This document shows positions 1 through 64,000 of a DNA stretch of 64,000 nt, in pieces. The position numbers and the translations under genes were made by a program. The notes beneath the pieces were generated by a model that saw only the letters and a program-made list of their open reading frames with translations, was not told the origin of the DNA and searched no databases. Numbering within the stretch: position 1 is the stretch's first letter; each line of letters opens with the position of its first letter. Source of the stretch: Lepidodermella squamata (taxonomy: Eukaryota; Animalia; Gastrotricha). Location of the stretch: positions 806,001 through 870,000 of the forward strand of contig JBLDXI010000001.1 in NCBI GenBank assembly GCA_047495785.1. Reading direction: 5' to 3'.

Positions 1-89
1 AACTTCGCTAACCACTGAAACACTCGAGTTGGGGACGACTTGAACGGCATCATGGGAAATTGTAGTTTCATTAGGTACCCATTGAGGAT

Positions 90-730
90 TCCGCTTCAAC
101 AGCAAAACTCCACGGCCACGTCCTCTTTCTCTTCCTTGACCACGACATCGCGTTGATAGATTGATAGCCACCTCAAGACCAACTGGAACATCAGGGTTGA
201 CCGAAGGAGCGGCTACGATAGCAGAGCCACGCTGTTGAACGAGTGAAAGGGCAAGGCCATGGCGGGGAGGTATACCACGATTCCCGCGCAGACCAAGCGG
301 AATCAACTGAAGCTCATGGCCGATTGTCCTCTCTCCGAGCTCATGCGCCAGGGTGGTAGCGTAAAGGCAGGGAATTATCTTCATTCCTTCTCGGCACGTG
401 GCTGCATTCAATCCAACTACCTTCGAAGTAAACGAGGCAGCAAAAGTCGATAGAGCTTTCGAATTGAGCCAAACTGTCCAGGATCCTGAAGCTCGCGCTT
501 CGCTGATCGAAGAGGATCCACATTCCAGCCTTGTTTTTGAACAATCCAACCGCTATCGGCGATTATCTCATATCCGTCTTTGAACTTGGTGTAAAGTTGA
601 TAAGCTTCTTTATCGAGGCGATTGGTTAACTCAGGCGTAGTTCTCTGCCTTCAGCCTGTTTTGAGCGATTCACTACCATTATTAGTGGCGCAGAAATAAG
701 ACGCGCATTCATATCAGCCTCTGGAACTAG
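90..730 (-). pseudogene. Possible decayed Mutator (MULE)-type transposase remnant
   Basis: Minus-strand frames with stops and frameshifts give 'G*YECASYFCATNNGSESL', resembling the MULE WYEG...TNNxxES motif. Further on come 'TCREGMKIIPC...RHGLALSL' (SWIM-like) and 'RERGRGRG' (AT-hook-like). Boundaries approximate. Confidence 0.3.
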
Positions 731-2347
731 ACGGCTTCTCCTCCGATTATCCTTACAAAAAGCTAACTTCAATACCAAATTATGTTTCTAAAGTTTAGCG
801 TTGTTCAATCCTGCCGTAGAAGAACTTTAAAATTGTTGAGAACTTGGACAGGTTAGAAGCCATGTAATCTGGCATGAAAAAGATTTGATTGTACAACCTT
901 TGCCTCTCGGCACTCGCGGCGCGTTAACTTCCCTGATCTAATCTGATTCCCATTCTACTTTCTGGTACAAGCCAAGATCTTGGGACCAAGATGGCAAATA
1001 TTTTCCGATTATGTCTTCTGACTTTGGGCTCGCGATTTTAAGATTCTTCAGTATAGCTCGCAGCTGAGCAATATTAATTTTTAAATACCCTTTTCCCTTC
1101 GTTCTTCGTTGGAGTGTAAGTAGATCTTTGGACTAAGCTACTGAACTCTGAAGTCCCTAGAAAGTCATTTGGATCGCTTCGTTTTATAGCACCTGTATAC
1201 TCATCTTAGTTCTTCGAAAATGAATGCTAAACAAAGCCGAAATTGATGACATCTAATAGTGGGAATTTAATAATTATTCAGTGAGAAACATCGACGACAA
1301 CATTCCAAATAGGCCTTTTCTATACTTCGTGATTATTCCGTGATTATTGCGAAAAATTGAGAAGTAATTCATCTACATTTTTAAATTGGGTTCAAAGCTT
1401 GGTAGTGCTGATTTTCCATTTTTAACTTGTAAATTCACGCTCATTTTTCGCCTGTGATTAAATAGGGTTATTAACTTACGGACGGAGGATTGGCAAAGGA
1501 ATGTACCTAAATGCCTAGGAAGAGCAATGCCACCCACAACTGGAAAATTAGATTCTATCCTATTAGATTCTATCAGACATCAGCGCCGTAATTGGCCTAT
1601 TCTGGCAGCAGTGAGCTCATGCTTTGATCGAAGGTGGACCGAAAAGATGCCAAACAATCTTTACCGGCGTCACTACAACACAACCAAGAAACCAAGTGGT
1701 TTGCCATGAAACCACGGTGGCCATCTGTGGTGACAACTGGATGTGGCAAAGGAAATCGATCGTCGATCGCCAGTTGAGTGTTTAACATTTAAATGAAATG
1801 ACATTGTCGTGCCTGGGCTTTGTTACTTATTGCCACGGTCAGGGAACATCTCCGTTTCCTTGATCGAGCCATACAACAAACTGGCATGACTCAACGACTT
1901 AATAAACGGTTTCCTTGAGTACTTCCGAAATTATTTTTGGTGACTGTTTCATGCTATAACAACTCGACGATGCTAAAGGAAATAATCGAGGCAGGTTTTA
2001 CCAGAAGGTTATAACAGCCACTAGTTATTTTTCTCATGTTTATTTTTCAATTATTCAAGTTTTTTTATCCATCGTCGAAGACTTCAGATACATCCTTACC
2101 AGTTAAGAAATTTTTCAAACGAAGCGAGATAGAGAGCACGCAATTATTTTCGGTATTTCAATTTTAGAGAAAAAAATCATAAAAATGTTACACAAAACGC
2201 AGAGCAGAAACAGGCATGAAAATGAGAGGCATTAGAGCTTGATCCAACTCAAGATAGAGAATTATACAGTTTTTAGCTCAATGCTCTTCGCTTAGAATAC
2301 CGAAACAAAAGAGTTATGTACATCTACATGGCATAGCTGATAGTGAA

Positions 2348-3911
2348 CTATAGAATCAAGAGATTGCCACTGGCTACCGCCGCCGCTGCAAAGGCTGCCG
2401 TTGAGGAAAGAATGATGAGCATCTTGGAGTTGAGGTCGAAAGGGTGAGAACTTATCCGGGCTGATGACGCCATTGGAGTGACAACATTCCCCCCGATGGT
2501 TTCTACGACCTTAGACGGCGAGTCGTCATCCAAACCGCTGTCCCAAGACTTTGACTTGGGCCGCGATGTAAATGCCTCTTCGAACGGTATGTCGTATTGG
2601 GGGGTTGTCTCAAGAATTTCTAAATTCACGGATTTAACAGTCAAATGTTTAGAAAGGTTTAAAATAAACTCACGTGGTTTCGTTGGGAACATGTCAGCAT
2701 TTAGGACAATTTTGGGAATGGCTGATTCTAGAATTTCGCCCTGTGTAGGGGAGTAGTATGCGTCGAAAACAGGCTGCTGGGGTGTTACCACCTCCTTATT
2801 CGCCGGTAGTTCGCTATTGCCCACAACAGGTTGTTTAACGACCGGAGGCGCCGAAGATATGCTCCGGCCGCTGATGCCGTCTAAAACCGGTTTCCGAGGC
2901 GCTGGGGGCAATTTGCTGTAATGCGGAGATGGGCCATCATTACTCATCGCCTCACTCTTCCCGTTACTGGCAATTGGGGGATCAACAGTCTGCTCACCGC
3001 TGTCAGTCGCTTGCGTAGTCGCTTCATCCATAATCAACGGAATCACCATAACTTCACTATTCGACACATCCTCGGTTATTTCTTCGCTATTTAACGCGAC
3101 TGAGAAGGTCCCGGCTGGGTTCGCCCCGTTTTCCTGGTTCCCAGGTGCAGCCGGGGTGGTCAGAGCCGACTCCGCAGGCGCCGGTGTAGTCGAATAAGCT
3201 TGAATAAAGATAGGCGGGAAATCTGGCCTCGGTGTTAACGGCACCAGAGATGAAGTTTGCTTCTTATTACTACTGAAAACAGCGACCGGTTCAGGCGTTT
3301 CGGCGAAGACTTCCTCGTCGCCGCTCAAGTCCATCACAAAACGGGTGGTCGAGGCCGGCATTGGCGCCACTGATGGTGACAGCGTTTTCGAGGCGCCATT
3401 CAGCTGCCGCTTCACGTATACCTCAGCGTAACTGAACGGCTGCGGCCTGCATTCATTTGCGCTTTTGTAAAACCAGCAGTACCAACTCTGTGAAACGGTG
3501 TGATTGAATTGCGGGTGGCTGAAAGCTGAAAAACTCACTTTTCGACGAGATTCATAGTCGAAAGCCACGCAGTGGCTGTGCCGCAAGCACCAGTCGGCGC
3601 AACTGTTGAAAATCGGAGTCGTAAAACTATGCATTCGGTACAATTGCCCAACACCTAGCAAAAAAAATGAAAATTTTTAAGCTGGCTGAATTGTTTAATT
3701 TACCATTGTTGCAGATGTGTCGGTCCAGCAGGAGTTCGATCGACTGAGAGCCATCGGCCGAGAGCACGATGCGGCGCCTAGACATCGATGTCGACGGCGC
3801 TCCTGAGTTGCTCGCGAGAACCAGTTGCGAATTTGTGACGACGATCAGCGAAGACGGAAGTGTGACGATGAACGCGACTGTGCCGAAAATTAGCACGCCA
3901 AACGTCCGCAT
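2348..3911 (-). CDS. Secreted/GPI-anchored surface protein: PAN/apple-like domain + Ser/Thr/Pro-rich stalk (3 exons)
   Basis: Hydrophobic N-terminus MRTFGVLIFGTVAFIV. A GT-AG intron at 3655-3703 joins ORF 3627..3911 to ORF 2348..3661 in frame, and a second in-frame 51-nt gtgagt..cag intron lies near 3488-3538. The Cys pattern CADWCLRHSHCVAFDY...CWFY is PAN/apple-like. The protein ends in a hydrophobic tail with no cytosolic segment. Confidence 0.7.
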
Positions 3912-6900
3912 TAGGATGAGCGCAACAGCTTTCTCTCGAACTTTTTATTCCTCATCCCCAGTTATAGGTATAGTAATAATCGCTTCTTTGAATAGAAAAA
4001 AATAAGATAAGTGAACTGGAGTGAATCTTATGGCTATATTTGACAGGTTGCTCTTTATTCGTGCGCTGCTGGCTGTCAATAATAAAATAGTAGAAAAAAG
4101 CGAAGATCGATAGAAAGTCGGCGAGTGACCACGGGCGAGTGTGGCCGCAAATTAATTCACACGGCCAGTAAATTTCGAAAAAAACTCTACTAGGAATTAA
4201 GGCGCACAATCAAAATCGTATAGTAATAGAATAATAAATAGAGTGCCGCAGATTCACGCCCCAGATTTATAACACGCAAAAACGTCACGCACAACAATTC
4301 ATGAATAAGATTTGGCTATAATAAATTGTCCGAACAAATTCGGCTCGTTTTCAAACAGGTATCAGTAACTTTATGATCAACGATCACGGTGCAAAGGGAT
4401 GAAGCTAGGATGGATTTTAATTCGTGGCTTGTTTGCCGAAAATCCCGAAAAATTGGCGCGCTTCCGGCGATATTATTTGCTAGACGCTTACAAATTTTAT
4501 TGCTGTGATTGTTTACACATCCCTAAGATCTATTTGTTTTCAGTTTGGTGATTGTTGTTATCCGCATGCATATAATAGGATTTTGCCGAGAGATCACATG
4601 AGGTAGTTCAATACAATCCTAAATGTTTTTACTATTATTAAAAATCTAGCATCGGATATTGCTGATTTTCCTAGCTCGATCTCGACTAGACTTCTACCGA
4701 AATGCACCGGTGGGAATTGCTCACATTCAGGCTAATACGCCGCGTCTTCTTGGCCGTTGACCAACAATCACGATAATGGCGGGGCAATTAATGAAAGAGA
4801 ATGGCTATTTTCATACAGATAAGCATGGTCCCAACAATCGCTGACGATGAATAAATCATAATTATGCTAAAACAATTGCAGAAAGTAATAAAAAAATATT
4901 TCGAGGGAAGAGAGATGATGACGTGTGGCAAATAGGGGGAGCTCGCCTCAATTCGACGTGAAATCACCCGTGCGTAAATAATTACGCTCGCAAAAAATGC
5001 AGATATCCAAACGTTAATACGCGCTAATTAGGAATGTTGTCGCAAAAAAATGCGGTGGGTACATCATGAAAATTAACACGCTTCGGTTCCGGGAAAAGGG
5101 AAAACACTTGAATGCCTGCGTAAAACTAGAGTGCTTAAGAACAAATGCCTGTGACTATAATATAGTAATTTGATGAGTAAAATAGAGCAGTTCAAGGTAC
5201 TAACTCATAAGATTTATTTTTGATAAGTGAAAGGCGTCAAATTTCGTGCGTCGCTTTTCGCAAAGCTAGTTTTGAACTATATATTCGCAAGCAATTAACA
5301 CAAATTTATATCTAACAAAATGTTAAAATCCGAGGTTAATATATTTTATGTACATACCACAGTGACTTTTATGCATCTTGCAATTAAACAAATTGGCAAA
5401 AGCCCGGACCGCAAGTTTGTAAGATGATTATTGAGAATCAATTCCTACCTACCACCTCTCGCGTGATGGCACTGTCATTAATAATGGTTTCTAATGATTA
5501 TTAAGTAGTTTGCTGCTTCCTCCAGCAATTGATCTTAGCGCATGGCTATTTACGTGGGCAAGTGCGCTGTCAAGAAATTTATTTACGAAACGCGGTAAAT
5601 AATAATATTTATTCGAATTCCTTTGTGATGTGCGAAAAGGAACGCTCAAGTATCTTCGATTAGCGCATCTTGGAAATCCCGTCGCTGTCTCGCAAATAAC
5701 ACGTGTGTTTTCTTCGCGTAGACGGAGCAATTTTTCGTGATGCGTAATTTAATTAAGTATAAGCGCCGCAAAAAACTAACGAGTCTTGGGATGCGCCAAC
5801 GTACGAGTTTACCTGATGGGACAGTGTGCTAATTCCTAGAATGATAGAACTCTCAAGTCATGCCAAACAACAGTGTCGGGTGAAGTTTTAGATCGCTAAC
5901 CGATTATAAAGATTAATTCTCAGAAATGTCAATTACGGAGATCAGTGGGCCCTGAAAATCTAAAAATGGGCGATAACAATTGACAAGCACGTTTTATAGG
6001 CACCTGAACAAGATCGTTAGAAGTTAACATCAAAACAAGTAAATTTGCCCGCTGACTTGAATTGACGCATGTCTTAGGCCAGCACGTGGTAAAAAGGCGA
6101 TAATAATTGAGTCAGAGCGCTAAAAGCTTGGTGCTGGAAAGGACAAAAAATCAGCATTTCCGCGATGTTTTTTTTGACAAAAATTGGTGGCGATTGCTCA
6201 TTTTTAGCCGTGTGGTAGAGCGGCAGCGCGTCCCTTCGCTTTTCTTTGACCTAAAATTGAATTGTGTTCAATTGCCTGGCGTCGCATGTGCGGGTTTAAG
6301 CGTCTGTGTTGCGGTAATTCTTTGCCCTATAGTAAAATTTTAATATTATATAGGGAAAATAATAAAATGCGTCCGAGTAAGTATAAAATGTACGATGTGA
6401 TATATTATAATATAAAACTCAAGTTGTTATACACCCTATACCCGAATTCTAGAACCGGAAAAACATAAAAAGGCTGTTGTGCTTTCGTTTTCTATTTTAG
6501 ATACTCGTAAAAGCCCGGATATACTTGCCAGCGCCCAGGTACTCGAGTTTTCAGTTCATTTCACCTCGCAGGCATCGAAAACGTTGTATCCTCAGCAAGG
6601 GTCAAAATATAGGAAAATAATTAGTAGTAAAACTGGGACGGCAAATACTTGACGCAGCAATCAATTTATTATTTTCCAATCACAGCATGCATTTCATCTC
6701 GATGCAAAGTACGAAGCGAAAAATTACTGGGTTAATAATTACTAAATTAGGGAAAATCTAGTGCGTCTAGCCCAAATACCCCATCTGCTACCGCATAAAA
6801 TCTGTTCTCGTGCGAACTCTCAACAAAAATAATGAATTGAAAATGAGGCTAGAATAAAGTAAAAAAAAATAAAGTCGTACCTAGCAAAAGCAGAAGCTAA

Positions 6901-7295
6901 ATAGATGGAAAGCAGTATGAGTAAATTTTATTGCCATCTTTCTGGAAAAAAGACGCGGTCTGTTCGCAAAAGTTGAGACAACCGCAGGAAAACCGATACC
7001 TTTGTGCTTATCAGTCTTAATGAAGAGATGCCAATATATGAATTTTGCCAGGGGTCGCCATGGCTCATTTATTCCAACGGAAATCAAGGTATCAGTTATC
7101 TTTTTGTCGATTAAGCGCCTCACAAGATGGACTTTCACAAGAAAATGAAAATCCAAGTCTATGCCAAGCTTTTATGCGATCTGTGTTCTTTACAGATGGC
7201 CCAGATGTGGACTAATTAAAAAGAGATTCGGAACATAGCACGATAATTTATTTTGAAAATGTATCAATTCATCACAATTAAATAAATATTTAGCC

Positions 7296-10105
7296 TCAAA
7301 GTGTTTTGGAAATGTCTGAGAAAAATCGTTGCACGTCATTTTGCGTCACTTCGATGCGAAGTCCGGGATACGAAACGCGAACCAACTCCTCGACGGCTGA
7401 AAACTGCACGAGAAAGACTTCCTGCAGACGGCCGAAGACAACGGCCAGCGTCGCCGTGTCATCAGTCAAATTCTTCCGCAACCGTTCGCAAACGGCTGTC
7501 AACTGCTTTTGCAACTCCTTGTGGTTCAAATTATTCGCGATCAACTTGTGCATTTCAGCTCGGCTGAACTGAGCTTGAAAATGAACTTCCTCCGCCTTTA
7601 CACCCCGAGAAATTACCGCATTTGCGTTTTCAACAAACGTAGTCAACGACGGCATGACTGGTTCCAATGCATTTGAGACTAGAATGTGAAGCTCTCGCTG
7701 TTGATGCTCTCTCGCTGACTTTCGCTCCGCCTCCAGCGTAGGGATGCGCAGCTCACTCAGCACAGAGTACAGTAGATTGAAATTCTCCATCAAAACAACC
7801 GCAGGCATAACTTTCTGCTGCTCGTGGGCAACGCGCCCCAGCTGAGCAAACACGGTCGATAAAATACGCCCATACGCTTTATCTACATCAGCATGGCGGT
7901 GGCCGACAATCGAGAAAACCGCCTCGGCTTCGCGTGCAAATGACTCAAACTGCCCAGCAAAAGGCAAAAGACCGACGCGTTTCTTCTTAACAACTGAAAA
8001 TTGCTCCATTGAAGCAGTTATAGCAGTCACATTAGCATCAAACGCCCGTTTTGCCTAAAAATAAAAGAAATTAAAATTGAATTGAAAAAGAAATGAAAAA
8101 AATCCTCCTTAAAATAATTCAAGTTCTAACAAAATTCGTCCAAATCCTCCAAAAATATTGTAAATTTTAAACAAAAATCCTCCTTAAATTATTGTAAATT
8201 CTTACATGCAAAAGGGTTGATGCTGCTAATTTTTGAAGACCTTGGTCGTTTTTCGCTTGCAACGAATGAGTCCAATCAGTCAGCCGAAGCAGAACATAAA
8301 TAGAATTCAACGAATCCTGCCGGTCGACAAATGCCAGGAAATTAATGAGATGGTTGCCAATCTCAGCCGTGTGAAGCAGGGTTTCAGTCAACTGCGCGTC
8401 TGATTTCGATCTCAGAAACGAATGGCAGAAATCTTTCTCACCGAAGTACCACGTCTGGACGTTTTCAAGCAGTAAATTCGTGGCTCGAATCATCGACTGG
8501 CGATGACTGTCTCGGTGCATGTCACTTGAAGCTAGCGACGTCGACGATTTCGACAGCGCTTTCTTCCGGCCATAATCGCCACTAGACATCGAAGCGCGAT
8601 CAGCAGCTTCGGTCAACGTACCAGCCAGGCCGTCGACTAGTGACTTGAACTCGGCCATCGCGACTCTAGCGAACTTGTCGATGTAAGTATTGGCTAGGGT
8701 TTGGGCGGACTCGGGACTGACAGTTGACAGCCAATCGACTAAATCCGCGTAGATTCCCAGACTGCTATGGGCTGGTTTGTGACTCTGAACTCGCTCATTA
8801 AAATTTTGCTGCTGGGCTGCTAGCAACAGGCTATTAGCCTGCTGTAGAATCGTGTTGTTAACGTTGTGGGAAATCGCTTGAGCAAGCGACATTTCGAAGT
8901 GGTGTAGGCGGCGCTGTTGATCGGCGATGAATCCCATTTTTTCGAGACCCGACGGAACTTGCAGGGTTTTAATCCGCCTCAATTCACGGGCGGCGGCCGA
9001 GACTTTCTTTATGCCGGCTGTTGATTTTAGATCAGGCGTTTTCAACGTCAAAATCATGTCAGGCGGCATTTCGTAGGTCGCGATCACCGAGTCGAGGAGG
9101 TGCGTCAACTGACTGATGTTGTGCTGCTTCACCTGGACCAGCGTGTCACGGTCTTGCAGTCGCGTTAGCTGGTCATCGACACTCATCAAAACCGACATGT
9201 ACTGCTCAATTTTCTGCTCTAGCATAGTAGCCTACATTGAAAATGATAAGACGGAATTCGTACCAAGTAATTAGTATAGCTCACCTGTTTCTCCGCTGAA
9301 CTGACAGTGCCCATCAAATCATTCAACTTCTCATCTGCCGTGATGATTGAATAAATGTTAGCACCGTCGAGCCCCTAAAATTGAATAAAATTAAAATTAA
9401 ATAATGCCGAAATGGAATTTATTACGTCAAGGCATTCTTTCAGATGTTGAGTGAATCTTTCCATGTTACCCAACGCGTCGTCAAATTTGGCCATGCATTT
9501 TTCGAGGCTAGCTTCCTCTTTCTCAGACAGCTGGCTTTGAAGGGTTAACAACTTGTCCCGGCCTTCACCACTCGCGTTTTTGCTTTTAGCGTCACTCGCT
9601 GCGAACAGTTCACCTTGCTTCGATTCGACAGCGGATATGATTCTTTCAGGGACGGATTCAAACAGAGGTTTCTGGCCGAGCATTCGATGACAAAATTTCC
9701 ATAGCATCGATAGAAATGCGTCGGCTGTTTCATGGCTCAAAAACACGAATCTGAAATGTTTGTGCTTCAAATCAATCTGATTCTTGAATGCGAGTGGTAA
9801 TACCTGTAAGCCTTGTGGAAACTAAGAACGAGTGAATTGTCTTCGTCCAGATCCTTGGCATCAACCATTTTCAGTTGGTCCAAGGTCCATTGCTTTTTTA
9901 TTTTGAGTTTGTCCGATTTCTCAGCATTTTTGACCACGCAAATGTGAACTTCTGGTGTTGTGGAAACCAGTGTTGTCAAGCAAAGAATGATTTTCTCGCC
10001 TTTTCGGGAGACTTGAGCCGACTTGCTGGGCTTGCACACTTCCGCAGCCAAGATCACGTTCTCTTCGGCTGCGGCAAATAATCTTGTTTGCAGTTTCGCT
10101 TCCAT
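7296..10105 (-). CDS. EXOC1: Exocyst complex component 1 (Sec3), multi-exon
   Basis: N-terminal Sec3 PH-like segment (KKQWTLDQLKMVDAKD...SFHKAY). The C-terminal segment KKKRVGLLPF..FESFAREAEAVF...DKAY...VVLMENF...EEVHFQAQFSRAEM...YPG matches the metazoan EXOC1 C-terminus. The four ORFs plus a small exon near 9285-9375 are joined by GT-AG introns. Confidence 0.9.
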
Positions 10106-10459
10106 GTGAATAACTTCAAATTCATGAACTATTTGACAAAGAAAGTGATTTCAGAGAGCGATGACAGCTGTGAGCTTTATTTCAGCATACAAATCAACGA
10201 AAACGTATCATCTCTACAAAATGAGCAATACGTAATAGCATCATTCCTCACAGTAACGCTATATCTCTCTCTCATTCTCTCGAAATAGCTCACCACGTCA
10301 CTCCATGTGTACTAGTGCAGGTAATAATAGTAGGTAGCACAGAACGAACAAAATATACAAGTTGCTGCCCGAATGTTCATCCACAATTAGAAAACTTCAA
10401 ACGAAAATCCGAGGCCTGAAAACTGTGGCGTCATAACAAGAGAAACTGGTGTGGAACGT

Positions 10460-11356
10460 CTAGAATCCACCTCGGTAACCACCGCGGCCACCACCACCAC
10501 CGCCGCCTGAAATTTTACAAATCAGTTATGAAATGATCAACAAATTAATGAAATGCATTACCTTGCGGGCACTCGCGAGAAAAGTGACCAGGCTCACCCT
10601 TTAGTGATAAAAAAAAAACTAGAAAAGGGAGGAAGAGGTAAACCATCAACTTACGCAGTTGTAGCAGGAGCCGCCACCACCACCGCGGCGACCACCACGA
10701 CCTGAAATAGAGGAAAACAATGAATACAAACTCATAACACTAGTTGAACTAATTTCGTAGTTGGATTAAAATCTCGAAACATGTTGATTGTTCTTACAAT
10801 ACTACGGTGAAACTTTAAAAACTCATAACTCACCGCCATAACCACCGCCGCCGCCGCCACCACCGCCAGCGTTGGGGCATTCTCGAGAGAAGTGACCGAA
10901 GCCACCCTAATCACAAATACGATTATCACAGCATGAGCAAATGGCAAAATAACTTACGCAGCTGTAGCAGCCGCCACCGCCTCCGCCACCTTCAAAGTTT
11001 CCAGAAAAAAAGATATATCATTGGAAAGGGTGAATAGACGTAAAACTACCACGAGGACCACCGCGGCCCCGGCCACCACGGAAACCTCCGCGGCCACCGC
11101 CATCGCGCTTCTGACCAGCAACTTCGACGCGGACTTTGCAGCCAGCGACAGTTTGGCCGTTCAAACTTGAAGCGGCTTCATCGGCGCAGTCAGCGCTTTC
11201 GAAGGTGACAAAACCAAAACCAGGTCGGTCACGAGAAATCCACACTTCAGTGACAGTGCCAAACTTGGCAAACGCCTCCTCAACTTCGCCCTCGACGGTG
11301 TCTTTTTCAAGACCGCCGACGTAGAGCTTGCAACCGTTATCTCCGCTACGCGCCAT
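10460..11356 (-). CDS. Glycine-rich RNA-binding protein: SRSF3/7-like RRM + two CCHC zinc knuckles + RGG boxes (6 coding exons)
   Basis: RNP2 LYVGGL and RNP1 PGFGFVTF. Spliced exons give CYSC|GGFGHFSRECP and CYNC|GEPGHFSRECP. Ends GGRGGYRGGF-TAG (10460-10462). Confidence 0.85.
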
Positions 11357-13370
11357 CAAAGGAATAATTGGCCAGACGCCAAACAACCGACCTACACAAC
11401 GGGAAAACAGACATGTTGACTCTATTCATCAGGTTAGCAGTAAGGCATGGGTCGATGTTGCGGATAAGAATTTGATAAGGGAATGAGGGGGAACGATGGA
11501 TGACGTTCAACACGAAAAGGATAAGTTATTCATCTCCCATCAGCAGCGGAGATAATTCCGGTTGTAAGGTCCAAGTTTCGGTAAGCTTTCGGATCCTAAG
11601 GGCGCCATCTTTAACGCTGAGATAAACACAATGACCAAGCGGTGTCTGTGCTTGCTGTCTATCAGAATTTGTTGATGATACAGGCTGATAACTTAACAGT
11701 CTTGCTCAGTTTGACGATAAGGAAGCGTATCAAGTAAAACATAATGGTTCCAGAGAATCAATTTCAGGCAATGATAGGCAATTGACTGAGAGGGCTGGGG
11801 GTGCACTATGATAGTTACGATGAACTATGAACCATCATATCTCAATCATTATGTCCCGGCAAGACTTAAAGATGATGACGGCAATGAATCTACAAGCATC
11901 TGCAACCCAGAAATTATATATTCCGATACGTAGTATACTGACGCATACTCATTATATTCACTTAAGCATTAAAGAGCAAAAATCCCAAAGTTGAGAGCTC
12001 AGTAAAAGAAAATTTGCTTGAGCTAAAAATGAGAAGCATTATTGCACAAAGCCAAATTTCAAATGACTGCGAAGATTGAGATTGGGCTGAAATTGCTTGC
12101 CTAGAATTGAAAACTAAATAAGCATGAAAACTCGAATGACCCCGGACCCCGGTTAAAAGACCATATTTCATATCCTTCATCGGAGAGCCCAGAGATACGG
12201 TAGGTACAAATTGCGAATCACGCAAAAATAAGACCGAATTAGGTAAAGCTTGAAGCATGAAGGTAATGAATAAAGCATTAGGCGTAATTAATGCGCAAGC
12301 TGAGTTATTGCAATTTCAATCCTTTAGGCATTCTCACGCACTAGAGAAATTGCCACCAATGAAATACTCTACCACGTCGCCAGTCGCCAGCGAAATAAAT
12401 AAAATGAATTTCAGTTTCTACTACTGAAGATGAAGGAGATGAGTACTAACTGCGAGAAAGATAACAGTTTCTATAAGCATCTAGAATCGGACGGGACATG
12501 TAAGTACGACGCACGGTGAACTGCGAGGATGGACCTATGCAAAATTTGGGACATCCTGGCTAGCGGCCAGCTGCAAGTCACACTGGGACCGGTAACAAAT
12601 CGACGAGTTCGCAACTTTTACGTGGGCGCCAACTCCAAAGGTAGCAGGATGCAACACGCGCGGGAAATGGCTGCGCAAACGAATCCACCACATGGCGCAT
12701 AATTTCTAATGTATACAAATTTATTCAATATTCATCAATAACTCTAAAAAATTAATTATTATTTAACAATTAATATAATTTTATAAACGTTTGCCGCATT
12801 ACTTTTATTTTGGAATTTTTTGGGTTTTTTTTTAGTTTTGAGTTCTGAGTTTTGGAATCTTATTTTCCGGCCTCATTGCCAAGTTGCTTACGTCATTGTT
12901 GCTTTGAAGCTTTCAAAATGGGTTGTGGGGAAAGAACTTTTCGCCAAACGACTGCTTCCTAGCTGATTCAAGAATGTCAGATATGGAAAATATTTTTATA
13001 CTCATACATCTAGCTGACATCTACATTCATATGATGAGGACTAGTTCTCATTTTAATGACTAATGTCCCAAAATTTCGAGCTGTGCTCCGCGCTGAACGG
13101 GCAGAATCTCATCAGAACTGCGTGTCGGTTATTCCTGTTATCGAGTTTCATATCGAGATTTGGATGTTGGTGTCCGGTCAAAGTCGGTTCTTTCTCTGAA
13201 GCGTTGTGAGCAGCTGATTTCAGTTGACCTTTTCCGATTAGCTTTATATATATTGAGGCCCGAGTCCGAAACGTTCGCGCTCTGGCATGCCCGAGCCCCA
13301 GAGAACAAAATTAGGTAATGCACAGAATAAAAAAATGACTTGAATATTGAAGATTTATTTTGAACATTTC

Positions 13371-13885
13371 TCAATGAATTGGAATTTTATCCAGTGGTAT
13401 TTTAACCAAGCGGGCAAGGATTGACCAAGCTTCGTCATTGTCCAACGTATGCCGCTTTTTAGGATAGATTTCTTCTTTGCGCATGTAAACCGGTCCCTGA
13501 AACATCGCAGATAAAAATCAGAACTTGATTCAAGGTTGCTTAAATTACGTCAAATTTCGACCGAGTGTAATACAACGACTGGTATTTCGTTTGAAGCTCG
13601 TAAGCCGTTTTATATTTGTGCTCTGAAACAGGTGGGATGAAAATAAAAGTGACTATAAAATGAACAATTTACCACTTAAAAAGCGCGGATTCAGCATCGT
13701 TCCCCATCTAATAAATTGAAATAATTAGCTCGATGGTTTCAGAAGAAATGATTAACAAACGGGAGCTTTGCTGTAGTTGGGCGACCTGTGTTGTGCCAAA
13801 CATTGGCTGGGGACAGGCTAGTAAGAATTTGTTTTGTTCTGACAACCGGGGCTGACTTCGATCGGTTGTAATTTTGCTGAGCCAT
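13371..13885 (-). CDS. Small 4-exon orphan protein (~120 aa)
   Basis: Three ~50-nt GT-AG introns splice with consistent phase to MAQQNYNRSKSAPVVRTKQILTSLSPANVWHNTGRPTTAKLPWGTMLNPRFLSEHKYKTAYELQTKYQSLYYTRSKFDGPVYMRKEEIYPKKRHTLDNDEAWSILARLVKIPLDKIPIH*. An AATAAA follows the stop. Alternative start at 13924. Confidence 0.65.
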
Positions 13886-14068
13886 TATGAGCTTTTTAAT
13901 TTCGGGATCTTGGCACAAATGCATGTTAGATGCTGATTCTGTCCCTACAAATAATAGCTTAGTCACGAAAAGGTATTATCGGCGCTATTAGAGTTGTAAT
14001 GAAAATACTTCGGAAAAATCGCGGTGGAAAAATCGTCTGGCGCGCACCTAGCAACCAAGATGCTTCCG

Positions 14069-14488
14069 CCGGTTCACTCACTCGCATAAAAAATTGATGG
14101 ATTGCCGGAGGCACACGTAATCACTGCTCGCCTCGCAAAATTAAAAAGAAGTCCCACGTTCGTACGACTGAGTATTTTATTCGATTTCGTCGTAATTTAC
14201 CCGTTCATTGCTTATAATGCATAATACGTAGCAAGCAAGTGCGATTATCACACAAATAGGATGCGGAAAAGGCAGGCGTGACTCGCAACTAGAACACCCT
14301 GGATTTTGTAACTCAAGGGTAGATGGAAAAAGGCGATAAAATCAGTAAAAATTACAAAATAACCATCTGGCTAGAAAAATTAAATTATATTTCATTTTAA
14401 TGAGCGAGGTCTTTCCTCTATTGAAGCCTAATGGCACTTCAACCACCGATCCGGAGTCGCACCCAAGTCGTTGGCGCTCGGCTGCTTG
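14069..14488. repeat. ~420-bp direct repeat, copy 1
   Basis: Near-identical to 16298-16719; I see two substitutions and two 1-nt A-run indels. Confidence 0.95.
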
Positions 14489-14618
14489 GGTGATCGACAT
14501 GAAAAACGCCAAAATGGTCATCACAAAAACTGGAAAAGCTGATGAATCCTATCCAATTTTTTCTGCGGCCGTGTCGAACTCGTGCCTGTTTATGACGTTG
14601 TCGGGTGCCCTTTCTGAA

Positions 14619-15719
14619 TCACACTGTACATTTACATATCTTACGCAGAATCGTTCGGCCATTCTCTGACTCGCTGTCACTTTCTTCGCTGTCGACGACA
14701 AATTCTTCAATACATGCTTCGCCACTGTCGGTGTAACAGACTTTCATATCGCTAGATCTTTTCAGACGCAAGCATTTGGAACACAGTTCACGCGCGCCTC
14801 TTTTAAGCTGATCATATCCCTCAAAAAATGATTGATGCTCGCAATCCATCAACGTAAACGATTGATATCGGAACATGAAGAGACCACCTTCGTTCCACAG
14901 TATGTAGTCAGAAATGCAATTCGTATGTTCAGCAAATATCAAAGCCCGTGTTATTTCGTCGAAAAAAGCAACATTGCAGATTTGAAGCATAACTGGCCAC
15001 TGCCAGACATTTGCGTTTACAAGAAAAAGTGATGTCGCAAACGCAACTACATACGCAGTTGTACGCCATTTAAGCTGCTTGAAATTACACAGGAGCAATG
15101 TCAAAATCGGGTATTTGGCCATGACCACTGCATACGTAGTGGCGTGTTCTTGACAGCTAAGACCAATCGATATCAGATCGTCTCTTTGACTGTCGCTGAT
15201 GAAACTTTCCTGAACATGCCTCGTCTTGACGTTCGAAAGGCCTATGCTAAGGCGTGTAGAAGCTTTCTTGATGATTTTCCGATCTGCTGAGATTTCTATC
15301 ATTCCTGTACCAGAAACAGGACTTCCGATTGAATGGATTAACAGCTCTTCACCGAGCAAAACACCCCAATGAACTGTGCTGTTGAGGCTTTGTGTTTCAC
15401 TTTCGTTGCGATATAGTAATATGTAAAGCCGTCCGTCGTCAGATGAAGGTCTGTTTATCAACAGTTGTAACAATAAGCATAAAAAGATGATCGCCAGAAA
15501 TAACGGTGGCCATAAACTGCTCATCAAAAAGGTGATTGTAAAAAAAACGAATTCGGTGTTTCGGCGGGACCAGGATCGTCGAATTTTACGCTTGTTGAAC
15601 GCCCAGACGAAAGACCAGATTTTCCAAATCGCAAACACCAGAAATAATACAGCAAACAGCCGCTCGTCGATTACTGGAATATGTAATTCGATAGGAGCAA
15701 ATTTGATAGATAAATCCAT
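14619..15719 (-). CDS. Multi-pass membrane protein with a permuted papain-like (LRAT/H-box-NC/PPPDE-type) catalytic motif
   Basis: 366-aa ORF with hydrophobic segments on both sides of VHWGVLLGEELLIH ... SCQEHA (His, His, Cys order of permuted NlpC/P60 enzymes). A possible 31-nt terminal intron (14614-14644) would change the C-terminus to ILQRAPDNVINRHEFDTAAEKIG*. Confidence 0.5.
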   Translation of the reverse strand: MDLSIKFAPIELHIPVIDERLFAVLFLVFAIWKIWSFVWAFNKRKIRRSWSRRNTEFVFFTITFLMSSLWPPLFLAIIFLCLLLQLLINRPSSDDGRLYILLYRNESETQSLNSTVHWGVLLGEELLIHSIGSPVSGTGMIEISADRKIIKKASTRLSIGLSNVKTRHVQESFISDSQRDDLISIGLSCQEHATTYAVVMAKYPILTLLLCNFKQLKWRTTAYVVAFATSLFLVNANVWQWPVMLQICNVAFFDEITRALIFAEHTNCISDYILWNEGGLFMFRYQSFTLMDCEHQSFFEGYDQLKRGARELCSKCLRLKRSSDMKVCYTDSGEACIEEFVVDSEESDSESENGRTILRKICKCTV

Positions 15720-16297
15720 TATATTAATTATATAAGCGAGATTACTCGATTAAAAATGAGAGTATGAAATGGACGCAAGTTACAGTTGACTTATCAGAGG
15801 CTCACTTTGCTCTCTGGGGGAGATAAGATAATATATCGACGATATGAGCTGTTTTTTGGGACGGCGACGGGCGATTGCTCGAGTCCGAGGGATCAATCGC
15901 GAACAGTCTGCTTTTATTATTAAATCCATAAATTTCTCTAGCTACGCAAGCTATCTGCCATTCATCACGGTTTCTGACCGCTGTGATGATTTCAGCTAGC
16001 TCCCAATCAGCTAATATTTTAACTTGGTTGCGTCGCAAGTTCAAGGTCGATTTCCTGGATTTTCCCCGCTTTTTTGGTTCATTTGGGTTTCTTATTCTTA
16101 TAATATACCGATTTGATCAGACATCGTTCAACATTATTTAACCACCTGGTTGGTGCATGAGCTTTTATGAGTTGGCCTCCCCAGTGGAAAGAACCACCTT
16201 GGGTCGACCGCCTTCCAGGAATACATTTTGTTTACAAGATTTTCAGTTGTCCTGTCGAATTATATGTCCCAAGTACCTACTTCAACCTTCAACTTCA

Positions 16298-16719
16298 CCG
16301 GTTCACTCACTCGCATAAACAATTGATGGATTGCCGGAGGCACACGTAATCACTGCTCGCCTCGCAAAATTAAAAAGAAGTCCCACGTTCGTACGACTGA
16401 GTATTTTATTCGATTTCGTCGTAATTTACCCGTTCATTGCTTATAATGCATAATACGTAGCAAGCAAGTGCGATTATCACACAAATAGGATGCGGAAAAG
16501 GCAGGCGTGACTCGCAACTAGAACACCCTGGATTTTATAACTCAAGGGTAGATGGAAAAAGGCGATAAAATCAGTAAAAAATTACAAAATAACCATCTGG
16601 CTAGAAAAATTAAAATTATATTTCATTTTAATGAGCGAGGTCTTTCCTCTATTGAAGCCTAATGGCACTTCAACCACCGATCCGGAGTCGCACCCAAGTC
16701 GTTGGCGCTCGGCTGCTTG
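16298..16719. repeat. ~420-bp direct repeat, copy 2 (includes the last codons and 3' UTR of the Cys-rich gene)
   Basis: Direct comparison with 14069-14488. Confidence 0.95.
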
Positions 16720-19700
16720 CGGTTGGCATAGAGCCCACTGAAATTAATAACAAGCATTCATTGCTGAAGTTATTATCAAATAGCAAATTAATCACCTGTT
16801 CGGCAAGTGCTATCCGAGCCGATAAAATTAGGCGGCTGGCAGGCGCAGAATCCATTCAATAGGGTGTCGGGTACTATGCAAGCTTCGTTCGCCCGGCAGT
16901 CGGAAATGCTGTTGCACTGACGCATCACAACCAGTTGGAAACTGGCGAAGGGTTTGTTCTCGCCGTGTTCCATCAACATATCCATAATAAAGCCCTTGTT
17001 AATACCGACCCAACCTCCACCTCCTCCAGCTAGTAACGTAATAAATTCATAAAACTAATAATTTAGCCCAGAAAAATTCCTTACCGATCCTAGGCGGCGG
17101 AACTGTTGTCATCTGGCTCTAGAAAATTATTAAATTGAAATTAAAATCGTGACGTTAAGTGAGAAGATGCGAAGTATGAACATACCATCGGTCGCAGCGT
17201 CTGAAAAATGAATTATTTTCTAATTATGAGATCAAATAATAAGAATATATCGAACTAACCAATGAGGCATTGTTTCTTCTATACGTGGCAAAACAGTCTT
17301 GAGGCGAGGTTGATGCAGGCGGCAGGGTAACAGTTATTCTCGGCGTAGTCATTCCTGGGACAGTTGGATAGATTGGTAGATTACGGCAAAGCCCATCGGT
17401 GTTTCGGAAATTGGGCAGATCAAGATCGTCCGGGCATTGGTAGCAGAATGTCGAGAATGAACACGAACCCAGCCCAGTGATTACGTCATCGCTGTTGTAA
17501 ATCGGATCGACAGCACACGCCTGGCCCTTGGTTCTATTCACTTCGATACCGTCGCGGACGCAGAGCGTCTTAGTGCTGACTATGTAAGACGTAGCGTTGT
17601 AGAAACTGGTATTCGTGCTGCTGTAACGCGAGCCGCATGTGCAACGGCCATTGATACACGCACCGCCTGAGTAGGTGAAACCGGCTCCGCTCTGGCCTCG
17701 AGTTTGGCACTGCGCATCGTTCACGCAGGCGTCGCCGAATTCTCGCCGCAGACACCTAAAAATTATAGATCAAAATGAAATAAATTGAAATAATTGAAAA
17801 TCGGACTTACGTTAAGGTCTTCTCATCCCATTTCTCGTAGTACTGGCGGCACATACAGGTTCCAGAATCGGGTTCGCAGTAGGTTCCCTGGCCATCACAG
17901 TCGCAGTCTAAAACCATAAATTCAATCAAGTGATTACTCTAAATTGTCGAACTCACCGGAAATGCATCGCGATCCATACGCTCTTAACGCAGTTGCACGA
18001 ACACATTTGCCGTTTTGATTCTGAAATATAAACTCCGATTAAAAAATTTGAAATTGGAACTTCGAAATGTTGAACCAAGAAACATGGCTTGCAGTTGACA
18101 ACGCCGAGCATACAAGTCGCATTTGACGGGTAGATTTCGTTCGGCATATCATCGCAATAATCTCCAAGGGTTAACTGGATATCTATCAAATAGACCAACG
18201 TTACACCTCGTTAAGTTAGATAAGTTTTTTTTTACATTGGCTGCACATGCCACTGACTCCCAGTGCATGACATGACTTGCACTGACAAAGGCCTTTCTTG
18301 CACGGAGGATCGACCGAAGCCATAACGCAGTATTCGTTCGTTGAACACTCCGTATCTCGAGCACAAGCTGAATAGAGAACAATTTTCAAGCTCATCGGGC
18401 TAATGTTAGCGAGTTGCTACTTACGGAATCCAACTGTGTTCAGCAATTGCGGAGTTGCCGGAGGCGTCGGAGGAGGTAAAGCTCTTGCCGGTCTCAAATA
18501 GTTGCATTCTAAAACGAGGAAAGTCTATCCCAACTACAGCAAATTTTTCGAAATTCTTACTTAGAGAAGCAGGTGTTGGTGACGCCGTTCCTAAGGTCGA
18601 ATAACAATTTTCTGAGAAATTAAGGTGGGTAATAACTTACGGCATTTTCCGTCATTTCCCTGAGCAGTTGTATCGTCTGGGCATTGGTAGCAAATTTGCT
18701 TCGACCGGCAAACTCCACTGCTGAGAGCCTCAGGCTCACTGCTGAACCAAATCGGGTCCAAATTGCATCGTTCGCCCTTGTTACGGTTCGTAGCCGGCAG
18801 CGATGAGTTGACGACACAAATCGCCTTCTCGCCCATTTCACCCGTCAAAGAGTTGACGACGAAACCAGTTACCACGCGGGAATAGCCGGATGTACAGGCG
18901 CAACGTGCTGAGACGCACTGCCCACCGCTGTAGGTGTAGCCTTGGTAATTCGAGCCAAAAACATTGCATTCAACATTATTGGTACACTATATCGAAGCAA
19001 AATGAGGTGAAAGATTCCAGTCGAGTTATTCTGTATTTACCGTATCGCCAAATTCTCGTTTGATACACATGCCCTTAGTGGTGTCCCACTTTTCGTACTG
19101 ATGGAAGCATTCGCAGACCATGGTTTGCTGGTTGCAGAACATGTTACTGTCGCAATCGCAAACGCTTTTGCACGCGTCGCCAAGCTTTGTTCGGCCGGTT
19201 TTAACGCATTCGGTGCCCTGTTGCCGATAGCAAGCCTTGCACGAGACAAGACCTGATCGGCACATAGCGTTTGCTGGGTAGACTTCGAGCGATGAATTCG
19301 CGCAACCCTCGGCCAGTAATAGTTGAACCACTGAAATGTATTATTAAGGTGGAAAACTATTGTACCTTGTTTCTAACTTACTTGGCATGCATAGTCGGGG
19401 TTGATTGTCGTCCTGAGCGTGGCAAGGTTTGCATTGGCAAATGCCTCGAGTGCAGGGTGGATCGACAAGCGCTCGTTGGCAATACTCGTTGTAGCCACAA
19501 TCCGAGTCGTTAACGCAAACTAGGACACAAATTATACTGAAAATGGCTCCATTGTAAAAAAAAACCACGACTCACTTGTCCCAACACGAACAATCTTCGC
19601 AACTGGCTACAATCAAAAGAAATATTTATATTAAAGCTGTGATATTTGTGCCACTAAATTAGAGGATTCTAGCTCTACATTTTTCGATTTGGAATTTTTT

Positions 19701-22700
19701 CAATTAGTCCTGGAATTTTTAATTCTTATTCTAATTTCAATTTTTAATTTAATTTCAATCGAGCTACCTGGTCTCTCATGAATGTTGGAAAATTCTCATT
19801 GATATTTGAAAAAATCACTGAAGTATTGCTTATAGGTAACGCCAGTATAGGAAATGCAGCATGATATCTAACTAAGAATTGAGATACAATAATTTGAGAG
19901 GTTGAACTCGAAAAAAATATAGGGGAAATCTAGTTTTGAACACTAATTTATTCCTAAACATGTCCCATTAGTCAAATTTCGAAGTACCATAGGACGTGAG
20001 GTGGTTGTAGTCGATGCTGTTGTAGTGGTCAGTCGAAGCGTGGAAGGACGTGGAGTAGTAGTCGAAGTTCGGTTCGGAGTCGTCGGAAGCCAAGGAAAGC
20101 ATTCTAAAAAAATCATAATAGTCACAACAAAATTCCTCAAGAAAGGGTTCAGTTACGCGGATTAGGCGGAACGTCGATCAAAGTTCCTAGAAAATTAGGA
20201 TTTAATGAAAATTATTTTGAAAATTTTAAAATTTTACGGCATTTTCCAATATTCGAATTAACGTTGCCCATGCGGCCGTCTTCAGGGCAGTTGAAACAAA
20301 TCGAATTCTCGGAGCAAACGTAGATTCTCGAGTCACTCGCAAATACCGGGTCAGTCTGACAGGTGCCTCCGCGATCGACATTGATAGTCGACGGGTGTTG
20401 CACGCAAATTGTCCTCTTGCTGTACATACCCTGCGCCAGGTCAACAAAACTCGCCGTGGTTTGCAGGTAATTAGCCGCGCAACCACAACGGCCATCGGTG
20501 GCGCTGCATGCGCCTCCGTAATAAGTGTAACCTTCCTTAATATTGCCGTGAACCGTGCAATCGCCATCAGCCGTGCACTGGTCGCCGAACTCGCGCTTCA
20601 CGCATCGCTCCTTAATTGCGTCCCACTTCATGTAACTCGATGGGCAGGTGCATTTTTGGGTGACGTAGCCGCAGATCAGACCGTTGTCACAGTCAGTTCG
20701 GGTTAGGCAGGGGGCGCCGTAGTAGCCGTTTAGCAAGCTTCTCACACAACCACCAGTCAAAGACTTTAAGCAAATTGAAATGTTTCCAACTTTCTAACAA
20801 AACTGATCCATTAACTCACCGGGCTGTAATGAGGCTTGCACATAACAATGCCGTTATTGCATTCGGAATTCGGCGGGAAAAAAGTCCCAGCCTCTCCAAC
20901 CTTACACGTATCGCCTACGATGTGGTAAGTGGCTGTGATTCGAAATTGGAAATTTAAACAAAATTTTAATTTCAAAGCGGGTTAAATACCTAGTTCGCAC
21001 TGACTCGATTGCGCTGAGATGGTGTAGCAAGGCCGGCAGACGCACGTTCCGGTCATGCATGGCGGATCAATGAAGCGAGCAATGTTGCACATTTCATTTC
21101 GACTGCAATCTTCATTCCTACGGCAGACTGGCAAAAATAAATTCGTAAATTTAAAGATTAGCAAACAATTCAGTTTTACTCACTTTTGCCAACTGTGTTG
21201 TACCTTTTGGCCGATGGAGCCTTGAAAAACGTAATTAGTCAAGACCACGCTCGTCGGATAAAAAATTAACAAACCAGAGGTGGGAGAGCTGTGAAAATGT
21301 TCAGAAAATTATAAAATAAAATGATAACTAAATTCAAACTCACTAGCTGGAATTAAGGTGGATCGAACGTTGCCTAAATAAATTGGAACAAAATAGACCG
21401 CTTGATTTACTATTTGTTCAACATACGGCAGATTCCTTTCCCGTTCTCAAACTTGTCCTCTAAACAGCGGTAGCAAACCAATGGGGCTTTGCATAACGAA
21501 GCAGTTCTATCAAGGCCGCAAGTTGAACCAGCCGTTTGATTGATCGCATATTCCGAGGTGCAAACAGTTTTACTCGCCAAAAATGTATCGCTATCCGCGT
21601 CGAACTCGTTAATTGTGACGAGTGTTGTACCAGCCGGGCAGGCGCACATGTTATTGGCGCATTTCGCCGTGACACCGCCAGACGCAGCCGAGGCGCAGTC
21701 GGTGTCTGAGGCGCAAGCGTCGCCAATGTCCTTTGGAACGCACTTACCCTCACCCGTCGCCATCCATTTGTAGGCCGAGGCGCACGAGCACTGGCCGGCG
21801 GCGCAGACGAGGTCGCCCTCGCAGTCGCTGTCAGCGTTGCATGACGAGTCGATCCAGCCGGTGACCTCCGATCGGCGACAGTCGCCATCGGCGTTGACTG
21901 AGTACTTGGGTCTGCATCGAATAGTGCCGTTCACGCACAAAGCTCCGTCTGGGTAGACAATGCCGGCTGTTTCAGCTATGGCATTACATTGATCTCCGAC
22001 TCTTCGCTTAACGGCTGGAAAAAAGTTTCATAAACCGTCACAATATTCGGGCAAGAATTTTTGTTATCCGACAATGGGTAATTTCATCCGAAGCGAAAAA
22101 ATGACTAAAATATGACAGAAAATTAATCTCGGCTTTAGCCATGGTCAAATAAATTTACCCAATATCCGCATTAGGTTCCGAAGCTTCAAATGGGCGATTC
22201 TCGTTCAACTTTCGTTGAGAGTCGACAGTAAGGTCCCAGATAACTCTGTTACCGTGAATTTCCCGTTAAGTGGTCCTATTGCCTATGAGTCGTTAATAGG
22301 GAACGAGGAATCGCGACTTGGAAATAAACTTAAACCCATTTCGGAGCTTTGGAATTAAGGTGGTTTCCGAAGTTGGGAATAATGGAAGTCAAACGTTTTG
22401 ATAGAAAATATAACTTCGGTCAGATAGGAAAGTTTCCCCCGATAAAGCTCTCTTCAAACTTACTTATAACGCAAAGGTAGCCAAGCTCTGCATTGGGAAC
22501 AAACCCAGGTAAACAGCCGCAGGTTCCCTAAATAAAATTAAATTAAATTAGACAAACTCTTAGAAAAAACTCACTTTTTGACACGGTGGATCGATGTTAA
22601 CCGTTCGAACGCAAATTTCATTAGAACCAGTACACTCGGCATTAGAAGAGCAAACGTTGCCGAAAGTTCCCGCCTTTGCAACGGGCCTTTTCACATTTTT

Positions 22701-23747
22701 GTCAGGAGCTTCACCCGGACAAACTGAAAGTGAAGATGCTAATAAAACCTGATTTATTATTGTCCTGATTTTACTTACGCGGTGGAATTTTCTGTTCGGC
22801 CAAAGCTCGGCAATATCCGTCACTTGGCGTAATATCCGGCCTACGAAGGTCCTCTGGGCATTGGTAGCAGGTAAGTGCTGTGTCGCAGACGTTAATACCC
22901 GTAATGCCAGTGCCCATAAAACCGACACTCGGCGAGCGAATACTGCATCTCTGATAACGCTGGTTGTTAACCGTCGAATTCGCACCCTGGCAAATTGTCT
23001 TTGTTACCAACTGCCCACGGCTGTCAATAATCGAAGCCTGAGTCGGCGTAAGGCCCGCCGCGCAGTTGCAGACACCCGCCCGGCAAACGAGGGAGCCCAT
23101 CAGCGAATCGCCGACCATAGCGTCATTCGGCGCCTGGCAATCTTCATCAAGCGAGCAAAAATCGCCGACTTCTCGCGGCACGCATTGCTCGAGCGTGTTG
23201 TCCCACTTTTTGTACGGATCCGGGCATGTGCACTCGCTGAAGCGAAGGCCGCACACAAGTTGCGAATCGCATGGGTCAGCAAGGCTGCATGGCTGGCCGT
23301 AATCACCGTTGGTTTCGATTCGGACACAAGCTCCGTCGATCCACTTAATTCAAAAAATCAAAAAAATTCCAGCTTAAAAAATTGACTAAGGCTCACAGCA
23401 TGATGTGTTTGGCAAAGGACGATGCCACCTCGGCACACGGCGTGCTTCGGTAGAACAGCCCGGCCGGCCTCGTCATCGCGGCACAGATCGTTCAGCGTCT
23501 TGTAGATGGTTGGCTCGCACTGGCCGGCGTTCAAGTCAAGCGAGAAGCACTGCTTGCAAGCACAGAAACCGGTCATGCATGGCGGATCGACGTGTGTCGA
23601 TATTGCGCATTTTTCATTGAGGCCTGTGCAATCCGAATCGTTTATACACGGCTTCCCGATTGAATTTGCTGCATTTACTGCTTGGAAATTTGTCGATAGA
23701 GCAGCTAAAATGACGGCGCAAATAATGCTGCTAAAAAACAGCTTCAT
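16670..23747 (-). CDS. Large secreted Cys-rich protein (EB-module/EGF-like) with five ~270-aa internal repeats, many exons
   Basis: Signal peptide MKLFFSSIICAVILAALS. The motifs DC..NE.C...DPPC..G.C.C.PC, KWD.....CV.REFGD.C..D.DC, KT.CV and CYQCPED...G.CR recur five times. Linker exons checked at several junctions splice in phase. The last exon ends TCRTVGSMPTASSRAPTTWVRLRIGG*. Confidence 0.8.
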
Positions 23748-24876
23748 CCTAAAATAAATTCGAAATTTTTCGACTCAGTTCAAAATCTCTAGTTCGAAAT
23801 CTTTCGAGATTGTACCTAATTAAGTACGCCTATTTAGGATGAGATGAGGCGTGTGCTTTTAAAAGTTGGCCTCGATTCAACGAAAATTATTCACTTGACA
23901 TGTCATCGCACGATTTATTCCGAATTAATGCTTGACAGATATATAGTACGTAGTACAAAGTTATTGAAAAGAAATATATACCAGCTGCAAAATAAAAACA
24001 AAAATTTGCCTCGTAAACAGGCTATTTGGTCTTTGTCGCAGTTCGTCAAAAAGCGGCGCCTTTTTGAAAAGCCATTTTTCAGGCGGGGCGATATTCATCG
24101 TTGCTTAGCCGCGTCAAGCGTCATCCTTTTCAAAACTAACAAACAAAACAAAACCACTGCGTACACATCTCATACCTACCCCTTCTCAAATCAAAGTCCG
24201 CGATAGGAATGAAGTCGAAATTTTATTGCTGTATAAAAAAATACTCTGACATGGAACCATAAAAAAATGAAATTCAAAGACATTTGGAGGTCATCTCTAG
24301 TATTGATGGGTAAATCCCGGTCTAAAAGCTGATGTAATTGCCTCACTTGATTGGCTTAGCGATGGGCGAGGCCAGATTATCGATGACGTTCGGTCGCAGG
24401 TTTTAAGCCTAAAATATCGGCCTGATTCAGGACTCATGTTGCTGGGCTGTGCATGAAAATTTGAAATTGGAAAGGTCGAAATCTCGAGATCTTCAGGATC
24501 ATGGAAATTCTGGAAAGTTTACTGTCGGTTTTCCTCCATCTTTAAAGGTTTTTCTCCAGACTTCAAAAGCAAAACGTTAGGTTATAGTATTCTTTCATAT
24601 CTACGCTAGCTGACCCAGAAATTAGAGGGTAAAAAACCAAAAATAGCTCCGCGTGAACGTTACACATATAATTTTGTTTGCTTTCTCAAGCTCCTGTGTG
24701 TGTGCCGACTGCGTAGCAATAGCAGGGGTCTGGCGTCAAAAATTAATAATTAGCAAGATAACAATAATAATAAAACTGCGACATACTCGCGTGATGTTAT
24801 TCCTGCGTTCCAAGAAACTTTCGCAAATATAGTAAAATAAAAATATTCTCAAATTTTAAGCAATTTTTTCTGTAAA

Positions 24877-25335
24877 ATGGGGCAATTTGCGACAAGCAAC
24901 GCAACTACAACATGTGTTGGAGTATTTTTGATACTCATCGGAATCGCTATGATAGCCGCGCTGGCTGTAGCTATATACTACATCGCCGCCGAATCGACGT
25001 ACCAAGCGCCGAATAACAAAGATGACTCTTCGTCATCATCAGCATCACGGAACTTAATCATCACCGACAACACGGGTGCTGAGACTACAACAGGCTTCTA
25101 CCAAAACTTCCAATACTCGACCGAAGTTGGCGGCATTATTGTCCGCGAACCTGTCAAGAATCAAACGCAGTGGAATCTGTTAGTAGGCGACCGCGAGAAT
25201 GAAAAATTCGAGATTTTAAAGCCGCAAAACGAAGACCCGATAACTACAGTTCGATCGATTGTGACCTCCAGACGCCTCGGACAAGTCTACGTCACCCGGC
25301 CGAAGAATCGCAGGCGAAACTTCAAGCGAAACTAG
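24877..25335 (+). CDS. MGxF-TM array paralogue 1
   Basis: MGQFATSNATTTCVG + TM helix; carries the VGG..W.L..G.R..E.FEI module. Confidence 0.85.
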   Translation: MGQFATSNATTTCVGVFLILIGIAMIAALAVAIYYIAAESTYQAPNNKDDSSSSSASRNLIITDNTGAETTTGFYQNFQYSTEVGGIIVREPVKNQTQWNLLVGDRENEKFEILKPQNEDPITTVRSIVTSRRLGQVYVTRPKNRRRNFKRN

Positions 25336-25419
25336 AGACTTTGTGATGTCACCGATTAATAAATACGCATTATTTATTTTTTATTTTTATTTTTTTTTTA
25401 GATTTTAACTTATGAACTT

Positions 25420-25899
25420 ATGGGCCAGTTTCCTACCAGTAATTCGGCAACAACATGCGTTGGATTTTGGATTATTCTCATTACGATATTTTCGCTAATT
25501 GCGCTTGGAGTTTTCGCGTATTTCATGATCACGCAGTATCCACATCCGCAAACAGGGCCAACAACTACATCGACGACGCCAACTCCTCCGCAGGATTCTT
25601 CCACTAAATCGGCACAGGCTTTGGTCCTTACGCAGCAGCAGAACGATGCTCAAATTCCGTCGACGGCCAGCGGCAAATCGCAACCTGTCACTGATCAGCG
25701 AGCGGGAACGACGGCTGTTCTGATGCGGAAAAAATGGACGACTTTGAGGAGGAAAGTCTCAAGTACCAAGACCTCGACATCCACGACTACAACGCCGCAA
25801 ACAACGACAACTTCCGAAGAAATTCCGACCCCGCAATGGGTGTCGTATGATGAACTATTCCGAAATCCTGAAAATGCTCGCATTCCATGGTCGTACTAG
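25420..25899 (+). CDS. MGxF-TM array paralogue 2
   Basis: MGQFPTSNSATTCVG + TM + Thr-rich tail. Confidence 0.85.
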   Translation: MGQFPTSNSATTCVGFWIILITIFSLIALGVFAYFMITQYPHPQTGPTTTSTTPTPPQDSSTKSAQALVLTQQQNDAQIPSTASGKSQPVTDQRAGTTAVLMRKKWTTLRRKVSSTKTSTSTTTTPQTTTTSEEIPTPQWVSYDELFRNPENARIPWSY

Positions 25900-26692
25900 G
25901 CCGAAAGCTTGACAATAGCAGTCACTTTTCTACCCGAAATTCCATCAAATATATGCTTTATTTTCTCACAGCTCTTGTAGTTTTTATCAAATTTCGACGC
26001 ATTTCGACTCTTTTTCTGATATAAATCATCTTTCAAATAATAAAATTGCGCATATTTTCTTATGATTCACAACGTTTTTGAGAGAGGTGGTGAAAAAGCT
26101 GTCGATTTTTATAAGCCGAGGCTGAATTGTTCCAGAAAACCTATCAAAGCTGGAAGCTATCAAAAAACCAAAAATCAGAAATACAACCCGCTAGGTTTAT
26201 TGACCCTGATACGTCGATCGATAAGCACCGCATCGGGAAAAATAAGGCAAACAGACACATCATGGGAGAATATCATAGAAACTGGAAATGTTCCGTTTCA
26301 GCCCTCGATTTTTTCGTTTTTATAGTGCAATTTAAAAAATTAGGTTTTACGGTATAAATTAATCATGGAAATCTGAGGCGACAGAAGTTTGCTCTCCGAA
26401 TACCTTCCAATAATTAATTACCTCATCTAGTAGCCCTTTTTCATCTCTTGTAGCGCGTGTATCCAGCCGCGCCGGCTCGTTGCGCTCCAGGATTTTTCTT
26501 CCCTGCTGCGATAATGAAACTGCGCGCAAAAGAAAAAGAGCGTTACGATAACGAACACGCAAACTGCGGCGACAAAAACACAGAGTTATATCCACAAACA
26601 CCTAGCGTGATGTTGCACCACAAAAGTTAACACGGGAAACAAGGCACGGCAGACAATTTTTTCCAACTCAGGTTTTATATATACCGTAGAAC

Positions 26693-27037
26693 ATGGGTAA
26701 ATTTGCGACGACCGACCCGACGACCAACGGCATCGGGGCCTTCAGTATTGTGCTAGGCATCATTCTAATTATCGGTGTCATCGTGCTCATCGTTGTACTT
26801 CAGCCGCTAGCAATGCCGGCTACGACAACCGATTCGCCGCCGACGACAACAACAGCCAGAACAACAACAGCGTTTGTTTCATCGGCGACCAAGTTGAAAT
26901 TTAGCGATTACGAGGGAGCTGTAGCCAGCGTGAAAACCGCCGATCCGAGGCAATTCGTTTCGGTAGAAACAACCGTTCCACCTGCCACTCCCCCGCCTGT
27001 TACACGCCTGGCTTTTCCAAGACTTAGTAGGAGATAA
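26693..27037 (+). CDS. MGxF-TM array paralogue 3
   Basis: MGKFATTDPTTNGIG + TM + Thr/Pro tail. Confidence 0.85.
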   Translation: MGKFATTDPTTNGIGAFSIVLGIILIIGVIVLIVVLQPLAMPATTTDSPPTTTTARTTTAFVSSATKLKFSDYEGAVASVKTADPRQFVSVETTVPPATPPPVTRLAFPRLSRR

Positions 27038-28269
27038 AGCAGGAATTTTCGCTTTCTCAAGACTGCCTCTCCTTCTGCTTCATCTCATACCTAATATTTT
27101 CGACGGCGAAGAATTCTGAATAAAGAGCCATGTAAAATGTAAAAGCTTCTAAAGACTCTTATTTTATATCATGTTCGATGAAGTGTCGAGACGTTGAGAG
27201 GCTTGCGAGACATAATTTTTTAAGACAGCTTTGACACTTTCTACCATGGAAAATTGAACAATTTAAATGGTCTTTTCAGTTTTATTAGGCTTGGTCGTAA
27301 ATAATCTGGGCCGCGGCGTTGAATGCGATTAATTCATCTGTCAACTCGGAATTTTCTCAACACAGTATGAATGAAACGCAAACTTGATCCATTGTTATTG
27401 TTATGAGCGAGAAATTCAATGCGAATTTTTTTGAAAATATGTTGGCGATTATTTTTTGTCGCCTTAAACCTCCTTAAGTTATTCATTCTTTGTTGTAGTG
27501 TTCAATATTTTTTTCAAGCGCCAAAACACATCCGCACCCGTTTAATTAATTTTCACTAATTAATTGGTATTAATCATGCCCAGTCCACGATGGTGAGGCT
27601 CGAGGCATATTCCTAATAATTTTGACGCTGGTTCAACTTGCAAATTTTTTACCACCGACAGCCTCCACGAAATGTGTAAGTATTTTTCTACAATATCATG
27701 AAACCCTGCGAGAAGCTTTCGCGCTATTACGCACTCTGCGCTGACTATTCAGAGAATAAAAACGGCAAAAAATCAGATAAGCTTGGAGTTAGCGTTAGCT
27801 CTCATTAAATTTTCATTTCACGAGTCATTGATACTTTGACATGATCGGTGTTGAGTTCCGCAGTTAAATTCTAAACAAAGCCGGCATTAAAACGAACAAT
27901 GAGATAAACTGAATACCCGCTAATTGGGTGACAGTACGTCGCAAAAACTGCGCAGTTTTTCAACACACAGGATAAAAATTACGTTTGACCTTATCACAGG
28001 CGCACATTGTTATTTTGGCCGCGCGCTCGCATTGTTGACACGGCGCGATTCGCCATCATCAACTCTATGACCGCGGATTTGACGCGTCTCAAGTGAGCGC
28101 GCGGTTTTTACATAAAAATCCAGCAATAAAACAATAAAAAAGGCATCTTTAAAAAATTACCACGCCATAACATTGTCGAAAAACATTTTTAAACTTGAAG
28201 AGATAACCTTTATTTTAAAAAAATCGATATAATTGTTTTTTTCAGGTATAGATTTTATCGAGAGAGAAA

Positions 28270-28653
28270 ATGGGAGTTTTCTTAGTCGCTGGTAACTCTG
28301 GAAACAATATAGCGACCAATTGCATCGGTATTGCAATGATTATTATAGGAATTGTGGCTATAATCGGATTCATCGTTTTATTCATAATTATATGTGGAAT
28401 TCCTAAAATTGTTCAAACTGAGATACCATTAGAGGCAGCTACTCAAGCTCCAATGCCAGCGAGATTCATAGTCGATACCGCGGAAGCTAGTACAAAGGCG
28501 GTGACATTAGGCCCTGTTTATTTGGTAACAAATCCTAAACCGACCTCTGCTGCAAACAGCGATGACAGCCTGGCGAGTCGAAATTTTGTGCCTGAAAAAT
28601 CGGCGGATTCTCGTCAGCAAATCGTGGCTAAAAGTCGGCGGATGCAAGGCTGA
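28270..28653 (+). CDS. MGxF-TM array paralogue 4
   Basis: MGVFLVAGNSGNNIATNCIG + TM. Confidence 0.85.
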   Translation: MGVFLVAGNSGNNIATNCIGIAMIIIGIVAIIGFIVLFIIICGIPKIVQTEIPLEAATQAPMPARFIVDTAEASTKAVTLGPVYLVTNPKPTSAANSDDSLASRNFVPEKSADSRQQIVAKSRRMQG

Positions 28654-28959
28654 TAGAGGGAGAGGAAAAAAGCCGGCTTGTCACCTTAAACGATGACCTT
28701 GTTGATTGTTTACCTCATTTGATCTTTGTAATACGAAAACGTGATTACGCGCTTTGTAAACAGATTATTTTATTTACAATTATCCCGTGACCTAGAACTC
28801 CCGGCCCAAAATACACTCATCCTACCTCTCACAACCCGTGCTTGTCGATAATCTCGGCTGAGAATAACCTTTATTTTTGTACCCTTTTGTAATAATGTCC
28901 TAACGAGGTATAAAACTATGACTATGCGAATTTTTTTTAGATTGTTTTAGAGAAAAATA

Positions 28960-29379
28960 ATGGGACAATTTGCTTTGATTTCTAATGGCGATTCAACTGT
29001 GGATTCAGTTAACGGAATCGGCATTTTTATGATAGTCCTCGGAATTGTTTCACTCATCGGCATAATTGTTTGTGTTATCGTGATAACGATGATTCAACCG
29101 GTCAAATCTGACTCGGATGCCGCAAGCGATGTTAGCCCGAATAAACTCAACGAACCGGACCCCGGCGATCAGGCGACTACTCCAACATACATAGGCCGGG
29201 TTGCTACATCGACAGCGCTTTACGGCGGGACACTCAAGACCAGAATTGTAACGCCAGCATTGACTGACTACGACGTTATCACTGTTTCGACTCGCCGGCG
29301 GTCGGTTCGCAACAAAATTCGGCGCAAATCTCGCCACCATGAAACACCGTCGAAATCACGCCGGCGCCTGGATAGTTGA
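28960..29379 (+). CDS. MGxF-TM array paralogue 5
   Basis: MGQFALISNGDSTVDSVNGIG + TM; Arg-rich C-terminus. Confidence 0.85.
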   Translation: MGQFALISNGDSTVDSVNGIGIFMIVLGIVSLIGIIVCVIVITMIQPVKSDSDAASDVSPNKLNEPDPGDQATTPTYIGRVATSTALYGGTLKTRIVTPALTDYDVITVSTRRRSVRNKIRRKSRHHETPSKSRRRLDS

Positions 29380-29513
29380 AAAATCATCTCAAAATTTTGC
29401 ATCTCGCCTTTGCACATAATATTCAGGGTTTCATATCATTTCGTGCAATATCAATTAAAGACAGTTTTTGTTCATTTTATTTTCATTTAGATTTTATTTT
29501 CCGTATAGCAAAA

Positions 29514-30092
29514 ATGGGGCAGTTTTCGTTATATTCTGCTGGCGATTCTAACGTCGATTCAATCAATTGTATCGGAGTTATGCTGATACTAATTGGCATC
29601 GGCGCCATCGCTGCGCTGGTCGTGCTATTCGTTTACCTTGGCATGACGCCGAAACCAGTGCCAAACCGAGACTCGCCCGATACAGCGCCGACTACGGAAG
29701 ATCCGCGGTTGAACAGCGACAGGGGCGGTACAACGAAGAGCATCTATTCGGAATACGACCAGTCGATCCGCGTGGCTGGACTTCTGAGCCGTGACGGCCA
29801 GGACTGGCGCCTGCAGACTGGCAACCGCCGCGAGGAGGTGTTCGAAATTCAGCCTCCGCCATCGCCTGAGCCAACACCAGCTCCTCGCCCGTCGCGAACC
29901 ACACCAAGGGTTAGAACTAACGTTACTTCAGCCCCTAAAGCTCCAGCCCCTAAAGCCCCGCAATACAATAATGACGACTACTACGAGGACTATGAAGATT
30001 CTGCCCAGCCGCCGAAACCGGCTGCTGGCGTTGTGGCTGGCTTGGTTAAGGTGAATGCGCGCCGGCCGGCTGCCCGGAGAAGATTCAGGTGA
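29514..30092 (+). CDS. MGxF-TM array paralogue 6
   Basis: True start at internal Met 29514 (MGQFSLYSAGDSNVDSINCIG) + TM; carries the W-module. Confidence 0.85.
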   Translation: MGQFSLYSAGDSNVDSINCIGVMLILIGIGAIAALVVLFVYLGMTPKPVPNRDSPDTAPTTEDPRLNSDRGGTTKSIYSEYDQSIRVAGLLSRDGQDWRLQTGNRREEVFEIQPPPSPEPTPAPRPSRTTPRVRTNVTSAPKAPAPKAPQYNNDDYYEDYEDSAQPPKPAAGVVAGLVKVNARRPAARRRFR

Positions 30093-31541
30093 ACAAAGTG
30101 ATGGAAAAAAATCAATAATTGCCAAAAACGCTGCCTCTTGACCAATCTCAGCAACTATTGTGTTGTAAATATTGTTTTATTTTACTGTTTTGCCATCCAT
30201 CTACATCTCGTTTGGTGATATGGGTTTATCAAAAATTATTGTGAATATCTTAAGTTTATTTACTGCTATTTATTGTGCGCTATCGTGCCGTAGCTAGTTT
30301 TAAATGAATCACTTTTACAATAAAAACCAGAAAATTTTCGGAATTTGTGAAGGATTCCTGTTTTCTTTCATTCCATTTCGAATTCATCATGTTGGATAGG
30401 AATCATTTTTCCAACAGAACACCAGGCAGCCTCAAAAGAGCATAAAGATCGGCTTAAATAAAGCTTTAACAGGTACCAAACAACTATTAATCGGTCTTCG
30501 AAACAAAATTTCTTAGATTAGGTAATGATCGATTTTTATTCAGCTTCCATCAAGAAATCAGTTTTTCACCGATCGAAGCGAACTTGAGTTGACGACTCTT
30601 TTTCTTTTTTTGCTGTGGAAGTGGTCCAAAAATTATTCAAAATTTCTGAAAATTTCCACTGACCCAAAATTTGCCCAGATCTGCAAATTCAAAATCCGTG
30701 ATTCGCAGAATTATTGTAATTAATTAATCAAAATTATTCTGAAACCCTTTATTTTGGCCAGAAAAACTCAAATGTCTTTGAAGGAAGTTCTTACCAGGAA
30801 AAACTGACGAAAGTAGGACTTAACCTTAGACAAAAAAGGTATCAACAGTTGACATTATTTGACAGATTTGGGATTTGAGACAAACAGGTCAAATTTGTTG
30901 AGAGCTTCAACGTCTCAAGCATTCAAGTGAAGAGGGAACAGCATATTTTATTCAAATTATTAATAATTAAAACCTTGATGTTTGAAACACTGATATAATA
31001 TAAGCTAATGAGAGGTGCAGGAAACGCGAGCCGTGGGTTGCCGTTATCTCACGCTGGCATTAGTAATGAAAGCCGCGCGTTTCATCCTGCCGCGTTGAAG
31101 ATATTTTTTGCGACCGCGCACGCATTCTTCGACAACAAAGAGAGCGCCGCAAATGCGCAAAAAGAACAGCTTGTGGGAACGCAGCACGAGAAGGCAGGCA
31201 GCAGCATGTTGGCACAGCGCCGCTGTTGGCGTTTTAGCCGCGGTGATGATGATTACACGGTTGGATAAAAAAATCTTGAACCTTTTTTATTGAAAAATAA
31301 AGGCAAATTTTTGAAACAAAAACAATAAACAACAAAAGAGCGTCGTTTGCCGTGACAAGTGAGCTTCGACGTTTATTATCCGCTATTAGTGAGCTCGGCC
31401 TCGGCAAATATTGCGTTTCAGAGGCGTTTTGCGGGTATCATCGAGAGCATCTAGCTGTAATTAATTCCGCGATATTATTACGCATTAAGAGATAACCAGA
31501 GGCTAAATAACCGACGACGTGTTAAAAAACAACAAAAAACA

Positions 31542-32258
31542 ATGGGAAAGTTTACGCCAAACGACTGCAACACAACATGTGCTGGTTACATCGTCATCAT
31601 CATCTCGGTCGTCTCGGCTGTTGGCATCGCGCTGATGGTCGCCTACATCTCGAAGGTGCCGATGCCGAAAGCGGGATCGGACGATAGCGACGACTCGGTT
31701 GTTACTGTCGCGATTACTACTACTACTACTAGGCCCCCTCCTCCACGCCCGCCTCCGACGACACTCAGAAACGTGGTGATGGACCCAACTCAAGCGCCTT
31801 ATGTCAATGTTTCAGCACCAGCGCCAGCTCCTGCACCTGGGACTATAGCTGGCTTGACACCTAACATAACGGGGCAATCTTCTGTTCCAGCAGCCTCGGT
31901 GCCGGTAAACCCACCTGTCCCCAGTTCCCCAGTTGCTGATCCGAGAAACATCCCAGCAGTACCTCAGCCAATTCCTGGACCTGCCCCGCTGCCTGGTCCG
32001 CAGCCTGGTCAAGATCTTGGCCCAATTCCAGGTCCGGGTCCCTTGCCAAACCAGCCCCCGGCTCGACCCCCGACGGGATCTATCGGCGGCCCTGGCACTC
32101 AGAACGAGATGGACCCTGATTACTACGCCGATTACGAGTCGTTAATGGCAGCGTTAAAACGACGAAATGAAGAGTTGGAAACAACGACTGTAGCTCGCCG
32201 GCTTCCGGTCAGGCGGCGTAAGACGACAACACAGTCCGTCTACTACGCTGCCTACTAG
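31542..32258 (+). CDS. MGxF-TM array paralogue 7 (Pro/Gly-rich)
   Basis: MGKFTPNDCNTTCAG + TM + long Pro-rich tail with an acidic Tyr patch (DYYADYE). Confidence 0.85.
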   Translation: MGKFTPNDCNTTCAGYIVIIISVVSAVGIALMVAYISKVPMPKAGSDDSDDSVVTVAITTTTTRPPPPRPPPTTLRNVVMDPTQAPYVNVSAPAPAPAPGTIAGLTPNITGQSSVPAASVPVNPPVPSSPVADPRNIPAVPQPIPGPAPLPGPQPGQDLGPIPGPGPLPNQPPARPPTGSIGGPGTQNEMDPDYYADYESLMAALKRRNEELETTTVARRLPVRRRKTTTQSVYYAAY

Positions 32259-32424
32259 AAACATATTTGAATCTCACTATTTTGTCCTAGCGATTTCATT
32301 GCTCAATTTCATTTTAACTCAGCTTTTGGGTTTCGAAAATTCGATAATCACATGTACTCATTTAAATAAAATCTTTAATTTGAATTTTTTTTAATATTTT
32401 TTTAGGGCTTTTATGAGGAAGTTG

Positions 32425-32763
32425 ATGGGGAAATTTCCGACAACTGACCACAACACATCCGGAACTGGTTACACGCTCATTGGACTTGGAATTTTAACTT
32501 TCATTTGCCTCATTGTCCTTATCGTTTATGTCGTGATAAATACCAGCCCTACCGCGACAGCTTCGCCCACTAAGGCGCCAAACAGCGATAAGGCATCGAA
32601 AAGCCTGAACGAAGCTCCGGCTCCTCCTGTGCCAAAAATGGACGAAACGCCGCCTCGACGCGTCAAAAAATTACCGGGTAGCGATTCCGGCAATAAGCTG
32701 CTCAGAGTCGTAAATATCAAACTTACTGGAAATGAAGCTATTTTAACTTTGGATGAAAGATGA
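32425..32763 (+). CDS. MGxF-TM array paralogue 8
   Basis: MGKFPTTDHNTSGTG + TM. Confidence 0.85.
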   Translation: MGKFPTTDHNTSGTGYTLIGLGILTFICLIVLIVYVVINTSPTATASPTKAPNSDKASKSLNEAPAPPVPKMDETPPRRVKKLPGSDSGNKLLRVVNIKLTGNEAILTLDER

Positions 32764-32919
32764 TTTTAGTATAATTTCTTAAAAAATCAATTTATTTTTG
32801 CTATAAATGTTACCTCGTCATTTATGCCCTACCAGCTTTCAGTCCCTTGTGCCCTGCAGTATTGTATATTAATTATTTTAAGGATGAATTTTATAAATTT
32901 GAATATTTAGACTTTTAGT

Positions 32920-33519
32920 ATGGGAAAATTTGCGACCGGCAATCTGACGCAAGATGGGATTGGTGGCTGCCAAATAGCCCTTGGCATAGTCGTAATCATT
33001 TTAATTATCGTTTTAATCGTCTTCACCGCCTTGATCCCACAACCGAATACTGCAACGACAACGGCTGCACCTCCTGCTACCACCGTGAAGCCAAAATCGC
33101 TAGCAGCACCAGCACCAGCACCAGCACCGGCCGCCGCACCGGCACCAACCTCATCCCAAGTCAGACCGGCTCCTCAAGCTGCCCCAGCTGAAAACCTGAA
33201 AGCTTACGGGGAGCTGCCTACGACGGCGCCCGTCATTCGAACACGATCGACAAAGAAAACGACCAAAAGCCATAAAACAACAACACTCGGCGATTATTAT
33301 GGTGAATTACTAATTTTTCAATGTTTTTTATATAATTTAGTCGACATTTTAGAAGATGACGAGAGTTACAACCCACCGCCGCCGCCTCCTAACCGTAAAG
33401 CTGTCGGTCGGCATCACCGCCACCATCATCATCATTTTATTAAAGAGCATAGAAATATGGCTCATGATGAAGAGTTGGATGACGATGCCTTATTCCCAGA
33501 ACTCAACCGCGCGCTCTAA
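32920..33519 (+). CDS. MGxF-TM array paralogue 9 (Ala-Pro repeats, His tract; probable 51-nt intron 33302-33352)
   Basis: MGKFATGNLTQDGIG + TM; in-frame AT-rich gtgaat..ttttag segment; RHHRHHHHH near the C-terminus. Confidence 0.85.
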   Translation: MGKFATGNLTQDGIGGCQIALGIVVIILIIVLIVFTALIPQPNTATTTAAPPATTVKPKSLAAPAPAPAPAAAPAPTSSQVRPAPQAAPAENLKAYGELPTTAPVIRTRSTKKTTKSHKTTTLGDYYGELLIFQCFLYNLVDILEDDESYNPPPPPPNRKAVGRHHRHHHHHFIKEHRNMAHDEELDDDALFPELNRAL

Positions 33520-33947
33520 AATGGCGGAAATCATTTTTTAAAATGAACTCTTCTTCTATACCTACTATATAGGACAGGCTGCTCAACTGCTGAAATACGT
33601 GATGATCATTAAAATCAAAATTTTCAAAATGCTCAAATCAAAAAAGTTATATCTGGGTTTATTTATAGCTTTCAATTGCTGCTACTAATATTTTTTGGAG
33701 AATAAATAATGGAATTACTGTCCCGAAATTTCCCTCAACAGGTTGTTTTTTTTATGAAAGTAATCACAAATAATACCGCTGCTATAAACACTTGAGAATC
33801 ACGAGCGAGACCGTTATTGAAATTCCTATTTCAGCATTTCTTTATAGGTATAGCGCGGAGATCTTTTAACCCAGTCTAAGTGTTGCTGGTTTTCAATTTT
33901 TGATCAGCTAGAATTTTTTCTCAGGATTAACTGCAATCTGTAATCAA

Positions 33948-34442
33948 ATGGCTGGCGATAGTGACTCGAAAGGTTGCGCCATAAGCGTCATATTAATCAT
34001 TATTTTGGTCACTTCAGCGGTTATAATTGGAGCTTCAGTTTTCTGCTGGATCGGACTATCCGCATCAAATTCTGGCTCGCCCGACAAAGAAGGAGTTTCC
34101 GTAGCGATAGACCACCAAGAACCCAAGGAACTAAAGACAATGTCAGTAACAACAACTTTACCAGCTGTCCTGGAAACAACGCAAATTCCGAATTCAACAA
34201 CAAAAAGTTTTCTAAATAGGAAGCGTTCTCATAGGGGCAGTCGTTTTAACAATCGAAAAGGGCCTGAAGAGCTCAACCCTAAGCCGAAAAAATATGCTGC
34301 CTATGTTCGCGCTCCACAGCCCGAAGATCCTCATTTCGGGTGGTTTCCGTTCAATCCATTCGTCGATCGATCCTATAATAATTCGACCGAGAAAACAACG
34401 AACTTTACAATCGATTTGAATGTCACGTCTACTTCTCCTTAG
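33948..34442 (+). CDS. Divergent array paralogue 10 (lacks MGxF)
   Basis: MAGDSDSKGCA + TM + Thr-rich tail with several N-x-S/T sequons. AGDS echoes paralogues 6 and 13. Confidence 0.7.
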   Translation: MAGDSDSKGCAISVILIIILVTSAVIIGASVFCWIGLSASNSGSPDKEGVSVAIDHQEPKELKTMSVTTTLPAVLETTQIPNSTTKSFLNRKRSHRGSRFNNRKGPEELNPKPKKYAAYVRAPQPEDPHFGWFPFNPFVDRSYNNSTEKTTNFTIDLNVTSTSP

Positions 34443-34711
34443 ATATAAGACTTGTTAATGCTACTTGAGAAGAAATAAAAATGTACTATACAACACCTGC
34501 TGAATTAGTCTCAAGGAACTAAACGTGTCATTATACCAATTTCACGGCTCTAATTTCAACCGCGTCCGCGCGGGTAAACATCAAAAATGCGCGCGCCAGT
34601 AAACAACTAACACCTAGTTTTACAGAAATATCAGTTTGAAATAATAACGTTGATGTAGTTAATAAAGTGGTCGCCGGACACTGATCAACTGTAGCAAGTA
34701 CAAGGCGAGGC

Positions 34712-35107
34712 ATGGGACGCTTCTCCACCTCAAATTCGAGTACCAACTGCATCGGAGTTTTGAGCATCATTATAGGGGTGCTTGTCTTGGCTGGAATCGT
34801 CGTGCTATTCACAACTATCGGATTCCAATTCTGGAGACCAGGTGGGGTAACAACCGCAGCTCCTACTACAACAATTCAAGTTACGCGGAAATCAAAAACT
34901 AAAACGACTACAACAACAGCTGAAACGCTGAGCGATGTCTCTTATTCTTCTAATTCGACGAATTCCCGGCCTAGGGTAGTCAAACGGCTACTGAAGAATT
35001 CGATACTGCCCCTCGAAGCTTTCGGCCGATTGTTTCAATTGATGGACGCGGAAATCGACTCGGCTGAAAATATGACTGAAATCAGCCCGAGTCGTAATTC
35101 ATTTTGA
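34712..35107 (+). CDS. MGxF-TM array paralogue 11
   Basis: MGRFSTSNSSTNCIG + TM + Thr-rich tail. Confidence 0.85.
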   Translation: MGRFSTSNSSTNCIGVLSIIIGVLVLAGIVVLFTTIGFQFWRPGGVTTAAPTTTIQVTRKSKTKTTTTTAETLSDVSYSSNSTNSRPRVVKRLLKNSILPLEAFGRLFQLMDAEIDSAENMTEISPSRNSF

Positions 35108-35228
35108 CCAGCTTACGATTTATTATATAAGCACCACAGGTGTCTAAATAAAATGTTGCACAACTTTTTTTGTAATAATTACATTTTTTTCGGGAGAAAT
35201 ATGGTGCTGTAGTCGTTAGTAAGTGTTA

Positions 35229-37657
35229 TCATCTGCAACCTATTTGCTGCCAATGAGGTAATCCATTTGCAAGGCGATAGGCCTCCCACAGCTTCTCCTC
35301 CTCGGCGGTAGTCCATTCCAAGGCTTGGCTTTTACTGGAGACCAACGCCGATCCTGCGCCGTTGAGACTTGAGTATGCCAGCCGAGCATCCAGCGCCCGC
35401 ATGTCACACCAGCCTTGATAGTCTTTCACGAACCAGTCATGCTTCAATGCTTCAAATCATAGTGTAAGTATAATGGATCTGGTTAAAACCTTGGGACATA
35501 CCTTTCGCGGGTGAAAGCCTGTGACGCATGTTTATCTCCATTAGCCCTCTGACGATGTTACTAGCTTCCGCCGTGAGAGCACGCCACGGGTCCTCCGGAA
35601 ACGAGACAGGAATTTTTTGAAGATTTTGAACTGCTTCCTCGTCGTCGCTGTTGTAAGGAAATACGCCACTGAGACTCACAAATATTACGACACCAGTCTG
35701 GCGGGGGGACAAGGCTCAGTCACGGTTTTCGATAAAAATGTGTCTAGATTCAACTCACCGACCACGAATCGAGCTCTTTATTGAAAAGGGGAGCTTTGTT
35801 TAGAACTTCAGGCGGCAAATAAGCTGGCGTTCCGACTACTGACGCCCGAAATGATCGATCCCCAATTATTCGGGAATAGCCGAAATCTGCCAGCTTGACC
35901 AGAGGGTACTGGGTGTACTCCTCTCCTTAACAATGAACGTTTGAAAGATGGATGAAAACTCAATCGGAATTCCTACCTTTTTTCAAAGCTGGGTCGCCGA
36001 TGTTGAAACAGAGCAACACGTTTTCCGGCTTCAAATCACAATGCGCCATTTTGTGCGCGGTATGAAGATACTTTAGAGCTACCAGAATCTAACAGAAATT
36101 TTAAGGTGGACATAACCAATGATAATACTTGAATTATATACCTGTCTTGCGATGAATTTAGTTACCCGCTCCGTAAGACGGGTATTCGGGCTGTTGAGAA
36201 TGAATTCAAGCATATCGGTATCGGCCTTTTCCATAACAACGTAAATCTACTCTCAATCCACGTTAAAATGAATCAAATTGGTATATATTGGATAGCTAAC
36301 CTTTTCGACGGTATGCAAACAATCGATTAGTTTAGTTATTCCAGGGTGTTTAATTTCTTTCATGATTCGAATCTCACTTGCGATGAATTGATTTAGCGAC
36401 ATTTTATCTAACCGCTCCAAATGCTTTTTGTCGATCGCCTTAATTGCTACGTCCCCTTTCGCAGGCGGTTTCAAGGATGCAGCGTAAACGATACCGAACT
36501 GGCCCGAGCCCAAAATGCAGTCAGGATTGTCCATGTCAACGTCGTAGAGGCTGCGAATGTCAATATCCTGACTATTCGCAACAGGCAGGGCGAAACAGAG
36601 TTGCCGAATGGTGTTCATCCAACCGAGGCCGTAAGCCCGTCCTATACCTTTATTCAACTCGTTCCAGTCACTGGTTTTATCGAAAAAACTCGGATCTTGC
36701 CCTGCGTAGATGACTACCCGAGTTGTCCTGATTGCGAAGACGTGGGGATATTCTCCGGTTATACCCGCTACAGGAGGTGATGGGCTAGATCTTGATTCTG
36801 ATTTATCGCTTTTTGAAGCATTATAGGCCGTCTCCTTGTTCTCCTCAACAGCTATAATCGAATCCATGGGGATTTTCTGCAAAAATGAGGGTTCACTAAA
36901 TGAATTAGGAAAATTCCAAATTTTACCAAAGTTGGGTTCGAATCTGTTGGAGAATCGTAAAAAGCCAAGTCCTTCGCTGTAACTTTCCAAAAATGGAGCA
37001 GATTTTTCTAAATTAAGAGGAAATTCAGTTACAAATGACGTTTTTCCAACAACGTTTACTGGTTGAGTTTTGTCGGTTCGATAAGCTAACCAGCCCTCCC
37101 TTATGACCGCAGTTCGCCGGACCTTGATCGAGAGGCCAGGATGGATAGCTCTTAAAGGAACAGACGTAGTTAGATCCGGAAAAGTCGCCGATTCGCTGTT
37201 TTTCATAAGAGATGACGCTTCTTTCAGTAACTGATCGTTGCTGCCTGAATTAGGCAAAATTTGGTGGCTAACACTAGATGCCATGCCTCCCCTGAGCCGG
37301 GATTCACATTGGCTCGTTGCCAGTTTGTTTACACAACGCCGATGAATGATCAACCCGCAAAACCGACATTTCGCTCCCTGTCGAATCTGTTCGATTTCAA
37401 ATTTAACAAAGCTTAACAGGTAATTCATTTGTTTCGAGGTGAAACAAATCGGGAAATGGGCGCGAGAGTGAGGTCGCCGAAAGTTCTGCACCTAGCTAAT
37501 TAAGGCTAATTTCGCACAAACTCACAATTCCATAGATTAGTTCGTTGTCCAACTTGCACCATGTCGGTTTCTTCAGGGTCACGACACCGAAATCGTGAAA
37601 GAACTCGCCCCCTAGCTTATTATTGTGATTCGTTGATTCATCATCCGAATGAGACAT
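35229..37657 (-). CDS. Protein kinase D-like Ser/Thr kinase (single C1, PH, kinase), multi-exon
   Basis: C1 [14 protein letters not shown]...[16 protein letters not shown]; [10 protein letters not shown]...[15 protein letters not shown]; kinase [63 protein letters not shown]. These are PKD-family signatures. Confidence 0.88.
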
Positions 37658-38569
37658 AGTAACAAAAGGCGGCGGATTCACTGTTAAAAAATTGTCTGAA
37701 TTAAACAACAGAGGTGATATATATCTGTGCTGTAATGAAGTCCATCAGGAACTAACCATAGAAAAAAGCATGGCTGTAATTAATAGACTGGTTATCAGTT
37801 ATCCTACTGCCGCCCGTTGTAGCATTATTTGTAGTATTTGCGATTCGCGTTTTACGACTGCTTGCTATATGAATAAACATAGTAGTACGGTGATAAAGCT
37901 CAGCTGTAATTTACACGGCAACAACAACTGCTCGCTATTTCGTCACCGTCATGCCATGATGAAAGCTGATTTATACGCCGCCCTATTAGCAGCTTCACAG
38001 CGCAGTGCAAACACTGGCCGAGATTTATATTCACTGCGCATGTGTGTTATTTAGTTGTCAATTTTTAATAAATTTCGTATCGGGGGAAGAAATTACATCC
38101 GCCGGTAGTCGTGAGCGCACGAAACGGAAAGCACGATTTAACGCGCTCTGATGCGTTATATTTATACACTTCTTTGGCTTTCATCTCACTTTTGATCAAT
38201 CGTCATGAGATACTAGAATAAAAACGCTGATGAAAACAATTTGAAACAACCTGAATTTTTTTTCAGCAAACCAGCTTTTTACACGTACATTTTACTCACA
38301 CAGGTAAACAGCGGAAAGGAGCGTGCGCCGTGAAAGTATAGCTGCCGAAGAATGTTTTTGTGGTGTCTACAATTTCGGCGCTTGTTTTTGCTCTTAAGAT
38401 ATTATTAGTTTGTTTTCAGAGTATAATGTTTACGGTGCGCTTTATACTCAGCAGAACAAAACACGCTGGACATTGGCCAAATTTTTACGCTTCCCATCCC
38501 CTTATCCATGCTGCTTGAGGTCGGTAACAACTAACTCTGCATCACTCTTCATCGTTTTTTTGCTCATAA

Positions 38570-38965
38570 ATGGGCGTTTTTACAACGTCTAACAATGACG
38601 TGAATGCCATCGGTTACTTGATGATCATTCTCGGCATTTTGTTCATCGCCGGCATTGTTGTAGTGATTGTCTTTACAGTGATCAACACTGACCCTAAGAA
38701 TATTTCAACGACAACCGAAGCGCCGACTACGACTGAGGCGGCCAGTACCGAAGTAGACACGTTACCGCCCCCTTCGACTCGCGAAGTTGCCGTTGAAAAC
38801 GTCCGGCCCCCACCCAGGACTCGAGGAGGAGCAGCTGGAGCTGGTAGCCGGAAATGGGTCCGCCTGCCAGCCTTCGAGTTACGTTACATCAACGGCGAGT
38901 GGGTGCCTGTTTTCACGAATTCGACAACGACAGAGAGCAGCGATCAGGTCGCCCCGGCTGCTTAA
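38570..38965 (+). CDS. MGxF-TM array paralogue 12
   Basis: MGVFTTSNNDVNAIG + TM; VRLPAFELRYINGEWVPVF module. Confidence 0.85.
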   Translation: MGVFTTSNNDVNAIGYLMIILGILFIAGIVVVIVFTVINTDPKNISTTTEAPTTTEAASTEVDTLPPPSTREVAVENVRPPPRTRGGAAGAGSRKWVRLPAFELRYINGEWVPVFTNSTTTESSDQVAPAA

Positions 38966-39331
38966 TGCGATGATTTTATCTACTGCGTCTAACTTAATCC
39001 AAAGAACTAACCTGCCATGCTGCACCATAAATTTTTCATGGAACACCGAAGATACAAAAATTTCAATTTATATAATAAATTCAAACGTTGTGGAAGAAAG
39101 GTTTTTCAATCAAAGGTCTTGCGCGATGTACGTGGATGTCATATCCATGTCCCAAAATGAACATTAATTCTACCTTTTGGGACGAATAAAAACAAATTAA
39201 TTACTTCGATTGCGAAAATGATAAAAGGCATTTGAGGCTCAGGGGAGTTTAGATGATAATATCCACGAAAAGCTGATACATTTTCGCTAAAGGAGTCCCG
39301 GAATCCTGCCAACCAGGTGCTAATATTTCTA

Positions 39332-39697
39332 CAGTGCGTCCAGCAGGAGTTTCGAACCTATGTTTTAATTTTAGGAACCTTTTGTAGGAAATGCCCCCAT
39401 TTTTTTAAATTGAACTAACCAAAAAAAACGTTCATCTTTAATGCGCGATTTAACCGAAGAAATAACAATTTTACCCGGAATACCCGATGGTAACTGGTTC
39501 GTTAAGGTTCTGTTTTCACCTGGTTGGATCAAATTTCTTCGGGGTTTTCAATCCTTAATCATTAACAAGTGACATTTCTTAATTACTATTTTTAAGAATT
39601 TCTCTAAACATTTTCTGGCCATGAGATTTTAGGTTTCTGAACCCTTTTTCCATGTATTTTATTTGCTTGCGGCTTGCGTTACTTAGGGGACACGCTG
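39332..39697. mobile_element. Tc1/mariner-type MITE, copy A
   Basis: TA|CAGTGCGTCC ... GGACACGCTG|TA. Shares internal blocks (cccgatggtaactggttcg, cctggttggatcaaatttcttcgg, ttttctggccatgagat) with 41721-42095. Confidence 0.75.
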
Positions 39698-40324
39698 TAC
39701 TTATCGGGAGTTGGGGCTTCAAATCAACAGGTTCCCTTCTTTTTGAATGAAGTTCTCGTGACATGCCATGTCCGAAAACCATTCATTGCGAACAAGTTAA
39801 ACTTTTACGGTTATCGCCCAATAATTTTTGCATCCTCCCCTCGCAGATTTTTGAAACAGATAGCCTATGCCGTTGACTGGCTAGAGACGTCTTCAAGACT
39901 TGAGTGCGTTTTGTGCTTTGTTCTACCGCGGAATATTTGCGTGATAATAAAAGCGCTGTTTTCGCTCTATTCTCTGCGAGCAGGATCGCGCTCTATTAAC
40001 ACGTCTATAGTCGCCGCAAATTACCAGAAATAAACATGCAGAACAAAAGCATAACTTGATAATAATTTTTTCATTTGGAAATGGCCTGATTTTCAAGTTG
40101 TTATAAGGCTAACCCCAAGAACGGAGAGGTTCAACCGATGCTCGTGCCACCCTACACAGTTGAAAATGAATATTCATTTTGCCCTCTAAACAGTTTTTCT
40201 ATACTTACAAGCGCATAAACCTATTCAGTATGCAGAACGGATTAAAAGAAAACTTACCAGCAATTAGGACTTATTTTTCGTTTTTTTTTGCAATTTAGTG
40301 TATTTTTTGACGATTTTTTTTGCT

Positions 40325-40750
40325 ATGGCTCTGTATTCGGCAGGAGATTCGAATGTTGACAAAATCAACTGTATGGCTGCCTTACTCATCATTTTCGGCA
40401 TCGCAATGCTTGGTGGCTTGATAGCTTTCACAATAATAATGGTTCAGGATTACGCCCGACCCAAGGCTATTCCCTACGTGGAAGTAACAACCACAGAAGC
40501 TCCAATGTTTAGGACGACAACAACAAAGGATCCTTTCCTAGAATACCACAAAGCTGCTGGAGTTGTCGGGATTTTGAACAAAAATGACGCTGATCAGTGG
40601 AAGCTGCAAGTTGGTAGCCGACCCGGCGAGGAGTTCGATATTGCTGATCCGCCGCCGCCTAGAAAAAATCAGACAATGAAGCATGCGCGAAAGCGACCAT
40701 TCCTCAGAAAAGCTCTTATTGAAACGACAGTTTCACCGACGAAATCATAG
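40325..40750 (+). CDS. Array paralogue 13 (N-terminally shortened)
   Basis: MALYSAGDSNVDKINC matches paralogue 6 minus MGQF; TM; W-module QWKLQVGSRPGEEFDI. Confidence 0.85.
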   Translation: MALYSAGDSNVDKINCMAALLIIFGIAMLGGLIAFTIIMVQDYARPKAIPYVEVTTTEAPMFRTTTTKDPFLEYHKAAGVVGILNKNDADQWKLQVGSRPGEEFDIADPPPPRKNQTMKHARKRPFLRKALIETTVSPTKS

Positions 40751-41145
40751 ATAATTTGTTTTGGATAATATAAAATTGGACTCTTCAATGAACTTATATC
40801 AGAAAATAAGCAATAAAGCTTTTTTCGAAATTTTTCTTAATTTTCGATTTTTTTCGGAATATTTTCCCCCCCGCTGTGGTTCTTGTGCGACCCGTGTTTT
40901 CTCGCAAAGCTCTACAAGAGATTGGGATGAAAACAACCCGCTTTAACGTACTCAATGCAAAATAAACAAGCGCGGCTGTAAAAACTTGCAAAATAATATG
41001 TTTCTGTTACAGTACCATCAACAAGCGCGCCGGTCATTTGCAGAATACGGGAGATTGTTTGAAGGTAAATAATAGCGACAGGAAATGCTTTAACCTATTT
41101 AATTGCGTGATATACTTTTCTATAGCTGAGATCACCCTCTTGAAA

Positions 41146-41610
41146 ATGGGAGTCTTCACAACTTCGAACAGCAGCACGAACTGCATTGGTTACTTAAGCA
41201 TCATCATCGGTACGATTGTATTAATAGGCATCGTCGTTCTGATTGTAGCGACAGTTATCACCACAATCGACCCTCCAGAAGCAACCACAGAGGCGCCAAC
41301 GACGAAAGCTCCGAAAAAGAGGAAAACGACAACGTTGGAACCGGATGTAACAACTGCTGTTAGCGACGCTTCAAATAACACAGCCGATTCCGACGCAGGT
41401 TCTTCATCTAATCGTACAGTTGTTAATGGGGCGAAGCGAGCAGTAGGGCCTGGCATTCGAATGGTACGTTTACCGCCGTTCCAGATGAAGCGAATCAACG
41501 GCGAATGGGTTCCTGTTTTCATCGGGGTTGTAGATGATGATGAAATCATCGAAGAGAATGCCAATTCTACTAATACCAATTCAACGATGCCTAAAATCAC
41601 TGAGAACTGA
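41146..41610 (+). CDS. MGxF-TM array paralogue 14
   Basis: MGVFTTSNSSTNCIG + TM; VRLPPFQMKRINGEWVPVF; probable 5'-UTR intron 41065-41125. Confidence 0.85.
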   Translation: MGVFTTSNSSTNCIGYLSIIIGTIVLIGIVVLIVATVITTIDPPEATTEAPTTKAPKKRKTTTLEPDVTTAVSDASNNTADSDAGSSSNRTVVNGAKRAVGPGIRMVRLPPFQMKRINGEWVPVFIGVVDDDEIIEENANSTNTNSTMPKITEN

Positions 41611-41720
41611 CACTCATTTTATATAAATATTCCCTCAAATTATATAGATAATAATTTTAATAAAACGACTATATATATTTAGAAGGAGTGCTTTGTGGAT
41701 TTTGAAGATTACGGAAAATA

Positions 41721-42095
41721 CAGCGCGTCCCACAAGTTGCGAAACTATTTTGTAATTTCGATAAATTTTTAAGGAAAATTAACCTAATTTTTTGAAATTA
41801 ATCCCACGGGGGAATCTTCCATCCATTATCCACTTCACCAAAGAAACAAAAAATCTTCCGAAGAAAACACGGAAAGACCCGATGGTAGCTGGTTCGCTTT
41901 TTACCTGGTTGGAACAAATTTCTTCGGATTTTTGAATCCCATTCACAAGAGACATACTTGGCTATTATTCTCATGGCATTTTAGATTTTTCTAAGATTTT
42001 TCTGGCCATGAGATATGACTTCCCCATCTCATTTTAGATTTTCTGATCCCTTTTTCGTAATTTCTATATGTTTGCGTTACTTATGGGACACGCTG
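41721..42095. mobile_element. Tc1/mariner-type MITE, copy B
   Basis: TA|CAGCGCGTCCCACAAGT ... ACTTATGGGACACGCTG|TA imperfect terminal inverted repeats; homologous to 39332-39697. Confidence 0.8.
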
Positions 42096-42372
42096 TATAT
42101 GTAGTTGAATTAACGCTTCAAATGACGAGTTTAGGTTGAGACCCGAATGTCGTAGTCCCAACATGAAATTCTATTGAAATTTCCGAAAAATGCTTTTAGC
42201 ACATAATAAATTTTCGTATTATGGTACCGCTAATTTCCCACAAAATAATTTCCCCTTCCGCTAAAATAACATGGAATTTAAAAAGCTGTTCGAGATCGCA
42301 CATATTCGACAGTAAAAAATGGGTCGCAATTTATGGTGGAAGAGCATTATTTTCCTGAAGACTTCGGTAGAA

Positions 42373-42750
42373 ATGGGCTCTTTTCCTACGGGTGACGTTA
42401 CCACCAATTTTTCGGCTTATTTAATGATCGTTTTAGGGGCGATTTTCATCGCTGGAATAGCTGTTTGTTGCGTTGCTCTCATCTGGCACTTCCCGCCCGG
42501 CTTTGTGGTACCAACTACCGCTCAGCCAACTGAGGAGCCGTGTACAACTACGGAACAGACTACAGTCACTTTATGGTGGCCATCGACAAAATTTTACAAG
42601 AAATATTTCGGCGGACATTTTCACGTTCCAGTGTATTACGACAGCCTCGAACCAAGGCCTAGAAACCGACATTCTCAAATGTTAGAATTAATTACAATGA
42701 GCCATGCGAGCAGGAATGGGAGACTTGATGTTTTAGTTTCAGATGAATGA
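42373..42750 (+). CDS. MGxF-TM array paralogue 15
   Basis: MGSFPTGDVTTNFSAY + TM ending VCCVALIWHFPPG. Confidence 0.85.
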   Translation: MGSFPTGDVTTNFSAYLMIVLGAIFIAGIAVCCVALIWHFPPGFVVPTTAQPTEEPCTTTEQTTVTLWWPSTKFYKKYFGGHFHVPVYYDSLEPRPRNRHSQMLELITMSHASRNGRLDVLVSDE

Positions 42751-42884
42751 GGGTTATTTAAATACCTTCAACACACCTTAAGATGAGGCAATAAAATAAC
42801 TTGTTGGACATGTTTATAGCGAGGTAATTTGTGTGAGCGAAATTGCTTTGTCGCAAAACTAGAACTTCTCGCCAATTGCAAGTT

Positions 42885-43418
42885 ATGGGGGTTTTTGCGA
42901 CTAGTGACGACAACACTAATATTGTCGGTTACGTTTTAATAGTTCTCGGAGTGATTTTTCTGATCGGAATCATCGTTTGTTGTGTCGCTCTTGGGCTACA
43001 TTTCCCGCCTGGGTATGATGCTACGACAACCGCAGCGCCATCAACCACGACTACAGAAATGGCAAGCACGACAACTATATCTTCAACTACTACAACAATA
43101 AATAGATTCTTCTTGTGGAGCAGCACAACAACGAAACGGTTTTTCCTGCCTCGAGTTTTCCGGCAACCATCAGCAGTTGTTTTTCACTTCAACGCCGATG
43201 ACACATTTGCCGTGATGAGCCAGCTTAACGATTCTGAAGAGCAGCAGCAGAAAGGCGTTCAAATCAAGAAAGTTGTAGAATTCATCCATCCGACTCGGGA
43301 AACTGACGCAGAGCGGCAGCTTCAAAAACAAAAGGAAGCGCAAATCAAACATGTCGTGGACGCGTTATATCCTGCTTTTGATAATAGCGATGAGTTGCCT
43401 CCACCGTTGTTAGAATAG
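42885..43418 (+). CDS. MGxF-TM array paralogue 16
   Basis: MGVFATSDDNTNIVGY + TM ending VCCVALGLHFPPG. Confidence 0.85.
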   Translation: MGVFATSDDNTNIVGYVLIVLGVIFLIGIIVCCVALGLHFPPGYDATTTAAPSTTTTEMASTTTISSTTTTINRFFLWSSTTTKRFFLPRVFRQPSAVVFHFNADDTFAVMSQLNDSEEQQQKGVQIKKVVEFIHPTRETDAERQLQKQKEAQIKHVVDALYPAFDNSDELPPPLLE

Positions 43419-43534
43419 CTGGCACTTTCAAAGAATAAAATGTGCGTTGATAGAGTAATTTTTCTCACGCTGATTACAGCCGAAAATTCAGTGAAATTTT
43501 TTCACACATGCGTTTATTTTCAATTTATGAAAAA

Positions 43535-43879
43535 ATGGGAAATTTTCCGACGAACGATGACTCGACCAATTTTTCAGGCTATGTTAATATAATTTTCGGC
43601 ATTTTAGCCATTTTCGGGATAGCTGGTGTCATCGTGGCGATGGCTATTCATTTTTCGCCCGACAGATTAGTCACCCAGCAGCCTATGGAAACAACAACTA
43701 CCGAGGATCCAATTAAAACCCTTCCGACTACAACGGTCTTCAGCTGGCCACCACCGGAGAAACCTGGCTCAGACATCCCTCCACCCTTTTTTCTTACCGT
43801 CGCAACCACCGCGCCGCAGCTAAATATTAACGAAATGCCGAGAAACCGGCGACGATGGCTATCTGTTATCCAATCTTGA
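43535..43879 (+). CDS. MGxF-TM array paralogue 17
   Basis: MGNFPTNDDSTNFSGY + TM ending AIHFSP. Confidence 0.85.
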   Translation: MGNFPTNDDSTNFSGYVNIIFGILAIFGIAGVIVAMAIHFSPDRLVTQQPMETTTTEDPIKTLPTTTVFSWPPPEKPGSDIPPPFFLTVATTAPQLNINEMPRNRRRWLSVIQS

Positions 43880-44194
43880 CGACAGCAACTCAAGATACAT
43901 ACTTTTATTTAAACGCTGCGGTCATCAAAATTAATTCAAAATGTTCTACGAAATTGATTCTTTTGTTTGCAATAATAAATTTTTATATATAAGTTAAGAG
44001 GATTAATTTTGCCTCATTTATGTCGCTCTCTTTTTTGTGAAAAAACCTTATGCATAGGTACTTATGACCCAATATATTTTACATTGTGATTTTTCAAGTG
44101 TTTGTCACGGGTTGAGATTTAAACAGCGTAAAGATGACAAATTTCAAGGCTAAACATTTCTACTATTTCGTTTCTTGAAAATTGAACCGATGTG

Positions 44195-44608
44195 ATGGGA
44201 GCTTTTCCGACATCGAATGACGCCGCAAATATTTCGGCATATATCGTCATCGTCATCGGCATTTTGTGTATAATTGGTATAATTGTTGTTTGTGTAGCGG
44301 TCGGCATTCACACGTCACCGCAGTATCTCAATAGTACATCTACAACAGAGGGAACAACTACGGCGGCGGCGACCACTTGGGCACCAGCACCGGCAGCAGC
44401 TACTACGACAGCAGGTCGGCGTGCGAAAAAAGTCGAAAAAATTCGCCAGCATCACTTTTTCAAAATCAGCGATAATGAATGGGCTGTGATTGCGATTTCT
44501 GAAGACACTACGCCGGGAGACAAATTATTCAGCGATCTCGAATCTTCAACTTCAACCAACGGAAACGTCATAGTGCCGGACGATGGCAGTTATGAATACT
44601 ACGAATAG
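44195..44608 (+). CDS. MGxF-TM array paralogue 18
   Basis: MGAFPTSNDAANISAY + TM ending GIHTSP; AATAAA after the stop. Confidence 0.85.
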   Translation: MGAFPTSNDAANISAYIVIVIGILCIIGIIVVCVAVGIHTSPQYLNSTSTTEGTTTAAATTWAPAPAAATTTAGRRAKKVEKIRQHHFFKISDNEWAVIAISEDTTPGDKLFSDLESSTSTNGNVIVPDDGSYEYYE

Positions 44609-45089
44609 CTTTTATATTATATAAATAAAAGTTTGAATTATTGAGTATAGCCAGGTTTATATTTTCCAAAAGTTTTAATTGAAATATGTATATTTTGTCT
44701 CGTTTTTATCGCCCGAATGCGAATTTTCCTATAGTGTTGTACTTATTGTTCGTCCTGGTGGCCGCAGCAAGTTTTCGGGCTTTTCTGTGTAACGACGATA
44801 AGCGCACTAAATAGAAATAGAAACCAAAAGGCAAGGGACGATTATTACGCTCACTAATTTATTGACATTTATAACCGGAATTTACAAGATTTTTATACAT
44901 TTTTTGTAAAGCTAACAATCCATAACAATACTCAATTCCTCTTTCAAGGACGACCGCCAAAATCATCATGCCAGTTTTGGCTTCGCAATGCTAAATCGAA
45001 TTAGTAGTTTCCACTGAAACGAAAGTTGGGTTATAACATAAATGGCATCGGATCCTGAACTTTAACCGATTGTCAGCAAAAAGTCAGTA

Positions 45090-45900
45090 TCCAAGCATTT
45101 ATTTACATGGGGGAAAAGTAGCAGAGAGCTGATATTTCAGATGTACAGTTTTAGGCAGAAAACATGAGCCAGGAGGATACCGTTTCTAGCTTACTCATTG
45201 GCTTCGATTGTCACAAGTTATAGCATTTTAGTAGCCATTGGAAAATAGGAGGGAAGCTGGTAGTCGGCGACTCGTCGGTGATGGTCCGATCCCATTCAGG
45301 AAAATTAATCGCAGGATAACTCTTGCTAGAGTTTTCAAGCGGTGCCAATTTGCCCTAGAATCGGACGAATCGCCGGCAAAAGGCCTCCCAAATTCGAAAG
45401 AAGTTCAAAAACATTGAATGACTCAGAGGTGCAAGAAGCAGAAACAGTAGCATTTAACGTTACTGTTTCTCCCAAGTTAAAAAAAAGCTCCACCAATCGA
45501 TGTGGTGAATAAAAACTTCAAAAATTTATTGGAAAGGCGGTTCCTTCAGTGATGATAAAGAACCATACATTGCCGAAATTTCGTGGTAAAAAATGCTTAG
45601 TTGAAGAATGCTTTACAATTTACGAAAAGCTTGCGAAGTCAGCGCTGCTAGCTTTTTCCATTTACTCCAGAGCTTGAGCGTTTATGTGCAGAGGAGCGGT
45701 GTTCCAATATATCGTCCAACTTTTTGCAAAGATCACCTCAACAAGGTCTCGATCGGGCATCGGGCAAGGAATTGCATAAATGTTGCCAGATGCCTGGAGG
45801 CTGCTGCGATATTGCGTTGCAATTTTCGAGACTTTGCATTTAATGTAAACTTGACTTTTCAGAAAGATATTTTTAGCCACTGACAGGCTTCTTGAAGCAA
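45090..45900 (+). pseudogene. Possible decayed Merlin/IS1595(ISXO2)-like transposase
   Basis: Interrupted frames give WKIGGKLVVGDSSVM (cf. IGG..VEIDES) and later GQGIA*MLPDAWR...H..VN (cf. PG..I.SD.W..Y...H..VNH). Multiple stops. Confidence 0.3.
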
Positions 45901-46164
45901 AAAGCAATAGTCATTCCGACAAAAAATAGAGGTATTTTCCAAGTGCTAACCAATGGTATGAAAAACGTGAAAATTCATGAAATCAAATACTCTGCAAGGG
46001 TATATAAAAAGGTATAATCATTGCCCATCTTTTCTGTCCCATACTGCAATAAAAAAAATGAAAAAAAAATCAGTTTTCTCAGTTAGGTATCATTCGAGTT
46101 CATTTTAACTGTGAGGAAGTGGCAGAAGTAAGCGTTTGCCAATGTTGACATGCATTTCCGCCAA

Positions 46165-46347
46165 TCATCCTGTCGCAATCTTTCTCTGACCTCCCTGTTG
46201 GCTTGAACCATGGCTTTGATGTTGGCTGTGAGTTCTTCCAATCGGTTGTTCGAGATATGTCTCGTGTGGTAACGGATAACTTCTTCGAGCCTGAGTCACT
46301 TGGCTTAGCAACAGACAAGCGATAAGTAGCCCAGTTTTCTTAACCAT
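46165..46347 (-). CDS. Putative small secreted His/Gln-rich peptide (60 aa)
   Basis: MVKKTGLLIACLLLSQVTQA signal-like start; CCTATATAAAG TATA-like box about 90 nt upstream (~46436-46446, minus strand). Confidence 0.4.
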   Translation of the reverse strand: MVKKTGLLIACLLLSQVTQARRSYPLPHETYLEQPIGRTHSQHQSHGSSQQGGQRKIATG

Positions 46348-46473
46348 TTTGAGACTTCGGTAGATCGATGAGGCAAACAAAACCATGAACCAGGATTGGT
46401 TGAAGAAAGTGTTATCTGAAGGATTCGCGGCTATCTTTATATAGGGCTTTCTTTGCGTGGATACCAGCCTCCC

Positions 46474-49400
46474 CCCTGTCGGAAAAATCTGGTCCACGGT
46501 GGGCCAAAATAAATTCACTCATATTTGGGTCCAGGTGGCCCCAAAATTCGTGGCCTCATGATGGACCTTCCATGGCCAACTTGGAATGGACCACGGTGGG
46601 CCATAATTACCAGGCAAAATGGCCATGCCATGGCCAACCAATTGGCCGTCAGTGGTCATGCATGGGGTGAGAATTCAGCTTAAACTTGGCCTTGTATTGG
46701 TCCTCCAGCTCTCTTTCCTGCCCTTTTACTCCGTTTCTGGTACAAGAATTCAACTTCAGATCTCGAATGCATTTTTATTGCTCAGAATCAGAAATTTGAA
46801 AATAATCATACATTATTGAAATATCATGAGATTAAAATAAATCATGAGAATAAACAAGAAAATATTCATCATTAGAAGAGAGCCACCACCAGAAGAAGTG
46901 ATCAGCATCGTCACTGCCACACGCCAATTCTCGCATCCAACCGCATACCAAGTAACGGACATCATCTGCATGAGAACAAAATTCAGTAAAATGCCAAAAA
47001 CATTCTGGGTCACCAAGGAGCGATGACATTTTCGAAAAAGATTTTTAATACAGAAATAAGAAACGATTTTTAATAAAATTTGAAAATAATATGCAGCAGG
47101 ATAAGTATTAACAAAATTAAATTTTAAAATTAAAACAATTATTAAAATTATTTTTGCAATAATTTTCTTCCGATTTTTCGAAATATAAAAAATGATTGAA
47201 AAATCAGAAAGTATTGTTTTTTCAAGTGAAAATTAATTTAACTTCTTTCAAATTTCGGGGGACTTTTCACTAACTTTACATCAGGCAAACCAGAATGAAA
47301 ATCGTGAGCTAGGTGGAAATCGAACCCACGAAACTCGCATTGTTGGCCGACAATCGTAAATCGGAAATCAGAGCCGATAGTTCGGTAAACACTTGATTGT
47401 CATGCATCTGCTTGTGGTAAAAATCGGTCGAATTTTACAGCAAATAAATTAGATAAATTATTTCACGGAACTAAACTTTGAATAAAATAATCGCGTGAAA
47501 ACCTCAATTTTTGAAAAAACAAACCGCTAATAGTCGAATAGGTAGGTTGAAAAGGGTACTAATAATTGTATGGTTCAAGGCCGGTCGGCATTCGATCACC
47601 TGGTTAAGGCCCTTGCCGGAAATCAGAGTTTTCCAGGTCCTACAAGAAAAGATTTCGGTTGAGAAATTAATGGAAAATTCTGAAAAACACTTTTAATTTG
47701 CACATTGTTGAAACAACTGTTGAGGCCCAGGAATCAGATCGGTATAGAACTGCATGATCGGCTTAACCTCATGCGAATTTCTAGGCGAATTTTAATCACC
47801 AAAATCTGGACTGAAACATTAAAGAAATCATTTTGAGATTGCTAAAAAAGTGAATTTTACCTGGGCGATACGAGCATTTCGTCGATGCTTCAGTTTCATC
47901 TAGGTAGATTGCGACAGGAAATCGAAAGATTGAATATCAATAAGTGCTAAAGGTAAATTGAAAACACGACTATTTTTTTATTAAGGATGAGTTAAACAAG
48001 TGAAAAGCAGGATGAAAAATTGACAAATGCCGACTGACCTCATTTTTGCGTTGTTCAACAATGCACTGTCTTGATCCTAATTACGCAACAGTGTTTTTTA
48101 CTCGCGCATTTCAATCAGTAATAGAGTTTTTATTTTTATTCATTTTTATTCAAGAGTTTGAAGTTTTTTGTCCAAATTGTTTGACGCGTGATTTAGTGCT
48201 CACTCGTACAGAAATATCACATTTTCACTCGTCATGAAATCGCCTCGTATCATGTTTTTCGCTATAATCTAAATTAAAGATATTTGCGATATTTGAGCTG
48301 CTTGGTCTAATATTGTCATGAATTCTACAGATTTAAGGCAAAATTCAAGAATTGGAATTTCGTTAGGAATATTCAAATTTTTCCTAGTCGAAATCCCATC
48401 CTTAAGTTTTATTCGAATTTTTGAATTTTTGAATTTTTCAAATTGTATTCCTCTCATTTTTAAATTTTTATTTTTAAAATTTAAAATTTATAATCTATAA
48501 CCGATCAAATCGCGATGACTAACTCTTGAAGCCTTGTTCTAGGTTCTAGAGTTAGCCAGGAATCCGCCTAGTCCCACTCCATTAAGACTGTGATTATTTT
48601 CCATTGACAATTTTTTGAGCAATAGCAACGCTCAAAATCAAAATGGTCGCGTTTTTTTATTCAGAATCTGCTCTAATAAAATTAAATTTCATAAATTTAT
48701 AAATTCAATAAAATTGAAATCAGAATCTCTAATAAATATTATTTCACAAACTAGATTTTGATCGCAATATTTGAGCCCTTAAGACTGATTTCCCGAAATT
48801 GGATTCCTAATTATTTTTCGTGAAAAAACCAGGGTTGAATTGTCCTTCCAAGTTCAGTTGGAAAAACGATGGGAAAATCCGGAAAAATAAGAAAAGTTAA
48901 TACCTATAGATAACCTTGAAAATTCATATTTCATTGATAAAAACTCTCCTGATGTTAAAAGTTTTGAAATTGCAAAATTCGGAACAGATATCTAAATTAC
49001 GATTAAATAATAAAATCAGGCCGATAATGATGCAATTTCACGATGAAGACTTTCAAAATTGCCGGCGAGAAGTTGCGAAAATTGAAGTTGCGAAGTTGAG
49101 GATCGAAATTGCCAGAGAAGCTGAAAACTGCCTTGTCCTGAAACACGGTATTTTCGGCGCAGACAGGTTTTGGCCATCCATGGTCCATTTTTAACTGATT
49201 TTCCGCAATTTCCGGAAATTCCACATGAATGATTTTTTGGCCATGGAATGACCAAGTTCCAAAAACCCGCGTTTCTTTCTTGGCCTTGCATGGACCAGCT
49301 GTTAAACTAATTATCCGGAAATTTGACGATGAATGACTCTTTGGCCGTGCAATGACCAACTTGCGACGGTGCAAATAAAACTCTCCAGAGCAGATCGGGT

Positions 49401-49607
49401 CTTGGTCATGCATGGACCAATTTTCTGACTAATTTTCCGAATAATTTCGCAAAAATCACTTTTTGGCCATGGAATGGCCAACTTTCAGATTCGCCGAGGC
49501 CAAACGGAAAAATTCACGAAATGCCAGGTCCAAAATGGGCCACCGTGGTCCACGGTCTTGTGAGAAAGGCCAAAAGGTCCACCACGGTCCAACTTTTTCC
49601 GACAGGG
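46474..49607. mobile_element. ~3.1-kb non-autonomous TIR DNA transposon (CMC/EnSpm-like)
   Basis: Termini CCCTGTCGGAAAAA ... TTTTTCCGACAGGG. Subterminal repeats of ggaccacggtgggcc/atggcca at both ends; CC(C) on both flanks as a 2-3-bp TSD; AT-rich interior without a recognisable transposase. Confidence 0.8.
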
Positions 49608-49934
49608 CCCCAGGTAATATTATCCCCCTCGCCTGGACGTCTGAGGTCACTCACTCAGTTAGTCTACTGCTTTGACGTTGGTCGAGAAAGGGCTTCCGCG
49701 AATCGCATTTAGTGACGCAGGAACGAACCCAAAAACGCGGCTAAATTATTCAAGAGAGATAGTACCTGATGAGTCATTTTATATTTTTAGCCGACATCGC
49801 AGAGGAGGAGACACTGTCGTAAAAGCTAACGATTTTGCGAAAACAATGCTACAATTAAAAAAAAATAGGTTTGAAGATCCAGGGTAAATGGCTGTCTCAT
49901 TTCAGATATTTGAACACTATAAAAGCCGGAATAT

Positions 49935-50245
49935 CTTTTAGCGGAACTAAATTTACGGTGAGCGGAACCAAATTTGCTTTTTGCGGAACCAAAATGCCAC
50001 GAGTCATTTTTTGAATATTTATACGAATTTTAGGCTAAGCATGAATTTTGAATTGAACTTACCGTCTGATAGAGAATGTTGCGCTGAATTCACTGGTGAA
50101 TTTTCTAGAATTATTGTGGCCAATCTTGACCTGTAATTAACATTAAACATCCGAAGAGCGATTTCGGGCTACTAGAAAAGTCCAAAGTTTGGTTCCGTTA
50201 CAGCATATTTGGTTCCGATACAGCAAATTTGGTTCCGCTAAAAGG
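49935..50245. mobile_element. MITE-like element with triple inverted subterminal repeats
   Basis: Three gcggaac(c/t)aaa copies on the left mirrored by three tttggttccg copies on the right. Exact termini unclear. Confidence 0.65.
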
Positions 50246-50488
50246 AGGACCCTATATAAAATCACTCATTCATGATCCCTTGATTTATGTTTTCCGTCAT
50301 AGCCACCCTCCACACCAGGCGATTTAGTCTGGCTTAATGAAAGTTCGCTTTATGTAAAGCATTTCTCCAAACAATTTTAAAGAATATCCGAAATTTTGAC
50401 AATACCTACTTCAAACATAAGGCCCAAGTCTTTAAATATTGAAAAATTAAAATTAAAATTAAAATTGAATTAATTAATTAATTAATTA

Positions 50489-50800
50489 GGGAGGCACGGT
50501 GGCTCAGTTGGGTCGTTGAGCTGCTGTGTATCTGAGGGGATATCGCTCGGGACTGGGTTCAAGTCCTAGTGACGGAACCAGGATCGAGCCCCCCTTGGCC
50601 CCGCGGTGGTTTTACCAATCCATCGCTTTACAAAATAGAAAATTGGGAGGCTGGGAGTGTCAGCTAGACTGCGCCAGTCAAATCCCGTCATACGGAAATC
50701 TCACTCACTTACGATAAGACCTAGGGCTAGAGTAAGTGGCATGCCCTTCTAGTCTTCCAAGCTCGCTTTGAAACAGAAATTAATATTATCATTATTATAT
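50489..50800 (+). mobile_element. tRNA-derived SINE
   Basis: Pol III A box TGGCTCAGTTGG (50500-50511) and B box GGTTCAAGTCC (50556-50566), followed by a ~200-nt body and an (att)n-like tail, inserted into a (taat)n tract. Confidence 0.7.
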
Positions 50801-51636
50801 TTAATTAATTTAATTTAAATTAAATTAAAAAATATCAAAAATTGTGATGAGGCCGAATATTCCTGGTAAATAAAAACAGTCTTTTGTACAGCTTTTGTGA
50901 TAAATGATAAATTGGGAAGTGTTCATATTTTTGTTTATAGTATTATTTTGCGCTATTATTAAAGGTCATCTACGCGAAGACTTCGACGATGGTTACATCA
51001 AGCGCACAAGCCTATAGCCTATAGGATATGTTATCACTTGTCACAGGTAAAGATGATCATGGTTTGATTGCCTCCCCGCTGAGATCGGGATTTTCCTCAA
51101 AATCGCACGAAGTGCTGCGACCTGATGATCATACGCTTGATTGTAATAACATCATTCGAAAATGAAAACCGTTCACCGTCGCATGAAAGTGACTCGTGTT
51201 TGTAATATACCAAGCACCTGCACGGTCCGCAGTGTATCGATCTCAAACACACCGCGCCCGGAAAAGCTCACCCGTGAACGAGACGGAAAATATGTATTAT
51301 AACTCACTTTCTTTTTCTGCGAATTTTTCATGTTCATCGAAGTTCCTATTTCAAGCTATAAAGCTGAATCCCGATTAATTTATTGAACCGCTTTCTGAAT
51401 GAATCGTGTAACACTATCAGAGATAATTCTGGAATGAGGTCACTCTGGGGCCGAGCGAATGACCTATTTTCTCTTTTGGCGGTAGATATTGCAGGTCAAA
51501 TTCGGACATTTTATTACTTCGCACAGCGCATGGCGTCATTTTAGTCATAAAATTGTACTTACTTCTGCAGCCAACAGCTTGCATAGACTTTTTCAATTCA
51601 TTTCTGATATAAGCAGTGAAATTGTTGCTCTCGATA

Positions 51637-52618
51637 ATGTCCGGTGAATCAAACGGATCTGGCGATGAAAAGTTGAGCTTGGTCTACTTCGACGGCCGAG
51701 GGCGAACTGAGGTCATTCGCTACTTGTTCGCTTATGCTAACATCGACTTCGATGACGTACGCATTAACATGGGCGAATGGGAAACTATGAAATCAGGTTT
51801 GCTTTTTTGCGGTCATTCATTTTATCGATTTGCTCCGAGCTTGTTTTTATTTCAGATCTACCATACGGGCAGCTTCCAGTGATCAAAATTACGAAAAATG
51901 GCGAGCTTGTTCGGATGATGAGCCAGAGTGGCGCTATCCTGCGTACTTACGCCCGTATGTACGACCTGGCTGGCGATTCGATGGACGAGTTTGGACGTGC
52001 CGACGAGATCTTTGAATGGTATGTATCACTCTACGTTGCGGTCTTGCAAGTTTTGATAATGATTCTTCTGAAGCACGCGTGACATCAATGAAGCAAGTGA
52101 CAAGTTAGCCTGGGAGTTTGACCCAGAGAAGAAAGTAGGTTTGGCTGATATCTAGTCTTCAATTTTCAATGGCTTTCTGAGCAGGAATCAGCTGTTATTG
52201 AAGTTCAGAAGCGTCTCAATCGTTTCCTGGCCGTTTTTGAAGATACTCTGAAGAAGAATGGTGGCAAGTTTCTGCTCGGCGGAGAAAAGGTTTAGTCCAA
52301 TATTATTCTTCACCGTTTGGTTAATTTATTCCAATGATCGTGATAGATTTCATTCGCTGATTTTGCGGTTGCTAGTCACCTGGAGGACATGATTCTCGGA
52401 CAGAGTATCAAGGTCGGTGATGTGAATTGTGAGTTCTAAATGCTGCTTTTTAACGGCCTTACAAAATTTCAATATTTTTTATAGACACCCGCCCGCCGTT
52501 GATCACAGAAGATGACCTTCGCGAGAAATACCCTCATCTGGCCGCACTGAAGGATGACATCGAAAACTCACCTGGTATCAAGGCTTATCGAGCCAAGCGT
52601 GTCTTGACCGGTTTCTGA
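51637..52618 (+). CDS. Glutathione S-transferase, sigma-like, copy 1 (6 exons)
   Basis: YFDGRGRTEVIRYLF, LPYGQLPV, SQSGAILR, ISFADF, IKAYRAKR. Five GT-AG introns splice in frame. Confidence 0.92.
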
Positions 52619-53102
52619 GCTGACGGTCCCGAGTTTCGAAAAATTTCTGACAAGTGACAGAACATTTTGAATTGACTTTGCCCACCTATATTTTCCTGTC
52701 GTAATATTTGGTCAGTGTTTAGAGTTTAGAGTATTCAGATGGCATAGATGTTTTTTTCCTCTGAGAATAAACTTAGTGTCCGGCATTTACGTTTAACTTC
52801 GGTTTTACTTGAAAAATCTATTTTCGAACAAAAATTTCGAGCAAACGAGAGAAGCCGTACAGATGTTGCTAAAATAGTAAACATGTCGGTGGTTTCACCG
52901 CCACATCCATATTTTTGCCAAAACCCACTCTCCACTTGTTAACGGTTAATTGATCAATAACTACCAACGTTCAGAACGCGCCGGTTCTGATGAGGGATTT
53001 TGCTCGAAAGATTGTGACTTTCTCTTGTAGTTCTTCTGCTCTTCTCTCGCAAATAACCTCACAATGACGGCTGTGATCAAACAATAACTAGCCAGCGACA
53101 CT

Positions 53103-53338
53103 GGGAAAATCTTACGCCGGTACCAAATTTCATTTAATTCAATACCTAACCATTTTATTCGTTTTTTAACTGGTTAGGGTTAGGGTTAGGGTTTGGTTAG
53201 GGTTAGGTTAGGGTTAGGTTAGGGTTGAAGACTGGGTCTTCAAATTGGGGATTTGGAACTGTTTGGAATAATTTGGTACGGAATTCAATGATGTTTGGTA
53301 CTGAATTCAATAATTTGGTAATGATTTCACTATATCCC
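53103..53338. mobile_element. 236-bp insertion with 9-bp TSD carrying telomere-like repeats
   Basis: AGCGACACT at 53094-53102 and 53339-53347; ends GGGAAAAT / ATATCCC; absent from the paralogous site near 56530. Confidence 0.75.
53172..53226 (+). repeat. Interstitial TTAGGG/TTAGG repeat tract
   Basis: ggttagggttagggttagggtttggttagggttaggttagggttaggttagggtt read directly. Confidence 0.9.
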
Positions 53339-53348
53339 AGCGACACTA

Positions 53349-53530
53349 CAGGGTGGCCAAAAAATTCCGCAGAGCGGGAATTCGATGCGCATCATTTTAA
53401 TGAGAAGTTTCAAGAAATTGAGGAGTTCCATTGGCAAAAGAATGCTTGAATTAAACTTCTTAAAACTCCTCATTAAATTAATGCGCAGCGAAAAAATTTC
53501 CCGCTCTGCGGAATTTTTTTGGCCACCCTG
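53349..53530. mobile_element. Palindromic Tc1/mariner-type MITE (182 bp)
   Basis: TA|CAGGGTGGCCAAAAAATTCCGCAGAGCGGGAA ... TTCCCGCTCTGCGGAATTTTTTGGCCACCCTG|TA; the empty site with a single TA is at 56536-56537. Confidence 0.92.
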
Positions 53531-54770
53531 TACTGGTATTGTAAGCTATTTGGTCAGTGATCGCATTCGCAATTCGGTACCCGCGCTTGCCAATATGACG
53601 CGCGCACGCCTGAGTGAAAAAATAGTAGTGCAACGCGATCGATACCATGGAGCTTCCTAATAACGATAAATCGAATGACAATAATTACTTTCAGTTGTTC
53701 GAGTACTTGAGCTATTTTTATTTTGCCGAATCCGGTTCAAGGTGATTTTTGATAATATAATGAATTAGATAGAGCGCTTCTCGAGTTACACAAATTCGTT
53801 TTTGAGCAGCTATCAATGATTTTTCGATATTTTCAATGGAAAAGCAACTCTCGAAATTCTTCAATTTTTCCAAGCTCCTCATTAAAAAGATGAATGAACT
53901 TCGCCCCCTGCACTAGTATCATTATACACTAGCTGATAACAGTCGACAACAATCAAATTTTGGGCATGTCGGAAAACGCACCTTTGAATGGCGTTTTTTT
54001 TATTAAAACCGAGGTGCTAATTTTGTCAGCGCTGCGATCAATTTTTCGGTTAGCCTCACAACTCACAACAAAGAAAACACGATCTGCACGTCTGATGAAC
54101 TCATTAGCTCATAATTGTTGACTCCATGTCTAAACAGCTATGTTTGCATAACAACGCAAAAAAGAGTTCTTGCTTTTTCTCCGCAAAAATCCAACAGGAA
54201 ATTGATTTTAAATAAATCGATTAATTTGGTAAAATTTATGAAAATTCGAAGAGTTTTTAGTGATTTCTGACTATTATTTTGAATCCAAACTTTATTACTC
54301 AAAGTTTTAAAGCAATCGATGCGCGTGCTCACCCTCATCCCCGCACGCGTTTTATTCTGCGCGTGAAAATTCGCTGAAGCCACTATCGCGTCCCAACTTG
54401 ATCATCTCCAATCCCAACTTGATCATCTCCAATATGAAGTCGCGTGCTATTTCGGGCCGCCTTAATTTTCGCTATCATTCTATTGTGTCGCCCGGCCGAT
54501 TTATTAAACCGCTGTTTGAATGAAACTTATTACCAGCTCTCAACACCATCAGAGATAACGCTGTGTCACTAGCAACGGCGAGCGAATGACCTACTTTTTC
54601 TCTAGCTGGCAGATATTGCAGGCTGCGCAGGTTAATTTCGGACATTTTATTACATGCTCGTGGCTCTTCATCATAGTCCTTTAATTGCTCTTTTTCCGCG
54701 GCTAACAGCTTATACATCATAGAATTGGTTACCCTTCATTTCTGATAGAGTAACGTCTTTGATCTCAATA

Positions 54771-55760
54771 ATGCCCGGTGAATCAAAAGGCGAGGAAAAA
54801 CTCAGCTTAGTCTACTTCGACGGCCGAGGACGAGCTGAGGTCATTCGCTACTTGTTCGCTTATGCTAACATCGACTTCGATGACGTACGCATTAACATGG
54901 GCGAATGGGAAACTATGAAATCAGGTTTGCTGATAGCAATCACCTCAACGGTGTTCATTGCTCTGAGCTTCTATAAATATTCTTTGTATTTCAGATCTAC
55001 CATACGGACAACTTCCTGTGATCAAAATTACGAAGAATGGCGAGCTTGTTCGGATGATGAGCCAGAGCAGCGCTATCCTGCGTACTTACGCTCGCATGTA
55101 TGACCTGGCTGGCGATTCAGTGGATGCGTTTGGACTTGCCGACGAGATCTTTGAATGGTATGTATTATATCTCGCTGAGGTCTTGAGAATTTCGACAATA
55201 ATTCGTCTAAAGCACCCGCGACATTTATGAAGCAAGTGAAAAGTTAGTCTGGGAGTGTGACCCAGCGAAGAAAGTAAGCTTGGCTGATATCAAGTCTTCA
55301 ATTTTCAATGGTTTTTTGCGCAGGAATCGGCTCTCATTGAACTTCCGAAACGTCTCAATCGTTTTCTGGCTGTTTTTGAAGAAACCCTGAAGAAGAATGG
55401 CGGCAAGTTTCTGCTCGGCGGAGAAAAGGTTTAGTCAGATTATTCTACGCCGTGTGGCTGATATGTTATGACACTAATCGTGATATAGATTTCATTCGCT
55501 GACCTCGCGGTTGCTAGTTTCCTGGAAGACATGACACTGGAACAGAGTTACAAAATCTATGAAGCGCTTTGTGAGTTGTGAATACCGCTTTTCAATGGCC
55601 CCAAAAATGTCAATTCATTTTTACAGACACCCGCCCGCCGTTGATGACAGAAGATGACATTCGCAAGAAATACCCACGTTTGGCCGCACTTAAGGATGAC
55701 ATCGAAAACTCACCTGGTATCAAGGCTTATCGAGCCAAGCGTGTCTTGACCGGTTTCTGA
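54771..55760 (+). CDS. Glutathione S-transferase, sigma-like, copy 2 (6 exons)
   Basis: Same exon structure as copy 1 and near-identical coding sequence. Confidence 0.92.
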
Positions 55761-56811
55761 GTTCCGAAAAATTTCTGACAAGTGACAGAACATTTTGAAT
55801 TGACTTTCTCCACCTCTATTTTCCTGTTGTAATATTTAGCTAATGCTTAGAATATGCAAATTGCATAGAAGTTGATTTGTTTATCCGCTGAGAATAAACT
55901 TAGTATATCGGGCATTTGCGTTGAATTTCGGTTTTTCTTGAAAAAATGTCTTTCGACCTCAGGCGTCGCGAACATTAATTCGAAATTCGCGTAAATAAAA
56001 TCAAAACGTCGCGCAAAACATTAAGATGTGTGCAAAGTAAACAAAGCGCGACACGTGATACGTGGCGTAACCAGGAACTTTTTTGGTAGTTGTTAAGGTT
56101 CTGAGAGTGAAATTTTCATTTTCCCCCAGGAGAATCCAAGGTCGACGAGTGGGGATTTTCAGTAGGAAATATCGGCATTATCGGGATTTGGAGCAATACG
56201 AGAAAACTTTTGGGAATTATGCAAACATTTCTTCCACGTTATAAGTAATTTTAGCCATTTTATAGGGAAAATAGGCCGAAGAGGGGTTTTGAGTTTTCAG
56301 TTAGGTAGTTGTTTGAACAACCAAAACAACCAGCTGGTTACGCCCCTAACGGCATTACAGTTAAATATACCTCGATACCTTGATTAATCGATTTATTATA
56401 ATTGATGATTAAACACCAAAGTTGCTGAAGATTTTGCTCGAGCGATCGTGGCTTTCTCTTTTATATATTTCTTCTGCCATTCTTGCGAATAGCCTCAATT
56501 GTGGTATGTGGTCTAACGATATTTGTCATCGACACTACTGGTATTGCAAGCTATTTGCTCAGTGATCGCATTCGTAATTCGGTACCCACACTTGCCAATA
56601 TGCTGCGCCTCAGTGAAAAATGGTGGTCGCAACGCGATCGATACCCGGGAGCTTCCTAATAAAGATTGATCGATTGAAAATATTTGCGATATTCCTTTTG
56701 GCAAATCGCTCACACTTCCCCATTTGAGCTGCTGACAATGATTTTTTTTCAAAATTGAAGATAAAATTGACGTAATCAAGCCGCTTTTATTTCGCATTTT
56801 TTAATCTAACT

Positions 56812-57982
56812 TTAGTCAAAGCAGACAGTTTTAACAATTTCCGCCGATACCAGATACGGATCAGCGTTACCAGCCGGTCGGCGGTCTTCGAAGTAACCGC
56901 AACCACTCTCAGCACATCTCGTCGGAATTCGAACACATGCGTCGCGGCACCCAACTCCCCACCGAAACTGATCCATATGACCACCTAAAATCCTAATTTT
57001 GTTCTCCTCGCCGCCTTTCAGGTCGTATATCGCCAAGTGCTCAGGATGCCGCTTTTCCAGCTTTTGACAAGCCTCCTTAATTGATCTGTTAATATTATTA
57101 AATTTATTAAAAATATTCGCGAAGGGCGACTATCAAAACAAACACTATCCCGATATGAGGAGTCCGCATTTCTTGAGTAGAAAAGTTGAAGTGCGCCCCC
57201 GTTGTGTAGTGACTCCCGAGTTCGGCAACCGGCTTCGGTGCCATCGTGAAGTCGACGCCGAAATCTTCGCAAACTCGCTGTAGGATATAGCGAGATACCC
57301 ACAGGTGATCGCCGGCCAAAATACCCTCACATGGGCCGACTTGAAATTCCCATTGAGCGAGAACTGACTCCGCATTTGTGCCATCAATTTTAAGGCCGGC
57401 GTAGAGGCAAGCTCGAAGGTGGGAATCCGCAACATAGCGACCAATGACCTTCACGCCACCAGCGCCACAATGACTGGGACCTAAGCCTTGTCTGGGCAGA
57501 CCGCCTTTCGGCCAACCAAGCGGCTCACCATGAATGTCGACTAGGATATATTCCTGTTCGATGCCGAACCATGGGTGAAGATTTTTAGCCTTATCCATAA
57601 CCGCCTTACATTTGGCGCGGTGATTCGTATGAGCCGGCTCGCCATTCTTCATGTAAGTTTCGCAAAGAACGAGTTTATTACGCCCGCGGAGATGCGGATC
57701 GCGGAAAATCGCAACAGGCCTCAGGGTCATTTCAAGAATATCGGATGTGGCCCTATCCATAGGGTTTGACAGGGTGATTGATTCCCATTCTGGGAGGTGG
57801 GAGACGTCTCTTGGCTCAAAGTCCAATATCTTGCTTTTCCCACGCATTTGATTGCCGGCAAAGGGGCAGACCCAGATGTAGGTGGCAATGACTTTGTCGT
57901 GGCCACAGTCCAGCTCGGCATACCGTTCGTAGACAGCATTGCTGAGAACTGAATTTTTCGACTCGAATAGCAGTCCAGACAT
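56812..57982 (-). CDS. Glutamine synthetase type II-like protein, divergent copy 1 (2 exons)
   Basis: ATYIW, PVAIFRDP, KLVLCE, PWFGIEQEY, ACLYAG..I.GTNAE...QWEFQVGP, HFNFST, VRIP, GYFEDRRP. Confidence 0.9.
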
Positions 57983-58381
57983 TCTGATATCGCTGAAATT
58001 CCACAATTTTAGATGTGCAACAAAATTAAGAAATCACATGATAATGAGCACAGAGCCCGGGCAGACGGCTATAGGGACTGGCGATAAAGTTTCTGCATGA
58101 CAAATAGGATATGACATTTGGAATTTTTTGCTGCTCTGGAGGGCAAACAGCCAGAACAAACATTTCCCTACAGACGCGATACAGCAGTCAATAAACTCAG
58201 CAATGTCGTTTATTTTATATTTTGCAAAAATCGGTGTAGGATCCATCATATATTATTATTATACATATACTGTAAGGCGAAAAATCGTGATTGAGAAATA
58301 TATCGCTGAGGAGCTATACAGTATAATGCAAGCAACCAGAGATATAAATTTTAAGGCACATTTTCCGGGTCATCATCAGAA

Positions 58382-59552
58382 TTATTCGTCCAAACAGGTT
58401 GTTTGAACAATCAGCTGGGTGACAACGTAAGGATCAGCATTGCCAGACGGCCTGCGGTCTTCGATATAGCCACTGCCGACCTCGGCGCATCTGCCCGGGA
58501 TTCGAACTGATGTTGATCGCGTTCCGATGCCCCATGTAAAGTTGTCTCGTTTCGATTTTGAGAGTCGCGATTTGTTCTCCTCACCACCCGTCAAATCGTA
58601 CTTTTCCAGGTGAAATGCGTGCTTTTTCTCCAATTTTCGACACGCATCTTCCATAGCCCTGGAAAATAAAAATAAATAAATTAAGCCAAAAAAAACAGTC
58701 GTGAAAACCCCACTTTAAGCCACCAGGTTTGCGCATTTCTTCCGTTGAAAAATTGCAATGAGCCCCTGTGGTAAAGGCTTCGTCAGCCTCCTTAACCGGC
58801 TTCGGCGCCATTGTATAATCGACCCCGAACTCTTCGCAAACTCGCTGGAGAAGATAACGAGCGACCCAGACGTGGTCCGGCACTGTGATACCTTCAGCTG
58901 GGCCAACTTGGAACTCCCATTGCCCGGGTACAGCCTCGGCATTTGTGCCGTCGATTTTAAGACCGGCGTAAAGACACGCGCGAAGATGAGAATCGGCAAC
59001 GTAGCGGCCAATGACCTTCGCCCCACCAGCGCCGCAATGGCTCGGGCCAAGACCCTGCCTCGGGATGCCCCTTTTAGGCCAGCCCAGCGGTTCCTTATTC
59101 ACATCCACCAAAATAAATTCCTGTTCGATACCAAACCAGGGATGGAAGTCTTTCGCCTTTTCCAAAATTTGCCTGCAGGTAGCTCGATGGTTCGAAGCTG
59201 GTGGTTCGCCGTTTTTCAAGAAGGTCTCGCAAAGGACCAGCTTATTCTTCCCCCTTAAAAACGGATCAGGAAATATTGCGACAGGGTGGAGGTAAAGCTC
59301 AAGTAGGGTTGAGTGCATATCTGTGACGTCTTCCATGGTTACAGCATCCCATTTCGGCAGTTGAGCTGGGTCGGTTGGTTCGAAGTCTAGCACCTTACTT
59401 TTGCCTCGCATTTGGTCGCCGAAGAACGGGCAAACCCAGATGTAAGTCGCGACGACTTTGCTGATGTCTTTGTCCAGCTCAGCATATCGGTCGTAGACCC
59501 TGTGGCTGAGTACGTTATTCTTGGACTCAAGCAGAGAGCCGAAATTTGACAT
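58382..59552 (-). CDS. Glutamine synthetase type II-like protein, divergent copy 2 (2 exons)
   Basis: Same motifs and same intron position as copy 1. Confidence 0.9.
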
Positions 59553-59981
59553 TTTTTCAATATAATTTTCCTGGGAAAATAAATAGCACACTATATTTCG
59601 GTAGCGCCAATTTGCGCCACTGCGCGCCAGTTACAGCCACCCGCGGCGCCGCGTACTTGAGTGTGTGCAAACAAGGCAAACACCGCATATTCTCGCCGTG
59701 GGATAACGCCCGCACTCGGGCGGTTTAAAGTTAAGCCTTGAACTATTCCAAAATTCAATGAACGGTGTTGACTTAAAGCGCATACTTCGACACGCTATCG
59801 ATTTCCGAGTATTGAAATGAGAAATGGATAAAATAACACGTCTTTCCGGGGTGTCTTTGTTAAAACACTGATGAAACCATCGATGCGGTGAGTACCAGCA
59901 GTATATTAACCCCAAAATTCCAGAATTTCAGCATTAATAGTCAATTCTGCATCATTTTCAAACCCAATTTCGAACAAAGCT

Positions 59982-60926
59982 ATGCTATCAGCTGTAACAG
60001 TGGTTGTAGCCATTTCTTCGTGCATTTCAATTTTGCACGCGGAGCCACCTCAACTGGCTCCTGGTGTTGGCGCTTCAATCGGTCGCCAGTGGTATCATCA
60101 GCTGGCGTCAAACAATTCAACAGCCATGGTCGAATTCGTAAATTCATTGCCGACGCTCTGTTCATCAAACGACGCCGCGGAAGATTTGCCTGTTCGAATG
60201 ATGGCCGCCTACTACGACGCCAATAAGTTGGCGCAACCCGACTGCACCGAGCCGACGTTCGATTCCTGCATGGTTTCCATTGGCGGCGATACCCTCAAGC
60301 GATGGCTGGAGTTTCGCTATCAAGCGCCGTATGTGTGCCAATTTATTTCTTACCAAAATCAATCTTTAATAGACCAACTTGACTCGCTCCTTGTAAATTC
60401 CCGGTATTATGAGCAAATTAAGGTGGCGATTGAGAATTTTTTTATTCGTTGCGCCATATCTCAAATTTTCTGGTTGCCCAAGATGGAAAATGAGTTTAAT
60501 ATTGCCCGTGGGTTAGTTTACGTTTTCCTTATTACAATCGGTCTTCTATTTGCTTGCATCTGCTCGAAAGTATTGATAGTTTTCGCATTGCAAATGACAT
60601 TAGGGGAAATTCTTATTTCAATTTCGTTCCTACTAACTGATGACATCGTCAATGATAACATCTCGCCGCATCTGATCTGCCTTATTTTTCGTTACGCCCT
60701 TACTGTGCGCTTTCTTTTCTACAACTGTCCCAAAAACTCGGAAATAGGAAAGCTTTTAATGCTAGTGAAATGCTGCGCGAAACAAATTGTTGTGAATTCG
60801 CGAAAGCGAAAGGCGGCTACTTTCGATGAAGAAGCTCTCGTACCCGCATTAGACAGTCCGCCGAAAAATCCGCCTCGCAGAACAACTCGTAGTTCTAATG
60901 CTTCAAATCGTAATAACGCTGCTTGA
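59982..60926 (+). CDS. Signal peptide + Cys-rich luminal domain + TM segments; putative Kar5/GEX1/Brambleberry-like protein
   Basis: LPTLC...PDCTEPTFDSCMVSIGGDTLKRWLEFRYQAPYVCQFI spacing resembles the Kar5/GEX1/BMB Cys-rich domain. It is followed by helical and hydrophobic segments and a basic tail (RKRK, RRTTRS). Single 314-aa ORF. Confidence 0.5.
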   Translation: MLSAVTVVVAISSCISILHAEPPQLAPGVGASIGRQWYHQLASNNSTAMVEFVNSLPTLCSSNDAAEDLPVRMMAAYYDANKLAQPDCTEPTFDSCMVSIGGDTLKRWLEFRYQAPYVCQFISYQNQSLIDQLDSLLVNSRYYEQIKVAIENFFIRCAISQIFWLPKMENEFNIARGLVYVFLITIGLLFACICSKVLIVFALQMTLGEILISISFLLTDDIVNDNISPHLICLIFRYALTVRFLFYNCPKNSEIGKLLMLVKCCAKQIVVNSRKRKAATFDEEALVPALDSPPKNPPRRTTRSSNASNRNNAA

Positions 60927-61324
60927 AACTGTTCTCTCGTCTATTTTGAACTAACAATGTCTTTTTTGAGAAACTAGCCCACTTCTGTAATTTTTCGAGT
61001 CTCAATCTCTTGTACAGTTCGGTTAAAGTTTTGCCGCCGCTTTTTTCAATTATTCGCGAAGGTTACTTATTACTATTGTTATGAAAAATGACAGTCTTGT
61101 TTTTCGGCTGAACTAACAATTTTGATTTTGTGAGCTTGGGAACTTTTACTTTCAACGTAAATTGTTGCTTTTACGTGGACGTTTTTTATGATGTATAAAA
61201 AATAAAATCACGAGATTTCGGCTCCATGGTTGAAGAAAACTTGGAAACCGACAAGCTTTCAATAATTAATTTTTGTGTTTTTTTGTTATTTAGAGCTTTG
61301 TTTTACATTGAAATTCTGCATCGC

Positions 61325-63618
61325 ATGGCGGTTTTTCTGTCGCAAGCCGCGCTCGACAACCACGTTCGCGCAGAGATCTCGCGCCAGATCCCGGCCAGCT
61401 TCGCCGATTCTATGCTCGCGGCGACTTTGGTACCGCCGATCATCACCGCTCCGTTTATCGCCCCTTCAGGGTGCTTGCAGTCTCGGTCGGAAATTTGCCT
61501 TTTCCCGACAGTCCCGTTCTGGGCACAACAACAAGCAGCTGCCTATCAAATGCAAATGCAGTTTCAGCAAGCCTCCTCGAGCTTTTTGCCATCTTTTTCA
61601 CCCTCTCCGAAGCCTAAAGAGACCGGGCGCCGCGAAAAAATCTGCCGCTTTTGTAACACCAAGCGAAGCAGCAACCACTTTCAACGGCACGTTCGGAATT
61701 GCAAAGCGGCGAAAGCCAGGAATGTCTCGATGGAGGAGCGCGAAATTGCCGCCACTATGGGCATCACGGCGGAAGCCCGCGACCGCGATGCCCTGCTAGA
61801 AAAGGTGTCATCCAAGGTCGCCAGTGTCGTGTCTAGAGGCCTCTCACGCGAGATACGGCCAATCAAGTGTCCGAATTCTGTTTCGAAACTTCCCGTCATC
61901 GTCGAGCGACCAGCTACATCGACTACGTCGGGCCAGCTTAAGCAATGCAGCGAACATTTCAAGACGCTAATTGAGCTGTATCACGGTGGTAGTCGCTACA
62001 GATGGCTGCCCAAGAAGAAATCGAATACCAGGAAAGCAAAGAAAACTCGTCTCGCGTCGATTTTCACTCTATCAAGGACCTACAACCTCGAACAACTGGA
62101 GAGTTTCGACCACTGGGATCGATTTTTCGAGTCGGGTGGCGCCATCTTACGTTTGAATCAGCCGAAAGTTGTCAAAAAATCGAAGGGCAAAAGCAAGCCG
62201 GCTACAGTCGGTCGCCGTGCCCAGTACTCTCGGATCAAAGAGCTAGGCGACTTTGTTTCCTGGCTTGCGGCGAATGGTCACATCGTCGAATCTCCGAAGC
62301 TGAAATCATTGCTCTTGGATACAACGTCGCAGCTTCTCCAAGGCTCAAAACGAGAAAGCGGCCTCAAGAAAACCGAAAGAGCGAAGTTTGCCCATGACAT
62401 GGAGCTACCGATGAAATTTTACCAGCACATCGACGAGCTGATCGCTGAACGCCGAAAGGGGCTGAACCTTTACGGGCTCAAAATCGCTCGAATTGCAGTT
62501 GCGGCCAATTCTCATACCGGTTGCCGGTGAGTAACAGCTTCGTCTTAATTTTTCAAAGATTCAACAAACGTGAAAAATTTTTTGTAATTTTTTATCGATC
62601 ATTTAAATTATTTTTCCAAATTCCATTTCACGTCAAAAAGCATAAATTTCTAAAAAAAATCGTGCGATCGGGAATTTTTCAAATTTAATTTTAATTTAAT
62701 TTGAGGGCAATTTTCAAGTTCAAATGCATAAATTTCCAAGGTTGAATTTGATCGGAAATTCCATCAATCCTTAAAACAAACAAATCACCGATTCTGGAAT
62801 CGATTATTCGCTTCAGTTTATTTCGCTCAAGTATTCAAATAATTTGGTGCTCACCACCGATTCAGAGGTGGACAAAATATTCAAGGTTTTATCATTTCCA
62901 GCTTTTTCATCGTCATTTTTTATTTTTCAGAGCTTCTGGAATTCGGAAAATGAAACTTACTGAGTGGAAAGCGAGGGATGGCGATGCTGATGGAGAAGGT
63001 TGGGTTTGTGTTGAGGTAAAAGGAATGAAAAACTCGATTTCTGGATTCCCGTTCGTCACCTTCGACCCCGCAACAGCCGCCTTAATTCAAAGCTACATCG
63101 ATAATGACCGGCCGGCGTCGAAAAACAAGCGGGTTTTTTTGACTCAAAAACGAACAAGAATCAGTTCCTCGACGCTGAACGAGTACGCAAACCTCGGTTG
63201 GCCGTCGTTCAAAGAAAAGTTTCAGCCGAATTTCAGCCGGCCGCTCAGTGATACCTTTACACTTACCACCCAGCGCCGAGCAATCAATACTACTACGCGT
63301 TCAGAGAAGGACCCCGACCAGCCGCCTCAGGCCAAAGTTAATCAGGCGTTGGTGCAAAGTGAGCCCACGGGCGAGTCGGTCTATACCCTCACCGCTGCAG
63401 TTTCGGAGGCGATCGGGGTCGCAAAATGGGCGTACTACAAGTGTGCGAACCGCCTTGATCCGTCGAACCCAGAGCTACGCCCGTTCGCATACAGGCCTGT
63501 CAAAGCCGTCCCGCTTTCATCAAACAACACCGAGGGGTCTAAGGAGTCGAAGGATAGTGAAGACGAAAATTCCTCGAGCGAAGACGAAAATTCCAGCAGC
63601 GACGATGACTGCTGCTAA
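61325..63618 (+). CDS. Tyrosine recombinase (Crypton-like/metazoan YR element) with N-terminal zinc finger; intron 62527-62930
   Basis: Splicing CG|gtgagt...tttcag|A restores HTGCRASGIRKMKLTEW (catalytic R). Then VKGMKN (K), YIDNDRP...VFLT, TTQRR (second R) and LVQSEPTGESVY (Y). CRFC..FQRHVRNC finger at the N-terminus. Confidence 0.75.
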
Positions 63619-64000
63619 AGTATTATTGTCTTGTGTTGTAGTTGATTTTTTACTTGATTTTTCGGCGCTCACATTGATCAAACTTGTGGAAGAAATTTTC
63701 AAAAGAATTAAATAATACAGAAATTCGGGAAGATAAAATTTCATTTTTCGGCGCAAAAAAACGGCGCAAAAAATCTTTTTTTCATCTGTTGCTATGTTCG
63801 CGCTCAATATTTAAAAAATTACGCTTGATCCTCACATTTTTATTATCTTCTTTACTATCTTCTCGTTTGATATATTGCTCGCGTAATTTCACGATGTCTG
63901 ATTTCATGATGTCATGTGATTTCTGTCACAAAAGTTGTTATCCAATTTGGTCTATCGTATCAATAAAAACGCTCGAGTTACGGCGATTACGCGATCTGAG

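Follow-up and report, generated by a model that had tools for sequence, protein, structure and literature searches.

A window of 64 kb, which is the whole stretch of DNA that was analysed, carries a tandem cluster of 17 clear genes and one doubtful gene encoding small predicted membrane proteins with a conserved N-terminus and helix followed by a highly variable tail. Our verdict is that the family is new and of a familiar architectural kind, and it is best explained as taxonomically restricted and anciently duplicated. The host would be an invertebrate, most probably a nematode. We tentatively favour, at somewhat less than even probability, a type II, mostly N-myristoylated membrane protein family with variable tails. 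Each protein consists of three parts: (i) a polar N-terminal segment of 12-18 residues starting with Met-Gly-x-Phe, (ii) a predicted uncleaved signal-anchor helix of 20-27 residues with specific positions (Gly15, Ile19, Gly/Ser22, Gly28 and Val31) and (iii) a mostly disordered, fast-evolving tail. The helix would insert N-in/C-out (type II) and, once the Met is removed, Gly2 would be N-myristoylated in most paralogues, which would tether the N-terminal segment to the cytosolic leaflet. Through its conserved small residues, the helix would associate with itself or bind a single common partner, and the variable tail would be exposed in the lumen or outside the cell. In the window species, this tail opens with a Thr/Pro/Ala mucin-like stalk, probably O-glycosylated, and a beta-hairpin block, acidic Tyr clusters and polybasic clusters, all of them short motifs, would give each paralogue a distinct surface. 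A role in a coat, a cuticle, an egg envelope or an adhesive system would be pure speculation.

A tandem cluster of co-oriented genes

The ORF list of the window includes 18 co-oriented ORFs on the + strand between positions 24877 and 44608. A six-frame scan of the whole window found exactly 16 ORFs of at least 50 codons starting with MG-x-F, all of them on the + strand and within these limits, and 12 of the 16 have Thr at position 6; both counts are those of the first-pass annotation. Every one of the 16 harbors a 19-residue stretch with a Kyte-Doolittle hydropathy of 2.6-3.5, and the hydrophobic helix spans 20-27 residues in every member. A family HMM built from the first ~48 residues retrieved 17 genes at 51-76 bits, the next six-frame segment of the window scoring 5.8 bits. 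Given this gap, the signal is far above chance and the 64-kb window contains no additional or decayed copies. The 17th gene, at 40325, fits the profile despite its M-A-L-Y start. The annotation had counted 18 family members: the 18 ORFs stand, but the gene at 33948 is only marginally similar to the others (E 0.006-0.02, phmmer against a 22-sequence database) and was not picked up by the N-terminal profile. It shares the family architecture, lies within the array and counts as a doubtful member. The cluster itself is real.

Genes are designated below by their start position; all lie on the + strand, and the proteins count 112-238 aa from the conserved ATG. The array opens with 24877 (24877-25335; 152 aa, MGQFAT, 67.5 bits) and 25420 (25420-25899; 159 aa, MGQFPT, 66.6 bits). 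The 84 nt that separate them (25336-25419, + strand) include an AATAAA 22 nt past the stop, a T-run and, 18 nt ahead of the following ATG, a putative TTTTAG acceptor, and look like a nematode operon spacer. Comparable spacers of 117-167 nt come after genes 28960, 31542, 32425, 42373 and 42885. Gene 26693 (26693-27037; 114 aa, MGKFAT, 65.0 bits) is followed by two genes with a longer N-terminal segment, 28270 (28270-28653; 127 aa, MGVFLV, 51.7 bits) and 28960 (28960-29379; 139 aa, MGQFAL, 59.8 bits), the latter with a strongly basic C-terminus. For gene 29514 (29514-30092; 192 aa from the conserved ATG, MGQFSL), the ORF list places the start at a TTG at 29376. Gene 31542 (31542-32258; 238 aa, MGKFTP, 62.6 bits) has a Pro-rich tail with an acidic Tyr cluster. 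Next to it lie 32425 (32425-32763; 112 aa, MGKFPT) and 32920 (32920-33519; 199 aa as read through, MGKFAT), which probably holds a 39-nt in-frame intron (33302-33340); the family genes otherwise appear to have few or no introns.

The doubtful gene 33948 (33948-34442; 164 aa, MAGDS) precedes 34712 (34712-35107; 131 aa, MGRFST, 68.3 bits), 38570 (38570-38965; 131 aa, MGVFTT, 69.5 bits), 40325 (40325-40750; 141 aa, 55.2 bits) and 41146 (41146-41610; 154 aa, MGVFTT). The array closes with 42373 (42373-42750; 125 aa, MGSFPT), 42885 (42885-43418; 177 aa, MGVFAT), which has the top profile score (75.7 bits), 43535 (43535-43879; 114 aa, MGNFPT, 72.8 bits) and 44195 (44195-44608; 137 aa, MGAFPT, 69.2 bits), whose C-terminus is acidic and Tyr-rich.

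Selection on the N-terminus and helix

Over the first 38 codons, synonymous differences are saturated (pS 0.79) against a pN of 0.42. Thirteen members can be aligned without gaps; among them, I19 is invariant, G15, G22 and V31 are each present in 11 and G28 in nine, and the typical consensus proposed by the annotation is recovered. All four Gly codons are used for Gly2, two codons for Phe4 and three for Ile19. Since Gly2, Phe4, Ile19 and the helix glycines are kept while synonymous sites are saturated, these genes are old paralogues under selection. Furthermore, the use of all four Gly codons, together with the M-G start of all five genes of a related locus (see below), points to selection on the Gly2 residue itself. 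The picture given by the annotation, a conserved module of N-terminus and helix attached to fast-diverging tails, is supported.

The polar N-terminal segment (12-18 residues) is almost devoid of positive charge and often net negative. The annotation had also pointed to a juxtamembrane Cys. Such a Cys occurs on the N-terminal side of the helix in eight of the 17 profile members (nine with Cys17 of gene 32920), whereas 28270, 28960, 42373, 42885 and 44195 have a Cys at the opposite end.

Relatives and known families

When 1.84 billion proteins were searched exhaustively with the profile, only three matched, all of them unannotated ENA metagenome proteins (E 1.4e-9 to 1.6e-8) that align to the profile from residue 1. 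Their genes lie in tandem on metagenome contigs of one other eukaryote, together with two more single-helix genes that start with M-G. A 262-aa gene of this related locus (L003, 3662-4450) repeats the tail motifs of gene 29514 in unchanged order: QWRL block, acidic Tyr cluster and A-RRR(R). Polybasic and acidic Tyr clusters are kept across both species, whereas the Thr/Pro stalk is not kept in the related species.

The absence of any recognisable family, as stated by the annotation, was confirmed. The profile search of the first residues that it had proposed reached the 17 window genes and the three metagenome relatives and no characterised family. A Pfam scan of the 18 window genes and two relatives gave nothing at threshold, and the only similarity in the PDB, which covers residues 11-64 of aminopeptidase N (its anchor and stalk), is not significant (E 0.12). 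Word-indexed searches came back blank, a scan of JGI metagenomes gave no relatives, and none of the window proteins themselves is present in the protein collections searched. Membership of the Drosophila New_glue family (PF21827) was rejected, five members scoring 24.8, 23.6, 17.1, 16.5 and 15.3 bits for a gathering threshold of 31; these matches span only hydrophobic and Thr-run composition.

The absence of the window proteins from all searched collections would be expected if the ORFs were non-functional, either chance ORFs or a decaying repeat. Such an explanation, to which we give a negligible probability, is effectively refuted by the profile gap, the relatives in a second species and the pS/pN pattern. 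Moreover, the 18 ORFs are intact over 112-238 codons, including the two without Gly2, specific residues are conserved despite saturated synonymous sites, no DNA-level repeat was found among the copies beyond runs of Thr codons, and sequences resembling poly(A) signals and acceptors lie where they are expected.

Variable tails

The tails had been described as mostly unalignable, and this holds on average: their mean identity is 24%, versus 22 +/- 5% for shuffled tails. Two sub-families nevertheless share conserved motifs. Sub-family A (24877, 29514 and 40325) is defined by QW-x-L...G...F-E/D-I/V (F-E-I in 24877) and sub-family B (38570 and 41146) by a RINGEWVPVF block (RYINGEWVPVF in 38570). 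For gene 29514, AlphaFold2 predicts a helix at residues 12-43 (pLDDT about 84) and a weak hairpin at 90-101, with disorder and low confidence elsewhere.

Whole tails contain 12.8% Thr, 11.4% Pro and 0.1% Cys, and the first 30 residues past the helix 22% Thr, 14% Pro, 11.5% Ala and 8.5% Ser. Segments rich in Ser/Thr/Pro that qualify as mucin-like are found in the window species, not at the related locus. Clusters of K/R (at least three within five residues) occur in 17 of the 18 tails, mostly near the C-terminus. The Thr/Pro richness and basic clusters announced by the annotation are therefore present, as are the N-x-S/T sequons, but the latter are not enriched in the tails (21 versus 17.0 +/- 3.7 in shuffles, p = 0.18).

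Membrane anchoring and topology

Judged from their sequence, the members are small single-pass membrane proteins whose hydrophobic segment is long enough to span the bilayer. Because this stretch of 20-27 residues lies behind an uncharged segment of 12-18 residues, it is predicted to be an anchor rather than a signal peptide. These two lengths also make it very improbable that the helix is an unusually long cleaved signal peptide releasing small secreted Thr/Pro-rich glue, mucin or matrix peptides, perhaps processed at the basic clusters: the h-region would be about twice the usual length and the n-region would lack positive charge. The conservation of G15, I19, G22, G28 and V31 across saturated paralogues and across species would be unexpected in a discarded peptide. 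Cleavage would agree with the Pro commonly found a few residues beyond the hydrophobic stretch, with the basic clusters of nearly all tails and with the New_glue matches of five members (best 24.8 versus 31 bits). However, few of these clusters fit R-x-K/R-R, and the matches are compositional and below threshold.

The orientation of the helix is less clear-cut. On either side of the helix, the flank is neutral to acidic. Subtracting the N-terminal from the C-terminal charge gives a negative value in 16 of 23 proteins only if a free amino terminus is counted, and a mean of -0.04 for acylated N-termini; flanking charges would weakly favour N-in. Conversely, when a long and very hydrophobic anchor lies behind a short uncharged N-terminus, it is the N-terminus that tends to be translocated (PMC2139883). 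The features of the family, i.e. a short N-terminus nearly without positive charge and a long, very hydrophobic helix, are thus also those expected of type III (N-out/C-in) proteins, our second choice, which we consider unlikely. These would have a tiny ectodomain, perhaps N-glycosylated or recognised by a partner, no myristoylation, and a cytoplasmic disordered adaptor or regulatory tail. In a LAT-type or KCNE/FXYD-type manner, the tail would attach to the inner leaflet by its polybasic clusters, and its Tyr-acidic motifs would serve signalling or sorting.

Several observations are consistent with type III: the N-x-S/T sequon that 10 of the 18 window genes and two of the five related genes have at position 8-12, the five paralogues with a Cys at the C-terminal end of the helix, the conservation between species of the polybasic (17/18 tails) and acidic Tyr clusters and not of the Thr-rich stalk, and the near absence of Cys from the tails (0.1%), as usual in cytosolic disordered regions. 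However, sequons located 4-9 residues from the membrane are too near for efficient glycosylation, given the geometry of the oligosaccharyltransferase. Unlike in typical N-out anchors, no positive cluster directly follows the helix, the first 15 residues being net acidic, and membrane-adjacent Thr/Pro/Ala runs (TTEAPTT type) are typical of O-glycosylated ectodomains. Furthermore, Gly2 is kept in 16 window genes and five related genes, within a would-be ectodomain that is poorly conserved except for its first residues and the helix-adjacent Cys; a modification of the N-terminus explains this better.

N-myristoylation

Among the 18 window genes, 16 have Gly2 right after the initiator Met, as do all five genes of the related locus. 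The annotation had recognised an N-myristoylation consensus in these starts; Gly2 is indeed widespread and selected, but the strict PROSITE PS00008-type pattern (S/T/A/G/C/N at position 6; position 3 neither charged nor aromatic nor Pro) is found in only eight of the 18 window genes and two of the five relatives. Position 3 is K or R in five window genes, and position 6 is V, L or P in four. A Lys at position 3 is accepted in ARF6. Conservation is higher for Phe4 than for Thr6, and we know of no requirement of N-myristoyltransferase for Phe at position 4. In addition, three genes have in-frame upstream ATGs that could bury Gly2: 32425 (at 32413, four codons upstream), 42373 (at 42319; a splice acceptor may lie between the two ATGs) and 43535 (at 43508).

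There is precedent for such proteins. N-myristoylation together with type II insertion was shown experimentally for fusions with Lunapark TM1 (PMC3817238), Stbd1 is an N-myristoylated transmembrane ER protein (PMC5358331), and NADH-cytochrome b5 reductase carries myristate in its membrane-binding N-terminal domain, as indicated by references within PMC3817238. The lipidated type II glycoprotein proposed by the annotation would be plausible, even though the strict motif falls short, the charge bias is weak and the relative lacks the stalk. Counted against our preferred explanation are also the two genes without Gly2, the upstream ATGs, the near-zero charge difference upon acylation, the sequons at 8-12, which would suit a lumenal side, the chance level of tail sequons and the Cys at the C-terminal helix end of several paralogues.

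Most described myristoylated proteins with a hydrophobic anchor are organelle residents (PMC3817238, PMC8478909, PMC5358331, PMC3497046, PMC4217180). The family might likewise be N-myristoylated and anchored in the ER, the mitochondrial outer membrane or lipid droplets with a cytosolic tail, by a monotopic hairpin or post-translational insertion, as for ANKRD22, NADH-cytochrome b5 reductase or the arenavirus stable signal peptide (SSP). Disordered tails with polybasic clusters and without Cys would fit this location, which we regard as improbable. The predicted helix is straight over 20-27 residues, without the central Pro or Gly-Pro turn that hairpins usually require, and the mucin-like composition of the stalk speaks for lumenal exposure. 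Tandem expansion and hypervariable tails are also more typical of surface or secreted proteins.

Comparison with known systems

Lunapark, Stbd1 and NADH-cytochrome b5 reductase share with the array family an M-G-x-x-x-S/T start and a downstream transmembrane or membrane-binding hydrophobic segment (PMC3817238, PMC5358331). They have no sequence similarity to it; each is the product of a single gene, has folded domains in the cytosol or the lumen and functions in an organelle, whereas the array comprises 17-18 tandem copies with disordered variable tails, an extra invariant Phe4 and a putative lipidation. Small mucin-type single-pass membrane glycoproteins and type II ectoenzymes such as aminopeptidase N also pass directly from one helix to a Ser/Thr- or Thr/Pro/Ala-rich stalk, but the array proteins have neither a globular ectodomain nor a significant sequence match, and their stalk is not kept in the related species. 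Drosophila New_glue proteins are small, tandem and fast-evolving, with a hydrophobic N-terminus followed by Thr runs; in contrast, they have ordinary cleaved signal peptides and lack the MG-x-F start and the patterned helix.

Nematode type II transmembrane cuticle collagens resemble the family by their short cytosolic N-terminus, signal anchor, extracellular C-terminal region, basic processing sites and large gene families (PMC11304992). Unlike them, the array proteins have neither Gly-X-Y repeats nor conserved Cys knots, and their basic clusters are mostly near the C-terminus, not membrane-adjacent. KCNE, FXYD and LAT-like proteins likewise have very little sequence ahead of a single helix, in which small residues are conserved, and their disordered tail contains short linear motifs; they differ by their N-out topology, which is our second-ranked model for the array family, and the Pfam scan gave no match to any of these families. 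Finally, the arenavirus SSP carries myristate on Gly2, ahead of its hydrophobic membrane segments, and instead of being discarded it stays on as a working membrane subunit (PMC3497046, PMC4217180). It differs in being viral, with 58 residues and two hydrophobic segments, and in being cleaved from a glycoprotein precursor; no search returned any homology between it and the family, and the resemblance is one of principle only. Some SSPs of New World arenaviruses start with M-G-Q-F.

Delimitation of the family

Between positions 24000 and 45500, the ORF list contains 18 co-oriented ORFs on the + strand, whose products have a short polar segment at or near their start followed by a long hydrophobic stretch. 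A six-frame scan for M-G-x-F starts with at least 50 codons gave 16 matches in the whole 64-kb window, all on the + strand within 24877-44608. This is the number of MG-x-F starts claimed in the first-pass annotation, and all 16 ORFs have a strongly hydrophobic 19-residue window inside their first 50 residues. Counting from the conserved Met, Thr at position 6 was also found in the reported number of cases (12 of the 16 MG-x-F starts), and the alignment of the N-termini recovered the consensus proposed earlier: I/V14-G15-xxx-I19-xx-G22-x5-G28-xx-V31. From this alignment, an HMM covering the N-terminal ~48 residues of 17 genes was built; it scores these genes at 51-76 bits and the best unrelated six-frame segment of the window at 5.8 bits. 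Therefore, the family is sharply delimited. The same HMM found neither decayed copies in the gaps of the array nor members elsewhere in the six frames of the 64-kb window. Gene 40325 (genes are named by their start coordinate) begins with M-A-L-Y and is devoid of Gly2, yet it scores 55 bits. The array described as comprising 18 genes thus holds for 17 co-oriented genes that fit the profile, but gene 33948 (start MAGDS) escapes the profile and is no more than marginally similar to other members in pairwise comparison, making it a doubtful 18th member.

Relatives in databases

None of the 18 genes reaches the Pfam threshold for any family, the recurrent sub-threshold match being New_glue (at most 24.8 bits versus a cut-off of 31). 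The PDB profile search returned nothing significant; its best match (E 0.12) was the anchor and stalk of aminopeptidase N. Word-indexed homologue searches gave no match, either with the full-length family alignment, a query probably swamped by words from Thr runs, or with one member poor in low-complexity sequence. Exact look-ups in public assemblies had no record of either of the two members tried, and none of the 29 pattern stretches matched in JGI metagenome contigs with a five-sequence alignment was confirmed. The N-terminal HMM check proposed earlier, which yielded the 17 members in the window, gave three matches only (E 1.4e-9 to 1.6e-8) in an exhaustive search of 1.84 billion representative proteins. 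All three are ENA metagenome proteins without annotation, so that the earlier statement that no known family is recognised still stands.

The three proteins align from residue 1 to ~46, begin with M-G-[K/S/E]-[F/W]-x-T-[S/G]-[N/D]-x-T-x-N-C-[I/V]-G-Y and keep G15, I19, S22 and G28. Their genes lie in tandem on one strand in four near-identical eukaryotic contigs with 37% GC. This related cluster includes two further divergent M-G-start single-helix genes (2605-2901 and 3662-4450 of contig L003). The latter (262 aa) encodes three motifs that window gene 29514 has in identical order: a QW block, an acidic Tyr cluster and an A-x-RRRR cluster. More members were searched for downstream on the same contig and none was found; the window and the related contigs share no synteny except the family itself. 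Since the profile search found tandem relatives on metagenome contigs, the family is, judging from sequence, present in at least two species, and it is absent among the annotated proteins searched. In the related contig (L005, 8137-8211, + strand), a 25-residue fragment (G-K-F-P-T-S...T-T-T-C) matches the family profile weakly (E 0.09) and may be a remnant of another copy.

Age of the genes and gene models

Among the 13 gap-free members, the first 38 codons show a mean synonymous difference of 0.79 (saturated) and a non-synonymous one of 0.42. The members use all four Gly codons for Gly2, both Phe codons for Phe4 and three codons for Ile19, and no DNA-level repeat was found among the copies apart from runs of Thr codons. 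Sequence comparison thus identifies the array members as real and old genes under selection, and the alternative that they are not genes at all is extremely unlikely.

AATAAA-like signals lie 15-110 nt past most stop codons, about 11 of the 18 start codons are preceded at 10-40 nt by a T-rich stretch with a terminal AG, and six adjacent gene pairs are spaced by only 85-167 nt. Moreover, a protein kinase D-like gene located in the middle of the array (35232-37744, - strand), in which Pfam detects part of a C1 domain and the beginning of the kinase domain, has introns of ~45-55 nt with GT...TTAG-type ends. These signals, acceptor-like AGs, short spacings and short introns, together with a glutamine synthetase whose best matches (at only 51% identity) include nematode enzymes, suggest a nematode-like host with trans-splicing and operons. 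Rfam and tRNA scans of the window gave nothing, and no spliced-leader RNA gene backs trans-splicing.

In gene 32920, a 39-nt in-frame segment (33302-33340; 85% AT, GTGAA...TTTAG), whose excision fuses D-Y-Y to an acidic stretch, is probably an intron; the read-through ORF would then add 13 spurious residues. Introns considered at the 3' ends of genes 32425 and 34712 were rejected, as the downstream frames are not coding-like. In-frame ATGs occur upstream of genes 32425, 42373 and 43535 (at 32413, 42319 and 43508, respectively); with a suitable mRNA 5' end, they could extend the protein ahead of Gly2. Two copies of a ~400-bp non-coding element sharing ~75% identity (~39340-39760 and ~41730-42160) follow the two closest paralogues, 38570 and 41146, with one copy downstream of each; this element is probably either a remnant of segmental duplication or a shared regulatory element.

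Conserved heads and variable tails

The segment preceding the helix has 8-18 residues according to the automatic helix boundary (12-18 up to the conserved Gly15), with at most one positive and two negative charges, and the hydrophobic stretch spans 20-27 residues. The tails are rich in Thr (12.8%) and Pro (11.4%), as announced by the first-pass annotation, and contain 0.1% Cys; Thr and Pro reach 22% and 14% in their first 30 residues. The Arg/Lys clusters reported for the tails are also present, 17 of the 18 tails having polybasic clusters, and few of these clusters fit the furin-type R-x-K/R-R motif, which was rejected as their general explanation. The N-x-S/T sequons do occur (21), but without enrichment over shuffled tails (17.0 ± 3.7).

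Averaged over all pairs, the heads (N-terminal segment and helix) are 41% identical and the tails 24%, the latter value equalling that of shuffled tails (22 ± 5%). The tails are hence mostly unalignable, as claimed, but not entirely. Genes 24877, 29514 and 40325 share a ~45-residue block ending in QW-x-L-x-x-G...F-E/D-I, and 38570 and 41146 share V-R-L-P-x-F...I-N-G-E-W-V-P-V-F. Acidic Tyr clusters are found in the tails of 29514, 31542, 32920 and 44195. AlphaFold2 modelling of 29514 with a four-sequence alignment predicts one helix (residues 12-43, pLDDT ~84) and, on the QW block, a hairpin of low confidence (residues 90-101), the remainder being disordered; with a mean pLDDT of 54.6, the model is too weak beyond the helix for a fold search.

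Membrane topology and lipidation

The hydrophobic stretch is best read as a signal anchor, since its length and its specific conservation exceed what a discarded signal peptide would show; cleavage of the N-terminus as a long signal peptide is for the same reason very unlikely. Whatever the membrane model, the conservation of Ile19 and of the Gly/Ser positions points to a specific contact between helices, of the protein with itself or with a partner.

That the proteins are lipidated type II proteins (N-in/C-out, with a myristoylated Gly2) is a plausible reading, which we hold tentatively. It would account for Gly2, shared by 16 of the 18 window genes and the whole related cluster of five, for Thr6 in 12 of 16, for the polar linker ahead of the helix and for the mucin-like stalk past it. 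Myristoylation and type II insertion have been found by experiment to coexist (PMC3817238). However, only 8 of the 18 starts pass the strict myristoylation pattern, Phe4 is more conserved than Thr6, and the Thr-rich stalk is absent in the related species. The charge difference across the helix is negative, in favour of N-in, in 16 of the 23 proteins (18 window genes and five relatives) when the free amino terminus is counted, but it vanishes if this terminus is acylated. In addition, the juxtamembrane Cys noted earlier lies on the N-side of the helix in some paralogues but on the C-side in others.

The reverse orientation, N-out/C-in as in adaptor-like proteins, is rather unlikely in our view. 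Long hydrophobic anchors following short uncharged N-termini tend to flip N-out (PMC2139883), and a sequon is frequent in the N-terminal segment; both speak against the type II orientation.

Comparison with known systems and significance

The family is alike in principle to myristoylated membrane-anchored proteins (Lunapark, Stbd1, cytochrome b5 reductase) and to the arenavirus signal peptide, which is myristoylated and retained. That its members are myristoylated organelle anchors with a cytosolic tail seems unlikely. The tails resemble small membrane mucins in composition, and the short N-terminus and anchor recall nematode type II cuticle collagens. No sequence-based test, however, places the family in any of these four groups. 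Of the earlier interpretation, the architecture and the absence of known relatives (Pfam, PDB and profile searches) are retained: the family is real, taxonomically restricted, without described relatives and of a familiar general kind.

A broader scenario can be proposed. The MG-x-F start and the patterned helix would form a dual-anchor module, combining myristate and a transmembrane helix, that would oligomerise or dock on one shared partner. On the animal surface or in gametes, it would present a variety of hypervariable, glycosylated tails, diversified by tandem duplication under pressure from pathogens, predators or mating. Taken jointly, that these elements constitute a previously unknown, clade-specific variable coat system of an under-sampled nematode-like lineage is improbable.

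To our knowledge, no large gene family has been described that conserves N-myristoylation and a signal-anchor helix as one module; this combination is on record for a few individual proteins. If lipidated as type II proteins, the members would be the first such family. They would also offer candidates for the membrane-bound mucin-like parts of the nematode surface coat, whose specific mucins are still unidentified (PMC11304992). If the tails were cytosolic or the N-terminus cleaved, the array would be one more lineage-specific expansion of the ordinary kind, of small membrane or secreted proteins. Function aside, it is a clear case of a taxonomically restricted family, and the position-specific conservation in its transmembrane helix makes it useful for studies of helix-helix recognition and orphan-gene evolution.

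Other features of the window

A second tandem family of about five ORFs on the - strand (17224-23747) encodes Cys-rich proteins; the three scanned gave no Pfam match, and the product of ORF 23358-23747 (- strand) clearly carries a signal peptide. Glutamine synthetase is encoded by two divergent genes in tandem (57107-59591, - strand), with a best database identity of only 51%, the best matches coming from nematodes, molluscs and arthropods alike; this low identity therefore indicates a poorly sampled metazoan lineage. Three long ORFs of 314, 434 and 222 aa (59982-63618, + strand) have no Pfam match, the last one ending in an acidic Ser-rich run. A 437-aa ORF (2348-3661, - strand), also without Pfam match, encodes an N-terminal region with Cys residues, followed by a long middle part rich in Ser, Thr and Pro and by a hydrophobic segment at the C-terminus.

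What the first reader, a model, noticed from the sequence alone, without database searches (positions are those of the whole stretch)
56812..59552. Two glutamine-synthetase paralogues that have lost the ammonium site: candidate new gamma-glutamyl/amide ligases
Compared with the canonical eukaryotic GS II motifs (human numbering from memory), four segments have changed. WNFDGSS (D63, S66) became WESITLS / WDAVTME. GPYYC (Y162) became GPSHC. WNGAGCH (N248, G249) became HYTTGAH / AFTTGAH. RLTGFHETSNINDF (E305 flap) became RILGGHMDQF / RLSKSKRDNF, a 4-residue deletion that removes the Glu. The metal/ATP residues (EQE, NAE, WEFQ, H, R..RIP, EDRRP) are intact and both frames are open. Established: bacterial GS-like enzymes such as PuuA and GlnA3/GlnA4 alter these sites and glutamylate organic amines, and gamma-glutamylation of biogenic amines is known biochemically in some invertebrates. 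Inference: neofunctionalised ATP-dependent ligases. The two copies differ most in these loops, which suggests different substrates.
Basis: partly seen in the sequence, partly recalled or inferred. Interest (0 to 1): 0.8.

Follow-up and report, generated by a model that had tools for sequence, protein, structure and literature searches.

The report
Glutamine-synthetase copies without ammonia site
Two neighbouring, expressed and selectively maintained copies of the animal glutamine synthetase gene keep all the machinery for activating glutamate with ATP but have lost the residues that handle ammonia, so they probably join glutamate to some other amine, which would be a new enzyme type for animals.

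Summary
Two tandem minus-strand genes, GSL-B (59552..58382, 371 aa) and GSL-A (57982..56812, 370 aa), each with one short intron, encode type II glutamine synthetase (GS II) homologues.

- **Ammonium site lost.** Asp63, Tyr161/162, Trp247-Ala250 and the Glu305 flap (a 4-residue deletion) are replaced.
- **Ligase core kept.** All ten metal-, ATP- and glutamate-binding residues I checked are intact.
- **Expressed.** Both genes are transcribed and spliced as modelled.
- **Under purifying selection.** GSL-B differs from a second strain's transcript by 33 synonymous and 3 non-synonymous changes. Four of the synonymous changes lie inside the new AFTT motif.
- **Not orphans.** A 20-kb metagenome contig from another eukaryote carries an orthologue with the same Ser-His, Phe-Thr-Thr-Gly and flap-deletion features. 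It sits in a cluster with a canonical GS and two further divergent copies.
- **Similar cases elsewhere.** Core-intact, ammonium-site-less GS II paralogues are also annotated in a mite and a snail.

Most likely these are active ATP-dependent ligases using a nucleophile other than ammonium, plausibly an organic amine. No substrate is shown, and a regulatory or non-catalytic role is not excluded.

This scan had already flagged a third such copy about 1.6 kb beyond this window's end (s1-379616). I could not read that DNA.

The parts
58714..59552 (-). GSL-B exon 1 (codons 1-279 plus 2 nt). It encodes the N-terminal beta-grasp domain and most of the catalytic domain.
   Evidence: The ORF and sequence were read directly. 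It matches Drosophila and human GS II at E 1e-77 to 1e-73. A 1220-nt cDNA contig of run X1 covers it.
58659..58713 (-). GSL-B intron (55 nt, GT..AG, phase 2).
   Evidence: An X1 contig skips 55 nt here, with CT..AC ends on the + strand, at depth 104.8.
58382..58658 (-). GSL-B exon 2 (residues 280-371 plus the stop codon). It contains the shortened flap and the R319, R324, E338 and R340 equivalents.
58202..58381 (-). GSL-B 3' UTR. An AATAAA lies about 15 nt before the cDNA end.
   Evidence: The X1 contig ends at 58202 and is followed by the SMART cDNA adaptor sequence. The AATAAA was read.
59319..59351 (-). GSL-B remodelled N-terminal loop, W68-D78 (WDAVTMEDVTD), which replaces canonical WNFDGSSTGQ. 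Asp63 becomes Val and Ser66 becomes Glu.
59037..59042 (-). GSL-B Ser171-His172, which replace Tyr161-Tyr162.
58767..58778 (-). GSL-B A259-F-T-T262, which replace W247-N248-G249-A250.
   Evidence: The replacement is shown. All four codons differ synonymously in the X1 transcript.
58538..58570 (-). GSL-B shortened flap (SRLSKSKRDNF). It is 4 residues shorter than canonical RRLTGxHETSxIxxF, and His304 and Glu305 are absent.
57144..57982 (-). GSL-A exon 1 (codons 1-279 plus 2 nt).
   Evidence: The sequence was read. It matches human GS at 7e-80. X1 contigs lie on it.
57086..57143 (-). GSL-A intron (58 nt, GT..AG, phase 2, the same position as in GSL-B).
   Evidence: An X1 contig joins 57085 to 57144, skipping 58 nt with CT..AC ends, at depth 3.9.
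56812..57085 (-). GSL-A exon 2 (residues 280-370 plus the stop codon).
57752..57787 (-). GSL-A remodelled N-terminal loop, W66-D77 (WESITLSNPMD...). Asp63 becomes Ile.
57470..57475 (-). GSL-A Ser170-His171, which replace Tyr161-Tyr162.
57200..57211 (-). GSL-A H258-Y-T-T261, which replace W247-N248-G249-A250.
56965..56997 (-). GSL-A shortened flap (IRILGGHMDQF). It has a 4-residue deletion and Glu305 is absent.

Best explanation
GSL-A and GSL-B are functional, cytosolic enzymes derived from GS II. They most likely still bind ATP, two metal ions and L-glutamate and still form the gamma-glutamyl-phosphate intermediate.

The small, acidic ammonium pocket of canonical GS is built from the Asp63 loop of the neighbouring subunit, Tyr162, Asn248 and the Glu305 flap. 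In these copies it is rebuilt into a different, more open and less acidic site. The attacking nucleophile is therefore no longer free ammonium. The most plausible candidate is an organic primary amine (biogenic amine, polyamine or xenobiotic amine), which would give a gamma-glutamyl amide.

**Shown:** the fold, the intact ligase core, loss of the ammonium residues, transcription, splicing, purifying selection, and conservation of the new motifs in an orthologue.

**Inferred:** that catalysis is retained, that glutamate is still the acid substrate, and that the new nucleophile is an amine. His172, in place of Tyr162, is a candidate general base replacing Asp63; this is speculation.

A and B are in-paralogues that differ in the N-terminal loop, residues 246-248 and the flap, so they may prefer different substrates.
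For: - **Homology and fold.** The proteins match solved GS II structures at E 1e-73 to 1e-80. An AlphaFold model of GSL-B residues 1-279 (mean pLDDT 83) superposes on human GS with TM 0.81-0.84.
- **Core kept, ammonium site lost.** All 10 core residues are kept: E134, E136, E196, E203, H253, R299, R319, R324, E338 and R340. Of the 5 ammonium-site residues, 4-5 are changed. Residue roles come from PMC5192420 (D63 accepts the proton, E305 stabilises the intermediate) and PMC5485471 (R340, H253 and R299 bind glutamate).
- **Same positions as proven amine ligases.** The equivalent positions are replaced in the proven gamma-glutamylpolyamine synthetases GlnA2 (S53E, Y179D, N264P) and GlnA3 (Y179A, E327T) (PMC8998196). 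GSL-B even shares the Ser-to-Glu change.
- **Expression.** Spliced cDNA contigs exist for both genes, and an X1 contig ends in a SMART cDNA adaptor, which marks it as cDNA.
- **Selection.** GSL-B shows 33 synonymous against 3 non-synonymous differences. A versus B gives dN 0.25 with saturated dS.
- **Orthologue.** Gene g1 on contig L081 is 54% identical and has S-H, F-T-T-G, the same 2-residue insertion and the same 4-residue flap deletion. The clade (A, B, g1) has support 100/97.
- **Recurrence.** Among 220 divergent or sampled GS II proteins, 23 have at least 3 of 5 ammonium positions changed with all 10 core residues intact. These include annotated proteins of Oppia nitens and Pomacea canaliculata.
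- **Matching biochemistry exists.** ATP-dependent gamma-glutamylation of amines is documented in spiralian animals (PMC6454038, PMC9547800, PMC7954447).
Against: - No activity, product or substrate is known.
- Asn248 and Gly249 also contact the glutamate alpha-amino group in bacterial GS (my own knowledge), so glutamate binding itself may be altered.
- The loops that would define the new pocket are the least confidently modelled parts (pLDDT 53-69).
- The active site lies between subunits, so a monomer model says little about it.
- The full-length spliced proteins could not be folded, because no reference exists for them.
- Expression is shown only by assembled contigs of one run, and that run's RNA status is inferred from an adaptor.
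- Retention of core residues is also compatible with a ligand-sensing, non-catalytic role.
Confidence: 0.5

Rival explanations
1. They are regulatory or non-catalytic subunits. GS II active sites form between neighbouring subunits of a pentameric ring. A paralogue that co-assembles with the canonical GS encoded in the same cluster would therefore insert its Asp63-less loop into a canonical neighbour's site and tune or poison it. Alternatively, it could act as a glutamate/ATP sensor.
For: - The loop supplied to the neighbouring subunit (the Asp63 region) is the most remodelled part, and Pfam Gln-synt_N no longer recognises the N-domain.
The same arrangement is seen on L081.
- In the sampled GS II relatives, 27 ammonium-site-less proteins have also lost core residues, so pseudoenzyme outcomes do occur in this family.
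Against: - All ten metal, ATP and glutamate ligands are retained in A, B, g1, g3 and g4 despite long divergence. A pure scaffold would be expected to lose some.
- The new pocket residues themselves are conserved between organisms, which fits a substrate site better than simple loss.
Confidence: 0.2
2. They are active enzymes with a different chemistry than gamma-glutamyl-amine formation. Possibilities are a different carboxylate substrate, an amino-acid or hydroxyl/thiol nucleophile (for example gamma-glutamyl dipeptides), or release and cyclisation of gamma-glutamyl phosphate.
For: - W247, N248, G249 and A250 are all replaced and a 2-residue insertion is added next to the glutamate site.
- The flap that closes over the glutamate entrance is shortened.
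- A conserved new Trp appears in the F-x-W-G motif.
Against: - R299, H253 and R340, the residues cited as binding L-glutamate in human GS (PMC5485471), are intact.
- GlnA2 lacks Asn264 yet still uses glutamate (PMC8998196).
- All characterised GS-like enzymes I could find in the papers read use glutamate plus an amine.
Confidence: 0.2
3. They are still ordinary ammonium-dependent glutamine synthetases with unusual sequences.
For: They show clear GS II homology and an intact ligase core.
Against: - Both residues given catalytic roles in the second half-reaction (Asp63 and Glu305; PMC5192420) are gone.
- These positions are 97-100% conserved in 120 canonical invertebrate GS proteins.
- A canonical copy is reported nearby in this genome (s1-379616) and exists next to the orthologue on L081.
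Confidence: 0.07

Closest known systems
Canonical eukaryotic glutamine synthetase type II (human GLUL, PDB 2qc8/2ojw/8dnu; Drosophila Gs2, PDB 7cpr)
   Same: The fold is the same, and sequence identity is 43-50%. Both metal sites, the ATP-binding Asn-Phe-Ser and Arg residues, and the glutamate-binding R299, H253 and R340 are shared. Length is about 370 aa and there is no signal peptide.
   Different: Asp63, (Ser66), Tyr161/162, Trp247-Ala250, Arg298 and His304/Glu305 are replaced or deleted. There are three small indels in the active-site loops. The N-domain no longer reaches the Pfam Gln-synt_N threshold.
Streptomyces coelicolor GlnA2/GlnA3 gamma-glutamylpolyamine synthetases (and E. coli PuuA), GS-like enzymes of the GS I lineage
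   Same: The logic is the same: the Glu, ATP and metal sites are conserved, and substitutions fall at the S53, Y179, N264 and E327 equivalents (human S66, Y162, N248 and E305) (PMC8998196).
   Different: They belong to a different GS class (type I dodecamers of bacteria). GSL-A and GSL-B score only 23-30 bits against the NCBIfam gamma-glutamylputrescine synthetase model, whose cutoff is 650. The resemblance is therefore convergent, not orthology. The bacterial enzymes keep Asp50, whereas the GSL proteins lose its equivalent.
Gamma-glutamylhistamine synthetase activity of Aplysia (EC 6.3.2.18) and gamma-glutamyl conjugation of monoamines in gastropods and annelids
   Same: It is an ATP- and L-glutamate-dependent amide ligation to an organic amine in spiralian animals (PMC9547800, PMC6454038, PMC7954447). 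That is the reaction predicted here.
   Different: In the papers I could read it is known only as an activity and as metabolites. No gene is named there, and nothing links it to GS II. The window's organism is not a mollusc, and no gamma-glutamyl amines are known from it.
GS-like gene cluster on ENA metagenome contig L081 (g1, g3, g4 plus canonical g2)
   Same: Gene g1 is the orthologue of A and B: 54% identity, the same S-H and F-T-T-G motifs, the same insertion and the same flap deletion. The cluster also contains a canonical GS.
   Different: It comes from a different organism (GC 38%, with no other synteny). Gene g1 is a single copy there and lacks the A/B intron. Genes g3 and g4 are two further divergent types that are not seen inside this window.

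Membership tests
Glutamine synthetase type II (glutamate-ammonia ligase, EC 6.3.1.2) | GS II sequence homology and fold | tested here: met
   phmmer against PDB GS II chains gives E 1e-73 to 1e-80. The model superposes on human GS with TM 0.81-0.84. The best NCBIfam family is GlnII.
Glutamine synthetase type II (glutamate-ammonia ligase, EC 6.3.1.2) | Two metal sites (E134, E136, E196, E203, H253, E338) and ATP/glutamate-binding R299, R319, R324, R340 | tested here: met
   All ten residues are present in A and B by alignment to a canonical GS profile and in the HMMER alignments to human GS.
Glutamine synthetase type II (glutamate-ammonia ligase, EC 6.3.1.2) | Asp63 (ammonium deprotonation) and the Glu305 flap (stabilises the intermediate) | tested here: not met
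   D63 becomes I in A and V in B. E305 is removed by a 4-residue deletion in both. Residue roles come from PMC5192420.
Glutamine synthetase type II (glutamate-ammonia ligase, EC 6.3.1.2) | Remaining ammonium-pocket residues Ser66, Tyr162 and Asn248 | tested here: not met
   Y162 becomes H in both. N248 becomes Y or F. S66 becomes E in B. In A a Ser is retained or not depending on gap placement.
Glutamine synthetase type II (glutamate-ammonia ligase, EC 6.3.1.2) | Pfam Gln-synt_N (PF03951) plus Gln-synt_C (PF00120) | tested here: inconclusive
   Only Gln-synt_C is found in exon 1 of A and B, which covers the whole N-domain. All 120 best database homologues but one carry PF03951. The fold is nevertheless predicted to be intact.
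Glutamine synthetase type II (glutamate-ammonia ligase, EC 6.3.1.2) | Ammonium-dependent glutamine synthesis | not testable with these tools
   This needs an enzyme assay.
GS-like gamma-glutamyl-amine ligases (PuuA, GlnA2/3/4 type) | Glu, ATP and metal sites kept, with ammonium-site positions substituted | tested here: met
   One search compared with Table 1 of PMC8998196.
GS-like gamma-glutamyl-amine ligases (PuuA, GlnA2/3/4 type) | Membership of the bacterial GS I-derived clade (NCBIfam GGputSyn NF045547) | tested here: not met
   The scores are 29.6 and 22.7 bits against a cutoff of 650. GlnII scores 200-210 bits.
GS-like gamma-glutamyl-amine ligases (PuuA, GlnA2/3/4 type) | Glutamylation of an organic amine | not testable with these tools
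   This needs an assay or metabolomics.
GS-derived pseudoenzyme | Loss of metal or ATP ligands | tested here: not met
   0 of 10 core residues are changed in A, B, g1, g3 and g4. In contrast, 27 other sampled ammonium-site-less relatives do show core changes.

The most novel reading that the evidence does not exclude
GSL-A and GSL-B, their orthologue g1, and the similar core-intact paralogues annotated in a snail and a mite could be the unidentified genes behind ATP-dependent gamma-glutamylation of biogenic amines in invertebrates. That activity is the gamma-glutamylhistamine synthetase type, EC 6.3.2.18, which serves as the monoamine-inactivation route in gastropods and annelids. If so, they would form an unrecognised enzyme family that arose repeatedly, or once anciently, from animal glutamine synthetase.
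Probability: 0.22. Interest if true: 0.8.

Novelty: new variant of a known kind. Interest (0 to 1): 0.62.

Why it matters
GS-like enzymes that ligate glutamate to amines are established in bacteria. I found no paper in the searchable library that describes an animal GS II paralogue with a rebuilt ammonium site.

Gamma-glutamyl conjugation is reported as a main route of monoamine inactivation in gastropods, and it also occurs in annelids. The papers I read describe it only as an activity and as metabolites, without naming a gene.

This finding supplies concrete candidates that can be expressed and assayed:
- two expressed genes here,
- an orthologue in a second organism,
- similar annotated genes in Pomacea and Oppia.

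It is also a clean natural example of how an essential housekeeping enzyme is re-tooled, with the activation half-site frozen and the nucleophile half-site rebuilt. Automatic annotation currently labels these proteins "glutamine synthetase", which is probably wrong for metabolic reconstruction.

Tried and rejected
1. **Word-index search with GSL-B exon 1.** All 120 best hits were canonical GS at 51% identity or less, and none had GPSHC or TTGAH. I first read this as lineage restriction. That was too strong: the orthologue on L081 is split by a prokaryotic gene caller into 179- and 207-aa pieces, which rank low.
2. **JGI metagenome scan with GSL-B-specific peptides.** Nothing was closer than 48% identity.
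3. **Second word search with the g1 C-terminal piece.** Only g1 itself carries F-T-T-G, so the A/B/g1 subtype remains known from two organisms.
4. **Exhaustive profile search.** It gave the divergent relatives but no further A/B-type member.
5. **Synteny between the window and L081 by tblastx.** Only the GS genes match.
6. **Age of the family.** The position of the divergent clade among animal GS is an unresolved polytomy. An AU test does not reject an origin from the same lineage's canonical GS (p 0.063).
7. **Single origin of all animal ammonium-site-less GS II proteins.** This is unresolved, and long-branch joins were flagged. Moth proteins P0122 and P0135 turned out to change only N248. 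Ostrea P0200 and Intoshia P0124 also have core changes. I therefore do not count these as clean cases.
8. **Spliced leader at the 5' ends.** The contigs give no clear leader.
9. **Full-length folding of the spliced proteins.** I left this out because a spliced protein has no reference and long sequences must not be typed. Only exon 1 of GSL-B was folded.
10. **Neighbouring ORFs at 59982-63618.** They have no Pfam family.
Full report
**What is in the sequence**

The interval holds two head-to-tail genes on the minus strand.
- GSL-B starts at the ATG at 59552 and runs to 58714. It has a 55-nt GT..AG intron (58713..58659) and a second exon to the stop at 58382, giving 371 aa.
- GSL-A starts at 57982 and runs to 57144. 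It has a 58-nt intron (57143..57086) in the same phase and position, and a second exon to the stop at 56812, giving 370 aa.
- A tblastn of both proteins against the whole window finds only these two GS genes.
- The two proteins are 67-68% identical.

**Check of the observation**

HMMER alignments to solved human GS (8dnu, 2ojw) and Drosophila Gs2 (7cpr) give human numbering directly.

Residues kept in both proteins:
- the metal ligands E134, E136, E196, E203, H253 and E338;
- R299, R319, R324 and R340;
- the N-F-S motif.

Residues lost or changed:
- Asp63 becomes Ile in A and Val in B.
- Tyr161-Tyr162 become Ser-His.
- Trp247-Asn248-Gly249-Ala250 become His-Tyr-Thr-Thr in A and Ala-Phe-Thr-Thr in B, with a 2-residue insertion just before.
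- The flap is 4 residues shorter and has no Glu305.
- Ser66 becomes Glu in B. In A a Ser can be aligned there, so that position is ambiguous.

I then compared A and B with 120 canonical invertebrate GS II sequences.
- 144 columns are at least 95% conserved in the canonical set.
- 97 of these are kept in both A and B.
- The 47 changed columns cluster in the N-terminal loop (human 61-78), W-I-D-G 32-35, 157-162, 174-180, 197-199, 239, 245-250 and 295-306.

Scoring against a profile of canonical GS, 4 (A) or 5 (B) of the five literature-defined ammonium-site positions are changed. None of ten core ligase positions is changed. The pattern is therefore real and non-random.

Pfam still finds Gln-synt_C but no longer Gln-synt_N in either protein. 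An AlphaFold model of GSL-B residues 1-279 is nevertheless confident (mean pLDDT 83, pTM 0.84). It superposes on human GS at TM 0.81-0.84. Its low-confidence stretches are the remodelled loops.

**Are the genes alive?**

Run X1 is a cDNA library, because one of its contigs ends in the SMART cDNA adaptor at 58202. That 1220-nt contig covers GSL-B from its 3' UTR to residue ~33 with the intron precisely removed. A separate contig shows the GSL-A joint 57085/57144.

The X1 sequence comes from a slightly different strain or species label.
- In the GSL-B coding region, the 36 listed differences comprise 33 synonymous and 3 non-synonymous nucleotide changes. The non-synonymous changes fall in two codons, F111Y and P117A.
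- Four consecutive synonymous changes fall in the codons of the new A-F-T-T motif, so the motif is held at the protein level.
- The two GSL-A variants listed are both synonymous.
- Between A and B, dN is 0.25 while dS is saturated.

Both genes are therefore old, expressed and under purifying selection.

**Relatives**

The first searches found only canonical GS at 51% identity or less. An exhaustive profile search with the A/B alignment returned many divergent GS II representatives. Two of them (P0136, P0123) lie on one ENA metagenome contig. That contig, fetched as L081 (20.5 kb, GC 38%, with an actin gene), carries four GS genes in a row.

| Gene | Coordinates on L081 | Type |
|---|---|---|
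| g1 | 5417..4348, minus | orthologue of A and B |
| g2 | 7069..5941, minus | fully canonical GS (WNFDGSS, GPYYC, WNGAGCH, HET) |
| g3 | 8200..9323, plus | divergent type |
| g4 | 9666..10804, plus | second divergent type |

Gene g1 is the orthologue of A and B on these grounds:
- 54% identity;
- V-D-P-V-F matching V-C-P-F-F;
- M-S-H matching P-S-H;
- the same 2-residue insertion followed by F-T-T-G-x-H;
- the same 4-residue flap deletion beginning R-L-S-K;
- the N/D-A-D-P-Y ending.

Maximum-likelihood trees place (A, B) with g1 at 100/97. With fewer long branches, they place all five divergent genes in one clade at 100/99. A and B are thus in-paralogues of one gene in a diversified subfamily that sits next to a canonical GS.

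I could not read that DNA.

Where the subfamily branches among animal GS is unresolved. An origin from the lineage's own canonical gene is not rejected (AU p 0.063).

**A wider pattern**

I examined 220 sampled GS II relatives of at least 300 aa. This is a biased sample of divergent representatives.
- 23 have at least 3 of 5 ammonium-site positions changed with all ten core residues intact.
- 27 have lost the ammonium site and some core residues as well.
- Named core-intact examples are "glutamine synthetase-like" of the mite Oppia nitens (XP_054166545) and "glutamine synthetase 2 cytoplasmic-like" of the snail Pomacea canaliculata (XP_025112718).

Whether these share an origin with the A/B clade cannot be told, because the long branches are unresolved.

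**How it probably works**

In GS, ATP phosphorylates the gamma-carboxylate of glutamate. Ammonium then binds, gives a proton to Asp63 and attacks. Glu305 stabilises the intermediate and gates the site (PMC5192420). Glutamate itself is held by R340, H253 and R299 (PMC5485471).

GSL-A and GSL-B keep everything needed for the first half-reaction and lack both catalytic acids of the second. The positions they have changed are the ones changed in the Streptomyces enzymes GlnA2 and GlnA3, which were shown in vitro to glutamylate polyamines. Those positions are S53, Y179, N264 and E327, equivalent to human S66, Y162, N248 and E305 (PMC8998196). GlnA2 even shares the Ser-to-Glu change of GSL-B.

The new residues (Ser-His, an aromatic residue plus Thr-Thr, a Trp in F-x-W-G, and a shorter flap) are conserved between organisms. 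That fits a newly built acceptor site rather than decay. I therefore favour an active ligase that uses an organic amine or another non-ammonium nucleophile, with confidence 0.5.

The rivals are:
- a regulatory or poisoning subunit in mixed rings with canonical GS (0.2);
- a different chemistry or acid substrate (0.2);
- residual ordinary GS activity (0.07).

The N-terminal loop, residues 246-248 and the flap differ between them. The S-H, T-T and C-P-F changes are shared.

**Comparison with what is known**

By homology these are GS II proteins. By the tests for a glutamate-ammonia ligase they fail the ammonium-site criteria. They work like the bacterial GS-like amine ligases but are not members of that GS I-derived family: they score 23-30 bits against a cutoff of 650 for the gamma-glutamylputrescine synthetase model.

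ATP-dependent gamma-glutamylation of histamine and monoamines is documented in gastropods and annelids. The papers I read name no gene for it. I found no paper describing animal GS II paralogues with a rebuilt ammonium site. Another agent's unverified note (s1-421969) takes this genome for a gastrotrich, a spiralian. That would fit the taxonomic range of this biochemistry, but I did not test it.

**Verdict**

It is a new variant of a known kind: GS-like ligases, here derived from the animal type II enzyme. The scan had already flagged the third copy of the same cluster on neighbouring DNA. Interest 0.62.

Noticed in passing
window 54770-55760 (+): A multi-exon glutathione S-transferase gene lies convergent with GSL-A, about 1 kb from its 3' end. 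It has a weak GST_N match and a GST_C_3 match at 26.4 bits against a cutoff of 21.6. A conjugation enzyme next to the GS-like pair may be a coincidence.
   Followed up: partly
window 57991-58222 (-): The GSL-B cDNA ends at about 58202, 15 nt after an AATAAA. GSL-A's ATG (57982) is preceded by a TTTCAG acceptor at 57996-57991. The pair could be a trans-spliced operon. The contigs gave no leader sequence.
   Followed up: partly
L081:4348-10804: An ENA metagenome contig of another eukaryote holds four GS genes in a row: one A/B-type orthologue, one canonical GS and two further divergent types. A prokaryotic gene caller split all of them into fragments, which hides them from protein searches.
   Followed up: yes
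P0139 (Pomacea canaliculata XP_025112718), P0133 (Oppia nitens XP_054166545): These annotated 'glutamine synthetase(-like)' proteins of a snail and a mite have all five ammonium-site positions changed and all ten core ligase residues intact. The snail case is notable because gamma-glutamyl conjugation of monoamines is documented in gastropods.
   Followed up: partly
P0088 (Centruroides vittatus): A scorpion 'glutamine synthetase 2 cytoplasmic-like' protein has WQYAGCG in place of WNFDGSS, so Asp63 is lost. The rest of the ammonium site is near canonical.
   Followed up: no
window 56995-56997 and 58568-58570 (Arg298 equivalents): Arg298 is 96% conserved in canonical GS, and it is the residue mutated in PDB 9otp ('R298A decamer', beside the human GS filament entries). 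It is Ile in GSL-A and Ser in GSL-B. Higher-order assembly may therefore differ.
   Followed up: no
window 56935-57242: Run X2 holds two contigs over the same stretch, one identical to the window and one with 21 differences in 308 nt. This suggests two well-diverged haplotypes or copies of GSL-A.
   Followed up: no
window 59982-63618 (+): Three long ORFs (314, 434 and 222 aa) lie between the GS-like pair and the window's end. None has a Pfam family.
   Followed up: partly
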